From: Trichosphaerium sp. ATCC 40318
Lineage: Eukaryota > Protista > Tubulinea
DNA: 64,000 nucleotides
Direction of reading: 5' to 3'
Assembly (NCBI GenBank): GCA_038496445.1
Contig: JALMLS010000536.1
Span: 62,001 to 126,000 of the forward strand
This document shows, one piece after another, positions 1 through 64,000 of this stretch. Both the position numbers and the translations under genes were made by a program. The notes beneath the pieces were generated by a model. The model was not told the origin of the DNA. It saw only the letters and a program-made list of their open reading frames with translations, and made no database searches. Within the stretch, counting starts at the first letter, position 1; every line of letters starts with the position of its first letter.

Positions 1-1311
1 TATGGACTATGTGTCAGACAAGTACGTAAGAGAAACCTAAATGAAGAAAAATCCGTTTAGAGAAAACTTTCTTTTTGGAACAATTTTTGGATTTTCTTTG
101 TTTGATTCACAGTTGTTTAGTTTAGTAATCTACTGCGTATAAACAACACTGTATTAAAGTATGGAACTAAGCAAGGGACAATAACTGGTATTATAAAAGC
201 GCATTATAAGCTCAATACTAAACTATCCAAGTATGTTATTCTTCAAAAAAAAAACCGAAAAATTTCTTTGACAGCCTTTTCTCTTCACATTTAAATTTCG
301 TTACCTCGGTTAACCTCAATATCTTATCTAGTACATACGAGAACCTTGTATTTTTATGTTTCCATCGCTTCGACTTTAAGAAACTTCCGTTTCTTAGCTT
401 CGATGACATTTGTTCTTTTGCTGGTGTTATGATGAAATTATGGGTTAATATTACTGATGAAGATAAGCGTACACCATCACTGCAAATTAACACAAAATTC
501 ATGAGCCAGCTTCGTGATTTAAAGGTAAGTTATGAGCCTGTTAGCCTTGTCATGTCTCCAGCACGTCATGTGGCATTCGAGCTTAATTTTTTTCTGTCTG
601 CTCCAATGAAGGATCTTTCTCTTTTTTCCTCGCTACACAAACTATTTTATGGAATACTTTTGCGTGATATGTCACTCCCTGTTGGCGTTTTGTTGTTTTG
701 TTTTATATTTTTTTGATTTCTTTTTTTAGTACTTTATGTATGATGATAGATCGATCATACCTCAATATATTACAGCTATTGGAAAGCGTCTTTCAAAAAA
801 ATTAGATGATCAAGTAAAGCTAAAAAAGCTATCCAATGCCTACACTCAAATGTTGCGTTTTTTATTCGGGTGAGTAACAACCAATTATGGTTCATTATTT
901 CTCATCTATTTTCAGGTTTGGTGCACGAATATGTTCTTCTAGAGAATTCCGTGATATTTTCGAAGACTTATTGCTGAAGGTGGCACTAGTTCTTAAAGTT
1001 GAGATATTGCTTACAAAGCATGTACGCAGACAACGCTTTTTACTGAACAAATTAATAATTTTTTTCCCAATGAGAAATTGTTGAAGTTGCACTGCATTTG
1101 CCTTTTCAACATGCCACTTTTTTTATTTGTTTGTAATTATAATTGATATTTTGTTTAGGATATTTCAGAGTTCTTTAGAGCATGCAGTGACTCTATAGTT
1201 CAGATTTTAAAAAAGAAAACAAGACGGCATGTTAAGCTATCTGAGACATGGGAAAGGTATCTCTATGGTGTGCGATTAATAGTGGCACAAGTGTATAATA
1301 AAATTGGATAA
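1..1311 (+). CDS. FIBP: FGF1 intracellular binding protein homologue (5'-truncated, multi-exon)
   Basis: Spliced exons give FHRFDFKKLPFLSFDDICSFAGVMMKLW...FGARICSSREFRDIFEDLL...TWERYLYGVRLIVAQVYNKIG*, resembling the FIBP C-terminal half; GT-AG introns. Confidence 0.8.
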
Positions 1312-1588
1312 AAGTTTGTAATAAAGACAGTAAATTAATGACAAACAATTGAAAACAGCATTTCCTTTACCTTGTAACCTTGTTTTAAGCAGATGTATTG
1401 TATTTTCGGAACGTGGTGTTTTTTGCTTGCATACTGGCCACCCGCGTGGTTTGTTTAACTGTTTAAAGACCCAACGAGAATTAAGAAAATAACAAGACTT
1501 TAGAACAAGCCATTCACAGAAAAAACAGCTAGAAGCTAAGTCAGTGTCTCAAATTGTGCCTCTAGCAATTGGCGGAGCCGTAAATAGA

Positions 1589-2678
1589 ATGGACAAGCAA
1601 AGAAATGCTCAACGGGGTTATTCTAGGGCAAACTATTTTGTTGTTATTTGTATACGCGATAAAGATATGATTCAGAACCTAGCAACTGTACACGAGCATT
1701 TGGAGGAAAAATATAAAACAGAAAGGAATCTGTTGCGTAAAGGGTTCCCAGACCTTAACGATGTACATTTAACGCTATTTGCAATGCATGGGCGGAAGAA
1801 CAGGATTGCTCAGGTCGTTGAAGCCTTAAACTCATACGGAGAAAAAATAGCGGCGGAAAAGGTTGACAGAGGCTTTAACCTTGAATTAAAAGGCGTTGGA
1901 GCGTGGAAAACGGAAGGAAACAAAATCATTCTGTATGCCGATTTAGAAAGAGAAAGTAGAGAGGCAGTCAAAAAACTTGCTAAAGATATCAGAGATCACG
2001 TTGCTGACGAGATGAAAACAAAGCATGGTATATCGCTACAAGTCAAGGATGACGCCAAACCATTAAATGAGAAGGTTGATGTAACAGAGGATGAGGAAAC
2101 TCCAAAAGAAGCAAGAACTGGTGCGTTGAACTTTTTTTTTTCTTCATTTTTTGGAAAGTCACGTTGACGAAGAGGTTTAGGAAAGAAAGCTCCAGAAATA
2201 TTCTGGATGGATGACCCTCAAGCTGATTTATATGTACCACATATTAGTTTATTCAAAGGAGATCCTGAATGGGATAAAAAAATCCGTCAAAGAATTTTAG
2301 GTGGAAAACACAATCAATTAAAACCAAAAGCAAAAGGAAAGAAAACAACAGGTGGACAAAGCGGAAAACGTAAGAAAATGACTGGACATAAATCTAAAGA
2401 TCCTTATGGATGGGATTTTGAGTTGTTCCGTGATGTTAGGAAGGATTTTAAAGGTACAAAAGACAAAAACTTCTTGACCATAAATTGACTTTTTTGAAGG
2501 ATTCTCTTTTGGAAAACAGCCTGTCACGTTTGTAGAGTTACAAACAGGTTTCGAAACTGTTGTGAAAGTAGAACTAGGAAATGTTGTAGAGTTTAAGGAT
2601 AAGAGCCTTTCTTTAACAGATGAGTTTGATGATCTCTCCATTGGAGATGATTACGATGATGAATACGAATCTCAATAA
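1589..2678 (+). CDS. AKAP7-like 2H phosphoesterase (2',5'-phosphodiesterase / 2'-5' RNA ligase fold)
   Basis: RANYFVVI start plus two HxT/S motifs (VHLTL, PHISL); two GT-AG introns. Confidence 0.8.
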
Positions 2679-2844
2679 ACACATATTTTGTAACCTCAAA
2701 AGATGGATGACAAGGCTCCAGTAGCCCAGCTTTTTTGTGAAGGGTGCACGTGAGGGACAAAATAGATGATTTGATAGCTTTGTATTAGTTCTTTTTACAA
2801 CGCCTTTTGAGAGTGCAATAAACGTGATTGTTGATACAGTGCCT

Positions 2845-4651
2845 TTAAAACCAGAAACTTGCTGAAAAGCAAGGTGATAATGATCTTACATAATGAAAAT
2901 ACCCTTCAGGCATGTACAATATCTCTCCAGGACCGACTATAGCTTCAGTATAACTAACACAAACGTTATTTTCTACAAAGAACAAGCTACAAGGTAAGAT
3001 TTTACATACGTTGCCTTAGAGAACAATGGGTATTTCTCGAGGTCTGGATTCTCAACATTAATTGGACTAATATTATTCTGTGCTTTAGTGCCTATTAACA
3101 ACAATTAATATCCAAGCACACGTGAACACAAAGGGGGTTGTGATTTTTCTCATTCCATATGTCATTGTTGGTTTTATTTGTTGAACTTACTCGCTGTTTG
3201 TGATTTGTCAATGTATAAGTACTTTGCTTGAGAAGGTGCATACAGCCTAATATACTTCCATCCAGTCACCTAAAATGAGAAAATTAGTGTTTTACGCTGT
3301 AAATAACTGTTTTTGTTGAGTACTGACCTGTACGAAGATATTGTCATAGGAATCAAAGTGTAGTGGTGTTTCAGTACCTGCTGTACCTAGCCATCCGTGT
3401 ATATGCTCTAAACTACCCAAACTAAAGAAATCCTTAGACTATGGGGCGAATACAATTAAAGTTACTATCACCTTGTGTACTGAGGTACTGTAAAATCATT
3501 CTATTTATAGAGAATTACTTTTAAAAGTCATTGTGACACTGTACCTTTAATGTTCTCAGCTGAGTAAACAGGGGATGCTGTGCAACGTATGCTATTTTTT
3601 CTGTTTTTTTACCTTCCTTTGAAGCTACATTGCTTGGTACCTGAGCTTACGTTTAAAAACGGAGCGTTAAAAAAAAAAGATACTAACTAGAAATGTTTTG
3701 ATGAATTCCTCGAGTGTCATTGTCTCCTCTTTCCAGTCACCACGATTATGTATACCCAACTCTACTGGAACTGTGTGAAAGCCGTAATTTTTAGTAAAGT
3801 ATCTAATGGAAACAAGTTTAGTTAATAATAGCAGGGTGCTTTTTGACATTAGCCCAAAAAAAATACCTAAGATCTTTCCACTCCTTTATTGCTGGCCATT
3901 CAACATGTTTAGTTATAACAACAGGTGTTTCAGTTTTCCAAAATTTAGTCTTGAATGCATTACAATCAATATTTTCAACTCTTTGAACACCATGTTTTAT
4001 AGTAGGCGCATTTACAAGAGTCTCACCAAGCTGTTAAAACAATTATGTTAAGAAAATGTGTAATAGCTTTACATACCTTGTAGTCATCCTCAGCACCACT
4101 CTCATCTATGAAAGAGTATTCATCTAGTAATTTGATTAACACGTATCAATAATAAACAGCATGACAAGCAATTACAAACCAGCAAGCAATGTTCAAAGCT
4201 AAAGAATTCTGTAACAACATTTTGGATAAAAAAAATACCTTTGATGCAAGGCTCAACAAGGTTCCTTATAGGATCGATTAGAGACAAAGGTGCGCCCATA
4301 ATTAGAGCCATATCAACATCGCACATGCTCTCAGCATATTTCTTTTCCAAAAACTGTAATATGTCAACGCGCGTGCTACATTTCTTTCAAAAAACTTACA
4401 GCCAAATGTGCTTTTGCTAGTCTTGCAAATAAATATGCTAAAAAATACTCTGTTAAAACACTACAAGTGTTCTTTATGACTCTACCTTCTCGCCAAGCTA
4501 CATGACTGGCAGTTTTGTCCTTTAGTTTATCCCAAGACGCCTGTTGATTAATTTATTCGTTTGCTTCGTAATAGATGCGTCGTACGGTTGTAACTAGACT
4601 TGAAAGTGCGTATGCCTGCGTGTAATCCTCTTTTGACGCCGCAACGGACAT
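2845..4651 (-). CDS. KDM8: JmjC-domain hydroxylase KDM8/JMJD5
   Basis: [73 protein letters not shown]. Confidence 0.9.
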
Positions 4652-4979
4652 TTTTTCCAAATTGATTGCTATTTTTTTTGTACTGGTTGTAGCGTTAACG
4701 CTGCCATTGGGTAATATTTTCGTACCTTTTAGTGCTGTCTTTGAGAGAATGTAAATCAGCTATCGCTAAAGACGCTATTAGTATCTCAATATGCGTGATT
4801 ACGCGTACTTTGCCGTAAAACATTGCGTATAGTTGACAAGTAGCTTTTTAGTGCCTTTTTACCCTCTGCTGCTAAGGCTTCCATTCGTATTATGCTAGAG
4901 GCGTTTAACTGCCGCCATTTGACTCACGAAGAAATTTGTCTGGTATTCAGAAAAAACGCTGTAAGGGCTTTGGTGCATC

Positions 4980-7900
4980 ATGTCATCTGTTTCTCCAGTA
5001 TCCCAGGCACTCTTTCAAGGGTTATTACAATACCTACAACCAGACAAGATTGTTGCAAATTTCTCAACGGTGTTACAGCTCCTACATGACCACCGTATGC
5101 TTTTAAGATGCATAAATGACGCAGAAACGAACGACAAGCATACCCGATTAAATGCTCGTACAATTCTTGGGATTTGGCTAGACAGGACTGCTAAGCTTAT
5201 TAACGCGAATGAAGACGCTGTGAAGCTATGCGGACTCTGTTTGCTTTGCGAAACTATAGGCGTATCAAATCACGCTAGTTTAGAGCTTATTATAAACAAA
5301 AACGTCCCAAAACTACTGTGGAGCAAACAAGTGCTAAAAGTAAGAATTAAGCGTATTTTCTCAACTAAATTTCGTTTCTAGAGCGTAAAGGCAGGACAAT
5401 GTCAAATTGGCGACGCTGCTGTACGTCTTTCATGGCATTTAGAAATTAGGTAACTGACACTGACATTTTTACAAATAGGTAGCTCTCAGTAAACTATTCA
5501 AACACGCACAGAACCACCATGATCTTCAACAAACGCTCCGAAAACAAGTAGACCCTGACAGATTTATTAGCAACTTAATTGCTATTGCCAAGCGTACAAA
5601 CCATAAGGTATGCGTAACACAGCGTATTTTTTGCGTTTAAGCGCGTTTTAAGCTTCAAATTGCATTTTTGTAGTTTGACACAATGCTCACCTTATTTCTA
5701 GCGTTGTGCCTTCCGTGCTCTCACAAATTGTATTCGAGTACTGAGAACTAGATTAAACACACGTCAAGACGCTTTTTATGATGTTTGCTTTGACGGTTTA
5801 GCATCTACAGATGAGCAAGTTCAAACTGTTCGTAAATTGTTTTTTGTTGGGTTTTTTAATGACATGTTTTAGTATTCTGCTCTTTGTTTGGCGCAGTCTC
5901 CACGTAACACCGAAATATGGATACAATTGGTTAAGAGAATATTAACTACAGCAACTGAACTTATTGAGGATACACATAAAGCATACACTACTGAAGATTA
6001 TGGTACAAATTCCTTACAATTCAATCTCTTCCTTGTAACAACAAAACCACGAAATCTTTACCTGTAACTATTGTTCTATTCATTCTCATTATTACTTAGA
6101 AGTCAAATTTAAACTTAAAGCTAGCCAAAGGGCAGCAGCATTACGCGGGTATCTAAGGTAATATAAAATGACATTTTCAAACAAAACTAACTTAAGTTTA
6201 GAGCTATTCAGATGTGCCTTGGAGAAGTTCGAGAATTCGTTGTTAGTGTTCCTGTGAAGAGCATCCTTGATCTCATATATACAGTTCTAGAAGTAGATTT
6301 AGACGAAGCTTTCTTGGTACATTTCATTGAACGCACCGAGCTCATCTTACTAATATTGCTGTAGAATGCCGAGTCTTTGAATGTATCAAAAATTGAACGT
6401 ATGAGACTTGTACCAGACTTTCATTGTAGCGCCATAGAACTACTACAAGGCGTAATTGTAAAGTACGGACAAGGCTTTAAAAACAACAACTTTTACTAAT
6501 TGTTTTTAAACAAAAAGTTGTCATTCACTCCTATTACCACACATGAAGCAAATAACCCAGCTCATAAAAACAAGTCTCACAGAGACAATGAGGTATGTAA
6601 TATATATTTTACAATCATAGAGCGAGAAATTGCAATGAGAAACAGTCTTTGACCACTTTTTTTCTTTTTCTTCCTAATTTATTCTTAATTTTTCGATGTA
6701 GCTTTACTTTATCAAGTACTGCTCAAAAAACTAGAATTTACAAACTTGTACGCACCATGTACGATGTTCTTGGTACTACTGTTGGTATTTTCTTAAATGA
6801 TGTAATGTTACCTCATATCATGGCCGATTTGGACGCAAATGTCACTAGATCAACAGTTCAATATGAACCAGTACGTTTTATGAATACGTTTACTCTGTTT
6901 AACGATATTAGGGTCAATCTGGGCGTCGTTGGGGAGAGAAAAAAAAGAAAGTTGCACAATTTAATCTGGTATGTAACTATGTCTGTTGTACCTCTAACAG
7001 CTTATTAGGGTGTTACTGAGGGACCTTCAACTGTATATACTAGTAAAGAAACATCTGCTAACAACAGAACGAGAATACAAGCGCTTAAGCTACTAAGAAA
7101 CATGCTAACGCATTGTGGAGCTCTAATGGGCAAGGATAAGAAACAAATAGATGTCCTTTTGATTAAAACATACGTCGGAATGCAGTCACAAGTACCAGAC
7201 GCTTATAGACGCGAAAAAGTTCGCTTAGAGCTCTACAAGTACGTGCGATTACGCGTTGCCATTAAACCTGTTTTTGAGCCTTCCAATCACTCACAAGTCT
7301 TCTTACAGAGTTCTTAAAGCCAATATGCTTGGCACTTCTGTCCAACACGCACCTACACTTCCTTACGCCATCACTATATTTACAGCTGGCTTAAGAGACG
7401 CTTCGCCTAAGGTAGGGTTTTTTTATTATGCGTTTCTTATTTTATTCTTATTATTGTACCTAGATTCGTCGGTGCTGTAAAGAATCTCTACAAATATGTG
7501 AGCGCCTTGCTAGACCTGCTGCACCACCTATGCTACCACTAGTATCTAAACAAGACTACCTCATTGAGCCTACCAAAATAATTACAGAAGAGGTCAGAGC
7601 TGGTGTAAAAAGGTAAAAAACAAGCCCTTCTTCTAAAGTTTTAAGCTTTTTGACATGACCAACTTTTTTTTTCAAAATTAACTCGTCTGTAGGGGTGTCG
7701 ATGACATTTCGTCTAACATAGATGAAGACGATAGTAACGATGAAGTGATTGAGCCTTCACCAGCAAAGAAAAGAAAAATTGCAAAAGTTGCACCAAAGAA
7801 AAAACCACAAAAGAAAACAAAAGCGCCTCCAGTCACTGCAACAAAAAAGAAACAAACAAAAAAATCACCAAAAAAAAAAGAAGTTGTAAAAGACGAAGTA

Positions 7901-8374
7901 GAAGAAGAAACGAATGAAGGACCTCCAAAAAGAAGAAGATCATCTCGACTTGCTAAGTTAAAGAAACAAGAGACAAAACCACAACAGAAGGCTCCAACAA
8001 AGAAGAGAAAGGTAAAGGATAAATCACCTACAAAGAAAGAAACAACAAAAGCCCAGAATGGAAAGAAAACGCCTGACAAGAAAAAGAGTGCGTTTTGAAT
8101 TTTTCCTCTTCCTTGCTTTGTTGTTAACGCTTTTGCTCTTTAGAGCGTTCAAATTCTAAGTCATCACCTGTAAAACCTCAAACTTCTAGTTTGTTATTAC
8201 AAGTTAATGCTGATGGAACAGGAGATAAGGACGAAGACGTAATGGAGTACGCCAAACAAAAAAAGAAATTTTTGCTGCTCAGTTTCTTAACGTTTGTGTA
8301 GTATTGACATCATGCCTTCCATTGATGATTGTGGCCCAGATTCTAGTGATGAAGACGATTTTCTTGAGCAATAG
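4980..8374 (+). CDS. Rix1/PELP1 pre-60S biogenesis factor
   Basis: Helical N-terminus (W..RT..L...CGLCLL), Lys-rich tail, C-terminal IMPSIDDCGPDSSDEDD typical of Rix1/PELP1; many short introns. Confidence 0.7.
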
Positions 8375-8763
8375 TAGGACGTCTATTAGGGGTGATAACA
8401 TTTATACTGATCGGTAAAAGAATTACTCTTCCAAAAAAAAAGTATTGTACAAAAATAAAACAAAAAAAAAACCTTAACCTTGAACGTCTTTCACCACAAG
8501 TTACTGTCAAGATTCTATGCAGGTAGTTTGCACAAGTACGCGACTTATCCCTTGTACGGGTTTACAGTTCAAAAAACTACAACCCTTTGAGAACAAAGCA
8601 AAAAAAATCATTTTTGGTGTTATGATCTTACACGACGAATTTTTAAATTGGATTTATGCAAGTGGTAAGTTGTTCTAGTAGTAACACTGCATAACGTTTG
8701 CGGAGGGAAGGGAGAGTACCGTAACAAAAAGAATAAAAAAAATAAAAATGTATTTCACATGTT

Positions 8764-9600
8764 TTAGTTCGAGATAAGTCCCATGTAATCTTCTCTGATG
8801 GTTCCAACTGCAAACTAGAGAAGGTATAAGTTACACGCGTACAATTGAATATACACAATTTAAAAAGAGCATGTAAAGAGGCGCTAAGGTGATCTTTTAA
8901 GCCAACAATAAAACGTACAATTTCGCTTGCATGAAATTGAACACCAATAATCTTAAGACGCACTGTGCTTCCATGTTCAATTTTAGCACTTTGATCGTTT
9001 TTCATGTAGCTGAGTATAATTTATTAGTATACATAAGGTACAACAAAAAAGCATAAAGAGATGATTTAAGTGACAAAAAAGCACGTGAAAAAAAAAAGCG
9101 AAGAAATTTCAAAAAGTTCGCAAATTTGCTTCAAAGCTTACCAAGGTCCAACTGGATCATATGAGTAATCTGGTGGTACGTTCTAAATACGTATTAGGCA
9201 TAAATATTACCTAACGACAAGTACATTGCTGTGGACTAAAATAACCAACGGTCCCGCCTTGGCGTAAAAGCCTACTTCATCGACGGTAGTTACTTTGGCG
9301 TCAATTACTTGGTTTACAAACGGACGAAAGACGATTGCGCTGTATGTAAGATCAAATCGAACCCAACCGCTCTCAATTACTTTACCAAGAGGTAGAGCCT
9401 CTAGGTCTGTGACTATAATGATAAAACCGTGTCTTCCTGCACATGTTCCTTCAACTTCTGTGTCAAGCGTTTCACGAACCGCACGCTGTAGTTTAGGTCC
9501 TTTTTAGAAGTATTAGCGTATAATAACCTACAAAATGCTTACCAAGGTATTTAGGGTGCATTAGTATCTGCCTCTTTAGTACAATATGAAAGAAACACAT
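8764..9600 (-). CDS. RPB7: RNA polymerase II subunit RPB7
   Basis: MCFFHIVLKRQILMHPKYLGPKL...EVEGTCAGRHGFII...AIVFRPFVNQVIDA...GFYAKAGPL...VRLKIIG...IGTIREDYMG. Confidence 0.95.
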
Positions 9601-9718
9601 GTTGTACGCCTCGTGGTGCCTTCTAAATACCAAGACGTACACAGAACCAAAAAAGTCTCAACTTTTCTTCAAAACAGTTTTTTTGTTTTCCTGCAGATTT
9701 TTTTAAAAGTGACTGTAA

Positions 9719-11536
9719 ATGATGAAAGGAGTTCATTTAGGGCTTTTAGTGCTCCTTTGTACATCGTTGTATGTAACATACGGGAAAAAAGACACAACGA
9801 AGGTACAAAAAATGATTTGTTTGTTTTTTATCATCTAACGTATTGGAAAAACAAGAGTAAACTACCTCCTGGCGAGAAGCGCTTAAATGACATTAAAAAA
9901 ATATCAAAACGCTACACTGTTGTAGATTTTACTTCTAGAACATTCCGTCGTCTTGTAGCTAATGGACCAAGGCCTTATCACACTATTATCTTTTTTTCAA
10001 GCAACAGCAGCCAATTTAAATGCCCGTCATGTCAGTACGTAAACAAACACTAGTAGAAAACAGTATGATCTACTTGTTAAACTGTTCAAAAAACTGTTTC
10101 AAAAACAGACTGTTAAGCGTCTAGACGCGTCGTTGCTTGTTACAATACAATCAACGCGCATATTACGTTATCTTCGTCTCTGACACGTCATTCGCTTTTT
10201 GTTTCTCACCTGTCTTGCAGGCGACTACACCCTGAATTTGTGAAGCTTGCTGATCTGTATAAAAATACAATTTCTGGTGACTGGGATAAAGCAAAAGTGT
10301 TTTTCGGTACGTTTTTTTTCATAATAACAACAAATCGAAGATTGCTTTTTATCACATTCTCAATATCATTAATCACGTGATTTGATATTTTTTTTATATT
10401 GTTCTGAATAATTGTATAGGTATTGTTGAGTTATCTCAGTGCCAAGAAGTATTCCAGTTGCACAGGGTATAAACAACAAAAAACTGAGCTTCAAAAAAAA
10501 AAAAAAAAGACTTAATTTTTATCTACTCTACAGTTGTATCTTACGCGTTTTTCTTGTAGGAACTTATACCAGCTCTTCCACAAATAGTACATATACCACC
10601 AGAGGAAGACAAGGTAGGTATCCTAATCCACCTGACAAGGAAATGTCATTTTTTTTCTTCAAGTTTAAAGACGTCTTTAACAATTGTATTACTCAGGTAC
10701 CTGTATTCTGGACTCAAGGAGATACATATAAAATTGAACCACAAAGCTTATCTGCTGAAACTATTGCACAATGGGTTATGGAGCGTACAAAAGAAAGAGT
10801 AAGCCTCCTTTTGTTTTATCTTCAGCTTTTTTTTTATTAAGTCATTATTTAAAGATCTTTCTTCCTCGTACTACATCCCAAACATACGGTTCTTATGCAA
10901 TGATAATATTTTTTGTCATTATGGTTCTTAGAAGATACGATCTTATTCTGGAATATTATCGTAATCCAATGTTCTGGTATGCTTGTGCACTGGTACGTTA
11001 TTTTGATAATCCTGATTATGGCGTCACAAAGAAAAATAGTGTCAACTCGCAATTTCTCTTCTTGCGCTTTCAAGACTTGACTAAAATCTGTTTAGCTTGT
11101 TTGTATATTTACTAGTGTGGGTACAGTATACAACTGGATACGTACACCACCTCTATTTTGGCGTGATCCACGTTCTGGTGGTGTTATGTTCATCTACCCT
11201 CAAATGCGCTCACAATTCGTTCTAGAGGGTGTCATTGTAACTGTTCTTCGTATCCTTACATTTTTATCAGCTTATATCGCTTGTATATGCATACAAAGCG
11301 ATGAAAACGTTTCACCTTTCTCAGATTTTTCTCATTGACTTTTTTTGTTCTTCCTTGACATGATTTAAGTCGGTATTTGCTCAGGTAGTTTTATAATGCT
11401 CAATGAACGTGTTCCACATGAGATTGGTAATGGAAAGACTGTTACAAGCTATTTAGGATACTTAATGACTGTTTTCGGTTCTGCATTTTGTATTCTTTCT
11501 TTATTCCGCTTTAAATTCAGAGGATACCCTTATTAA
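9719..11536 (+). CDS. Oligosaccharyltransferase subunit OST3/OST6 (MAGT1/TUSC3 family)
   Basis: Signal peptide, GPRPY...FKCPSC thioredoxin-like CxxC, GTVYNWIRTPP, RSQFVLEG, C-terminal FRFKFRGYPY*. Confidence 0.9.
11250..11369 (+). other. U12-type GT-AG intron in OST3/6
   Basis: Donor GTATCCTT; branch TTCCTTGAC (11351-11359) 10 nt before AG; splicing restores the frame (VTVLL-GICSG). Confidence 0.9.
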
Positions 11537-12106
11537 AACACATCAAAGAAAAAAAAATCAGTAAATGTTTCTTCTCATTGAGGGCATAAAAAATAATTAA
11601 AAAAACGTTTTAAACCACGCATACAACATTCACGCCGACTGTTTACGGCTATTGACCTGGGAGCGAGAATAATACTTATTTGGTGATTAATTTTTGGATA
11701 TTACCTTGTTTCAAGATCACAGTTTACAATGCTAGGCCTAGCATACCCATTATCTTGTATCACAGTTTATATTTAGTGAGGGTTCACTTGCAACGGATGG
11801 TCTAGTAAAGTTTGCTTGTAGGTCCTCTAATGCTGCCTATTTCGGTTGATTTGCACTACACATTTTTTCAACATATTTCTTCCTCAAAAAGCGAACTAAC
11901 AACCTGTGAACAATGTAAGAAAATTCTCAAGGCCTTCCCGAGACCCGAGTATGGTAGGGCCAGCAAAAAACAATTCAAACTGCTTGCCAAAAAGGCAAGA
12001 CTGGGAGTGTACATTACAAAACACTGTTAAGCTGTGAAGCTAGGATATGCAAGCGCATACATCATAAAAACTCACAAGGTACCGCAATCAAAGGATTGCA
12101 ACAGGT

Positions 12107-12427
12107 TAGAGGTGGTTGTGGTACGGTCCTGGTTAAGCCGGCTACAAAAATCTGTAGCCTGTTAACCGACGGCTAAGAAATTCAACAAAATCTATAATTG
12201 GCTTTTCATTTAAAATTGTGAGATTTTGTGGTGTTGTACCATGGCACCACATGCTTTTTTAAAATTCTGCATGCTCTCAACGGCTTTGAAAATCGTTTAT
12301 GTTTGATACATAGGTCAAAAGCCTAGTATCAAGCAAAAAAAATGCAAAATGGTTGAGCTCCTCTTCCCTTATTTTTCTTTGCCAGTTTTTCGCCACTCCC
12401 AAAAACTTAAACGGCTCACCGGCTCTA
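12107..12427. mobile_element. Possible decayed hAT-type MITE
   Basis: Ends TAGAGgtGGT / TAGAGccGGT (inverted); flanks AAC-AGGT and AACGAGGT resemble an 8-bp TSD; internal hairpin GGTTAA..GGCTACA..TGTAGCC..TTAACC. Confidence 0.35.
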
Positions 12428-12550
12428 AACGAGGTTTGGCTAGCAAAACTAATAATAAGCAAGAGGAAAACTTGTAATGGAAAGTACACAATGGCTTGGT
12501 GATGAACAATGGCAATAGATTGTATACTTGCCTTTTGTGCTGTTGACTAG

Positions 12551-13941
12551 TTAAAAATCAGGCCAAAAGTATAGAAAGGAGGGAATTTGGCATCCTAGAA
12601 TGTCTATCATTTCCTTTGTTATTTGAGTATCACTAATCTCAATTTGATCAAGGCTTGTTAAATTAACAATACCATCATCTGTGATTTGTGAGCAGCCTTC
12701 GAGATCAAGTTTCTTAACACCAATAAGACTGTTCACTCCTTTGTCAGTTATAAGCTTACACTCACAAAGGCTTATGAATTTAACACCAACCAAGTATTGT
12801 AATCCTTTATCCGTCACAGATGTATTATCAAGCAAAATTGTATGTACTCCAGCAAGTGCCTTTAAAGTACTGTCGTCAACACAATCAAGATATGAAATAT
12901 TTATGACTTTTACACCTGCCAATTGTTTTATCCCATCATTTGTTAAAGATTTGCACATACCCAAGTCAATATGGTGTACACCTGCCAAACATGATAGGGT
13001 ATCATCTTTTAGTTGTGTACAACCGCCAAGCTCTATACGTGGTATACCTGCCAAAAGTTTCAACACATCATTTGATATTTGAGTGCAGCCATCAAGATTA
13101 ATTTTTTTAATCTTCTTTGTTGTTTGATTTTGTGTCAATAAATACTTTACTCCTTCATCAGTAATATTCTTGCAGTCACTGAAAGATATGAAACTTGCAT
13201 TTGTTAGTGCTTTTACACTGTTATCAGTAATATTGCATCTGTCAAGCTGTATCTTGTGTACACTACCTGAAATGGCAATAACACCTTTGTCAGTAATTCT
13301 GGCGCAACTGGATACATCAATAGTGTGGACTCCAGAGAGTGCCGAAAGTCCTTTATCTGTTATTTTTGTCCGCATAACATCAATTGTGTGAATACCACCA
13401 AGTTGTTGAAGCCATTCATCTTCTGCATACCCACTTGATATCCTTAGTGTATGAATACCATGAAGTGATTTAAAACTGCAACTACTTTCTTTTGTATGTA
13501 GTTTCAGAGAATGTACACCTGAGATATGTTCTAACATAGCTTCTGTTAACGAAATATTATCCCTTATATGGAGGTGACGGATACCAGAGATGGTTTTAAA
13601 GTCATCATCACTCATTGTAAAATTGCCACGAATAACTATTTTCGTATTTTTTAAAAGAGGACTTCCGTTTAGTTTGAGTAGATTTTCTCTTGACTTGACA
13701 GTCACCTTTAAATACCCCAAATGCTCTAGAATGATCGTAGAAAACAGTTTACAAACAAATGTGGCAGATATACGGCATTTCTTACCCAACAACGCCAGGA
13801 TACAAAATATTATTTCTGTTGGCAGATAAACCAATTCTAATGGCCTATGCATATTGTCAGCACAATAAACAGGGTTTATGTTTAATTGAGCCATAAACGG
13901 CCTAATTAATGTGTGAGAACATACTCTGAAGAACCAAGCAT
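12551..13941 (-). CDS. F-box + leucine-rich repeat protein (paralogue 1)
   Basis: LPTEIIFCILALL...TFVCKLF F-box; about 14 LxGVHTIDLSxCxxITDxG repeats; short first exon MLGSSE, then one phase-2 intron and one ~1.3 kb exon. Confidence 0.9.
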
Positions 13942-14847
13942 CGTTTAATCTTGCAAAAGTTGTTCAAGCAATGGCAGAATAATTTGGAAAGCACATTTAA
14001 AAAATTACTGCCTTAATTAAACATGAATAGCCCTTAGTGCCGGTATTTCCTTCGCCCCATAACTTGTAACATGCAACAATTAAAGGATTTACAAAGCAAC
14101 ATGCGCTATCTTATCCGTAGCTTGTCTACGTCTCATATCAGCGATTTCCCCTTCGGCATGCTCCTAGTATTGTAGTCAATAACAGTTGTATTTGCAGCAA
14201 TCTTTCTCTAATGTCTTGGTTGGAAGCCCTCAGTGAGCATTGAATATATCTTGTGCTTGAGCACGTGAATCAATTTTAAATGTTTTGAATGGTGGCTAAT
14301 AAAAGAGAGTTAAGCAAGTGTCCAAGCAAACACAAAACAACAGAAAGCATACCGCTTTGTGATTTGGGTAGGACCAGAGTAATCTGGATGACACAATATT
14401 GGACAAGACTGGAATGGACTTTACCACACAGATAGAATAGAATAGGATAGAGGCGTAAGCAACGGCTAGGCAATTACGCAATGACTATGATGTACTAGAA
14501 AAGTTGTTTGTAGTTTTCTTGTTTGACTGTGAATAAAACAACGATCTTAGGCTTCGTGACCAAGCAGTCAAGCCAAGAGATAGGCTCTCCTCCAATACGT
14601 GTTGTTGTTGTTTTTAAGGAGTCAATGGACGATAGGGACCTAATATAGACTAAAAAACACATCATCTTCAACAACGAATTACTACGAGCTGTCTTATTTG
14701 TAAACTATTGACTGTAATACTACAATAAATGTTTAATTGTTGCGCTGATAGTTGAGCACATGTATAAATTGACAACCAAAACAAGACTTAACATGAGTTG
14801 TGACTGTGATCCACAGTGGATTGCGACACTCAAAACAGCTTACTGAA

Positions 14848-15451
14848 ATGGCCGACACACCTGCTCAATACAAAGCATCTTGTTTTTGCAAGGCTGTACA
14901 ATTTACTACGATTGGAAAGCCCATATTATCTTGTTATTGCCACTGCACATTATGCCAACGCATCACGTGCTCACCCTGTGCATTAGTTGTAAGACACCTT
15001 TAGCTTTGTTCCAAGTTTTATTGAACTTTAGGCTATTTACGCTGACAAACAGTTTACTATCACTAAAGGCGCTGATAATATAGCCTATTTTGATAGCTCA
15101 AAAAGATTACAGAGAGGACATTGTAAGACATGCGGAACGCCATGTGCTAATAAAATAAAGGCGGGAGGTATGTGTTTTGATTTAGAAGTAACCTTAACAC
15201 AACTAGACGGTAATTTCATGTATTCTGCCCAACTGCCTCTGTTTGATGGTTATGTTGACGGTAAACTAGCAAATGTACTGAAACCAAAGGTTCATATCTG
15301 TTATGACAATCGTGTTGTTGATATCAAGGACGGTTTGCTAAAGTTGAAGGTACAACTTTTTTTTTTGATTTTTTGAAAGTTGGCGTTTAACTATGAGACA
15401 CAGGATATGCCAAAAGAATTTGGTGGTTCTGGAGATATATTTGAACATTAG
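14848..15451 (+). CDS. GFA/CENP-V family zinc-binding protein
   Basis: ASCFCKAVQF, CYCHCTLCQR, HCKTCGTP, PKVHICY; three introns. Confidence 0.9.
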
Positions 15452-15569
15452 CGAGGAATGGGAATAAAAAGTAATTTTTTCCGGAAAAAACGAAGAAAAC
15501 GATGCATCTTTTTTTTTCAGATACATTTTTGTTTCTTTTCGGTTTTATCGCCGTAAACGTTGTGTGACT

Positions 15570-18500
15570 TTATGGTAAGTACAAAGCGAAATCATAGTTG
15601 CCTGAGCCAATACTGAATACCACGTGACCATTTTGAAGAACAGCTGAATTCACTCCAAGAACACCTATTATCGTATTAGTGAGAAGCTATATTTACAATC
15701 AACAAACCTGGAACGAACTGTTTGTCTTTCCATACAATAACACCACCTTCACGAATAACGTCATAACTCTCAATCAATGGTACCCAAACTCTCCCTGTAC
15801 TGCTAAGTGGTACTGTTACGCTGTGTTTGTAAATAGGCATTGTACAACCAGTCGCCTACAGCAAAGTTAGTGCCACAGCAAAAAGTACTAGATTCCGTAC
15901 TTGGACTACAAGTTTCGTTTTCATACCAAGTTCAGTCCATTGCAACAAATCTGATTTGCAAGTACTTGGTTTTATGGATAAATCCACATATACAGGAACA
16001 GTACACTTTGCCTTTCCTGTACAAGCAGATGAAACGATTGATGTTATATTCTAATTAAAATAAAGTCAGAAAAAAAGAAGAAAATACTGTTTTCTCTGTT
16101 CGATTGTTCTTACAATTCCTGTGCATCCACCGTGTTGATAGTTACCACAATAACCAAACGGAAATCCATAATCAGCAAATTGAATATCGCTAATGTAGCC
16201 CTTAAAAGTCTTATCAGTATAAATAGAAACGTTGAATCAGAAAACTCTTTCTGAGCTCGTACTCCGTTTTCACAAGCAAGCTCTAAATTGTCTCCAAAAT
16301 AAGCTTCTGCGCATATTGGTATAGATTCTGATGCACTAAAAATTTGCCAATTTGATGCGACTTCTCCCTTGTATGTCCTAATACTTGACGAAACACTAAA
16401 AAATACACTTATTCAAAAGGTATTCAAAAAAGTTGTTTTAATGAATTCAAAAAAACCTTGTCAGTCTGTGTTTTACTTCAGTAACACGTGGATAAAACTC
16501 TATTTCATCAAAACCTATTGATCCTTCTGCCTAAATCCTCATAAGTCGGAAATATTCTCTGAGTTTTTTTGAAAGGAAATAACACTCAAAAAAGTGTTTG
16601 ACTTTGTGTTGTACCAAGTTAATGCCAGCCAAAGCTTTATAGCACCAATCTGTAAAAGAACATAGAGCTTGATGATTTCTACTCAATACATTATCTTTAT
16701 AAGCATACCAGCTCTCCCATATCGTTGTTGCACCACTCTAAAAAACAAAGAACTTTCAGCGAAAAAAAACACTGTGTACAAATATCTTTCTTACTTTTAT
16801 CATATACGCAAATGAAGGATACGTATCTTGAAGAAGCGCATCTAAAGCTACTTTTGTGTAACCCAAGTTGGTCAACTCCAGGAACATCCATTTGGTGCCT
16901 GAAATAAAGGACATGTTTCAGTTATTTCTTTTGAAGTGTGCCACTGAGTACCGTGAATGCCTGTTTGTATATGACCGGATTGATCATCTGTAATTGTACT
17001 CACAGTACGCTGTATAAGATCATCTTTAGATTCTTGAGGCACAAGGTCTTTATACAACGCAATGATTTGCTCTGTTTCCCACCTTACAAAAAATGTCGGT
17101 TAATAGGTTTTTTTTGAAAAGCTTTCCGACGTACCCATGGCCATAAGTCATTGTAGTTTTATTAAAAAAAGTTTCCCATGAGCTTCGAACACGGCTTGCT
17201 TGTTTCTTTTTTAAATGTTATTGGTGTTATAATGTACACAATGTACCTTAAGGAAAGAAGCATCTTTTTGTTTGTCAAGTTTTTCAGCAAATTCAGCAAC
17301 AATCTCCAATTCTGACAACATGTAGAACTTGTATGTATCTTAGATAAGGAGATAGTACTCTATTTAGATTTCTTACAGAAGATAGAACACTTGATGCACA
17401 ACATCCTTTCTCTAATCCAAGCCAGTCACCATAGAACGAATCCATAAGTAATCCTGTTTTGTTATCAGATTGAGAAATAAGAGACTCAACATACTAGATA
17501 GAAAACATTATGTCATGAAGATGCACAAGATAAATGATATCCTACGCACTTTATACACGCCATCATACATCTCGTTAACTATTTCCAAGTCGCCAGTGTA
17601 TAAATACAGATAGTATAGATTGAATGTATATCCAGCTCCCCAAGCTGGATCAGCAGGTGTTCTTCCAAGGCCATCTGCATTAGGAATAACCTCTGGTACT
17701 GAACCATTATTTGTACTATTGTAAAACACTTGATTATCTCTTATATCATGCACCCATTTTGTTAGGGCTACAAAGGCATCAGAGAACAAAAAAACTGATG
17801 CAAAGAAGGGGAAAAAATGTCTGTACCAGCGCCCATGCTGAACTCCTTCATATTCGCTTCTAGAGGCAAAAAAGAGTCGGCCATCCACCCTCTACGTTCT
17901 CTCTGTAAATTGTAAGTGGATCAGAGGCAGGTTTGGTGGTTTTACTTGTGGACAATCAGTTGGAACATTCAACCAATTACTCAGTCTTGCATAAACTGAT
18001 GCAGATTGTAAATCGTTCAATATTGGTTCAGAAAACACGATATTTCCTGTTTGTTTTAAATCTGTATGTAAAAAATACGCTGTAAGTGTAGACCTTGTCG
18101 GTACACCACTATAACCAACTAAAGCGACATATCTAACAGGAATAAAATAAGAATATGTTCACAAAAACAAAACCAGAAAAGTGCAGCTACCTGAAACCAA
18201 ATGACGAAAATTTTGGTTTGTATACTTCTAACCCGCTTCCTTTACATATATATTTTGTAACCTCTAGAACATTGTTCCGTTCAGAATCAAACTGAAGCGT
18301 TAAGTCATTGTTAGTTGATAAAAACTCTGAATGAAATAACTCAATCTGTCTTCCACGGGAACCTTTTGCAAAGTCATAAGTATTAGATGTGATTTGAAGA
18401 TCTTACATTGTATCTTGATACTACAATAACCGGCAATTGTTTGGCCAAAGTCAAATATGAACACCGAGGCATTGCTAGGAGACTGCCAAACTTTCAATGC

Positions 18501-20051
18501 TGAAAAAGTTTGTGTTTCTCGAATTGGAGGCATCATCCTTAGAACTGTTACTAACATACTGCTACGATCTCACCTACAAAGCTCGCATGTCTCCTCTTTT
18601 GCTTAATGGTGTAGAAGAAGCGGAGGCATATGTCCAAGCACTATCATTAAAGCCAACATCATCCCAACCCTGCAAAAAAAAATTCAGGAAATCACAAATC
18701 ATTGCTTTTTTTGTAGTACAGTTTGTTCTAATCGAGCATCATAGTGTTCGCCTGCATACACATCGTTCATTATTATCGGGCCCTAGAGAACCAAATTAAG
18801 GAATAAATAGAGAATATCAAGCTAAGAGAGAAGCAGATACACAAATCAAAGTAGCTGTGAGCGATGAACATCTTTGAGCTCACCTTGGATACTTTCCACT
18901 TTGTAGATGTCGGCACGCGTATCGTTTCACCAGATTTGTATTTGATGGACAAAAATGCAGATACTCTGTTAGATGCTTCAAGAAGCTCTGAGAACAAAGG
19001 TTCATTGTACCTAAGCGAAGTTCATACAATATACTACTTATTTAAAGATTATACCATCCATTGCCTAACTCAACGCCAATCACGTTTTCACCGTCTTTAA
19101 TTGCATCTGTAACATCATATACATCATATAAAATTGTTTCACGAAACGTTGTAAAATGACCCAGGACATGATCACCCACTTTAAGTCCATTCATCCTTGC
19201 TTCATACCTACAATTAAAAACACTTAAAATTTGCTAGCTCTGTATAATGTACCATCCCAGACCCACTATGTAAAGGCGTGCAACACTGACACTTGTTTTT
19301 TTAACCATGAAAGCTACAACAAATAAGAGAATCGAAGGCCGAAGAAAGTTATAGCAAGATATTGAGTGACGTACTGCTACGAAAGAGGTCACCACCAGTT
19401 ATCCATGATGCACCACTATCCTCCCATTCATATCTACCTTTAATAGCCATATCGAATCTAGCGACTTTACTCCATGGTGATACAGTATCGCCATCCCACC
19501 AGCGAACTTTCCTATTTTTGTATAAACTTGTGAACTTTAGTTTAGAGACGAGTACCAGAAGTATGATTGGTCTGAGAGCAAATCCTCCGCTTCTTTCGGG
19601 TATTTGATATTGTTAGATTGGGAAGATACAACCTCGGGAATATGTTAAGACAATTATGGACGTTTTGAAAAACAAAAAAAAGAAATACTGTCTTTTGTAA
19701 TCACGTGATGGTTGGATACCTTTTTTGAATCCCATGTATCACCTAGCAGAACGCCTGAATCCGTCGATACTTGTATTTGATACGCATATTGCGATTGGTT
19801 TCGTTCTAATCAATTTATCCGTAATACACTGCATTACACACGCTACCTGATGGTGTGGAGTACCAAGAAAAGCGAGGATTAAACCTATCAACGCCAATTA
19901 CAGGACTTTCCATGTATTCAACCAGTAACTGCTGTGGAGGGTACAATACTCTACTGCAATGCGCTAGAAAACAGTTTTAGATAAAAATAAGGTAGATTCG
20001 CCCACCATAAACCAAAAGCAGGATCAAGAACAAGACAAAAGCGTTTGACAT
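15570..20051 (-). CDS. Secreted GH78 alpha-L-rhamnosidase with an inserted SUEL/Gal-lectin-like domain
   Basis: Signal peptide, PRFSW, DFGQTIAG, VPTDCPQRERRGWMAD, DPAWGAG, TGIHGT, TYPSF, GSGNYDF. Confidence 0.9.
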
Positions 20052-20296
20052 GGTCCTAGTAACGTGTGATTCAAAAACCGTTCATAAAATCATGTGATTA
20101 GTCATTCTTAATTCAACTGAGGTGGACTTAAGAGCTGCACTAACTATAACCAAAACAGTACTACTGGTCCAACCAGCCAGAACTTAGCGATGACAATCGA
20201 GATAAAACGCTTCCCGTTCGATTTTGCGGAAATCCTTGACTAATCCTTGACTGAGATAAGCTTTTTTTATTGAAAGTAAATCTGTTTGATAACAAG

Positions 20297-20916
20297 ATGT
20301 CTGAAACTGAGGGAGGAGAATCGAAGAAATATGGCTGGAAGGAAATTGGATTGTTTATCGGATGTGGCGTATTAATAGTACAGTTTGGAATTAATTATAA
20401 CATGAAAGCTTATTTTCCTAGCTTTTGGGTATTATAAACTTCATATTCGGTACAGGCATTCCTTTTGTCGGGTATATTGTTGGTATGTCTTCAAAAGCGT
20501 CCATATCACTAACAAACGCTGGAAAGGTGCATGTCAAGTTATTGTTGGCATCTTTGGAATTGTCGGAGTTTTTTTTAAGAGCAAAAAGCTCGTTTGGTTC
20601 GTATCCGCACTACTACGCATTTTTTAGCGTCAATTACGTGTTTTTGGCGTAAAGCAGCTTTTTTTTTGTTAGAATTCCTTAACGTGCTTCGTTAATGCTT
20701 GGTGTCGCGATTTTGTGTATACTCACTGTCATACAACTAATTATTTGGTTGTTTACTTCAAACAAGAAGGTGATCAACTTGGTTTTAACGCTCATCGCGT
20801 TTGTGTTCTACGTGCGTACAAACTAAGTGAAAATACGCCACAACAAACTAACTGTTCATCAGGGAGGCATGTTTCTACTTTCATGGCTATTCCGCGACCG
20901 CAAATTGTTTTACTAA
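20297..20916 (+). CDS. Small four-transmembrane protein of unknown function
   Basis: MSETEGGESKKYGWKEIGLFIGCGVLI..., four hydrophobic helices when the 20601 intron is spliced at a U12-type acceptor. Confidence 0.7.
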
Positions 20917-21257
20917 AGCAATTATAATGTAACAAAGCACGTTAGTGCTTAGGTAAGTGATGCATAAGTATTGGACATACTATTGTCCATTTCACTTTAC
21001 ACATACATAAACAAGTATTACATAAAGAGTTGTTATTATCACAATGGATTCATGCCAGCTGGCGGTTGTAGTAATGAGCATTTCTTAACAACAATTCGCC
21101 TCAACATCAGGCAGCAACGCTTTTCTGGTGTAGCTACTGTTGTACGAATTCATTCTCTGTTGTAGTTGTGTCGGAAGAAAAACTTGCAAAGTTTTTGTAG
21201 TCTCAGTTTTTAGTTTAAGGACGCTCTTTGCCTCAATTAGATTAACAGCGAAGAGTC

Positions 21258-23964
21258 ATGTTACAGAGATTACTTGCCCGTAGCGTCTGTATTTTCTTGT
21301 TTTCGATAGCACTTTCCAGTACTATTGTCAGTTCGTCTTGCTCTGCAGGACAACGAGAAATAACTATTACGTTCGACGAGAACATCGTGCCTGGTTCAAC
21401 CGTTACGGATGAATACTACGAAAGCTCTAAAATATACTTTGAATCCTTCGGTGCGTACTGCTTTGCATTCTAAGCGATGTCTATCTTTTGTCGAAGCACT
21501 ATTATCTCTAACTCTGGTAAAGATCCCACAAGCCATCCAGCAACCCTGTTTAACTCCACCAACCCACCTTTAAACGCTTTGGCTTTTGGCACTCCTAATG
21601 AAAACTATGGTGGTGTTGGCGTAGGCCCAGGTGGCTCAAACAACAGGTACGTGCTCTAGGTAACGCTGGCACTTCTTGTAGACTAGTGCTAAATATCGCG
21701 TAGACTTGAGTTGCATCAAATTTTAATCCTAGGACAACCAGCAGACAACGCACCGTACATTGTACGCTCAAGCACTAATTGCTACAACCATTAATACGTT
21801 TTTGTAGAATGGAGGAATTCTACGTCTTCAATTCAGCACAGATGTTAGTTTATTGAGCTTGCAAACTATCAGCGCTAACAGCGATTGGGAGCTTAGACTG
21901 TATACAGAAAACGATGTCCTAATTGACACGTATTCTCCCTTCCAGACAACTCTGAACAGCGTTGAGTTTCTTGAAATATTTAGAGATGACGTTCGCTATG
22001 GTATTATAAATACAACAGAAGCTTTTGGTATAGACAATATACATTACTGCGTTATAGTACGTCACTGCGTCTTTACTATCAGTACTTTAAGTGAGCTGTC
22101 GCTTATTTACTTTGCTATTTAGGACGTTTGTGACGACCTTGATGGTAGTTCGGGTATGTCACTTGAGTATAAGATACTCAATCATCCAGATAGCGTTAAT
22201 GATTTTGGTGGAGATGCGTTCGGTACGCAGTAACGTACTAATTGTAAATATCTTCTTTTTAGTTTTTTATTTTTATTTCTACAATCCTACTTACACTCTG
22301 CAACAGGGTTACGCCTAGATAATTTCTTCCACATAATCTCAGAACTTCCTCTTCGATACACCATGCTTAATGCAACCTTTGATTTCGAATCAGATGCTGC
22401 TGGTACAAAACCAGTCATGAAGATAAACGCTACAGATCTTTCTATTAATATAAAGGGAGAAATTATGCTTCAGCAACTGGACGAACTATATTGCATAGAC
22501 TTTACATACCCTTCCGTAAGCTTCCTTTTTAAAACATAACAACTTTCTCTTTAATAACATGCTGTATAGATAGCATTCGGTAATCAAACCACTGATTGGC
22601 TTGTTTCCGCTCTAGATGTACCTTTTCAAAAGTTTCATCTGTACAGAGGATTTTGCAATGATACACCACCTGAAGTAAAGGTATCACTTCTACAATTTGC
22701 GCACAATGAACCAAACGAATACTTCTTTTTAGAACAAAGTACGCTACAATGTTCTCCTGCTTATCTGAACTTGTGTAGATTATAGAAACTATAGCGGTAT
22801 ATCAGGTTACGGAGGACTCTCTACATCTTATGACATTCTAGAATCTGAAGAATTTGACCCCGAACAGTAAGTGCTAGTAATTTTCTTTGAACCTTAAATT
22901 TGTCCTTTAGGTACTTTTTATTTACTGTTGAATGTGCCACCATTGATCCTACTCTTGCACCCACTACTGAACCTCCAACGACCGAACCACCTACTACTGA
23001 ACTGCCAACCACTTCACCACCAACCACAACACCACCTACTACACAACCGCCTATGACCCTACCGCCAACTACGGTTGTACCAACCACGGAGCGACCTACT
23101 GAAGCACCAACTATGATACTATCACCGCCCCCAACTCCTACTCCAACATCACAGCCCACAATGTATATTCCAAGAACGTGCCCTAATGGTACTAATTCAA
23201 GATATGTAAGCTTTGATGATATTACAGCTGGTGAACTAGTTATGAATCACTACAACACATCCAATATAATATTCAGCAACTTAATAGAAAAAAGATCACT
23301 TACAGTCATCAATTCATCAACAACAAGCTACACTGATTTTACAACTCCCGGTACAGGGATAGGAAACAAGTGCGCCAATAAATCTTGTTACCGTTACCTT
23401 TTTAACAAATGTATTAGTGGAATTGCAGGCAACGTTTTAATACCTTCAGAGAATGGTATCCCAATTACAAACGGATACTACAGGCTTCAGTTTACAAGAA
23501 GAACATTATTCCAATCCTTAGAAATCTTTGACTTGGATAAAGATGAATACCTTCATCTATTGTTCTACAATAACTATATTCTTCTCGCTGAAATACCCGC
23601 AGTGTCTTTGGGTGATAATAGTTTTCAAAGACTTGAAACATTCTTTACAGAGACAATAACAAGAATAGATATAGTAACAAATGGCACACATGCTATTGAC
23701 AATATTATCTTTTGTACATATCCAGAAGACGTATCTGTATTTGCTCCTTTTGGTACTACAACAAGAGGTAAGGTTGCACTACCTGTAGCTATATCTGTTG
23801 TACTATCATTACTGTTTGTCGTTGGTATTGGTGCATACTGGTTTGTTACAAAACCAGGTGAGGAGGCACCTCCTACAATTACACCAAGTGAAATGAACAC
23901 AGCAACTATTAACCCTCTTTTCAAAGGAGCAGGTGTATCGTTTACATCACCAATCCATGTTTGA
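21258..23964 (+). CDS. Type I membrane surface/adhesion protein with duplicated beta-rich domain, Pro/Thr stalk and integrin-beta-like tail
   Basis: Signal peptide; two ITFDE/VSFDD...IDNI domains; PTTEPPTT mucin-like stalk; TM helix; tail NPLFKGAGVSFTSPIHV*. Confidence 0.8.
22950..23160 (+). repeat. Coding PTT(E/Q)P low-complexity tandem repeat
   Basis: Repeated 15-nt ccNacNacNgaNcc units. Confidence 0.8.
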
Positions 23965-24060
23965 CTTGAATAAGTCAAAACTCTACTTAAATAAATGCCT
24001 GTCATTTACCTTTACCACTTTATTTTGATGACATTATGTACAACTGGCCGATGAGACAAC

Positions 24061-24137
24061 CACTAAGACTGCTCACTCCTTTGTCAGTTGTAAGCTTACA
24101 GCCATAAAAACTCATGACTTTAAAACCAACCAAGTGT
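24061..24137 (-). pseudogene. Orphan single LRR module homologous to the F-box/LRR genes
   Basis: Close match to 12721-12795 (taagactg.tcactcctttgtcagtt.taagcttaca); translates HLVGFKVMSFYGCKLTTDKGVSSLSG. Confidence 0.75.
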
Positions 24138-24220
24138 AATACAACGTCGACGTGTTTTGAGGCCTCAAGACTAATGTTGAAAAAATGACTTTTTGTAAAA
24201 CTAAGCGGTGTAGAGTTCGA

Positions 24221-27200
24221 ATGGCAAACGCTCCAATAAGAAGTGATTCTATAAACAAATTACTGTGGTACCATTCTAAAGGAGCCCTTACACATCTAAT
24301 CACGTTTTCTAACTCCCAAATACAAGGCTAGCAGCTGAATCAGATGACTTGATAAAGGTTAACCAATTATTGAGCGGTTCAACAGAAGAACCAAGCGAAA
24401 GGCTGTACAGCACCTTTTTTTGAAAGTTGTTTTTTCTAACACGTGTTAAAGGCTTGGAAAGCTCTTGGCTCTTGTTTGTAGCCATGGTAGATTAAAAGTC
24501 TTGAAATATCTTCTATCTTTTAGTAACATTAACGTCGACGTACTCATTGGCGAGTATAGCACGTGCGTAAATGGAAAACAAAGTAGTTCGTTTTATTCTC
24601 TGAAAGACGTATTGCAGGCCTCCTCTTTATATTGCTTGTGCCAAGTACGTATACTCAATGATCTATGTAAATACTTAGTGTGTAAACTAGTCATCATGAA
24701 TCTGTTGCCAGTGCGCTTATAGAAAAAGGTTGTAATGTAAATTTGGGTGACTGTCGTGGCAAGTCTTAGACCGTAGATTAACGTTACTGTTTGCTTACTC
24801 TTTCCCTCAGGCATTACACCCTTGAGGTAAGAATCGTGCAAATAACTAAAATGTAAGAATTAAGATGACCAGGATAGCATGTGAGAGAGGATTAGACAAA
24901 ATAACCCGAATGCTATTAGAGGCTGGTGCTGATCCAAAGTACAAAATATAACAATCGATTCATGCTCACCTTTTTGTTGTATTCCTCTCACCAATGACAG
25001 CTTGAGTTACTCGCCACTTATGCTTGCATGTTCGTAATATTTATACACTCTATTTTATTTCATTGATGTCTAAATAGCCCTCTATGGACATAAAGAATGT
25101 ATCAAAGTACCACTTGTTTATTTACATGTTACAAGCTTATAGCTGTTAGTTGCTTCTAGAATCGGGAGCCAAAGTGGAGACAGCTCGTCCACTTGATGGT
25201 AGTTACTTTAGCATATGACACCATTAATTAAATCATAGGATACACCGCTATTCTTTATGCTTGTACTACTGGAAATGCAGACGTTGTTCGAACACTATTT
25301 AAAGCACATAAACGAGAAGATACAAAAAGTATTGTTGTGTCGCCTTCTAAAGAAAGGCACGTGTAAAAGTTCATGTAAACATGGTAAAAACTAACGCCAT
25401 TTTAGGCACACGTGCTTGATAGTAGCAGCACGGTTCGGTCATGCAAATCTAATATCATTGTTACTTTCAAGGCACAGCATTGGCGTGAATTGGCAAGCAT
25501 ATAAAGGAGAAACAGCATTGTACTTTGCAACACAAAACGGTACATCACTAATCCTTCATTGCACAAAAAGGTTGATTGATTATGCTGTACAGGTCACCTT
25601 GATGTAGTACTACGTCTTCTACGTGTTACTTCTATACAAGTAGATTTACATTGTGGAAGTGATGCAGAAACAGCTCTGTGCTGTGCCGTCAAAGGTGAGT
25701 GTGCATGTTTTAAACCCGGGAATAATAGATTAACCTTGTCTTTGCGTCTAGAGGGACACGTTGATATTGTAAAGGCGCTCCTTGCCTCAGGTTCATCTAT
25801 GTACGCCGTAGATGGATATGGCCACACGATATTGTATTATGCTGCACGAAAGGGCAATCACAGATTAGTGCAACTTTTCATTACTCTTCTGAAGGATGAT
25901 AACACAACAACATTCCAAAAGAAATTTCCTGATATAGAGATTAGTGGGCTAATGTCAAAAGTAGCTCAACAATATAACACGTTTGATTACAAGAGAGGTA
26001 ATATGAAAGTATAACGCTTACTAATATTGGCTTATTTACAGGTCTTGTTTCTCGGGCACCTTGGATGTTCTCTGATAAAATGCTATTCCTTAAAGGATGG
26101 AATCTTGTTGCAGCTTCAAAGGTGAGATGAAGGCACCCTCTTATAGGAGCTTTGGAGGATGATCTTGTAAGGACAGTGTTGATTTTGATATAGGAGGTAT
26201 TGTCTGTTGACTATAGAACGTTTAATTTATTTCATCCTGATATGATGAATGTACCTGCAGTCATGTATGAAAGAAACCAGCTTTTAAGCATGCTTGATAA
26301 ACTCGGAGGCTTAAAAACATCCATCAAACAATGGAAGGTAAATATCGATAACACTAACATCATCTAATTGAGTTTTATTCAAGGTAACTAGTGCAATAGC
26401 AATTGACAACCCAGGTACAGTTCCTAGTGCTAGAGCACAAGCTGTTCGAAAAACGAACCAATAGTAAATTCTAACAAATTAGGAAGTAGCCTGAAACCAC
26501 GTGGTTACAAGTTGCCCTTTTTATTTTTGAAGGTTCTTAGTTAACTGCTGTTTTAGGGCTTCGATTGAGATTTGAGAATTGTATGGAAGCTATTGCTGAT
26601 AGACATAGGTTTGGTTTTTTTGGTGACTTGTATGCCCTAATTTTTTTTCGAAGGAGTCTTCCTGATTACTTTTGTGCAAAGTGGAATGAAGATGAAAAAA
26701 AAAGTCTTGTAATGAAAAAGTTTCAACAAAAAATAGATGCTGTTACTTGGAACGCAACAAAGATGGTACAATATTCTTGCTATCACCAAAATTTGCTAAT
26801 AGTCTTTTTAGTTGCCTGGTAAGGTACAACCAAGTCCAAGACTTGATGCTGTTGATAATAATTCGATATGTAGTACCTTCCTTCAGTTGAAGTTATGCCT
26901 GTGGTACATGGTACAAACAGTGATTCGGTAAAACCCCTTTGCCATACTGGTTTTGGCATAGCTAGGCGAGAAGGTGGAGATGGCGGTTGGTATGGACAAG
27001 GAATCTAGTACGCACTTTTTGACTAACAATGCAGGTTGTTTTTTCAAATACTCACATGTCCTAGCTTTACTTCTTATCTTCATTATGCCTTGAAATATGC
27101 ACCTGGAAATACAAAGGTACTAGTTGTTTTTGAACCAGTAAATAGAAACTAGTGAAATGAGACCAGTTTACTTTTTTTTGTTGTAGACAATTGTTGTTGG

Positions 27201-27599
27201 CTACGCCATTCCAGGCAACACATTCCCAGGTAACCTTAAACATGTGCCACATCAGTTGATTTGAATTAACATATTAATAAGTTACTGAGTCACACAGAGA
27301 TGAAGAATTAAGCTTACTTGGGAAACCAATAAAACCTGGTTATCAAAGGTAAAAATCAAAATCGGTAAAAAAATTGTTTGTCTTAAAAATATTTAGTCAT
27401 TATGTTGCTGTCAAGAAGAGTGGCGCATTACCAAGAAGATACAAAAGTGATATGGAAAGGGGATTGTTTGATGAACTGGTAATACCTCAAGGTGCTCACA
27501 TACAAGAACAATGTGAGCTTTTTACATTTTGTTATAGATGCTCAAGCCATTCCAAAATACGTTGTAGTACTTGACGAGGTCGATTCAAATCAAGATTAA
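24221..27599 (+). CDS. Ankyrin-repeat protein with C-terminal PARP-like (ARTD) ADP-ribosyltransferase domain
   Basis: Several ankyrin repeats, then VVHGTN...TGFG...DGGWYGQGIYFTSYLHYALKY...FDELVIPQDAQAIPKY (H-Y-E triad). Confidence 0.85.
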
Positions 27600-27884
27600 A
27601 AACCGGAAGTGCTACCTCTAAGAACGAGATAATGGTAAACACTCACAGTTGTGACAAACAAAACGGAATACGTGTGTAGTCACTACTAAACCATCTCACC
27701 CAAATACTTCTTAATAAATACTAACACGTGCACTGTTGAAAGACTGTTAACAGCGCTTCAGTAATAGACAGTTTGTGTAATTGAACAAGGCAACAGACAT
27801 ACATCAAATTTCACCAAGGGGAATCGATTGCAAGTGAACAAATTAGATTTATTGAGTTCCAATAACAGAAAAATGTTTTTAGCA

Positions 27885-29261
27885 TCATTTCGATAATTGG
27901 GCTTCATATCTTTCCAAGGCAGCTAAACACCCTTTTTGTTTAGCTATTTCTTCATCTGTTAGGACTTTTTCAGAAAAATAGAAAGCTAAAGGGGAATGCA
28001 CTTTAATATCAAGTGTGCGCAAAGCCAACTCATTCATAATTTTGGATCTTTCTTCATCATTTCCTGGATCACCTTTTCCGCCAATCACATTGATGTCAAC
28101 TACCAATTGTTTTGCCAAAGCCAAGATATGAGGGTCCTTTTTGCATCCTGGCATTATGGTCTTCGTAACGAGGCTTTCCTACCAAGAAATTTAAAAAAAA
28201 ACGAAACGTCAATCAACCTTTAAGGTTTTGCTTCAGAAAAAATCTGACGTTTCTCGTACAAGGGTAACCAAGCCATAATCAAAAGTATGCCCAATAAGTG
28301 TCTTCTTGACAACTGCTACAAGCAAAAAGAAGCTTGTAGTATAGCGCACTTTCCTTCCCCATAAATAATCACCAGTGTACTCAAGGGTATCAAGTTTACC
28401 TTCTTTCCAAGTCGAGGAAAACGTGACGCCATTATACAAAGTTGTAGAAGTGACACGTGGAGTTTTCTGCGCGTCATCACATAATATCGCTGCACACACT
28501 TCATGACCCTTCGCTACAGCCACTTCATGCGGCGTTTGCTTGTCTGTAACGTCACGAATGCTTTTATCCGCACCGTGCGCTAATAACAGCTGTGCGAGTT
28601 TTGGATGGTCGTAAAACGCACAACGGTGTAAAGGAGTGTATCCCATGTGTGTTTTACAGTTGGGATCTGCGCCTTTTTCCAATAAAACTTTAGCGACAGC
28701 AAAACAACCTCTCCAACAAGCTTGATCGAGTGCTGTTTCACCAACAGAAGTTTTAAGTTCGGTACGGTGTCCATTGTCCAAAAAATGCTTTACAACATCA
28801 GCGCGGTTCATTTGAGCTGCCAGATGCATCATCGTTAACGTATCGCCAATATCAATCTCTGGCTTGCCTACAACGCTGATAGCTTGTTTTATGTCGTCAA
28901 TGGAGCAACGCATAGATACAATGCTGTGTACGTTACTAACACCTTCAAAAAGCTTGTCCAAGTCGTCGGTTGACATGTGGTTACTGTTGTGTAGATTTTC
29001 TAATTCTAAGTAATGTTGTTCAAAATCAGGAACAGTTTTTCTCAGAATTTTATTTCGTGGATTAGTTCCTGAACCTAGTCCAAAATAGTTGTTGTGCTGG
29101 AAAAAAACAGCTGACGTATTCGCATTCAGAGTGCGTTGAACCTCACAACAGTTGTAAATTGACATCCTTGTAGTCACTGACTGAGATAGTCTTTCTAAAT
29201 TGGAAAAGTCAACATTTTTATTGTATAGCTCTTTGTCGACAATTGCCACCAACCAAGCCAT
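27885..29261 (-). CDS. Ankyrin-repeat protein with unknown N- and C-terminal regions
   Basis: GETALDQAC, GADPN, GYTPLHRCA, KQTPHEVA; one intron at ~28181-28350. Confidence 0.8.
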
Positions 29262-29413
29262 TTTCAATAAACAATACATTGTCTACCTATGGGGAATGAT
29301 AAACAAACGCAATAAACAAGTGCTATATATTTTATTTCTCTGTCCTATCAAGTACAATACTTATTGCAGTAGCGCAACCACACCCTCGGCATTTTGTCCT
29401 ACCAACAAACAAC

Positions 29414-29527
29414 TTAAAAACAAGGCCATGACATACAATTTGCTACAGTTGTGTTGCATCCTAGGTAATCAATCATTTTGTTTGTTATTTGAGTGCCGTG
29501 ACAGTATATCAAGGCTTGTTAAATTAG
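29414..29527 (-). pseudogene. Decayed 3' end of an F-box/LRR paralogue
   Basis: ttaaaaacaaggcca...gcatcctag...tttgttatttgagt...atcaaggcttgttaaatt matches 12551-12666, including the WPxF-stop. Confidence 0.7.
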
Positions 29528-30589
29528 AAACTAGTCCCTTGTCCATTCACCAAAAATACCCCTTAGCTAGACAACTTTGTCACACAGAGTACTTTCTTAA
29601 CCAACAACAAAGTACACTTAATCTGTTGGAATTTTAAGGCCTAAATATTGATTAGAACAGTTTAAAGAGGGAGAACACAATTGAGACTTTTTTAAGCTTT
29701 CACATTTTAGCTCACTCATTTGTTATATTAAGTCAATATTTTTCACAACATGTGTATCATTTTTACTATATGTGCAGGGTCATTAAACCAGACTGTGGGT
29801 TCTTTTTAATTCTTCTCTATTTCCATTTATGCAACAAATTCTTTTCCACCAATATGAGTAAGGCTTACAAGGAACCTCCCTTTAAAATCATCATCACATC
29901 CTTCATTGTACTAAATGCACATAGTTTTGAATAATCATTCTAACCTGTGCACCTTTAGCAAATACAAGATGCTGTGTAAATCATTGTTTACTCCTTACCT
30001 GTTTTTAAAATAACAATGTTATACCAAGAAGTTGACACAATACTTAATGTGTTCAAAAACTCAAGTTTTTTAAATCATCAGATTTTTTTCAACACCACTA
30101 TAGGAGTTTAGACAAACCTTAGTTTTTCGGAGAACTCACATTCACCTTAAAAGAAACTGTTCACTACACTCCATCAACTATTGCTATAAATTGCATTGGT
30201 AATACAACACATTTCTTATCCCTATGAAAATGTGGGATGGTCTAGTTTTAAATCCAAAATCGCTTAATGGTCCACTTGTGAATTGGAATTTACACAATGC
30301 TCGAAACGTAAAACTAATCTCAATACATGGAAAATAGCGTTATGACACTGTGAAAATCTTCTCAAAGCTTGTTATTGTTAATTTTATGCTTTTTCTTTTA
30401 CAACCACAAACTACGTTTTTAGCGTACAATAAATTCGTTTAAAGGTATTGACTTGTGGTTAATCCTTGCTTTTGTATTGTTTATCACCGTTTTACCTAAA
30501 ATCCCAATGAAGCTCAGTTGACGCATATTACAAGTTTAAAAAAAAAACGCAAAAATAAAGTAAATAATTTATTCCACATTTATAAACTT

Positions 30590-30865
30590 AACAATTGCCA
30601 CCAACCAAGGGATTTTCAGTACAAACATTGATATGAGGCCTGTGAACTGCTTACAAAAATGTCCCTTAACCTTGTGCTATCAAGTTCTACTTGTTGAAGT
30701 CATATTTTGCTGATAATGTGTAAATGTACTCTTGCTATATCTGTTTAGGTGCTAGCAATTAAAAACAAGGCCAAACTTACAATATGCTAATTTTTTCATA
30801 GTAATCTGAATTTGTGTTAGATGCATTAGGGCAGTACACTAATATCAAGGCTTGGTTAACTTACA
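30590..30865. repeat. Degenerate duplicate of 29240-29530 (ankyrin gene 5' end plus LRR 3' remnant)
   Basis: Shared, co-linear blocks acaattgccaccaaccaag, tatcaagt, ttaaaaacaaggcca, atatcaaggctt. Confidence 0.7.
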
Positions 30866-31333
30866 GTCGAGTTCTCGCTGTGCTTGCCTAGAACCCATTC
30901 TCAGTGATCCATTGGTGGGTATAGGCATTCCTTTTTGTAGAAATTATTTCTCGAATTTCTAAAAATTCGGAAAATTACGTCCGATTAGCAGCTAGCACTT
31001 AACTCTGCAACGTCAACCCTTTTGAAGGCGTTAAATATTGCATACAAGAAACAGGCTTTTGTGAATTCCTATTCTGAACACAAACTCTGATAGACTTTCT
31101 TTAAGCTTCTCACATACCCAAAGACAAGTTTAGCAAGTGGCTGCAAGCAGTGGTGTTAGTATTCAAGGCAAACTATTTCAACCAAAACAACAAAAACTCC
31201 TCAAGACAGCAAACATTTGCAAAGTTGGTATGTTGTTTTCTAGCGGAATTTTCAGATTACACTATGTCCCCGTTTATTTTTTTCAATTAATACTAGATGA
31301 ATTAAGCCATGCGGTTCTTTTAATACATTCATT

Positions 31334-34162
31334 CTAAGCAGATAATTCCATACTTATGCGAACCAAATGATCATATGTCACAGCAATATGACCTAAAAGC
31401 GGCTTTAGCTAATAGCGAAAAAAAAAAAAAAAAAAAAAAAAGAAGCCTCACCGTCTTTGTGAGGATCACTCCAATCGAATAGTTCCTTCACGTGTACCAA
31501 ATGACAGCATAGTTTTAATAAATCATTCTTAGATCCTGCTGCGCCAATAGCAAAGTGAGCCAGCTGGGAAGAAACCGTAAGTCCAAATGCAGCAAGTTTA
31601 GAAAAAAAGAAGCTAATCCTTACACTGTTTTCTATTGTTTTGAGACTAACGTTAATGTTCGCATGAGCCAATGTAGTTTTGATTTCTTCAGCACTGAATG
31701 CACGTGGTTCAGAACCAACATAAAGTTTTGATTGAAGCGTATCAACAAGATGATGGAAGGCAGCATATTCTACGAGATAAAACATATGAGATTAAAAGAA
31801 AAATGACGCCGATAGATATTTTGGCGTAAAGTCACTGTTTATGCACCTTCGAAGCTAATTGTTCCATTTCTGTCTTCATCAAATACAGATATAATTTTAT
31901 TGGCCATCTCAACACCAAGAGGTTGATCCCCATCGAAAAATACTGCCTTGGAAAGTCTAAAAAAAAATAAATGTTCTAGATTCAAATACTCTGTTTTGAG
32001 TTTGCTGCTTACTCTGTAACTGATATTTCACCATTTTTGTTATCATCCATTGCATCAAAACTTCCTTTTAACCCAGACAACTCCAAACTTTTGACTTGTT
32101 GAAGCATAGTCTTATGCCAATCACGACCTAATTTTTCTCATTATTTTCTTATTTAAACTTTTGTCTTTTGATTTTGCTCCACAATTCAGGAACCACAATT
32201 ACCATCTATTTGGTTATATTGAACCTTTTTCCTCACAGCTTGACTTCTGGCTTTTTCAGGTGCACCTGGTTTTTCAACAGGTTTACCTTGAGACGCTAAA
32301 AGGGTGTCAAAATAAAATGTATAAATTTGTTTGGTATCAGCCGTGTTACCTGCTCTTCTTAGTTTACTTTTTAATCCCAATGACTTGAATCTATTAATGG
32401 CAACAGCGATCTTAACACCAGCTTTAAACTTCCTTCTTGCATTATATTTCCTAAATTGCTCTCGAGATACTTCAGGAATCTCTGTATCTTTTATAGTAGC
32501 ACTAGCCTACAAAGGAAAAAAACAAATAAGCAAAACTTATCTACACCAATATTCAATTCGTACTATCCATGGATGAGCCAAAGCTTGATCAACAGTGAAA
32601 CGTTCATTAGGATTCTTTCTTACCATCTTCCATACTAAAGCCGATAAGAATCAATCCAACAACTAAAGAAAAAAAAATGTACCCAAATCTTTTGCATCAT
32701 TCGATATGCCATACCTTCCATTACATAAGGAACATTCATGTTATAATGTTTATCTCTATAGATAGTAATTTCACGTACCACGCATCACCAAGCCAATTCC
32801 ACGTGCCAACCTCGATATTTCTCATCATTTGTTCTTGGTCAGGTATTTGGAATGGATGTATACCGCTCAGTAAAATGTACACGATCAAACCTAATGCTCT
32901 TTGTTAACATTGCAGGTTTCTCTATAACACTCACCAATTGCCCATACATCTACACCGATACCATATCCTTGAACTGGAGACATTTGCTGCCAACGGCGTG
33001 CAACTAAAAACCTGTTATCCAATTGAGCTTTAATTATCGGTTTTACCAATTTCTGGAGCCATCTAGGTGATTGTAAGACATAAATATAAGGATATAAATT
33101 TACGTACATATGGAATTGTACCAAGCATAGTCCTGAATGCAAATGGGTTAGATCCACCACGAGCGGCAAACCCGAAATCTGAGTTTGACATTAGATATTT
33201 AAAAACCAAACATCACAAAGCTCTGTCTTGAACTTAAACCTTGCAGTACCTGCAATTTTTACAATAGCGTCATCACCACCTGAAGACAATAACAGATATG
33301 GGAAATGTTAAGCCAAATAACAGCAATAAAATCAACGTTTGTTAGGTGTAAAAATAAAATAGAATAAAGATACTCTCCGGTTTTATATCACGATGCGCAA
33401 TACCTACCACAGTCTCTTTAACAAACAAAGTAACAGTATGAAAACAATAACAGTCGTACCCTGATCGTGCATGTGTTTTAATCCAAGAAGGACTTGTTTA
33501 GTTACAGAGCTAGCATAAGCTTCACCAAATCTCTTCAGCTTGGCAATACGATCAAACAACTCTCCACCTGTACACACGTGAGAAAAAAAAAACAAATAAA
33601 TAGTAAAGGGTCTGTGAATAAATTATCGGGTCATAGCTTACCCGTTACGTATTCTAAGGTGACGTAATACTGGAAGTCGCCTTGTGGAGCGAAAACTTCA
33701 CCCAAGTTTACAATCTAGTTCAAAGGCGTTAGATAGCGTTTATACAACGTGCAAATGTGAATTTGATCCGTTTTCGTACGTTTTGGTGTTGTAGATCAGC
33801 CATAACCTTCAACTCGCTTAGCATCTGGTCTGGTGGCGTTTTACGTTTATCCAGGATCTTCACAGCGCACGCCTGAACATTAAAAGGGTTTGTAAACTAA
33901 AAGTGTTAAGAACAACTCTCATACTTTGCCTGTTTGCTTATGAATAGCCTTACTACGCGAAATTTAGTGTTTGCTATAAACAACACACGTACTGAACAAC
34001 AGAAAACGCTCCAGATCCTAATTTCTCCTTAAAATCGTATATAGATTGGATTGGGGCATCATTTTGTCTTGGGAACCGCCATGACATTGCTGGTATTTGT
34101 GGTTGTGCCTGCTGAGTAGATGACCATTGTTGAGCAGGAGGAGCGTTACTAGGGAACTCCAT
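31334..34162 (-). CDS. CaMK-group Ser/Thr kinase fused to a C-terminal penta-EF-hand-like domain
   Basis: LGSGAFSVV, AVK, GGELFDRI, HRDIKPENLLL, DFG, APE, DVWAIG; EF hands DDNKNGEISVTE, DEDRNGTISFEE, DPHKDGHIAVTYD. Confidence 0.85.
33298..33373 (-). other. U12-type intron with GT-AT termini in the kinase catalytic loop
   Basis: Donor GTATCTTT; branch GGCTTAAC followed by ATTTCCCAT; only this junction restores HRDIKPE-N-LLL. Confidence 0.85.
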
Positions 34163-34418
34163 TTGTGGGTATTTCGGTTAACTGCCACAGTGATTTATTA
34201 CGGTCTTGAACAGGTCACAAATGCGACTTAATCATGGCCGTTGACACCTTTCATATCTAACATGAAAGTATACGCCGTAGCTTGTTTTATTGAACAGAGA
34301 GATGAGCGAGAAATGTATGTAACAATTTTTATTTTGTTATTTGCTTTATAAAAGCAAAACATAGGAAGCAACACAGAAATTTAAACAAGAACTCGCCAGA
34401 CACAGGCGTTAAAAACAT

Positions 34419-35902
34419 TTACTTGGTTCTCCTCTTTTTCTTTTTTTGTCCTTTGACGTTATCTTTCCAGTATGCAGCCTCTTCCTCATCTACAAAATTC
34501 ATTAATGCGTCATTTAAAGACAAAAAAGATGTACAAATAAATAGACAAAACGGTAATTAAAAAGCAATTGTCGTGATCTGTAGTACCTTTGACAAGTTCA
34601 AGAGTGATATCATGACCTTCAATCTGTGGGGTTTGTCCTTCTAGAGCAGAAATGCAAATAGCAGCACGTAGGTCTTTCTTGAAACGGACAAACGTAAACT
34701 CTTCGCTTTTGTTAGTATCAACGAAAGCAACTTGACCATGATCTATTCATTCGAAACGTTAGCACCTCCAACAAATAAAATAGTCAAAAAAAATAAAAAG
34801 TACGTACCAACAAAGAACGCTTTGATCATATCACGAGTTACCTCTGCAGGTAATTTTGGAAATTTAAGGATAGTTCCAGGAGGGTATTCAGTAAGTGCTT
34901 CTTGTCGTTTTCTCTTCTTGATACGGGTCTCCTCTTTCTTCCATTCAAGGTATTCCTTTCTAAAAAAAGCCACATTAGATACATGAAAAGAAACAACAAA
35001 ATAGTCACAACGCACTTCATTCTGACCAATAGAGGATGTTTATCCAAGTAATTAAACGCGCCTAGTGCTACAACTTTCTCAGCTGCTTCTTTGCTCTCAT
35101 ACTCTATATAAGCTGATCCCTTCAAAAGATCCTTTTTCCTAAACACACGGCGAATACGAACCTAGGAAGAGAAAAGTTACAAAAAAAGAAAAAAATGCAG
35201 TTGTGTTTTTTATCAAATGTAAAATTAAAAACGCTCGATAGAGGTTTACTCTGTTACGTACGGACAATACTGTGCCGAATTGAGAAAAGTATTTTTGTAG
35301 GGCTTCGAGATTAGTCTCTTCTGCATTCTTTGGGAGCCCTTTCTACGGTAGGTGAGTATTGATCATGTTTCACGTTTTAGCAGCAGACGTACGACATAAA
35401 TACTTCTTGGTGTTACTACATCATCTTGTGGAAGTGGGTGCCTACGCTTCATCTTGGTCTTATCTTCAGAAACCTAAGCCTGTTTTGGTATTCGCTCAGA
35501 GAAGGTTTGGTTTTACCTCAACGACTTCTGAGTCTACCATAATTGATGCGATTTGCTCCACGTCTACGGTTACTTTCTATTTTGACGTTAGAGAGTGAAG
35601 TTTATGCGCTGTATACCTTAATTCTGTTAAAAGTGGTCAATAGCGACACTGGGATCCCTTTGTGTAGTCAAGGAAAAAGAAAAATAGAGTAAAAAGCAAC
35701 TTCAAGTTAAAAAGATACAACCACCATTGTCATGCGCTGCTTTACGCAAGAAAGTATCCTTGGTGTAGTTACTGTCGCTGAAATAGAAATCTATCTGCTT
35801 TTTCAAAGCAGCCTTTTGTTCCTCAGTGATTGGGTTTGTGTCTTTTGGTTCCTCCTCTTTAGCCTCAACCTTTGTGTCTACCTTCGTGTCCGTTTCAGCC
35901 AT
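34419..35902 (-). CDS. SSB: La autoantigen (La motif + RRM1 + RRM2)
   Basis: QIDFYFSDSNYTKDTFL, GWIPVSLLTTFNRI, RSIYVKG, KGSAYIEY, EEAAYW. Confidence 0.88.
35658..35718 (-). other. U12-type GT-AG intron in the La motif
   Basis: Donor GTATCTTT; branch TTCCTTGAC 9 nt before the AG end; restores DNGG-W-IPV. Confidence 0.9.
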
Positions 35903-36254
35903 TGTATACGCGTTTAATAAAGTAAGGCAAGAAAGCAATCTGCGAGTTTTAACAGAAGAGACTGTTAGCGCTAATTTTTTAGTTCGGATTTTGAGCGTAT
36001 TTTTTGCGTGACTTTTTTACTCAATATTTTTTCAAAGCTAAAAACGCTCTAAATTTCACAAACGACAAGTAGGCACCTACCACAAGGTATTTTCAGGCAC
36101 CTTTAGCAAATATTATTCTGCCTGGGCGAGTTACAAGCGCAGTCTCAAGCTGATCAGCTGAAATGAGCTATAACCAAGCGAATAAGTTGCATTATTTCAA
36201 GATGAAAGCACCCGACAATAAAATGATGCGTTTGCTAGGCGACAAACTACAAAG

Positions 36255-37250
36255 ATGTCAAGACGTGTTGTAATTTCTGGCAGTGGAAGCAGCGGTGGCG
36301 GTGGTGGCTCATTGAGCTCACGCTTTGGTCAGATGAGATCTGAGAGTGGTAATAAAGGACCAACCTATCGTACGTTTTTACTCACGTTGTATACCGCATA
36401 AACGAATGCTCTTTGCTGTTTCATTTTGTACTGCCAATTGCCGAGCAAAACCGTTAAATACGATTTTAGGCGCACAAGGTGGCGTACAGAAACGTCGCGG
36501 CAGAGGACGCGGCAGAGGTCGCTCAGGAAGAGGCGGTAGAGGACGCCGTGGAGGCCGCCGTGGTGGTAGAGGCGGTAGAGGCCGAGGACGTGGTCGAGGA
36601 AGAGGTAATGGTACGTAACAGATTTTTAGTGCATTAAAAAAAAGTATGATGCCGTTAAATAACGCCCATATAGTTACAACTACGCTTTCGAGAGCTTGGT
36701 TGCGCTTGAATTGACACTCCCCAAAATTTATTTAAGCGCTTTTTTGCATTTTTTACCTTGGTATTGGCTACTTGGCCTTTTTGAATGCTCCCTTATGTGT
36801 ATGCGTATGGTACGTACCTATACGTAACCTTGGTTGACGCCTGTTAGTGTTTTGTTTCTACAACAAGCAGAATACGTACACGCATGAAGCAATACCAACA
36901 AAATTTCTTTCTGAGCACCGCAAAGCTTTTAAAAAACAAAAAAACACCCTCAAAGCTTTGTATACCTCATTCAAGTGCAACCAGTTCGCAAAAAAGAGGC
37001 GATAAATCAACAGTACAATTAGCTAAATTGCAACAATGAATTAGGCAAAAGAGAAAAGAAGGTTTCTAATGAAGACTTGGATAAGGAGCTTGATGGATAC
37101 ATGCTTCAAGATAAAACGCGTGCTGAAGACGTACAGAAAAGAAACGAAGAATCAAAGCAACAAACCCAAGATGAACTTGATAACGAGTTGGATTCGTACA
37201 TGGCAGCGCGTAAGAGCGGAACCGCCACTGAAGAAGCGGCTGCTGAGTAA
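36255..37250 (+). CDS. CHTOP/FOP-like RGG protein
   Basis: N-terminal SLSSRF, RG/RGG tract, duplicated C-terminal DLDKELDGYM / ELDNELDSYM motifs. Confidence 0.8.
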
Positions 37251-37584
37251 AAAAGAACGACTAAGAAAAAAACCGTTTAATTACTGCCTCGCATTGCGTG
37301 GATCTGTCAGAGATTGTTTGTACCCAAATATATTTGTTCGCATGTGTTTACTTGTCATTTTTGTTCGTGTCCTTTTGTTTGGTCGCGAAATGTTTTTTTT
37401 TGTCAGACAGATTTCAACCAAGTTCAAATTGCTTTAAAGGGCGTATTCGTTGACGCTGCTGGTCATATTACGTAAGGAGGCAATGTGGCTTACGATTGAT
37501 GGTGTATCCAGCCTTTGACAAGTGAGTACTAATTTTCTTACTTATAACTAGCTCTAATAACAGTATAAAGACCATACGAGGTAA

Positions 37585-40154
37585 ATGCTGCGTGCAAGAT
37601 TCTTAGTGGGTTTCAAACAACGCCGACGCATCCGCAATGTGGAACCTACGCGCTGTTGTGTTCGTGTAAGAATTTAAACACCTTAATTATGCTTATAAGA
37701 CCTAGTACACTAAAATTCGTATACCACGACGCGTCGACGACATAAGCAGGTACTTTAACGCACAGACACGCATTCTACATTGTTTTATCATTTATAAATT
37801 AAATATCTTCGCTGACGCTTTTCTGAAGGCAAAACGTTAAACAAAGTATGATCAAAGAGGATTACATTGAACGAAAGGCCAACTTTTCTTCTGTCCATAA
37901 TTTTCTGTGGCTCTCTACGCGGCTCACTGACTCCAAGTATGTTTGGGAAGAGGGTATGGCGATATTAAAAGACGGGTCTGTAGATAGAAAACATTTGGAG
38001 TTTTATACAGAACTTCTATTACACGCGCCTAGAGGAGACAGAAGTGCTTTGCTTAATGATATGCGAGCGAAGGGTATCTCACCGGACCTGTACTGCTATA
38101 CAGCTCTTATAAAAGTACACACAGACGATAGAAATTCGGTAAAAGCATACGATGTTTTTAAGCAGTTAAGAAAAGACGGATTTTATCCTGACAGGAAGAC
38201 TCTTTCAAGTATTTTGCATTTAGAGCTTAAGCTAGGGAACTTTGAAAGAGCTGCAAAGATATTCAAGCATATAAGGGATTCAGGCGATATAGATTCTTAT
38301 GTTTACAGTCTTATGATGAAGTATTATATGTACGAAGAAGGAGATTTACAAAAAGTTGAAGAGCTTTTCGATGAGCTTAAGCAAAGGAAGATTAAGCCTT
38401 CTTTATTCTCGAGAAACACTATGCTACGTGCTTATCTACACCTCGATTCTGTAGAACGCGGACAGGAGTTCTTTAATATGCTAGTAGCTACAGGCGAATC
38501 TGTTGATGTTATGTCGTATACTTTTTTATTTGAAGCGTATCTTGACAAAGACGACGTTTCTGGTGCTCAGAGGGTTCTATCTGATATGAAAAAATCAGGT
38601 GTTGATCCAGGTGGATCTATGTATTTAATAATGATTTCTTATCATCTTAAACAAGGTGATTTTAAGGCAGCGAGAACTGTTTTCAGTGAACTTAAAACAC
38701 TTGATATAAGTATCGATATTGATCATATTAGCAAGCTTTTTTTAAGGTATTGTATGAAGAATAAGGATCCTTATGGTGCTTTAAAGTTTATAGAGGAGCT
38801 TAAGAAGATGGAAAAAGACGTTGAAGCGTACCATTATTGTTTTCTTATTAGGATTTATGTCGAACTTGAAGATTTTTCTAGTGCGAAAGAGGTTTACGCT
38901 AAGATCTTGAGAGAAAAGATGTATATGGCTACAAACGAGTACAACTATATTATAGATATGTATATTGCATGTGGGGAACCAAAGAAGGCTATAGCTACGC
39001 TTGACAAGATGAGAAGCAATAGTGTTCCTCGAAACGAAAGAACATTTTGCGTTTTTCTTCGTTACTATTTTAAGAAGCATAGAATGGATGAAGTAGAGGA
39101 AGTACTCAGGATTATGGAAGATGAACATGTTGCTATAACAATGATTACATATAACGTACTTATCGAGGGTTACCTTAGTACTGATGCGTTCTCTAATTCA
39201 AAACGTGTTTTTGAAAAACTCAAAAAAGACGGAAGAGAAGCTGATGTTCACACTTACAATATTATTCTTAAATACTTTGCTACTGCTAAACAAGGCGGTT
39301 GTAGAGAAGATATTAAGTATACACTCAACCACATGAAGGAAAACGGGGTGAAAGCAAACGAGTTGACATACAATGCTGTTATTAATACTGATTGTCGAAA
39401 CGACAGCCATTTGGATGGTTTTAAGCCTTCCACTGAAACTTATATTTCTAGAATTCAGAAATGTATTACAAGAGGATCTTTTGGTGAAGCTTTGACGCTA
39501 AGAAAGAAGATGGAAGCTGATGGTGTTGTTGTTACAACGCCAATACATAACTTTATGTTAACTGTTCATATGAAACGAGGTAATCTACCAGCTGCTTTTT
39601 CTGAGCTTAAAAAGATGGAAGAACAAGGTAAACATCCTAACCTTAACACATACAAGATCCTTCTTCAGAAGTTCATTGATAACGGCACTGATTATAAAAA
39701 AGAAGGAGAAAAAGACGAGAAAAAAGAAGAAGCGAATGCTGATGCTTATGTGCAAATAATGTCTTTTCTAGCATCAAGTTTTGATCTTGATAATGTTGAT
39801 GGTTTATTACGTTCTATACCAAAGCAAGGAGAAGAAGACGGTGGTAGTAATGAAGATCTTTCTTATACAATATTGATGCTATTGAGTAATAGAGCTCACT
39901 CTATTAGAGCTAGTAGACGTATAATGAGGCAGATGAAAAGTAAAAAAGCAAAGATGACCGCACAAACTTATATTTTACATGCTTTAACACTCGCTCATTA
40001 TGAGGATGATATGCTTAGTAATGAGATTTTAAGGACTATTGCTACTATGAAAAAAGAATTTGGTGTTACTGAAGAGTATAAGAAAGTGGTTAAGGCAGGT
40101 TTACTTGATGGTGTACAAAGTAGACCTTATTTGTTATCTTCTTTAACAAAATAA
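37585..40154 (+). CDS. P-class pentatricopeptide repeat protein, probably mitochondrial
   Basis: Many 35-aa repeats (PDLYCYTALI, DVMSYTFL, DVHTYNIIL, NELTYNAVI); Arg-rich N-terminal exon MLRARFLVGFKQRRR. Confidence 0.9.
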
Positions 40155-41840
40155 ATGTACAAAAGGAAATGACTAAATATTTAGAATGTCATCTTGTGGT
40201 TTTTTTTTTGTCGCTCGCTTCGAGTTGTGTTGGTTGAGTACAGTTAAAAATGGTCGCGATAGTGAGCGCCTAAGAAACTGAAAGCGTTCTGAGCATTATC
40301 TCTCTGAACGGCGAATTTGGTTGGAATACTGTTGCTGCTTACACAAAGCGAAGACAACGGAAGAGATGTTGCTTTCTTAGTTTATTCGCATGGCGGCTCA
40401 TCACACATAACTAAGGTATGCACCATTCGCGTTGTGTAGCGAATTGGCAGTAAAAGCGCTTTTAAGATTCTTACCGAACTTTTTTCAAAATTCTTACGAA
40501 AAATTGTTTGCCTGGTGGCGCAGTAGTGAGTCTAAACGAAAGAATTTTCTACTTTTTAATGCTGTGGATGGGCAGGGCAGGGTTCAAAGCTCGTAGGCTA
40601 TTTTACGTTTCTGTATCACCGATCAAGGTTGAATGCCTTGTCGGAGGTGTTAATACGCCTATGAATGGTAATAGCTTGCTTATTTGAGCGATTACTCACT
40701 CTGTTGGATTGTTTGCTTTTTCTTAGCCGTTGTTTTTTGCTTTTGGTTCTTCTAACCGTAATGAAGCGTATGAGGCATAATGTGCTCATTATAGCGTGTA
40801 ATCTTTGAAGTTTAGTTCAAACTGTTTAGATACTGTTGTATTATACTTCAGAGCCTTGTTTAAGCGTTTTTAGGCTAAATACGGTGTGGTGACACGTATA
40901 CCACTCTTTTTTTTTTCGTAAATCGTATTTTGCAATTGGGTTTTCTACCGATTTCTCACCTTGCTGGAGTATCCTCAGAACGTATTATTTTTTCGCCTTT
41001 TACTAAAAAATACCGTGAGTGATGCTCATCTGGCTCGTGTTCATATATTTTTGTGCCGCGATGCGGATAAACATCAACCCTTAAAACCAAAGAAAAACAA
41101 AAAAATTACAAGACAACACAATGTTGGTTTTGCATTGATTGACCTCAATGAGTTCCATATCAGCGCAAGTAGCGGAAACAAGATTTTGTGCGGATACACG
41201 TCACCCAAAAAAATTATCAAAAAAAAACTCACTACAAAACATGCGCCTAACCAAAAAAAAAATATACATTAGTTGCACTCAATCATTCAAATGCGTGTAT
41301 AAAGCTGTCCTTTATTATGCATCTATCAACTACGTGCTATTCTTTGATCATTCGTAGATATATACTTCGGTCGAGATGTGTACCATTTCTTTGAAATAGA
41401 AAACCCATGTGGCATTAAAACGTATTCCGCTGCCATGCTCAATGGTGTTTCCTACATGCATTTCATATGCTACATCATACCCGTTATAGGTCGGGTAGTT
41501 AAGTGAGCGGTATTGGACAGATTAAGAGCGTTTAAAAACAAACCACTTGACCTGACATATCACACAATGAGGATAGCGTTGAAGCTCACTGCAGGCATAG
41601 CGGCTTGTATTGGGATATCGTTCTTCTGTTTTTGGTACCTACCGGTCCAATTTAAACTTATGTACGCCGTGCTTTAATGTTAAAACAGTAGATAGAAACC
41701 AAACAAAAAAAAAAAAGAATGCAACTTGCATTTTTGTTGGTTTTTTTTGCGCACGTGATAACCTTTCATGAACTAATAAACTCTTAGATCTCCTGAGATT
41801 CGTCTAAACACTGTATTCGAAGGTGCTAATTGCCAGGTTA

Positions 41841-43374
41841 TGACCGTAGAAACTAAAAGTTGGAGATGTTGTTGGAAAGCAAGATGCCAATGTAGAGAAG
41901 CGTAAGTATTACCAACGGTGCTACTGTAATTTAGATTTGAAGTAGGTATGATGCACTCCCGTGTTCATGGCTACTAACAGTACGCAAAAAACGAGTTGTT
42001 GTAACAAGATGTTTCGTAAAGTCTTCAAGTAGTGAGATACGTTACTGTATTCACTCACAAAAGAGATACTTTGCCAAACGCCGCTCATCTTTTCACTGCG
42101 TCGCTTTTTCATTTGTTTTAGAGCAAAACCGAAGGTACATGCGGAAATGGCCCTAAATGCTGTAGTACTTGTTGCAGAACGTGTTGTACATACTCAGAGT
42201 ATGGGAGTGTTTGTAAGCAAACAATGTAAAGCTTACTGTCTGTTGACTCTTCTCATTACAGGTTCACCATGCGACTGCTCATGTTGTTCTTCTGTTCAAC
42301 AGGAACGATGTGAAGTAGATTGTGGTACTTGTTGGTCTGTAACTACAACAGTAAGTAGATAGAGAGAAATACCAAAATAACACGTTTTTTTTCTTTCGAT
42401 GTTCCAAACAACGCTCGCTCGTTTCTCTAATAGTCTGTTATAGTACAATTTAATTTGCCATGATAACACTAGTACCTGTTGTGTTGGCGGAAATAGGACG
42501 CATGTAGAGTTCAAGAGCTTTGGAACAGATTACAATAAGATGATAGAACACCGAGATCAATTTGTTGTAAATACGCTTCCTTTTCTTGTTTAATTCTTCG
42601 TTCTTGTTGACTTTGTTTTGGTTTAGGTTAATGATACTTCATCGTGTTGGTATGATCCATATAATTGCGGCGATGTTGTTTTTTTCAAGGGTACAGTCAA
42701 TTGTTTAGTATTGCGAAAGTTTAAAAATGTTCACATTTGTTTAGGTTTGAAACCATGGAAGTGGAGCTTGGTTATCATCGGTATAGTTGTTACAATTCTT
42801 TCATTTATGGTGTGCACAATATCAATAGCTGTTGATATTATACCTATTCGCGTAAGTTCAAGAACCAAGAACGTCAATTTCTCAGATGATGACTTTTTTT
42901 TTTAGTGGCCTTTTGTGATGTCATCTTGTATAGTACTTTGGTGTACAATTCTAATACCTATGGTGATCTTTGCACCTATACTAATACATGGTCATGAGGG
43001 TATCATATCTCCTAAGGTTGAAGATAACCTCTCAATTGCGGCATTCTTCTTTTCAGGACTTGGTCTGTCATTAGCTCTTTAGACAAATCAATAGATATCA
43101 CAACAAATACGCAAAACACAATCTTTCAAAAAGATGCACAGCTGCACTTGTAGTACTTGTAGCTTTCTTGGGCTTTTTCTTTCCTTTGAGTATTGCTGCT
43201 CCAATCGCATATGTACAACATTCAACTGTCTTTGCGATTGTTGCATGTGTTTCCTTTTTGCTCGCATTGTCAACAGTTGTTGTGTTTCTTGCTATCAACA
43301 CGCTGTGGGGCACTTGCGCATCATACTCTCTTGCCAAAGAAGATGATTGTCAGGTCTACTTCTGGAGAAGTTGA
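41841..43374 (+). CDS. Cys-rich multi-pass membrane protein (apparent frameshift near 43078)
   Basis: GT-AG exons with many Cys, then CWYDP and about 5 TM helices; the frame shifts at GCTCTTTAGA. Confidence 0.6.
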
Positions 43375-44037
43375 GCTTGATGATTCTATTAGCAGCCCCT
43401 ATGCAGAATAAACTGTTTTAGTGTTGTATGGCCATTTTTGTTTTTTGTCGCGCTTACGTAACCTTTTTCAGCTTCAACATTGTTCAATCTCAAAGTATCA
43501 CAAGTCATTTACTCATAACAAAAAACCACGTACAGCTCCTAACAATTCTGTTCCAGCTCCTCAACTAACAACCCTCTCAATCTCTCCCGTCTATCCAACT
43601 CAAGCCACATCACAGATCTGTAAAGATGTAGATTTGAGAAAGCACTGGAAAGCAGTGAAAGCTAAGGGTGAGATGCCTAACATATCACCAGTACATCCAA
43701 CGAATTCATACCTCCTGGTATACCCACAACAAACAAAACTGGATGCCACGGACACAATGTTACAACAGTTTTTCTTAGATGAAGATTTTTTTGCCAAATT
43801 ATCCTTAGCATAAAATAGTGTTGAGAGCATAGCTTCGAACAACTAATTTTCAAATAAAAATGAGATAAAGTGACGAGATTATTAGCAAGTGACGAGATTT
43901 TAGCACGCGCCAGACACCTTACAATAAGAACATGCCATCATTCTACTTGGTCACAAACATGTTGCTCACAAAAACGTTGGAAGAACCATCAAAGATAGAG
44001 ACAATTTTGCGGATACAAGTCGCGGGGAAATACACAT

Positions 44038-44222
44038 GTGAGCGTTGGATGGGAGATACTGGCGGTATTCCTATCAGACCGTATCACTTTACTCCTTTTC
44101 ATTTCCAAGCTGGTCCAAGAATTTGACTTGGTAGCAGATGGTATGTGCCTTCTGATGTCACGTGATTATTATTATGAACTATAGGTATGCAACAAAGTAT
44201 AAATTATAGTTGTTCTTATACT
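44038..44222 (+). pseudogene. Inverted fragment of the neighbouring P450 heme-binding exon and following intron
   Basis: ERWMGDTGGIPIRPYHFTPFHFQAGPRI*LG versus ERWMGDNGGIPIKPYNFIPFQAGPRTCLG; the intron start is also conserved (gtatgtgccttctgatgtcacg). Confidence 0.85.
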
Positions 44223-44945
44223 TGATCTGTAACACTAGCGTGTCACGAATTGTAGTCAAATATCTCCCACTTTCCATTGGAATACTGAAGCAATTTAGTG
44301 GAAAACTCAAGAATTTCCGTTTGTTCTTCCCCTACTTTGTTATCATTTTAATACCACTCATCATGTGTGTAACAATTTCTACGTTTAATATGAAGCCAGA
44401 ATTTTGCCTTGAAATGTTGGTGGCCCCATGAAAACGTTAACTGAAGTAAGTGCAAAAAAACTATCACATAACTTTTTTGCGCTAGTAGCATCTCAAAACC
44501 ACCTTCAAGTACTGTGGGGCTAATATAGAAGGTACATTTTTATTGACATTCGTTAATTTAACGAACTCAGTAGATTTAAAAATACTTTGTAGCGTACGGT
44601 CACCAAACCTTGTAGAGCAATGTGGAACTTCAGTCAGATAAAAAAAAGTAGTCGGTTTTTTTTGTATTGTTTAGTTTGCAGTACTCTCATTAGCTAACTT
44701 CCGTCCAGCAAAAATACAGGATAACGCAGTTCACATGTTTAATGAATACAAACAAAAGATATTAATGACGCCATTGAAACACATAAGTCCTAATCGTAAA
44801 GCAAAGAGGAAGAGAAAAAGACTACACTTTTCAAATACCAATAATTTTCTTGGAGTATTTTTCCGCGCTGTAAAAACAACGAAGTCAACAAACTATCATC
44901 AATTTCGACCTTTGCTTTGCTTACTGACGAGAAGTAACGTCTCAG

Positions 44946-46083
44946 GTTACTGTTCAGTGAATCGCCCCAGTCGAGGCCACCCAAAAAGACCATAGTTGAA
45001 CAATACAAACTGTCGTACAACAAATGCTTGACAACTTATCCCAAAGTGCTAACTTATTTGATTTCTTCCTAATACTCGTCCTACCGCTCAGATTTTTTTC
45101 AGTCAAGTGTACAGTACGCCTATTTTTTACTAATTTCGCTCCTAAACAAACTCTTCGACTTTGTGTTTTCGTCACGTGCGTGAAACGTTTCTCTAAGCTA
45201 AATAAAATTGAAGGTTCATTTCACAACTGGAAGGTCTACACAAGGATGGCTTGTATACTTAAATAATGAGAATAAGAGGAGGTTTTTATCTAGAGGAAAG
45301 AACATAGAGTCCGTCCTCAGAAACGCATACAAGTTTTGTATAAGATCAACAATCCCAGCACGTGATTTTGATACAACTTTCCGTCTTTTCAGTTTCGTTC
45401 AAAAAGAAACAAAAAAAACAAGTACTCCACGTTCTCTTTTTATTAACGAACATGTCTAGAACTGTCGTAGACGTTTTACAACACTCACCAAAGGCGGCGA
45501 AGAAGTAAACGAGTTCGTGATATTCCACCCAGAATCTCCAGCGGATATGAAGGCCAACTACGATCCACAACACTACAGAGGTGTCAGGCAAAGAGTTTTT
45601 AAAGGTACTAGAATAGACGCAAGACAACTCGGGTTAATTCTTCTCCTTAGGCTTCTCACATGTCTCCCCTCTTGTAGAAGCGCACGATGATCCTAATGAG
45701 GATCCAACCGAACCGGAACAAGACTACGAGGAGCCACAGTCTCCAAACACGGAAGAATATACCGAGTCTGAAAGCGAACACGAGGTAAAGAAAGAAGACC
45801 CTATGGACGACTCTACTGAGAGTAAGTACAATTAGTTTTCTTAGACTTCTCATTTAAAGATACCACAGGTATTGAAGCGAGGCTACTCCGTGACAATGCC
45901 TTGCTGCGGCAAAGATGTTTCATGCTAGAACAGAAAGTTGCTTTGTTCGAGATTCAACAACGTGATCAACTACGATATACACCATTTACAGTGTCTTCAC
46001 AAATTAATGCCTATACATACGATCAGCCCGGAATTATAAGTATAAATGAGTTACTAAGGTTCTTAAATCCGCACCAATACTGA
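44946..46083 (+). CDS. Hypothetical protein with an acidic region and C-terminal coiled coil (start uncertain)
   Basis: Spliceable exons NCRRRFTTL...EPEQDYEEPQSP...LLRDNALLRQRCFMLEQKVALFE. Confidence 0.55.
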
Positions 46084-46740
46084 CCTTTGTATTTTTCTTT
46101 GTAAATAAATGTACATAGTTTTGTTTTTCTCAAAGGTACTTTCGAATTAAGCTATTTTCAAAGACAAGATCTGAGCGTACATTGTGTTGATCACATGCTA
46201 TGCCAAGAATCAGACAATGCTGAATCTTCAGTCAAATCAGTACAATAATAAATCTGACAGCGAACCAGTCGTTACACTGCCTCCATCTATGTTTTACGTG
46301 CAAAAGGCTTTGAAGAGCAAGACATTTCGCGACGTCATTTAATAAACTAGTTAATGGTAGAATTTATATTGCAATAACATCAAAATAATATCGGCGCTAG
46401 CGTGCTGCCTCTTATTGAAAAAAACCCTCAATAGAAACAATCTTATGGGTGGAAAGAATATAGATCTATCATTTTGTAAACAAACAATAGACAACGGAGT
46501 TTCTATTAACAAGCCTTGATAACATTTTCTGTTGTGGCACTCAAATAACAAACAAACTGATTGATTATCTAGGATGACAACTAAAACCTTGTGAGCTGAT
46601 TTTTAAAATTGTCAAATGAGTGTTATAGCATTAACAAAAAAAACCTATTTTTCGTGTATAAAATAATTCTACTTTAGTACATTTGTAATCCTGTTTGCTT
46701 ACCAATTGTTTCGTCTACACGATGATTTGATAATCGACAA

Positions 46741-48973
46741 CTATTTATGCTTTACTATCATGTTTACATTGTCTGTGCGATGATGTACTATGAGATTTAT
46801 ACCATTTTTAGGTGCTAATGTGATACCTAAATGTATTTTAAGTCTAACCAACTCTAGTCGGATGACAATACCTGGAGCAAGTTTTGGTGGTCTTCTTTGT
46901 GTCGGTGCCACAGTAAGCGTATATCGCTGGTATATAAGAACAAGCAATGTGAGTACCTCTTGGTATGCCTAATAAGCATGTGATTATGGTATACTAACGT
47001 GACATGAGAAGGCACCTACCATTTGCTTACCAAGACAAGTTCTTGGACCAGCTTGGAAAGGAATAAAGTTATATGGTTTGATAGGAATACCGCCATTATC
47101 TCCCATCCAACGCTCAGGCCTGAACTCCTCTGGTTTATTCCAGTAGAAATCAAGTCTTCCCATACACCAAGCACTCCATACTAATTGTGTCTGTGATAGA
47201 AAATGTGTTAGAACTGTTTAGTTGTCTAACGTGAAACACATGCATTCGTTGTTATTTTGTATCCGGATGGGAGAATGTCATCTTCAATTGAATATTTAGG
47301 ATCAAATGGTACAGGTGGATATAATCTCAAACTCTCATTAACTACTGCAGTTGTATATACCAATTTCTTTAATAGATCATATGTTGGCATTTGCTTGCCA
47401 ATAACCTTATCAATTTCATTCACAACCTTTGTTTGAAACTGTTAGTTGACATTTTTCAACTAATAAAAAGGGAAGACAAATACAACGTTTTTTCAAATCA
47501 AACTTGCTCTATATGTAATGTAGTCATACCTTTTTCTGCTTTGCTGGATTCGCAGCAAGTAAATAGCAACAGAAGGAAGAACAAACTGATGTTGTATCTC
47601 TTCCAGCAAGCCTTGAACAATATTAAAAAAATCAACTCTTTCTTATATTTGCTTCTTCGTACATGAAGTTTAGTGTTATATCTCTAAGATATCTGTCACT
47701 GAACCCTTTCTCTTTTTGAAGCCGTACATAACCAGACAATAAATCGCTGAGATTGGCTAATTCTGTATTGTGTTTACGCTCTTCAATGATCCTCTCAATG
47801 TATCTAACAAGTTATGTGTTAAGAAACTCTCATTAATTTGTAGCAAAAGACGCGCTTATCTAAAATCTCTAGTGCTTCCTTCATTTCTTTGTTAACGTTC
47901 TCTACAAGTCCAAAGTAGCTTAGTATTTTTGCGTTTAAGTTTGTTATTAGCAAGGTGGTCACTTTAGTATTAACAGTATTGAAAGCTTTAGCAAATTTTT
48001 TAGATTCCTCGTTTTTGGACATGCTGTTCATTAGAACGCCAAAAGCTATCTCTCCAATACTAAATAGATAATAAAAAGAAAGAAAATTTGAATCTAAGGT
48101 TTGTTTACTCAACTTTTGTGACGATAAATAGCTTTTGAAAAAAAATCACGTGATTTCAAAAAAAAAAAGCCAAACATAAACATCATGAAACTTCAAACCT
48201 GTTCGTACCTATCAAGTGTAAAACTAGAGAATACATCGTAAACATCGACTATTGATCCTGAAGATGCATGGTCATCAAGTAAAGCAATAACCTAAGACAA
48301 ACGTAAATGCAAAAGACAGTTTTGTTTTTCTTCTTAAACATTGCCTTTTGTCCGTGATGACAAAATGTCTCAACCATCTCCCTTATCGACCTTGTTTTAA
48401 ACATGTGTGACGCTATCTTTCTTTGCTCTTTCCATTTAGACCCATCGACGTTAAAAATACCTTGTCCAAAGAGAGGCTCAAGTTGCTTAGTAATCTTATC
48501 TCCTGAGAACAAAATTAGAAAATCCCGTGTCCTGACGTTACCTTTAACATAATTCTTAAAGTTTGTTTTCAACACGTGTTCTAGATCATCAGGGTTTGCG
48601 ATAAAAACAACCTTACGTCCAAAAAAGTTCCTAAGGCCCCAAATCGGACCATACTTGTTTAAAGTAAACAATCAACGTTGAATCAACCCTCAACATACGT
48701 ACCTTTTTGAATCTACGCAATGGACGCCAGTACCTGTTCTCTGGGTCAAGTGCCAACTGAAATAGGAACCAACCGAACTCAATAGCAGGCCCAATGATCG
48801 CTACGGGTATAAGAGGGCCAGGTGTGCGTATTTCTTGCTATTTTAATTCTGTTATTTTATTGTCAATTACAGCTTGATTGTTTACTTACTCGGTAGTTAT
48901 AAAACCAATATACGTTGTAAACGGCAAAAAGCACAATACAAATAACGGCAATGCCAACAGTAGTGAAGATCAT
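46741..48973 (-). CDS. Cytochrome P450 (CYP704/CYP86-like fatty-acid hydroxylase type)
   Basis: EHVLKTNFKNYVKG, GIFNVDG..WKEQRK, LAGRDTT, ESLRLYPPVP, PERW, FQAGPRTCLG. Confidence 0.95.
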
Positions 48974-49512
48974 TTTTCTCCGCAGAGCACGCAGTACGTA
49001 GAGTATTGTTGAGTGAGTCAGCAGCTTTGCTTACTTTTAAGTGACAGCTTCTGTGAATAGTTCAAAGCAACTTTGCTGCTCTGCTTGATCGCTGTCGGCT
49101 CTGCACATCCAAAGATTTCAATTTCTACCAAGAATACAGAACCGATTTGCAAGTTTCCCGATACCTTACTTTGTGCTTCATACTTTCTAAAGAGATGCTT
49201 CTGGAAGGTAAATGATCAGATTTTTAGCTTTATCCGGTGAATATGTGTGAGAGAGTTTCAAACGCACGTTCGTAAGCTTTCAGACGCAGAGATGACACGT
49301 GATGGGGGATTTGTTTCGCCGGTTTCTTTTTACCTTTTTTTTTTTTTGTTATCCTCTGAAAATATCTTCTTGAAACGCCTAGTATCATGTATGGGTGCCT
49401 ATAAGTTCGCCCTAGTGCCTTTTTCTACTAGGTGATTTTGAGTTTTAAGCGTTTTCTTTTAAGTTTGAGTTGTAAGCACTTATTATCTGGCAAACTCCAA
49501 TAATAGCACGCA

Positions 49513-50525
49513 ATGCTCGTTATATCACGTGTTTTAGTACTCTTGGCGCTATGTTCGCTGCTTATGGCGCAGGACGTTGAGACTTCATGTCAAGCGAAAA
49601 AGAGCTGCAAGGCATGTACTCAGTGCTCCACAACATTGGGGTGCCGTTGGTGCCCTGTAGATAACACTTGCGTACCTTCTGGAACAAACAATAGTATGTG
49701 TTTTGAGGCTGAATACATGGACGAAACAAAGTTTTGTAAGGTACTAATACAAACTCGAACTTTTTCAAATCACGTGACACAAGCTACCGCACTTTTTGTT
49801 TTTTATTTACCCGCTTGTGACGCGAAAATTTCGCGGTTTAGAGCACAGTCAGGCATTCAACGTCTAATATGGCTTTAGTGCAAACCAAAACGCTGTAGAG
49901 TAAAGTCTGGTGTTGATGCTAGCGTATGTTCATGGTATACACGAACTACAGACGGTCCTTTGCCCAGTAACACTCGTAAATGGTTTGGTACGTTTTTATT
50001 TTTAGATACTTGCGAAATGTACACTTTTTTTAATTCAAAAAAGGTGGCGACTTCCTTCCAGAGATTTACAGAAATACGGCACAGTGCGTTTGTGCAGGTA
50101 ATGATCTTCCTTTGTGGGAGATACCTGTAGCTCAATGTGTCCGTAAACAAATTATTCGAGGCCATTTAGCCATCCGTCCAAGAATAAAGGTACTTTTGCT
50201 GATTTTTTTGGAAGTTCTTTTTTTTACCTTTTTGACTCCCACCTATTTTTGGATCTAATAATTTTGTTCTTTACAGCGCATGATGAGAGCAGTTTCGAGT
50301 GATTGTACTGCATCACAACAATTCGCACCATTGATTTTTGATATTCATGAGAGAGCATACAGGAGATGTTGTTGTTCAGGAACAATTGCGCCTATTGAGG
50401 CATGGTCCTTTCTTATTTGTTTTGGCAATATATTCCCTTGTAGCATCCAAGGTCCACCAGAAACGCCACTACCTGGTCTTTTGTGGTCAGTATTAGAGGA
50501 TGGACGCTGTGGTTGTGGATGGTAA
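49513..50525 (+). CDS. Secreted Cys-rich protein with an N-terminal PSI-like domain
   Basis: Signal peptide, C...SCKAC...GCRWC...C; three introns; ends GRCGCGW*. Confidence 0.75.
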
Positions 50526-50574
50526 AAACTTATTGTATGTATTTCTCTTATCAAACTTAATAAAATAGCAATTA

Positions 50575-52547
50575 GTTGAATGGTAATTTTGTAGCAATTC
50601 GTGGTATTTTGTAGCAATTCTAAATAAACTAAAATGTCTCGCAACCCCTCCCAAACGCAAAAAATAATGAAGGTAGCCACTGCTAGTGTAGTTTTACAAC
50701 TGGCAAGGTTAAAAACTCCTCAACATGGGGCAATCCTCAAAATATGCCGTGAAGTAGCTCAGAAATATGATCTAAATGCCCATTCACTAAGGCAGAGTGT
50801 TAGAAGACGAAAACAAAAGGTGTATTCTCCGAATTACAAATCTCACGGGAACCAGTTATTTTCAGATAATCAAGAAAATGTCTTAGTTGGCTATTGTTTG
50901 AGCTTTAGCTCTTTGCACAAGCCTCTGCCACGTTCTTCTGTGATATCTATGGCATCAGCTCTTTATTTGAAAAAGAAGAAGTCTAGTTTGGAAGCTTGGT
51001 ATGACGGATTTGTGAAAAGGCACTCGGATATTCTCAAAGAGTCAATTTCAAAACCAATTCGGGCATGTAGGGTATCCAACAACCTGTTAGAAGATGTCAC
51101 AGGGTGGTGTGATATGTATGAGAAGTTTCAAGATCACAATGTGATGAATCCTGATCTGATGTTCAATGTTGATGAAAAATTATTTACTGAACGAAGTGAT
51201 GGCCTTAAATATGTTACCCTAGAAGATAGAATGAAAAAAATTGGAGGAACAGTCACCACCAAAACAAGCAAGCCACTGACGTTGATTCCGTTTATTTCAG
51301 CATCAGGGAAGGTTTTGGTGACGATTTACATTATGGCAGCTAAAAATAAAGGTGACACTCAAAACATCACCAATTTGGCCATACCAAAACCTTCCAAGAC
51401 TCGATCTTCATGGCCCAGATACTATGTATGTCATGAGAATGGATATGTGACCAACGAAATTTGGCCAAAAATTCTTGATGTATTTTTACATCACCTAAAA
51501 GAAATCCAAGGTGACCGAACTGCCTTTTTATTTTTGGATCGTTTGGCAAGCCACATCAACACTGAATCTCTTCAAAAGTGTCTTAAACAGAATGTACAAA
51601 CTGTTACCTGGGTGCCTCATACCTCACATTTTGCACAACCATTGGATGACAAGCCATTTGCAAACTTGGCTAGAGCTTATACAAAATTTCGAAAACAAAA
51701 GGCTCAAAGAGGAATGGAGACCAGACAAAAGGCTTGTTCTTATGATTTTATATCTCTAGAGGCAGCAGAGAGCGAAGCCTTCACCAAAAAAATCCTAACT
51801 TCCTCATGGAAAGCCGTTGGTGTGCTACCATATGACAGGAATTTGATTCTAAAAAATGTTTCTGAAAATATTGGGCAACCTTCAGATGAAACACTTTCTG
51901 ACCTTCCTGATGATGTTTTGAAAGCAAAAATCGCTATGGATGCTGTAATGACAGAGGAGGTGCCTAAAAAAGAAATGAAACTTGGATCAGTGAGGATGAT
52001 AAAGAATCACATGTACATTGGACAAGAACTTGTTCAATTTGCTGAAAGCCAGAAAAAAAAGAAGAACAGGAGCAAAATCAAAAGGCAAAGGAGAGGCGCA
52101 TTAAATTAGATGAGAGAGAGAAAAAAAATCAAGAAAAAGAAGCAAAAAGAGCTGAGAGAGAAGAGCAAAAAAAAATCCGAGAGAATCAAAAAAAAATTGA
52201 AGCTTCTCAAAAGAGGTTTGTCCGTGAAAAAACAACCTGCCGTGTATGTCACACCAAAGTATGCAGAGGAGGGCGTAATTGGATGTGGTGTGAGCAGTGT
52301 AATCAATTTGGTAGTTGCCCTGGATGTGTTCAAAAAAAATTTGGCAAAGAATTAATTGAAAATCACGGGTTAGATTGTCCAGGTGGAGAACCTTATGAGA
52401 TCTGGATCACAAAGCAGTAGTAAAGCACTTGTTAAAATATCAAGTAATAAAAAGTCTTTTGTTAGGAGTAAAAGTCATTTTATTGTACAAAAACAAGATT
52501 TTTTTTTGCTACAAAATACCTAGTTTGCTACAAAATAGCCACTTGAC
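50575..52547 (+). mobile_element. pogo/Fot-like (Tc1-mariner superfamily) DNA transposon
   Basis: Imperfect ~43-bp TIRs (50575-50617, 52506-52547), each with two ATTTTGTAGCAA repeats, flanked by TA; encodes a DD35D transposase. Confidence 0.9.
50634..52420 (+). CDS. DD35D transposase; C-terminal coiled coil and PHD-like zinc finger lie in the -1 frame
   Basis: HTH/CENP-B-like N-terminus, FNVDE, FLDRLASH, QPLD; after the A8 run (52053-52060) the -1 frame reads CRVCH...WMWCEQC...CPGC...H...C to a stop at 52420. Confidence 0.85.
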
Positions 52548-52920
52548 TAAATATATTTCTCTACAAATGTAAACAAGATCCTTTGCGATTCTAATTTAAG
52601 CACAAGCTTATTTAGTAGTACTTGAAATGTTAGAATCTGGTGATGACACGCGTCATTCATAAGGTTGTGTCAGGTACTATCGCAGGTTTGAAGTATGGAA
52701 TTAATGTAAACGCTGGATACTTTATCCATTGCTCGATACATTTTTGAACAGACTTCTCATAACAACGAAAACACGTGAGGGTAGTTTAATTGTACTTGGG
52801 ATGGACCACACTTCATTGGCGTGTGTTCGTTTTCCAAAATAAAAGTAAAGGCGACACAATAATCTTGTTACAGTTGTACTGGATTTTATTTTTTTGGGTA
52901 AATTTTCTTAACTGGTCATT

Positions 52921-54223
52921 TTACAATTTAGGACAGCCATGGTACATTGTGTTGTTACCTGGCCGAAAAACTATAGGTTTAGATGCTTTCTTCCATCCTT
53001 TGTATTCTCCTTTTGCTGCTAACTGACCTGTTTGAAGAAGTGCCTAATAAAAAACTCAGTCTGTAGTTACGGCAATCAAAGGGAAACTGCATTGTTTGGC
53101 TATTAAACATACCTTGTATAGGCCTTTATAATGAGGCAATGATAGAAATTCTTCTATAGGCATCCACTTTGCATCTGCAATCTCACTTTCTTGCTTTGTA
53201 ATCTCACTTGTGAGTGGTTTTAACATACAAACAAAGTACATGTTCGAGCTACAACACAAGTAAGAACAATTCGATAGAGTGCTTGTCGCAGGTCACTAGG
53301 TTATAACTTTATATATGTACCTCCCAAATTGGCCCGTATGTAATTCCCTTTAGTGAGTAAGAGGCGTTGGACATTAAGATAAAAGTACAAACCTGAAAGA
53401 AAGTAATTCCAAAAATTCTGTTTCTATTCCTGTTTCTTCTTTTACTTCACGTATTGCTGCTTGCCATATATCTTCACCTGGATCAACCATACCACCTTGA
53501 AGATAATATATAAGGCATGGTTATGTTAATGGTAATGTACCAGGTGTCTTCCATAGATTAAACTTTGCTGCAGGACCATTTTTTTCTTGAATAACTAAAA
53601 CTTCATTCTTGTCATTTACGACAAAACCGCCAACACCAACTGTGAAGAATGGCCCGTTTGGTAACTTATTATCTTTATCTTTTGGTATCCAGTGTTTAAG
53701 TTGTAATGATTGTGAATTGCAAGAATGAAACGTGAACCCAAGCTTTGAATCACGTGAGCGAAACTTTTTTTTGATTTTTTTTTTTGTGACACGAATACAA
53801 TCAAACGTACCTCAACTGCTATAGGGACAAATGTGGAAAGTTTTAGTGGAACATCTATCCATACCTATTATAAGTACTGTAAGCATACATTCTATCTTTA
53901 TGACGCTTGCTAACCCCTTTAACGCCTTCTTTTCTCCATTTTTCAAGCGACGCTTTAAAAATCCATTAGTAATAAAGTTGCGGAGAAAATATTCCTTCAA
54001 AAACCGTTTTTAAGCGTAAAAGTAATGATTGGTAGCGTTTCGTGGTAAAGATAATTGTCCCATAATTTGAATTCGTCTGTAGACGCCCCAATGGTTTTGT
54101 ATGATACTTACCTTGTAGCATGGCGCCAAATTCAAGCTCGTCCTCTGGTAGCATGTTTTGTTTTATTAACACGCCATTGTACGAATCTAAAGTAGTTGGA
54201 AACGTAGCCTGTTTGTCCGTCAT
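52921..54223 (-). CDS. NUDT6: Nudix hydrolase, NUDT6/FGFTNE type
   Basis: [29 protein letters not shown], Nudix box [23 protein letters not shown]; ends PKL* (PTS1-like). Confidence 0.85.
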
Positions 54224-54324
54224 GGTATATTCAAGCGCGTAATGGCGTTTACAGAAGCAGAAAAAACAAGACTGACTGCACGCTTTTTTAACACCTCGCT
54301 AAGCCACCACTGTCAAATGGGTGC

Positions 54325-56258
54325 ATGATTAAAAAGGTAAGGGACCGAGTTAAACGCTTACAAGGAATAACATCTCAACATCCTCGTACGCTCAAAATAT
54401 TACGCCAAAACATTATACTTAGCATCATTATAGCGGTAATACGAAAAACATTTCCAAAAAACCAATGGGCTACTGTAGAAAATCAACGAGTATTTCTGGA
54501 CACAGCACTAGCACCGTATCTACCCGTTAAAACGCTTGATGATTGGTACAGGGTGAAACAAACCGATTTTACAAAACTAGATGGCTTGACGCTTTTAAAA
54601 AAGTGCGTGGTGCTGTCTGAAACGCTTTTCGGCGTTATCTAGAAACACCTGATGATAACAACGTTTTTGACCGCGCTTTCTAGGTACAATGGCTCTGTAC
54701 ACCAGTTAGTTCAATCATTGTACCCAGAGCATGATTGGGTACCATGGCAGTTCGTGTACGCCGATTTTTTTTTTGAAATGACCTGTCAAATGACGTACGT
54801 CATTTTGACACATTGTAGAAATACACCACAAGGATTTTGGCAAAGTTTATCTAACCAAAGAGCCTTTTGTGATAACGAACTAAGACAACGCCTTAATTTA
54901 ACGCGTATGGAGGATATGTATAAAGTCACAGCGATGGATATAAAAAACAATGGCGGTGTGTCATTGCTGTCAATGTATGGCAACTCAGTGCAAGCACTTC
55001 TAAGAGCTGTTTATCCTGAACATAATTGGATTGCTTGGAAGTTCAAGTACGCTAGAATCGTTGATCTCCTGGCGTTAATCATCAACTTAGAAAGTGTGAG
55101 CAACTTTACTGGCAAAAACCTCGTAATGTAAAAGAGTTCTTGTCGTGTACGTCTCTGAGACATTTATTCTTTTGGGGTTTTTTTTTGACATTTATGTTTT
55201 TGGTCCTTTAGATGTTGAAAATAAGCTTAATATATCCACTCCTGAAGAGTGGTTTCATGTAACTGGTGCGGATATCGCTAGACATGGTGGTAGTGGTTTA
55301 GTTTCACAGTATCCTGAGTGCCTACGCATATTACATCCAACATATCCATGGCATGCTTTATACAAATCGAAAGAAAGAAAACCAGCCATAAAGTACTTTA
55401 ATCTCCAACTCATAATCAAGTTTAACACTAATAGAAAAGAGAGAGGGTACTGGCAAAAGGATGAGAATATTCTTACATTTCTGAAAGGTACAACTGATAA
55501 AGACTCTTTTTTTAGAGTTGACATTTTTATGTTTTAAAGGCGCTGCTGCTAAGCTGAATATCCGAGTACCTGAGGATTGGTATCGCGTGTCAAAAAACCA
55601 ACTGAAAGAATTGGGTGGCTCTTCTGTTATAAGAGTTTTTCCAGGGTGTCTGAAGCTTTTGTATCCAACAATCGATATAGAACAAGCTCACTTTCAATTC
55701 AACGAAAAAAAAGCAATTCAAAGGTATTTATTTACTGTTTTTGATGAGGCTCTCGTCATCTCACAAGTACCTAGGATGCTCCGAGTAGCGATAAAGAGTA
55801 TATTCCCAGACCTAGAAACGTTTGAAGAGTACACTTTGACGCGTATTTTGCGATCAAGGACACCGATAAGCGTTGATATTTATGTACCGAGTCTTGGTAT
55901 TGCTATTGAGTATCAAGGTACGTCAAGAATTGGAGCTTGCATCCTGACTCTGACAAAAAAGGCGAACACCATTACAAAGATACTTTGGGTACCTACGGAC
56001 CTGCGAGATTACAGCGTTCACGAGATAAAACAAAGAGAGAAAAGTGTGAATCTGCAGGCACGTTTCAAGAGGGCATAAGTGGTATCTCAATATTTCTCTG
56101 TAGGTATAACGCTAGTGCCTATTCCATATTGGTGGAAAGGAGACGAAGACAGCGTTAGAGCAACAATCAAGCATTTTCGACCTGACATTCATGTTGACGT
56201 TCCAAAAGGCGCTAAACCGCTGTTAGATTATACCGCGCATGGCAGTGGAGTATCCTGA
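54325..56258 (+). CDS. Tandem ~70-aa repeat protein with a C-terminal Vsr/RAP-like PD-(D/E)XK nuclease domain
   Basis: Four repeats W..xxN.R.F....L....DWY.V.......GG..L......L..LYP...W; C-terminus VDIYVPSLGIAIEYQGEHHY...RDKTKREKC...GITLVPIPYWW. Confidence 0.85.
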
Positions 56259-56502
56259 GCCATTCTTATTCTTAAGAAAAAAACCTCATACACTTGTAAA
56301 TATAAGCACAGCGGCATAGGGTCCCATAAAAATGGGAGGTTGGTTGTATTTATCTCCATGTTTTAGAGTTTTTCTTATGAATTTCGTTAAAGCTATACTG
56401 TACTTAGCGAGCGAACTAGAGCAAGGAGAAAATGAAACATAGTGTTTTTTTAAGCCTCAATATTATTTGTGTCCTCACAGCAAACAAGTGCTCAGAGGAA
56501 GT

Positions 56503-59118
56503 ATGGTAATAGCATCATGGGCGATAGGAAAAACAAGTGAAGAACTGCGCGTACCTTTTGATGTTGTTAGCGGATCGAAATTTTGGTTTAGAACTTAAAG
56601 ACTGTTGTTAAGTTCCAGCTTTCAGATAACGTAACAGCCAGCGTTTCTAAACAGTCATCACAGCAATCAACAATGGAAGAGAAGAGCAGACCGCAAATAA
56701 AAGAATTGTTAGATGGTGTATGTTGTTAGGACGTGATAAATTTTTGCTCACTATGTACTCAGGTCGACAGCGCATTAAATACCGTGTTTGATGGCGTTCG
56801 TAGTGAAAGTATAGATCAAACAACTGTAAAAACGTTATTGGCATACATAAAAAACATTATACAACGCGGTAACGATGAGAAATACAGAACTATCCACAAA
56901 ACTAACGCGGCGTTTCAACAAGTGCGTACTACGTATCCTCTTACTTTTATTGCACTCAAGGGAGTGCTTATTATTAGTACAATAATAAATCTGACATATT
57001 GCCAGCGAATCGGTCGTTACCCAGCCTCTGTCGATGTTCTACGCGCTGTAGGCTTCGAAGAGCGAGAGAACTCTTTTGTAATGCCAGCAACAGATATTCA
57101 TCTCAGGTAAACCGCGCACCTGTTTTCCTAACTACATACGCTCTCGTATACCACGTTAACGCATTTTTAGATTAAAAATCCTTCAGTACGCTGGACGCGT
57201 TGCTACATCGTTTCTGGCTAACCAAAACAACCTACTCGAGTTTGAAGCCACACAGAAATCAGGTACGAGTATTTCTTAGGACGCAAAAGTGTCCTCTAAC
57301 TGAGAATTTAGCTGAATCTGGATCAGCAACTGGAAAACCTGCTTTCGATTTTAATCAAATGATGGCAGCCGAAAAGAAGAAAGCACTGACAAAGAGGAGG
57401 ATGGGTAAAATGAGTGAAAGTGAGCATGAAGATAGAGCTATAGGCATGCTACTAGCTGGTGTTTGTGCTGATATACTAGGTAAGATATGAGAAAAACATA
57501 CTACATTTCCAAAACCTATGTTCAACGAAAAGAGTCATTGTCTTCTACCCGAGTTTTGACTTATTGTTTTAATTAGCTGCTCCATTTGATGGTTGGTCTG
57601 GTCAAGCTGTTGAATCAAAACACCCTGGTGGTGTATGGGTATACGAGCAAAGTACTCGTGAAGACTTACCTCGTATGTAAACTGATAATGGAAACGAACA
57701 TCTTTTTTTTTTTTTTAAACCTCTGATCTAGGTGAACGTGGAAGATACACTGAAAATACACAAGTACTCTTAGCAATATCACAGAGTATAATAGAGTGTT
57801 CAGAGCTTGTACCAAAAGCAGTAGCATCACATTGTACAGGTATAGCCCAGAATCAAAGTTTTTGTGTAATCTTAGTTTTTGAACATAGAGAGATACTCAA
57901 CGGATAGACTTTATAGCTCGTGTAAGCTTGTCTACGAACTACTAAAAAGCGGTAAAGCAAACTACCTACAAAGCGCAAGAACAGCTTTACCGTCAGAGTT
58001 TAACGATGCCAGTGCACTCATACGTGTCGCACCTGTGGCATTTACTTTTCAACGCTCTGGGTGAGTCACAAATAGACTTTTTTGTTTTTTTCTTATTTGC
58101 TTGACAGGGACCGCATTCTTTATGAAGCTGTTTGTGGTGTACTGTTAACAACACATGTTAATCCAGAAGGTATGCAGATCGAGTATAGAGAGTGTAATTG
58201 TAATATTAATACTCGTTTAGCTGTGGACGGAGCTTTTGTTTATTGTAAGGCACTTGCTGAAATATTACTTCTTGAGGTTCGTTTGCTGCTTTTTTTGGCT
58301 TCTGAGGCCTTTTAATTTAACTTATTTGTTATTGTTAGGATCGTACAAAGATTGATGTATCTAAGTGGGTTAAAGAAATGGCACATACAGCAAAGACAAA
58401 AGGATTGCGGTCGAAATTGTTAAAACTTATTGCACTTATTGATAAATTCCAGAGTGGTGATAATAAGGGTATTAGTGATCAAAAATTTTTGAGGTACATA
58501 ACCATCTACAAATAGCACCTTATTAAGCATTATGTTTAATGGTGTTATAGGTTTATATCAAGCGATGAAAAGAACCAAGCAACAGAGGTATGATTTTTCA
58601 TTTTTTTCGAACATTCACAATTTGAAAATTTTTTCTTTCTATTTTTTGATGTCTTTGTACCTCCTTGGAAGCGCTTTTATACCCTTAAAATAATGCCTGT
58701 GCCATTTCATGTGGATAATATACTGGGATTCGTGAGGGTTTTTGGTGGCTAGTTTGCTAACATTTTGATTATAGATGACAGTTTGTGCTTTATGGTTTTT
58801 TATCCGATATATAACTGATCCCGTTGAAGCAATATCAAAAGTTATACAAGCAGGTGGGCGTACTAGTACATTAGCTACAGCTGTAGCAATGCTTTTCGGA
58901 GCTTTCTATGGAGCTGGATTCATACCAAGGTACTATCAAAGAGGTAGTTGTGTACTACATTGTGCTTATTTGGTTTTTTTTTTCAAAGAATTTGGACAGA
59001 ACAAATGGAACGAGATGCCTTTGATGAAACTGTAATGGTAGCTAAACAACTTTCTACAAAGGATTTTATTGGATTTTGCTTATCAGTTGAAGAACAGAAA
59101 GCACAAAGAAACTTGTAG
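56503..59118 (+). CDS. PUB domain + ADP-ribosylglycohydrolase (ARH)-like domain (start approximate)
   Basis: TLLAYIKNIIQRGNDEKYRTIHKTNAAF...VLRAVGF (PUB); DRAIGMLLAGVCADILAAP, GRYTEN, ALIRVAP, THVNP, GGRTST (ARH fold). Confidence 0.85.
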
Positions 59119-59182
59119 TAATACACCAAAAAAAACCCGTGTAAGAAGTTTTAACTAGTTAGTACTAAATTGTTGATTTACT

Positions 59183-60609
59183 TTAAAACTCGGGCCAAAA
59201 GTTTATCCTTAGCCCTGTATTGTCTATGCATCCTAGAGAATCAATCATTTTCTGTGTTATTTGAGTATCTTTATGAGAAATGTATTTAAGGCTTGGTAAA
59301 TTAACAATTCCTGCATTAGTGATTTGTGAGCAGCCTTCTAGAGCTAATTTGTGGATGTTAACAAGACTGTTCACTCCTTTGTCAGTTATAAGCCTACAAT
59401 AAGAGAGGACTATGACTTTAACACCAACTAAGTAGCTTAAACCCTCATCTGTAACAGGTGCACCAACAATGCATATTGTATGTACTCCAGCAAGTGCTTT
59501 TAAAGTGCTGTCATCAACGCAATCAACTCCTGTAATATCTATGACTTTTACACCTGCCAATTGTTTTATCCCGTCATTTGTTACAGAGCTACAATAACTC
59601 AAGTCAATATGCTGTGCACCTACAACACATGGTATAACATCATCTGTTATTTGGTAACAATCGCCAAGTTCTATACAAGGTATACCAGCCAAAAGTTTCA
59701 ACACATTGTTTGATATCTGAGTGCAACCATGTAGCCTAATTATTTTAATTGTGTTAGTTGTTTGATTTCGTGTTAACAGATACTTTACTCCTTCATCTGT
59801 AATTTTCTTGCAGTCATTAAAAGATATGAAACTTGCATTTGTTAGAGCTCTTACACTTTTATCTGTAATGTCACATCTGTCAAGATTTATCTTGTGTACA
59901 CTACTTGAAATGGCTATGACACCTTTGTCGCTGATATTTTCACAATCAGATAAATCAATAGTGTGTACTCCAGAGAGTGCTGCAAGTCCTTTATCTGTTA
60001 TTTTTGTGTATGAAATATCAATTGTGTGGATTCCAGCAAGTTCTTGAAACCATTCATCTCTAAAATGCCCATATGATTCTAGTGTATGAATGCCAGCAAG
60101 TTGTTTAAATCCAAAACGTGTCAAGGTGCATTCATCTTCTATATGTAGCTGCAAATGATGTACACCTGAAATATGTTCTAACATAGTATCTGTTAAGGAA
60201 ATAACACCCAGTATTTCAAGGTGACGGACACCAGAGAGAGATTTAAAGTCATCATCAGTCATTGTAATATCGTCAATAACTATTGTCGTATTTTTCAACA
60301 GAGCCTTCCCGTTTAGTTTGAGTAGATTTTCTCTTGACCTCACATTCACCTCTAAATATCCCAAATGCTCTAAAATGATTGTAGAAAAGAGTTTACAAAC
60401 AAATGTGGCAGATATACGGCATTTCTTGCCCAAAAACGCCAGAATACAAAATATAATTTCTGTTGGTAGCCAAAGCAATTCTAATGGCCTACAAGAGTAT
60501 AAGTACCTTTCAATACATATTAGTCACAGTTACGAAAACAGACTTCATATAAGTCTATAAAACATGCTCATTAAACTTACTCCGCTAGAACTGTTGGTGT
60601 TTGAAGCAT
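59183..60609 (-). CDS. F-box + leucine-rich repeat protein (paralogue 2)
   Basis: Co-linear with 12551-13941; first exon MLQTPTVLAE and the same phase-2 intron position. Confidence 0.9.
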
Positions 60610-60872
60610 ACTGGCGAAGAAATGCTATTTTATTTTTTGGACACGTGGTTTTTTATTCAAGATCTTTTCAATTCTTGTTGAACGTAAGTTGACCACAAAT
60701 GCAGTAATTTGTTAAACGTTTTCCATTTTTAGTTAGAAAGACATCAAAATTGCCGTCATTTCCCTAAACGGACATAGAGAACCAAAACATAAAGTTTGGA
60801 ATTAGCTATTTGGGTTTGGTCACGAGACGATTTCTTACTACTAAACACTTATGTTTATTAGAGGTGTGATGT

Positions 60873-62284
60873 TCACAGCACTTTTGGAGTATCAATCTGA
60901 GCAAATTCGTTTACATTCAAGGTAGCCATAACTTCCTCAAATGTTGTTGGTTTTTGCTTCTCATCATCTGTTTCGATAAGACATTCCAATTTAAAATGAG
61001 GCTTTGGGGCTCCGTAGAAAGCTATTGACATGCGTTCCTAAGGCATTAAAAGGTTAGTTCAAAAATGCAACGAATCTTTAGGTTTTTTTCTTGTTCTAGT
61101 TGTACATACCGCATAATCTGTTGCCCATCTTACTCTGTGTGGTGTTGGTATCCATTTTTGATTTGTCCATCTGCCTAAAATGAAGCCAATATTCACAAAT
61201 AAAGCACCAGGTATTGGATCAGCGTACACCTTGAAATCAAAATAAGAACAGTGATTCGATGACAATAATTTCTTGCACCCATTCATTGTTTTTTTTCTTG
61301 ACTTCTAATGATTTTGTAGCTTCTGTCATTGCCAGTATTGTCATTGTAACAAAATCAATATGCTCAGCCATACGCATTTGTCTTTCCTTTGGAGTTGATT
61401 TTGGATAGTAATTTGCTTTCAATGCAAACACTCCATCAAAGTGAGGCTTGATTAGTTTATCAGGGTCTATGTGTAATCCCTGTGCTGATATTCTACAGGA
61501 CAGAATGGTGAGCATGGAAGCCACATGCCAAAACAACAGACATTACCTCAACAACACGAAATACAAGTTTCTCATTGCATAGTAGTAATCACGTGTAGCC
61601 AAATCATGATCATGACATGGTGGAGGTACATTACTCTCATACAGTACATGAGATGTCAAGTCTTCTGGAGGAGGTGTGAATGGGCCAACAGCAAACCTTT
61701 CAAGGGCATCATTTGGATATCCCTTTCTACCCTTTTTGAACAAGTTTAGAAGATGTAAGAGGCCACTGGGATGGATAGAAACGTACAAGCAATGCACTAA
61801 CATTTTCACCTTCATAAGGAGAATATCCACGACCTGCAATACACTTTTTGGCGTGTTTCATTTTCTCACTTACAGGTTTCTTGAAAAACTTATCATTCTC
61901 TTTGAACATATTGTCGATAATACTTTGATCAATTCCATGACCGGTGATGTACAAACAACCAATATTGGTAAAAGCTATTAGCATGATAAGAAAATAAAGT
62001 CGTTTCAAATCACGTGTGGATTGGAACAGAAGAAAATCTAGTGGAAGAAAAAAGAATAGGTTTCTTTGTGGCATTCATGAGTATCAGGGGCTTTTTGTTA
62101 CCTTTCTCAATAGCATCTGCTACCACTTGTTGTTTAGCGGGAGAACTTGAGTAGTATCCAGAAATATCAACCACTACTAAGCCATTTTTAAGAGTACCTG
62201 TATCACATGGCTGTTAAAAAAGGAGTGTAAGAACTGGAATAGCTTACGAACAGTTCGGTTGCTGCTATCAGGAGTTGTTGCCAT
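60873..62284 (-). CDS. 2-oxoglutarate/Fe(II) dioxygenase, IPNS/DIOX family
   Basis: VVDISG, GCLYITGHGI, RGY, NYYP, EHIDFVTMTIL (HxD), WTNQKWIPTPHRV, RMSIAFY. Confidence 0.9.
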
Positions 62285-62754
62285 AGTAGTACAATGATCA
62301 GATTATACGCCTCGTAGCACCCAATAGTTATTCATAGTGGCGAAAATGGGATTTTTGGAAACTCTAAACTTCAGCCTACATAGTGCTCAATTGTAAGAAG
62401 CACGGGATCAGTTAAATTAACCGGCCAAACTGGGACAACTATTAATCCGGTTTTGTTGGAAACATAGTTGGTGCAAGACTTATACAAGTAGTATCTATCA
62501 ACGGCGTACTAAGCTTTTTACCACTGCAGGCCTGTTGTGAACGGACTCAAACAACAGTTTTTAACAACAATAGTGGTATGTTGTTATGATTATCAGTTAG
62601 TTAACCAGGCTATTTTCATTTCTTCTCCAAGCGAGTTGTACTTCGCGCTTGTGGTTTCAAATCTCTAAACTTACATGTGACAGACCGTCACGCTAGTTGC
62701 CTGATTTTAAAATTGTGGAAAACACGTGACGAATGAGTAATAATATTGTGTTTA

Positions 62755-64000
62755 TTAGTGTTTAAAGAACTTTTGGTCATTCGAAAAGATCTTAGGCAAT
62801 AAGCCTAACATCATACGTGCATAGCTAACAGGAGCATAATACCAATAAGTACGCCGAATAGCATTAATTATGCCTTCAGTATACATCCATTGCTTACGAG
62901 CAATGGCTGCTTTGTACTGTGCAACAGCATCCTAAGCCAGATGAGCATTCAAAAAAAAAAGTTGTAAGTGAAAAAAATAAGAACACATGCTTGAGGTTCC
63001 TTAGAGTCTTATGGTTACATGTAGTTTGTTTTTGTGCGTACTTCAATCGGATAAGATAACCTTTTAGAGCTTTTTATGGTGGATTCAGGGACCTTGTCAA
63101 CATCCACGTGCGATCCGTCTGGTAGAGACATTGCTGAAAGGAATCCGGTTTGTATAGGGCCAGGGCAAATAAGTGTAACGCCTAGCTCTTTGTCAATGTT
63201 CTCCCATCTTACTGCTTCAAAGAATCCTAGGAAACATCATTAAAAAATTATGTTAGCAAGCAGAAGACTAACCCTTTAGAGCCCATTTTGATGCGTGATA
63301 AACACTGACTCCAGGTGCAGTAATTCTACCTTAATAGCGTTAGAAAGAAGATACTTCTTTGGTTCTTTTAACGACTACAGCTTCTTACCAGCCATTGAAC
63401 TTATAGCAGCGATTGACCCACGTGATTTGCGCAAGTGAGGTATAGCGTATTTTGTAACCATAATCGCTCCTTTAACGTTAACATCAAGAATACGTTGTAC
63501 AACACTCTCATCCATGTGCTCGGCAAATCCCATTATACCTAAAAACACTTGTTACCACTGAAACAAGCTCGCCAAACCTCAGACTTTGTGCTATCAAAAT
63601 ACGTACCAAACCCAGCATTTACGATGAGAAGGTCAATAGAACCATATTTACTGACGGCCTGATCAATCAAGTTCCTAAAAAAGTTGTGATTCGGGCTTTT
63701 TATTGTTCAAGGCGGTGCAATATTTGTCCGTTCAACCGTACTTTAAATCTGAGTCTACTGTGACATCCGTCTTTACCACGAGCGCACTACCGCCACAACT
63801 TTCGACTTTCTTGGCAACTTCTTCGAGCTTAGACTCTGTTCTAGCGCCCAAAACAACACTAACTTGGTTTAACAAGTGGTAGAACGATTACACGTGATTT
63901 CCAAAATTATGACAAGGGGTAACTTTTCACCGTACTTTGCACCATCTTTTGCGTAAGCGTAAGCAAATTCAGCACCAATGCCAGAACTAGCGCCTGTAAT
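62755..64000 (-). CDS. Short-chain dehydrogenase/reductase (DHRS7/11-beta-HSD-like; 5'-truncated)
   Basis: ITGASSGIG, DLLIVNAG, SSMAG, YHASKWAL (YxxxK), ICPGPI. Confidence 0.9.

Follow-up and report, generated by a model that had tools for sequence, protein, structure and literature searches.

A 64-kb stretch of the published assembly of Trichosphaerium sp., a marine tubulinid amoeba (below, the window is the whole of this stretch), holds five candidate U12-type introns in five neighbouring, unrelated genes spread over 24.5 kb. Do these introns belong to the minor spliceosome and, if so, does their density reflect an expansion of the kind known from Physarum polycephalum? We are fairly confident of the following answer: all five are genuine spliceosomal introns, I1-I4 are removed by the minor spliceosome and I5 probably is, and they form a local cluster, without expansion, in a genome that keeps a canonical minor system with a few hundred introns.

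Results

All five introns lie where an earlier note on this DNA had placed them, and removal of each one reopens a reading frame. In I1, I3, I4 and I5 a conserved protein is restored, and in I2 the case is made by frame and hydrophobic continuity only; the junctions are those predicted from reading frames and conservation. Four introns had been described as pairing a GTATC(C/T) donor with a CTTRAC branch site, and these motifs are indeed present. Measured against the donor /RTATCCTT, I1 is a full match and I2-I5 are variants that recur with strong branch sites genome-wide and are found in none of 195 predicted major introns. Measured against the branch site TTCCTTRAC, I1, I2 and I4 are exact and I3 and I5 partial. 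From the branch A to the last intron base there are 9-12 nt in five of five introns. Beyond the splice motifs the introns have no sequence in common, and an origin from a mobile element was rejected because they show no mutual similarity.

I1 (11250..11369, forward strand, 120 nt, phase 1, GT-AG) interrupts an OST3/OST6 (TUSC3/MAGT1-like) gene. Its donor is GTATCCTT and its branch site TTCCTTGAC, with the A 11 nt from the AG, and its flanking exons match positions 191-239 and 241-294 of Pfam OST3_OST6, contiguous over the junction. The same branch site, TTCCTTGAC, its A 10 nt before the AG, is found in I4 (35718-35658, reverse strand, 61 nt, phase 1, GT-AG; donor GTATCTTT), in a La protein gene whose exon upstream of the intron corresponds to Pfam La positions 1-26 and which has RRM_1 and RRM_3 downstream; removal of I4 gives ...DNGG-W-IPVSLLTTFNRIK, a La motif.

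I3 (33373-33298, reverse strand, 76 nt, phase 1, GT-AT) interrupts a kinase gene of CaMK/CDPK-like type that also encodes EF-hands, and Pkinase and EF-hand pieces (Pfam) were found in nearby exons. The donor is again GTATCTTT, and 10 nt separate the A of the branch site, GGCTTAAC, from the end. The invariant catalytic loop of the kinase, HRDIKPE-N-LLL, is obtained only with the AT end, as use of the next AG (33281) would remove N-LLL. When a 106-aa lineage-specific exon of this kinase was compared with protein databases, no self-protein was returned.

I2 (20601..20691, forward strand, 91 nt, phase 0, probable U12-type; donor GTATCCGC, branch site TTCCTTAAC) is placed in a small gene of four exons for a membrane protein (20297-20826), with two 44-nt U2 introns upstream and a hydrophobic frame that stays open through the junction. 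After the branch site, more than 80 nt pass without any AG or AC, and the predicted 3' end is a CG at 20691, with in-frame alternatives at 20688, 20694 and 20697. An in-frame GT-AG intron ending at 20766 may be the alternative. A 146-nt U2 intron (20527-20672) was also considered and set aside, since the model with two U2 introns and one U12 intron preserves the membrane-protein frame. Database searches, which were run one exon at a time, found no homologues of this gene, and a word search with its exon-2 frame gave no match; short exons compared with solved structures gave none either. On their motifs and frames, I1-I4 look convincing as U12-type introns. Two of the five introns lack a terminal AG, a point that the first reading of this DNA did not make.

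I5 (19719-19633, reverse strand, 87 nt, phase 0, GT-AG) had been put forward as a weaker fifth case. It is in a GH78 alpha-L-rhamnosidase gene, with donor GTATCCAA (GTATCCAAC) and branch site GTCTTAAC, the A being 12 nt from the AG. Left unspliced it brings in a stop codon; spliced, it gives WDSKK|VVSSQS...YFW, typical of a Rha78A N-terminal domain. Its donor variant is paired with strong branch sites in other parts of the genome. It appears to be a real intron, and its assignment to the U12 type is probable, at somewhat better than an even chance. A sixth candidate, at 18892, was discarded: its GTATCC belongs to an exon (V-S-K), and GTGAGC at 18883 is the true donor.

The components of a minor spliceosome are largely present in the genome, in agreement with the earlier claim that the lineage retains one. 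U11 (66 bits) and U6atac (52 bits) score above their Rfam thresholds, and a U12-like RNA, at 39 bits under the Rfam cut-off of 53, is full length with a branch-binding box (UGAGUAAGGAAAAUAA) and an Sm site; a homologue of PDCD7/U11-U12-59K was also matched. The search for minor snRNAs that the note had proposed recovered U11, U6atac and, below threshold, U12; U4atac was not found by Rfam searches at two thresholds or with two patterns complementary to the U6atac stems. The zf-U11-48K domain was likewise looked for in the genome and not found. Complementarity to the observed branch and donor motifs is seen in the U12 box (UAAGGAA) and in U11 (AAAAGGG). In U6atac, the box pairing with donor positions +6 and +7 is changed.

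To count minor introns genome-wide, motif pairs with a short spacer were compared with same-strand control pairs with a long spacer; the long-spacer control was used because a reversed-pattern control gave a background ~1.5-2-fold too low. GTATCY..CTTRAC was found 4263 times with a spacer of 20-140 nt against 3956 with a control spacer of 161-281 nt, which leaves 307±91 real introns, and GTATCY..TCCTTRAC 460 times against 252 (~208 real). The corresponding figures were 682 and 458 for GTATCCT..CTTRAC and 359 and 304 for ATATCY..TCCTTRAC. The strict motif pair stood at 157 against 13 in its control. With 27,369 genes and about 7.7-8.7 introns in each, the denominator is ~183,000-238,000 introns (about 200,000). 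Once AT-AC types and branch variants are included, there are roughly 400-800 U12 introns, or 0.2-0.4% of all, a bracketed total that varies with the share assumed for other branch variants. Of 69 strict candidates elsewhere in the genome, 57 have a branch-to-end distance of 7-14 nt, a range that includes the five introns here; AG is most frequent 8-12 nt from the branch A, and at most 17% of the 69 have a non-AG 3' end.

Discussion

A crude gene finder, which mispredicts long introns, gave ~195 introns for the 64-kb window, and the published intron density of the genome predicts 192 per 64 kb; the 150-180 counted by hand in the earlier note was a reasonable figure. Five among the ~190 introns of the window is ~2.6%, within the 2-3% that the note had given, and its picture of a minor machinery working on very short introns (61-120 nt) also stands. 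The part left unsupported is the suggestion that such introns are unusually dense and possibly expanded in this lineage: the genome-wide share of ~0.2-0.4% falls under the limit of 0.5% that the note had itself set for refutation. The five introns are a local cluster, and a Physarum-like expansion is not indicated.

It is very improbable that the candidates are ordinary U2-type introns that resemble the U12 consensus by chance. Major introns of this genome have CTAAC/TTAAC as their branch site at 8-15 nt from the AG. CTTAAC can therefore arise among them, and CTTRAC does occur at the right distance in 2 of 135 short predicted introns; moreover, the U2-type intron 18783-18883 (donor GTGAGC) has TTCCTTAAT near its 3' end, and both I5 motifs are weak. 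However, the major donor consensus is AG|GTACGT and none of the 195 introns predicted in the window has an RTATCY donor, the joint chance of the motif pair is ~0.06 per window, U2-type splicing needs an AG that is absent from I2 and I3, and genome-wide the strict pair is far in excess of its control. We consider it extremely improbable that the window is typical of a genome in which minor introns were gained to at least 2%, as in Physarum. The local share would fit this idea, as would the place of I5 in a GH78 gene, since that family is among the putative lateral transfers of the genome paper and a minor intron in such a host would imply gain. A share of 2% would, however, mean ~4,000 U12 introns and, at the three-in-five capture seen in the window, ~2,400 matches to GTATCY..TCCTTRAC, and the 460 found contradict this. 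A Physarum-like expansion would show a share of several per cent and a branch motif altered together with a compensatory change in U12; here the share is a fraction of one per cent, and branch motif and U12 snRNA are both canonical.

Whether the cluster itself calls for an explanation is a separate matter. Under a plain Poisson model, five such introns in one window are rarer than chance easily yields: the probability of at least five per window is 1e-5 to 1e-3, by assumed genome total, and 0.01 to 1 windows with at least five are expected per genome. This low probability would favor over-dispersion of minor introns, for example in adjoining old intron-rich genes, with no rise in their total. 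So would at least three pairs of strict matches spaced by 0.7-3 kb in the first 100 matches listed, where ~0.75 were expected, and the finding that roughly one in two gene models is an ORFan or of bacterial or viral appearance, and thus an unlikely host of ancient U12 introns. On the other side, the five host genes are unrelated, the introns share no sequence, and the window is a post hoc choice from the whole genome. We regard non-random clustering as possible but doubtful. A broader proposal, that minor splicing is relaxed in this lineage, seems unlikely to hold as a whole, as it would require jointly that (i) the single U6atac lacks two residues pairing with +6/+7; (ii) donors are correspondingly loose past GTATC(C); (iii) the 3' cut is made purely by distance from the branch in at least 10% of introns, with ends other than AG or AC; and (iv) U12 introns are over-dispersed along the genome.

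Returning to the canonical system that we prefer, the U11/U12 di-snRNP would, by analogy with established U12 splicing, jointly recognize a rigid donor, (G)TATCY, and the branch site TTCCTTRAC. The 3' cut may then be set by its distance from the branch A (7-14 nt), without a strict need for AG, and this would yield the AT end of I3 and the CG end of I2.

In most respects Trichosphaerium resembles animals and plants, whose U12 introns also have an RTATCCTT-like donor and TTCCTTRAC near the 3' end, are mostly GT-AG, show a phase bias away from 0 (three of the five here are phase 1), and belong to old housekeeping genes; at gene level, TUSC3 and MAGT1 in humans are both classed as minor-intron genes. 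The share of about 0.2-0.4% is also like that of animals and plants, the human level being comparable. The introns differ in being far shorter (61-120 nt), in their branch-to-3' distance of 7-14 nt, and in donors that are looser at +7 to +9, where GTATCCT accounts for no more than roughly two in three of the GTATCY class. Non-AG 3' ends also seem commoner (two of five here, at most 17% of 69) than the ~4% reported for animal and plant U12 introns (PMC10639083).

Physarum, also an amoebozoan, likewise has short U12 introns with non-canonical termini that include GT-AT, which makes up 17% of its non-canonical U12 introns (Larue et al., bioRxiv 10.1101/2020.10.12.336362). Its U12 introns number many thousands, its branch site is changed to TTTGA, and its U12 snRNA has changed along with it (GCAAAGAA) (bioRxiv 10.1101/2020.10.12.336362), whereas Trichosphaerium has a few hundred, with canonical TTCCTTRAC and a canonical U12 box (GUAAGGAA). 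Other amoebozoans, too, keep a minor spliceosome and a modest share of minor introns: Protostelium aurantium with 265, Pelomyxa schiedti with 90 and Acanthamoeba with about 12 (Larue & Roy 2023, PMC10639083). At an estimated ~400-800, Trichosphaerium would have the largest amoebozoan U12 complement after Physarum, and this follows from a very intron-rich genome and not from a high share.

Trichosphaerium was absent from the 2023 pan-eukaryotic survey (PMC10639083), and we came across no mention of U12 introns in it, including in those supplementary files of the genome paper that were searched. The map of minor splicing gains a tubulinid amoeba. The 2-3% of a single 64-kb window is unfit for extrapolation, and a genome-wide count with a same-strand control decides the matter cheaply. 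The non-AG ends of I2 and I3 are useful cases for the choice of 3' site by the minor spliceosome. Should I5 be U12-type and the GH78 gene that carries it an acquisition from bacteria or viruses, at least some minor introns would be recent gains. Trichosphaerium is a second intron-rich amoebozoan with several hundred minor introns, here with a canonical branch code, and its retained canonical system makes Physarum look more like a one-off expansion.

Candidate U12-type introns and their host genes

The earlier note had singled out four introns in the window, and a weaker fifth, as likely substrates of the minor (U12-type) spliceosome, and its motif positions for all five (here I1-I5, each in a different gene) were as stated. 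Each candidate was tested for frames that are open on both sides, after which the flanking exons were searched one at a time, unjoined; the predicted junctions rest on reading frames and protein conservation. For I1 (11250-11369, + strand) the flanking exons match the Pfam family OST3_OST6 at positions 191-239 (upstream) and 241-294 (downstream), with one split codon between them. As the human relatives of this gene, TUSC3 and MAGT1, are minor-intron genes, I1 may be ancestral. In the La gene, the La domain begins in the exon upstream of I4 (35718-35658, - strand) and La-type RRMs lie downstream; removal of I4 gives the La motif, the split codon being the conserved Trp of that motif. I3 (33373-33298, - strand) falls within the catalytic loop of a CaMK/CDPK-like kinase whose gene encodes Pkinase pieces and EF-hands. 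The sequence HRDIKPE-N-LLL is obtained solely with the 3' end placed after AT, and use of the closest AG, 17 nt further, would delete the invariant Asn of the loop. Among the non-canonical U12 subtypes documented in Physarum is GT-AT (Larue et al., bioRxiv 10.1101/2020.10.12.336362).

I5 (19719-19633, - strand) has the weakest U12 signals of the five. Left unspliced it introduces a stop, and splicing gives the N-terminal-domain motif WDSxKV-S-QS...Y-W of a GH78 alpha-L-rhamnosidase. Its donor variant, GTATCCA, is coupled to strong branch sites at other genomic loci, and we lean somewhat towards I5 being U12-type. The host gene (about 15570-19976, - strand) encodes Ig_Rha78A_N, Bac_rhamnosid_N and Bac_rhamnosid6H pieces and is interrupted by many short introns; two Trichosphaerium GH78 rhamnosidase genes are among the putative lateral transfers from bacteria or giant viruses described in the genome paper (PMC10521059).

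I2 (20601-20691, + strand) is placed by frame and hydrophobic continuity in a small gene for a membrane protein, for which a search detected no relatives. The predicted model has four exons (20297-20377, 20422-20482, 20527-20600 and 20692-20826, + strand), the first three separated by two 44-nt major (U2-type) introns, and its predicted product of 116 aa has hydrophobic helices that run on across the I2 junction. The stretch of over 80 nt that follows the I2 branch contains neither AG nor AC, so U12-type excision there would have a non-canonical end. Our best guess is CG at 20691, with 20694 and 20697 as other possible in-frame ends; alternatively, I2 could be an in-frame GT-AG intron ending at 20766.

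Separation from major introns

A crude self-trained gene finder written for the window predicted about 195 introns. The major introns in this set, on both strands, are very short (mode 40-60 nt), with AG|GTACGT donors and a CTAAC/TTAAC branch 8-15 nt before the AG; some have GC donors of the form GCACGT. RTATCY donors are absent from all 195, and CTTRAC at the right distance occurs in only 2 of 135 short predicted introns, which puts the expected number of chance look-alikes at about 0.06 per window. All five candidates have their branch A 9-12 nt from the final intron base, and for two of them (I2 and I3) the predicted 3' end is not AG. Among 69 strict candidates from elsewhere in the genome (GTATCCT donor with TCCTTRAC branch), AG accumulates 8-12 nt past the branch A and is found at 7-14 nt in 57; at most 12 lack it there, some of these being false positives. 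A sixth look-alike in the window, at 18892, was rejected: its GTATCC belongs to coding sequence, GTGAGC being the true donor. The major intron using that donor (18783-18883, - strand) carries a U12-like TTCCTTAAT 13 nt before its AG which, with the exonic GTATCC 9 nt upstream of the donor, makes a decoy resembling a U12 intron.

Genome-wide frequency and local clustering

Donor-branch pairs with a 20-140 nt spacer were counted over both strands of the whole assembly (70.28 Mb, 642 contigs, G+C about 37%), and the identical pattern in the same orientation with a 161-281 nt spacer served as background. This background was adopted because a reversed-pattern control was too low. For GTATCCT..TCCTTRAC, 157 pairs were counted, versus 13 in the reversed control. 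The excess was 208±27 for GTATCY..TCCTTRAC (460 versus 252), 224±34 for GTATCCT..CTTRAC (682 versus 458), 307±91 for GTATCY..CTTRAC, the definition used in the earlier note (4263 versus 3956), and 55±26 for ATATCY..TCCTTRAC (359 versus 304). From these excesses the exact branch octamer catches about 60% of the CTTRAC-bearing class, a rate equal to that in the window (3 of 5). Once AT-AC introns, longer introns and introns with other branch variants are taken into account, we bracket the genome-wide number at roughly 400-800, which is not a census. The published genome (Tekle et al. 2023, PMC10521059; 70.87 Mb, 37.69% GC, N50 262,981 bp) has 27,369 gene models, with a mean intron of 75 bp and a mean exon of 154 bp. 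In its Table 1 the per-gene figures are 8.7 for introns and 7.7 for exons, values that are mutually incompatible and were probably swapped. With 27,369 genes and 7.7-8.7 introns each as denominator, U12 introns make up an estimated 0.2-0.4% of all introns. The possible expansion that had been proposed from a local share of 2-3% is not supported for the genome as a whole, the estimated share being under the 0.5% that its proposer had named as refuting it.

If 307-800 U12 introns were evenly spread, 0.28-0.73 would be expected per 64 kb, and the probability of at least five is 1e-5 to 1e-3, which corresponds to between 0.01 and 1 window of this kind among the 1,098. Counting just the exact-branch class, which has three members in the window, the expectation is about one window like it. 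The window sits at the extreme tail and was selected in a genome-wide scan. Real over-dispersion of minor introns, for example if old eukaryotic genes are unevenly distributed, is a less probable explanation of the cluster, in favor of which a few strict hits do occur in close pairs; this suggests that some genes contain two minor introns. Among the first 100 strict hits listed, three pairs lie 0.7-3 kb apart versus about 0.75 expected (contigs of the same assembly, G000:C11:689139-692183, C34:288908-291034 and C69:132551-133281). An origin of I1-I5 from a mobile element is unlikely, since they have no common sequence apart from the motifs.

Spliceosomal RNAs

In a genome-wide search with Rfam models, U11 (66 bits) and U6atac (52 bits) scored over threshold. 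A full-length U12-like RNA, with a score of 39 bits, fell short of the cut-off of 53; this candidate retains the branch-binding box, the Sm site and a 5' end capable of pairing with U6atac. The genome also has a match to PDCD7 (U11/U12-59K). No U4atac was found by the Rfam model or by two complementarity patterns. The single U6atac copy (G000:C20:307774-307894, L002) has GCCGAGAGA in place of the family consensus AAGGAGAGA (in other notation, GAGCCGAGAGAUGG versus GAAAGGAGAGAAGG). Judged by published schemes, the two altered residues are presumably the pairing partners of donor positions +6 and +7. The U12-type donors of this genome are relaxed at +7, and we infer that this relaxation and the altered U6atac may be linked. 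A U5 spliceosomal RNA gene lies in the window itself (40960-41067, + strand; 60.8 bits, Rfam threshold 40).

Eight of ten U1 snRNA genes start with ..UUACGUACCUG (one copy has ..UAACGUACCUU instead): G000:C122:19165-19328 (L099), C144 (L100, L101/L109), C100 (L102), C22 (L104) and three on C13 (L105-L107). Canonical ACUUACCU is kept in two copies (C289:12258-12417, L103; C39:222248-222412, L108). The near-universal U1 has U at position 5, where the altered copies have G. Altered U1 is perfectly complementary to AG|GUACGU, the prevailing donor of the major introns, and 60% of the predicted short introns in the window have C at donor position +4. From these sequences, U1 looks to have co-evolved with the 5' splice-site consensus, and the genome possibly holds two U1 classes.

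In its motifs and intron share, the minor system of Trichosphaerium looks like the canonical one of animals and plants. It differs from that of Physarum, where thousands of U12 introns have a TTTGA branch and the U12 snRNA has changed to match.

Follow-up and report, generated by a model that had tools for sequence, protein, structure and literature searches.

The kinase gene and its surroundings

The window considered here, that is the whole 64-kb stretch of DNA that was analysed, has a GC content of about 36% and introns of 40-77 nt. It is eukaryotic, as these values and a U5 RNA gene show, and a human origin was rejected on the same values and on the 70-Mb protist assembly to which it belongs. 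On its minus strand lies a gene for a CaMK-like Ser/Thr kinase. The encoded protein is estimated at about 565 aa, with exons of at most 56 aa each. The per-exon translations contain GSGAFSVV, CAVKIL, HRDIKPE, (D)FG, MAPEI, and DVWAIG. Hence, the Gly-rich loop, the VAIK Lys, the HRDxKxxN loop, DFG, and APE of eukaryotic protein kinases are all found, the Asn of the loop and the Asp of DFG having split codons, the latter divided by intron 7. Downstream of these motifs come a CaMK-like regulatory segment and then the EF-hands. Exon-wise Pfam matches follow the order of the Pkinase profile (27-59 and 83-117) and of EF-hand families. With exons scored singly, their shortness keeps each Pkinase match below the whole-domain cut-off.

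Of the 19 introns, 18 are GT-AG; the sole exception, intron 6, interrupts the catalytic loop. Exon 6 is a micro-exon sitting between a U2-type intron and a U12-like GT-AT intron. The features discussed below are the following.

31334-34162, minus strand: CaMK-like Ser/Thr kinase gene with C-terminal EF-hands, 20 exons and 19 introns
33404-33459, minus strand: U2-type GT-AG intron upstream of exon 6
33374-33403, minus strand: exon 6, 30 nt, encoding (G)IAHRDIKPE and the first base of the Asn codon
33298-33373, minus strand: intron 6, 76 nt, phase 1, GT...AT, without internal AG
33366-33373, minus strand: 5' splice site GTATCTTT, with T at +6 relative to the U12 consensus RTATCCTT
33307-33314, minus strand: branch-site-like GGCTTAAC (consensus TCCTTAAC), candidate branch A at 33309 and 33308
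33298-33299, minus strand: terminal AT, putative 3' splice site
33296-33297, minus strand: exonic AT in tandem with the terminal one, at 12 nt from the branch A
33280-33281, minus strand: first AG 3' of the donor, rival in-frame acceptor in exon 7, 28 nt from the branch A
33250-33297, minus strand: exon 7, with the last two bases of the Asn codon, then LLLSSGGDDAIVKIA, then the first base of the DFG Asp codon

Two other introns of the gene, intron 18 (31564-31623, 60 nt) and intron 14 (32296-32349, 54 nt), both on the minus strand, are stop-free with a length that is a multiple of 3, so that their retention would preserve the frame. Elsewhere, long open reading frames (ORFs) of the window encode ankyrin, LRR/F-box, and DDE transposase proteins, and three features were noted, one of them a DDE transposase ORF.

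37848-40154, plus strand: intron-less ORF for a 768-aa PPR protein, divergent from the kinase gene
40960-41067, plus strand: U5 spliceosomal RNA gene (60.8 bits)
50634-52109, plus strand: 491-aa ORF, DDE_1 transposase domain; probable pogo/Tigger-like element

Searches for transcripts and relatives of the kinase gene, made exon by exon, gave little, and no transcript came to light. At the DNA level, a search for a second copy or allele matched the locus alone, and a pattern made from exon 7 had 0 matches in metagenome contigs. At the protein level, exon 14 compared with 1.84 billion protein representatives gave distant matches of at most 47% identity and no orthologue, exon 1 gave no candidate, and a 72-aa open frame around exon 5 gave no match. 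These single-exon searches covered targets of 0.55-1.75 times the query length, a range outside which a protein of about 565 aa lies. For the 768-aa PPR ORF, the protein collection contains neither an identical entry nor a close relative, the best match having 21% identity. Judging from this one gene, the proteins of this genome appear to be absent from the collection.

Borders and splice signals of intron 6

On the minus strand, the region reads CCG GAG A, then GTATCTTT ... GGCTTAACATTTCCCAT, then AT CTG TTA TTG. The intron begins with the G at 33373, its tail reads ...TTTCCCAT, and its last base is the T at 33298. Cuts at 33374/33373 and 33298/33297 define the only borders that restore the AAT (Asn) codon of HRDIKPEN. 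Shifting both borders by one base, in either direction, puts Tyr or Ser in place of Asn. An AT...AT alternative was also considered and rejected, its donor being neither U12-like nor U2-like. Reading through the intron gives IAHRDIKPESIFILFYFYT and then a TAA stop, after 10 extra codons. A preliminary description of this DNA had placed the intron at the same coordinates with a terminal AT, had held that these borders alone yield HRDIKPENLLL and had reported a stop on read-through; each of these statements is borne out. The lack of an internal AG is not unusual in the gene, since 3 of its 18 other introns are likewise AG-free.

The same description stated that the next AG would delete the catalytic Asn and strand beta-7. 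Indeed, the AG at 33281-33280 lies 18 nt into exon 7, in frame, and its use removes N-L-L-L-S-S. If intron 6 ended there, the gene would make a kinase isoform without activity, or would only just have lost its proper acceptor. This AG is the first one past the donor, a pyrimidine-rich run ending in CAG/G leads up to it, and it keeps the frame. However, the 18 nt that follow the terminal AT encode LLLSS and align with PENLLLAS, PENLLLGS, and NLLLSS of paralogous kinases. The exon 7 segment LLLSSGGDDAIVKIA is 73% and 60% identical, without gaps, to the paralogs L009 and L006, and L012 reads NLLLSSKEADAAIKIADFG. Since the 18 nt match three paralogs in both length and sequence, they are exon rather than intron. 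In addition, all 20 exons and every other kinase motif are intact, the donor is poor for U1, and the distance of this AG from the branch motif exceeds the 7-17 nt found in the consensus U12 candidates of the genome. An intron ending at 33280 is thus a slim prospect.

The donor GTATCTTT is an extended U12-like 5' splice site that agrees with RTATCCTT at 7 of 8 positions, and not one of the 18 GT-AG introns of the gene starts with GTATC. By hand count, T at +6 occurs in about 5-6 of the genome's GT-subtype U12 candidates with a strong branch site, against about 15 with C at +6. At a quarter to a third, it appears to be a real minority variant in this genome. As for the branch region, GGCTTAAC keeps the CTTAAC core but has lost two upstream pairs to U12 snRNA. 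A G before CTTAAC is found in 9 of the 100 matches listed, close to background, and in about 5% of real sites by hand count. Both U12 signals of intron 6 are therefore sub-consensus. Moreover, motifs resembling TTAAC or CTAAC also occur near the 3' ends of the U2-type introns of the gene, so that the branch motif does not discriminate between the two classes.

Counted from the branch A at 33308, the last base of the intron lies 10 nt away, or 11 nt if counted from that at 33309, which is the short branch-to-3' distance of U12 introns. The tandem AT 2 nt further downstream, after which a cut shifts the frame, could compete with the terminal AT and is a possible source of splicing errors; this was counted against the preferred reading of a minor-spliceosome intron. 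U12 introns usually have no distinct polypyrimidine tract. Pyrimidines make up 70% of the 20 nt preceding the terminal dinucleotide, so that intron 6 does not clearly lack such a tract, and this was also counted against a U12 assignment. In this AT-rich genome, the U2-type introns of the gene range from 20% to 85% pyrimidine over the same interval and pyrimidine content is thus not discriminating here.

The same GT-AT borders could also be used by the major (U2-type) spliceosome, intron 6 then being a rare non-AG U2 intron. Its CTTAAC fits the yTnAy pattern of the other introns of the gene as well, its 3' region is pyrimidine-rich, and a U2-type GT-AT intron is conserved in human and mouse DGCR2 (PMC1557818). 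Against this, the donor GTATCT carries T and C at +4 and +5, whereas 12 of the 18 U2-type donors of the gene have G at +5, and non-AG ends are far rarer in U2 than in U12 introns (PMC1557818; PMC3584512).

Minor-spliceosome components and related introns in the genome

The minor-spliceosome RNAs were searched for in the 70-Mb assembly (642 contigs). U11 (66.4 bits) and U6atac (51.9 bits) score above the Rfam cut-offs. U12 is full-length and scores 39.2 bits (cut-off 53) with an intact branch-pairing box, GAGUAAGGAAAAUAA. The pairing boxes of U11 (AAAAGGG) and U12 match the consensus. No U4atac was found in the genome search. Genes for U11, U12, and U6atac indicate that a minor spliceosome is present in this organism.

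The only U6atac locus found (L002:1501-1621; G000:C20:307774-307894) departs from what is expected, with AGCCGAGAGAUGG in place of the Rfam consensus AAAGGAGAGAAGG. Its box reads AGCCGAGAGA instead of AAAGGAGAGA and is devoid of the AAGGA that pairs with the 5' splice site. U12 5' splice sites presumably pair through their UCCUU with the box that is altered here, and the alteration was counted against the U12 assignment.

Motif pairs with the consensus U12 donor are enriched in the genome, which clearly contains consensus U12 introns. RTATCCTT followed by TCCTTAAC within 25-55 nt was found 30 times against 2 in a reversed control, and RTATCCTT...CTTAAC 120 times against 32. In contrast, the relaxed pair GTATCTTT...CTTAAC, that of intron 6, is not enriched (49 against 39 in the control). 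This pair was rejected as evidence on its own, being close to chance, and the lack of enrichment is a further point in favour of removal by the major spliceosome. What is above chance is the position of the motifs, exactly on the borders that the frame requires and at the right spacing. As a rough guess, U12 introns in this genome would number hundreds rather than tens of thousands.

For 28 of the matches to the strict pair with TCCTTAAC, the distance from the branch to the 3' end was counted from the second A of TTAAC, up to the nearest AG in the GT subtype and the nearest AC in the AT subtype. It is mostly 7-13 nt, with a range of 7-17 nt. Two loci, L018 (G000:C1:569196-569305) and L025 (G000:C20:243040-243134), have a perfect GTATCCTT and TCCTTAAC and lack an AG for about 20 nt from the branch motif. 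Both are GT-subtype candidates for additional U12 introns with a non-AG end. A comparable candidate lies in the window itself.

20601-20697, plus strand: second U12-like candidate without AG acceptor; GTATCCGC, then perfect TTCCTTAAC, no AG for more than 60 nt

Together with the altered U6atac, these three non-AG candidates may reflect relaxed or remodelled minor splicing.

A search with exon 5 as query retrieved 12 related kinase loci from the genome. One of them, L009, carries a clear U12 intron in the catalytic loop, GTATCCAAC...CCCTTAAC followed by 10 nt ending in AG (about 1629-1721). Three others, L006 (1629-1698), L007, and L008, are near-identical copies of one paralog and have the intron GTATCCAA...GCCTTAAC followed by TCCTCTAT. 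There, the frame, AA/A CCT GAA AAT, requires an AT end, and the branch A is at -10. The three copies differ by indels in the poly-T region and are identical from the branch to the end of the intron. In all four loci the intron lies inside the Lys codon of HRDIK, in phase 2, 8 nt upstream of the intron 6 position, and its signals (GTATCCAA...CCTTAAC) are stronger than those of intron 6. Comparison of L009, ending in AG, with L006-L008, ending in AT, shows that within the gene family the 3' end of a U12 intron has switched between AG and AT. Introns of the U2 type are also found in the loop: between K and P in L010 and L011, and directly after the Asn, 2 nt downstream of the intron 6 position, in L012. 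No catalytic-loop intron is present in L013, L015, and L017. Across the kinase family, catalytic-loop introns thus occupy four positions within 9 nt, and these neighbouring sites may stem either from sliding or from independent gains.

These paralogs bear on two of the alternatives. Firstly, the AT end of intron 6 might be an assembly or base-calling error, the true end being the AG of an ordinary GT-AG U12 intron, and a single T-for-G change at 33298 would suffice. Yet a GT-AT intron in a second gene, assembled three times, argues against such an error, the U12 candidates L018, L025, and 20601-20697 likewise have no nearby AG, and GT-AT is an expected minority class. An error at this base is highly improbable. 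Secondly, the occurrence of unambiguous U12 introns, GT-AT ones included, in the catalytic loop of paralogs also speaks against removal of intron 6 by the major spliceosome, which is improbable.

A broader proposal is that the minor-splicing system of this amoeba-like protist has been remodelled, with U12 introns that were gained or slid recently within its lineage and 3' sites defined almost purely by distance. It derives from the altered U6atac box, 5' splice sites varying at +6 to +8, non-AG ends, and shifted positions in the loop. We regard it as tentative and rather unlikely. If true, Physarum would be joined by a second case, perhaps from a lineage for which minor splicing has not been described.

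A probable minor-spliceosome GT-AT intron and its known counterparts

Non-AG ends are very rare for the major spliceosome, but the minor one accepts them. A U12-like donor at the required border, the branch spacing and the non-AG end, taken in combination, argue for the U12 assignment. Given correct borders, rough odds of more than 10 to 1 favour U12 over U2, these odds using literature-level frequencies rather than those of this genome. We infer that the RNA is cut at these borders, and by the minor rather than the major spliceosome. The most probable reading, to which we give a probability of about 0.78 from the sequence, makes intron 6 a U12-type GT-AT intron in which distance from the branch point determines the 3' site. 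The preliminary description had proposed the same, and the spliceosomal RNA genes, the distances of 10 and 28 nt and the U12 introns of the paralogs agree with it.

According to this model, U11 and then U6atac would recognise GTATCTTT, and U12 would pair with CTTAAC, bulging a branch adenosine. The second step would join the exons about 10 nt past the branch, where the dinucleotide is AT. The 3' site would be picked mainly by distance, the minor spliceosome tolerating non-AG ends. The product would have an intact HRDIKPEN catalytic loop followed by strand beta-7 (LLL).

Introns of this subtype are known. Four U12-type GT-AT introns were described in human and three in mouse, two of them conserved, and experiments cited in the same study show that the U12 machinery splices GT-AT introns (Sheth et al. 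2006, PMC1557818). GT-AT is also among the conserved non-canonical minor termini in a pan-eukaryotic survey (10.1101/2022.09.24.509304). GT-AT accounts for 17% of the 1,425 non-canonical introns of Physarum, of which 71% were classed as U12-type (10.1101/2020.10.12.336362). Finally, the optimal branch-to-3' splice site distance of U12 introns is 11-13 nt, and this distance is a determinant of 3' site choice (PMC3584512).

Like the human and mouse GT-AT U12 introns (DEADC1, SLC24A6; PMC1557818), intron 6 has a U12-like 5' splice site, a branch motif near the 3' end and an AT end. It differs from them by its T at +6, its GGCTTAAC, its length of 76 nt, its occurrence in a protist and the splitting of a kinase catalytic-loop codon. 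The resemblance to Physarum polycephalum is also clear: the 5' splice site consensus of its U12 introns, [G/A]TATC[C/T]TTT, includes GTATCTTT, their branch A is 10-12 nt from the 3' end, and they are likewise supported by conservation across paralogs (10.1101/2020.10.12.336362). However, the branch motif of Physarum is TTTGA with matching changes in U12, whereas the present genome has the canonical CCTTAAC and U12 box. The U12 introns of the paralogs (GT-AG in L009, GT-AT in L006-L008) share with intron 6 the gene family, the loop and the intron type, and those of L006-L008 also the AT end and the branch A at -10. Nevertheless, with their upstream position, different phase and stronger motifs, they are not positionally homologous to it. 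U2-type GT-AT introns such as that of DGCR2 have the same terminal dinucleotides but possess an optimal U2-type 5' splice site and a polypyrimidine tract, unlike intron 6 with its U12-like donor (PMC1557818).

The subtype of intron 6 is therefore already catalogued in human, mouse, and Physarum, and choice of the 3' site by distance over AG is expected behaviour of the minor spliceosome. In this respect, the novelty implied by the preliminary description was overstated, GT-AT being a catalogued and competent U12 subtype (PMC1557818; 10.1101/2020.10.12.336362) and the distance rule being textbook knowledge (PMC3584512). For annotation, gene finders restricted to GT-AG and AT-AC introns would break the kinase or drop its catalytic Asn, and a non-canonical junction is needed. 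For biology, intron 6 would provide one more case, in a little-studied protist, of an essential catalytic residue that relies on a non-AG 3' site chosen by distance by the minor spliceosome.

Follow-up and report, generated by a model that had tools for sequence, protein, structure and literature searches.

The gene at positions 54325 to 56258 (plus strand) of the 64,000-nt stretch of Trichosphaerium sp. ATCC 40318 DNA analyzed here (the window) encodes a tandem array of four modules joined to a Vsr-like PD-(D/E)XK endonuclease domain. It is a real, expressed, intron-rich gene. Its repeat module has no curated family, solved structure or literature and makes up a very large family, with thousands of 50%-identity clusters and up to 25 modules per protein. 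The best explanation, which we hold tentatively, is a nuclear host gene for a nucleic-acid endonuclease whose likeliest substrate is DNA, perhaps mitochondrial.

Gene structure and expression

Manual splicing of the window gave a clean ORF with nine introns, all of which were verified by transcript contigs from two runs. The features of the gene and its transcript were as follows.

54284..56354, plus strand: transcribed region, the mRNA starting near 54284 and reaching at least 56354
54317..54328, plus strand: upstream ORF of three codons (ATG GGT GCA TGA), read from the sequence, inside the transcript
54325..56258, plus strand: coding region, 11 exons, 465 aa, open frame after splicing, every joint present in transcript contigs
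54325-54385, 54434-54602, 54684-54755, 54819-55046, 55091-55146 and 55212-55392, plus strand: the first six exons
55435-55487, 55540-55723, 55775-55917, 55962-56057 and 56104-56258, plus strand: the remaining five exons
54325..54444, plus strand: basic N-terminal extension of 24 aa, a possible mitochondrial presequence, containing the 48-nt intron 54386-54433

Transcript contig X2 begins at 54284, where the template-switch oligo forms its loose end, and the contigs reach 56321 and 56354 on the 3' side. The stop codon of the upstream ORF overlaps the main ATG. Every intron described in the original prediction is present in the transcript contigs, which add an extra 48-nt intron and a GC-AG intron to that account. 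The former, at 54386-54433, is a tenth intron, in-frame and GT-AG, present in one contig only. The latter is the last intron (56058-56103), backed by a transcript joint; homologues have an uninterrupted A-G-I-T-L across the site. An alternative GT donor at 56079 was ruled out because the transcript joint and the homologues fit GC-AG.

The locus behaves as a host gene, given its ten spliceosomal introns, its ordinary neighboring genes and its mostly synonymous allelic differences (11 of 13 in the second allele). No mobile-element features were seen around it in the window, nor was a second copy of the repeat-nuclease family found within the 64,000 nt.

Repeat array and module fold

The four repeats of the original prediction were all recovered by the family HMM, as units of ~75 aa.

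54445..54753, plus strand: repeat 1, aa 25-100 (family HMM i-E 2.2e-28), with phase-2 intron 54603-54683 inside
54754..55044, plus strand: repeat 2, aa 101-176 (family HMM i-E 4.4e-32), with phase-2 intron 54756-54818 at its start
55045..55366, plus strand: repeat 3, aa 177-247 (family HMM i-E 7.2e-20)
55047-55090 and 55147-55211, plus strand: repeat 3 introns, the first at the boundary (phase 2), the second internal (phase 1, after FLS)
55388..55694, plus strand: repeat 4, aa 255-325 (family HMM i-E 1e-18)
55393-55434 and 55488-55539, plus strand: repeat 4 introns, the first at the boundary (phase 2), the second internal (phase 1, after FLK)

Phase-2 introns lie at all four unit boundaries (repeats 1/2, 2/3, 3/4 and repeat 4/nuclease), with the register at the 3/4 boundary shifted by one codon relative to the other two, and exon 54819-55046 is one complete repeat unit (repeat 2). 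These boundary introns, and the phase-1 introns after FLx in repeats 3 and 4, were found as originally described. The duplication of intron-bearing exon units that had been proposed from them holds for repeats 3 and 4, and its support is restricted to that pair: the two are reciprocal best matches, have a 4-residue deletion and an extra intron in common, and both contain a TTGACATTT..ATGTTTT stretch in their introns (z 3.7). Every module retains N-Q-R, G-G and terminal K polar motifs together with the same aromatic core, and the array is basic (pI 9.4).

Folds and database searches were run on the repeat 2 exon (54819-55046) and on the closest homologue, P0088 (37% identity). The AlphaFold model of the exon has five helices (pLDDT 95.8). 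The earlier statement that no characterized function was known for the repeat was borne out, with no match to a curated family and negative single-exon scans in Pfam and NCBIfam; PHROG scans of single exons were negative except for weak matches of exon 8. Neither exon 8 nor the profiles of repeat and nuclease matched any PDB sequence significantly. PDB fold searches with a single repeat gave Foldseek E > 4 and a best VIA-align Z of 4.0, and showed no significant likeness to known DNA-binding folds. Matches to TetR HTH, Slx4 CCD and SAM folds (VIA-align Z <= 4.0) were regarded as commonplace small-helical arrangements. SAM domains reached TM <= 0.38 (E > 4) and models of LigA HhH and RadC_N reached TM 0.45-0.48; HhH was absent from the PDB fold searches, no family repeat matched HHH in Pfam, and SAM-like and HhH-like identities remain unsupported leads. 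A Myb_Rap1 match in multi-repeat proteins was not accepted, being the sum of sub-threshold stretches.

The sole relative of the repeat, at the level of fold, is DUF4046 (PF13255), from bacterial proteins of no known function. It has the same small five-helix fold, with TM 0.75 over 70 residues (rmsd 2.3) to a Bacillota cluster model and TM 0.69 to A0A559JGK5 (AFDB). The DUF4046 profile matched none of the window repeats and was faint among relatives, with a match in one of 71 family repeats (E 0.046) and a best whole-protein score of 21.7 bits versus a cut-off of 22.8. Literature searches on DUF4046, on RAP with Physarum and on the UniProt accessions of relatives found nothing.

Family distribution, fusions and N-termini

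A repeat HMM and a count of paralogues had been suggested as a check on the original prediction. The family came to 4847 clusters at 50% identity, with 2 to 25 repeats per protein, distributed across Amoebozoa, Heterolobosea, marine protists and a giant-virus MAG. An ORF of this MAG carries six repeats and a different Vsr-like domain, and the nuclease domain occurs in more than 500 IMG/VR loci as small ORFs lacking repeats. A bacterial locus matched by the degenerate DNA pattern Y-P-E-H-x-W-x-x-W-K-F was set aside as a chance match with no ORF. The predicted joining of array to nuclease is an architecture kept in most relatives; 73 of 247 lack the nuclease, many of them being fragments. Amoebozoan species have many paralogues each, with variable arrays, as is typical of organellar RNA-binding families; this speaks against a DNA reading.

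In some relatives the array, with or without the nuclease, is fused to DNA enzymes: an ATP-dependent DNA ligase in P0106, P0223 and Physarum P0231, and the fingers and palm of Pol X in P0232 (E 5e-26). These fusions are few, four of the 247 relatives, and their source is transcriptome assemblies, in which chimeras can occur.

The 24-aa N-terminal extension of the window protein contains seven K/R and one D/E (pI 12). Among relatives with such an extension, 40 of 90 have at least four basic and at most one acidic residue in the first 25, a raw count by a rough charge criterion, without a calculated background. By the same rule, the DNA ligase and Pol X fusion relatives also have presequence-like N-termini. 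An organellar location is therefore plausible from the N-terminal sequences, which are more clearly presequence-like in many relatives; the basic N-terminus of the window protein could equally be a nuclear signal. Thus, of the organellar RNA processing that had been predicted, the organellar part is plausible, whereas the RNA part is opposed by the ligase and Pol X fusions, which point to DNA. The defence role suggested as the other option gained no support from the analysis.

Nuclease domain

The C-terminal domain was located with the family C-terminal-domain HMM, and its conserved residues were mapped from an alignment with 90 diverse relatives.

55722..56255, plus strand: Vsr-like PD-(D/E)XK endonuclease domain, aa 335-465 (E 3e-46)
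55724-55774, 55918-55961 and 56058-56103 (GC-AG), plus strand: introns of the nuclease domain
55875..55972, plus strand: active-site motif D369-x10-E380-Y-Q382-G-x-x-H386, mapped from conserved columns
55875-55877, 55908-55910, 55914-55916 and 55970-55972, plus strand: codons of D369, E380, Q382 and H386
56024..56135, plus strand: second conserved block, with R-D404-x-x-K407 at 56024-56035 and P-Y-W-W at 56124-56135

The active-site spacing is D-x(10)-E-x-Q-G-x-H-H, one residue longer than the D-x(9)-E first given. Across the 90 relatives, each column of this motif is either invariant or conserved to at least 90%; over the whole domain D, G, H and D are invariant, conservation reaches at least 90% for E, Y, K, P and W-W, and the window protein retains all conserved residues of the family. 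This conservation across 90 diverse members and the window protein argues for retained catalysis. It weighs against a scaffold in which the array serves protein-protein contacts or a structural role, e.g., on the ribosome, and the nuclease fold only binds. We consider such a scaffold very improbable, though some mitoribosomal RAP proteins are structural (9i05, 9g6k and 6z1p are among the matches) and the relatives lacking the nuclease domain, many of them fragments, would fit it.

The Vsr/DUF559/RAP-type PD-(D/E)XK fold assigned to the C-terminus was supported by the homologue model (Z 9-10.5) and by the conserved active-site residues. The model matched Vsr (Z 10.3), I-Bth0305I (PDB 3r3p; Z 9.8) and NGO0050 (Z 9.1), as well as RAP domains of T. 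gondii mitoribosomal proteins (Z 10.5 and 9.4) and FASTKD4 (Z 9.3), and Tetrahymena mL104 (Z 7.8). The fold, of the Vsr-like alpha-beta-beta-beta-alpha-beta type, thus matches Vsr, I-Bth0305I and RAP about equally, an observation that tells against a DNA reading.

The RAP profile (PF08373) matched none of the 90 C-terminal domains at E <= 0.1, and none in whole-protein scans. DUF2726 (PF10881) was the only Pfam family touched, by 36 of 90 relatives at E <= 0.1, with the best scoring 26.6 bits against a curated cut-off of 24.7 and being the one relative above it. Nuclease domains of relatives matched PHROG families of homing, intron-encoded or HNH endonucleases (E 6e-18 to 4e-9), and exon 8 of the window gene alone matched phrog_559 at E 0.0057 and gave a further PHROG hit at E 0.044. 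Judged by sequence, the nuclease groups with phage homing and intron-encoded DNA endonucleases and not with RAP.

Substrate and location

We infer that DNA is the substrate, that the array does the binding and that the protein resides in mitochondria. DNA is favored over RNA because of the DNA ligase and Pol X fusions and the viral relatives. In the mechanism that we propose, the protein would stay on nucleic acid through its basic array, in which four 75-residue, five-helix modules distantly related to DUF4046 abut one another, and the Vsr-like PD-(D/E)XK domain, with its D, E-x-Q, H and D-x-x-K, would nick or cut. The basic N-terminus would direct import into mitochondria, where the protein may serve genome maintenance or site-directed cleavage.

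An RNA substrate would follow if the protein were a RAP-like organellar factor, its array binding specific mitochondrial transcripts and its Vsr-like domain cleaving or merely holding RNA. It would then do the job of FASTK, OPR-RAP and HPR-RAP proteins in lineages seemingly short of canonical RAP proteins, and a census reporting depletion of RAP proteins in Amoebozoa and Excavata (PMC8190603) counts in its favor. The layout is the same, a helical array followed by a C-terminal Vsr-like domain, and RAP domains are among the top fold matches. FASTKD2/3/4 and plant RAP proteins are among the whole-chain Foldseek matches, and automatic UniProt names of some relatives read RAP domain-containing; the presequence-like N-termini and the many paralogues per species would also fit. 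However, the Pfam RAP profile was matched by none of the 90, sequence homology lies with phage DNA endonucleases, structural alignment of the homologue model is confined to residues 346-467, with no superposition of its repeats on FAST or HPR arrays, and the fusion partners and viral relatives point away from RNA. On balance, we find this account rather unlikely.

A DNA target outside organelles is improbable in our view. The protein would be a homing-type endonuclease, either domesticated or still selfish, or it would act in the nucleus or cytoplasm to keep out viruses and mobile DNA, with the array conferring long target sites. In favor of this, the nuclease shares homology with homing and intron-encoded endonucleases, a giant-virus homologue exists and the basic N-terminus of the window protein could be a nuclear signal. 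The host-gene behavior described above and the lack of mobile-element features around the gene argue otherwise, as do the N-termini of many relatives, which are of typical presequence rather than nuclear-signal type.

Whether DNA or RNA is bound, binding by the array would define a tandem nucleic-acid-binding scaffold of a new class. Should the proteins be mitochondrial, they may partly make up for the scarcity of RAP proteins reported for Amoebozoa and Excavata; another possibility is that the family includes a nick-fill-seal set for DNA repair, in which nuclease, Pol X and ligase share one binding array. The family merits its own name and profile.

Comparison with known systems

The modules had been likened to those of TALE and PPR proteins, possibly with a decodable recognition code. 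TALE, PUF and PPR arrays and TALE-nuclease fusions share with the family tandem modules plus an effector, and repeat numbers that vary among paralogues (here 2-25). TALE and PPR units, however, have two helices, 33-35 aa and few hypervariable specificity positions, and the window units, at 75 aa and five helices, are not two-helix hairpins. Entropy over 1064 repeats showed general surface variation with no isolated code pair or other small set of hypervariable positions, and repeats within one protein are strongly diverged from each other. It is quite improbable that the modules read sequence serially, each touching a few nucleotides through variable surface positions, as natural programmable array-guided nucleases. 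If they did, serial-reading arrays with TALE-nuclease-like logic would exist in protist mitochondria and giant viruses, their code could be solved, and slime-mould members might choose which mitochondrial genomes or plasmids are cut.

Two other proteins offer partial parallels. Plant MSH1, a nuclear-encoded, organelle-targeted DNA surveillance protein, joins MutS to a GIY-YIG homing-type nuclease, a domain borrowed from homing endonucleases. Topoisomerase V is a DNA enzyme with a long run of (HhH)2 modules, which are small helical binders of the DNA backbone. We know of no sequence or fold relation of either to the window protein.

Phage homing and intron-encoded endonucleases (PHROG 559, 9084, 7140 and 3339; I-Bth0305I) resemble the nuclease in catalytic-domain sequence and fold, and the homing enzymes are modular too, with a binding part and a nuclease. 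They differ in lacking repeats and in being intron-borne or free-standing mobile ORFs, whereas the window gene is spliced, expressed and nuclear. Vsr, DUF559 and DUF2726, grouped as one PD-(D/E)XK clade (PMC3424549), share the fold and conserved acidic and histidine residues on strands 2-3; the domain described here differs in its E-Y-Q-G-x-x-H, downstream R-D-x-x-K and P-Y-W-W, and in being eukaryotic and array-fused. FASTK, OPR-RAP and HPR-RAP proteins share a helical array with a Vsr-like C-terminus, several paralogues and a probably organellar location, but their repeats (FAST_1/2, HPR and OPR) are 35-40-aa hairpins as opposed to the 75-aa, five-helix units of the window protein. A helical array with a Vsr-like nuclease is thus a known design, seen in FASTK/RAP proteins and modular homing endonucleases, and its new part is the module.

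Transcript-supported gene model

No single open reading frame (ORF) spans 54325-56258 (+) unspliced, and a clean frame was recovered by removing short GT-AG introns by hand. All nine predicted joints were confirmed by transcript contigs assembled for this organism from two public runs (X1 and X2), and a tenth intron, in-frame and 48 nt long (54386-54433), was added from a single contig. The last intron (56058-56103) is GC-AG; exactly 46 nt are removed in the transcript, and homologues read straight across the junction. One contig, with template-switch oligo as its loose end, starts at 54284 and puts the mRNA 5' end close to that point. In its final form, the gene model comprises 11 exons and encodes 465 aa (pI 9.5). 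Run X2 also contains a second allele or strain that is set apart by 13 transitions, 11 of them synonymous, which is the pattern expected under purifying selection.

Several features of the transcript were observed alongside. The ten introns measure 42-81 nt, and their donor sites show an unusual preference for GTAC (7 of 10, with GTACG in five), with GCACG at one. A three-codon upstream ORF (M-G-A-stop, 54317-54328) lies within the 5' UTR, its TGA overlapping the main ATG (ATGA); such an overlap can control translation via reinitiation. The 65-nt phase-1 intron 55147-55211 was retained in one X1 contig (unbroken over 55091-55392) and spliced out in X2; a transcript that keeps it would be out of frame beyond repeat 2. 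Splicing of 54386-54433 takes out 16 mostly hydrophobic N-terminal residues, and since one contig covers this intron, 465-aa and 481-aa forms with differing N-terminal signals may both occur.

Repeat units and intron positions

A profile built from the window units and refined on relatives recovered the four repeats of the original prediction:

Repeat 1, aa 25-100, profile i-E 2e-28
Repeat 2, aa 101-176, profile i-E 4e-32
Repeat 3, aa 177-247, profile i-E 7e-20
Repeat 4, aa 255-325, profile i-E 1e-18

Aromatic and hydrophobic residues form an invariant core in the family consensus (W8, F17, L21, L25, W33-Y34, G45-G46, L49-L50, Y53, Y65-P66, W70, W73, F75), and polar residues N13-Q14-R15, D32, and K74 are kept in every unit. 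Phase-2 introns fall at all four unit boundaries, two in the identical codon position and one shifted by a codon, so that the equivalence first described holds at the boundaries but not always to the codon. The phase-1 introns lie where they had been placed, directly after F-L-S in repeat 3 and F-L-K in repeat 4, and exon 3 (54819-55046) is one whole repeat unit.

Repeats 3 and 4 are reciprocal best matches, have a 4-residue deletion in common, and carry internal introns that share TTGACATTT..ATGTTTT (z 3.7 versus shuffles); duplication of a two-exon unit is thus a fair reading of this pair. Elsewhere, the data do not distinguish the proposed duplication of exon units from parallel intron gain. 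An intron-split homologue from another eukaryote (GCA_025450795.1, L002:7935-10591) encodes eight repeats and the nuclease domain; three of these repeats have an intron directly after Y-P-E-Y (column 68), a recurring point that differs from that of the window gene.

Fold and variation of the repeat

Structural and most database searches were based on exon 3 and on P0088, the closest homologue (467 aa, 37% identical), which stood in for the whole spliced protein that was to be modeled. The AlphaFold model of exon 3 is confident (pLDDT 95.8) and has one long and four short helices, and the P0088 model (pLDDT 92.8, pTM 0.70) has the same five helices per unit with linkers absent; the pTM suggests that the predicted units pack rigidly.

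As anticipated, the repeat corresponds to no characterized module. The window repeat exons matched no family in Pfam, NCBIfam, or PHROG, and 71 repeats from relatives made a single contact, DUF4046, with one repeat (E 0.046). Solved structures gave Foldseek E >4 and, with VIA-align over 48,161 chains, a best Z of 4.0. In predicted-structure libraries, the matches beyond family members were bacterial DUF4046 models (TM 0.75 and 0.69), while RadC_N and the HhH part of NAD-dependent ligase reached only TM 0.45-0.48, a similarity that serves as a lead. Because no curated family was matched and DUF4046 models were nearest, the repeat is, as judged from predicted structures, a branch of the DUF4046 fold that occurs in eukaryotes and viruses and has no name. 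DUF4046 is a family of no known function, for which no paper was found in the literature searched.

The suggestion of a decodable recognition code found no support: column entropies over 1064 aligned repeats showed ordinary surface variation, not a small set of hypervariable positions against an otherwise constant background. Unlike those of TALEs, the repeats are strongly diverged inside one protein: aligned to one another, they score well below half of what each scores against itself. These data are compatible with a code of the PPR or PUF kind but do not support one.

Family size and distribution

Against 1.84 billion cluster representatives, exon 3 matched 4847 proteins at E <=1e-3 and 567 at E <=1e-30, with up to 25 matched stretches among the best matches. 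The copy variation looked for was found in 247 fetched relatives, which carry 2-25 repeats (median 6), and in 174 of them the C-terminal domain is present too, almost without exception as the last part of the protein. Named sources include Heterolobosea sp. BB2, Physarum polycephalum, Cavostelium apophysatum (ten proteins looked up, representing at least eight different paralogues), Copromyxa protea, and MMETSP protists, and two long member-carrying contigs are eukaryotic judging by neighboring genes. AlphaFold DB clusters add dictyostelids, planctomycetes, a viral-metagenome protein, and proteins from archaea and bacteria that bear the names DUF559, DUF4046, or restriction endonuclease. The giant-virus MAG GVMAG-M-3300023184-81 (IMG/VR; L003:9708-11717) has an ORF of 670 aa in which six repeats, one of them broken by an insert, precede a different Vsr-like C-terminal domain (F-E-Y-H-G-D-F-W-H-G-N type) that the family nuclease HMM misses. 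No second family copy was found within the 64-kb window.

Four relatives (P0122, P0051, P0004, and P0209) have the nuclease domain mid-protein with repeats after it, or two nuclease domains, as would be seen if genes in tandem had fused or adjoining paralogues were read through.

The C-terminal nuclease domain

An alignment of 90 relatives shows four invariant residues (D, G, H, and a second D) and conservation of at least 90% for Q, P, E, Y, K, P, W, and W. The window protein keeps all conserved residues (D369, E380-Y-Q382-G, H386, D404, K407, and P-Y-W-W), and we consider a non-catalytic scaffold very improbable. The domain in the P0088 model is ordered alpha-beta-beta-beta-alpha-beta-alpha.

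Fold matches to residues 346-467 of the P0088 model
T. gondii mitoribosomal RAP protein, Z 10.5
Vsr, Z 10.3
I-Bth0305I homing endonuclease, Z 9.8
FASTKD4 RAP, Z 9.3
NGO0050, Z 9.1

The predicted resemblance to Vsr, DUF559, and RAP was therefore borne out by fold but not by sequence, as none of the 90 domains matched Pfam RAP, DUF559, or Vsr; 36 touched DUF2726, the best just above the cut-off. The relatives' domains matched phage families in PHROG: 559 (HNH endonuclease, E 6e-18), homing endonuclease families 9084 (E 3e-14) and 3339 (E 4e-9), and 7140 (intron-encoded nuclease, E 1.5e-11); window exon 8 alone matched phrog_559 at E 0.0057. In IMG/VR, the domain was found at more than 500 loci, in repeat-less ORFs of 80-451 aa that belong to the same PHROG families. 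A PD-(D/E)XK survey assigns Vsr, DUF559, and DUF2726 to a single clade, together with 1cw0, 3hrl, and 3r3p (PMC3424549). The fold matches, the PHROG matches, and this survey identify the domain as a putative Vsr-clade nuclease, with phage DNA endonucleases as its closest relatives in sequence.

Some phage ORFs of 170-190 aa (L031, L041, L023, L015, L028, and L082; IMG/VR) join a hydrophobic, membrane-helix-like N-terminus, an odd partner for an endonuclease, to the same domain.

Probable substrate and location

Array-nuclease-ligase fusions with an ATP-dependent DNA ligase are represented by P0106 from Cavostelium and P0223 from an MMETSP protist, and in Physarum P0231 seven repeats come after a truncated ligase. 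Cavostelium P0232 joins array and nuclease to Pol X fingers and palm (E 5e-26 and 9e-16), so ligase fusions are found in three species and Pol X in one, Cavostelium having both. Nuclease, gap-filling polymerase, and ligase on the same array suggest nick-fill-seal chemistry, and the ligase-array protein without nuclease suggests that the array itself would be the DNA-binding part. The phage-endonuclease relatives, the giant-virus homologue, and these fusions favor a DNA substrate over the RNA processing originally proposed.

A RAP-like RNA role is, in our estimate, unlikely. The protein has the architecture of RAP proteins, its fold matches RAP domains as well as Vsr, its numerous paralogues with differing arrays resemble organellar RNA-binding families, and the family could fill a gap in Amoebozoa and Excavata, which a census found poor in RAP proteins (PMC8190603); the missing RAP profile match and the phage DNA endonuclease relatives weigh against it.

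The organellar part of the original proposal fared better. Among 90 relatives starting with M and having at least 24 residues ahead of the first repeat, 40 were presequence-like (at least four basic and at most one acidic residue in the first 25) by a heuristic whose background was not computed, so mitochondrial targeting is something we infer. Many relatives' N-termini, including those of the ligase and Pol X fusions, read like textbook presequences, and that of the window protein is short and very basic. We tentatively suggest, at just under an even chance, that the protein would cleave DNA, probably in mitochondria; a non-organellar DNA-targeting or selfish role seems to us distinctly unlikely.

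Comparison with known systems

The array-plus-nuclease design is already known: the window protein is alike in design to modular homing endonucleases and to RAP proteins, but by profile it is not of the RAP family. Its unit structure places it in neither the TALE nor the PPR family, to which its modules had been likened; its nuclease domain belongs with the Vsr clade, and DUF4046 is a distant relative of its repeat. In the literature searched, there appears to be no description of the repeat module, of how large the family is, or of its distribution among protists and giant viruses.
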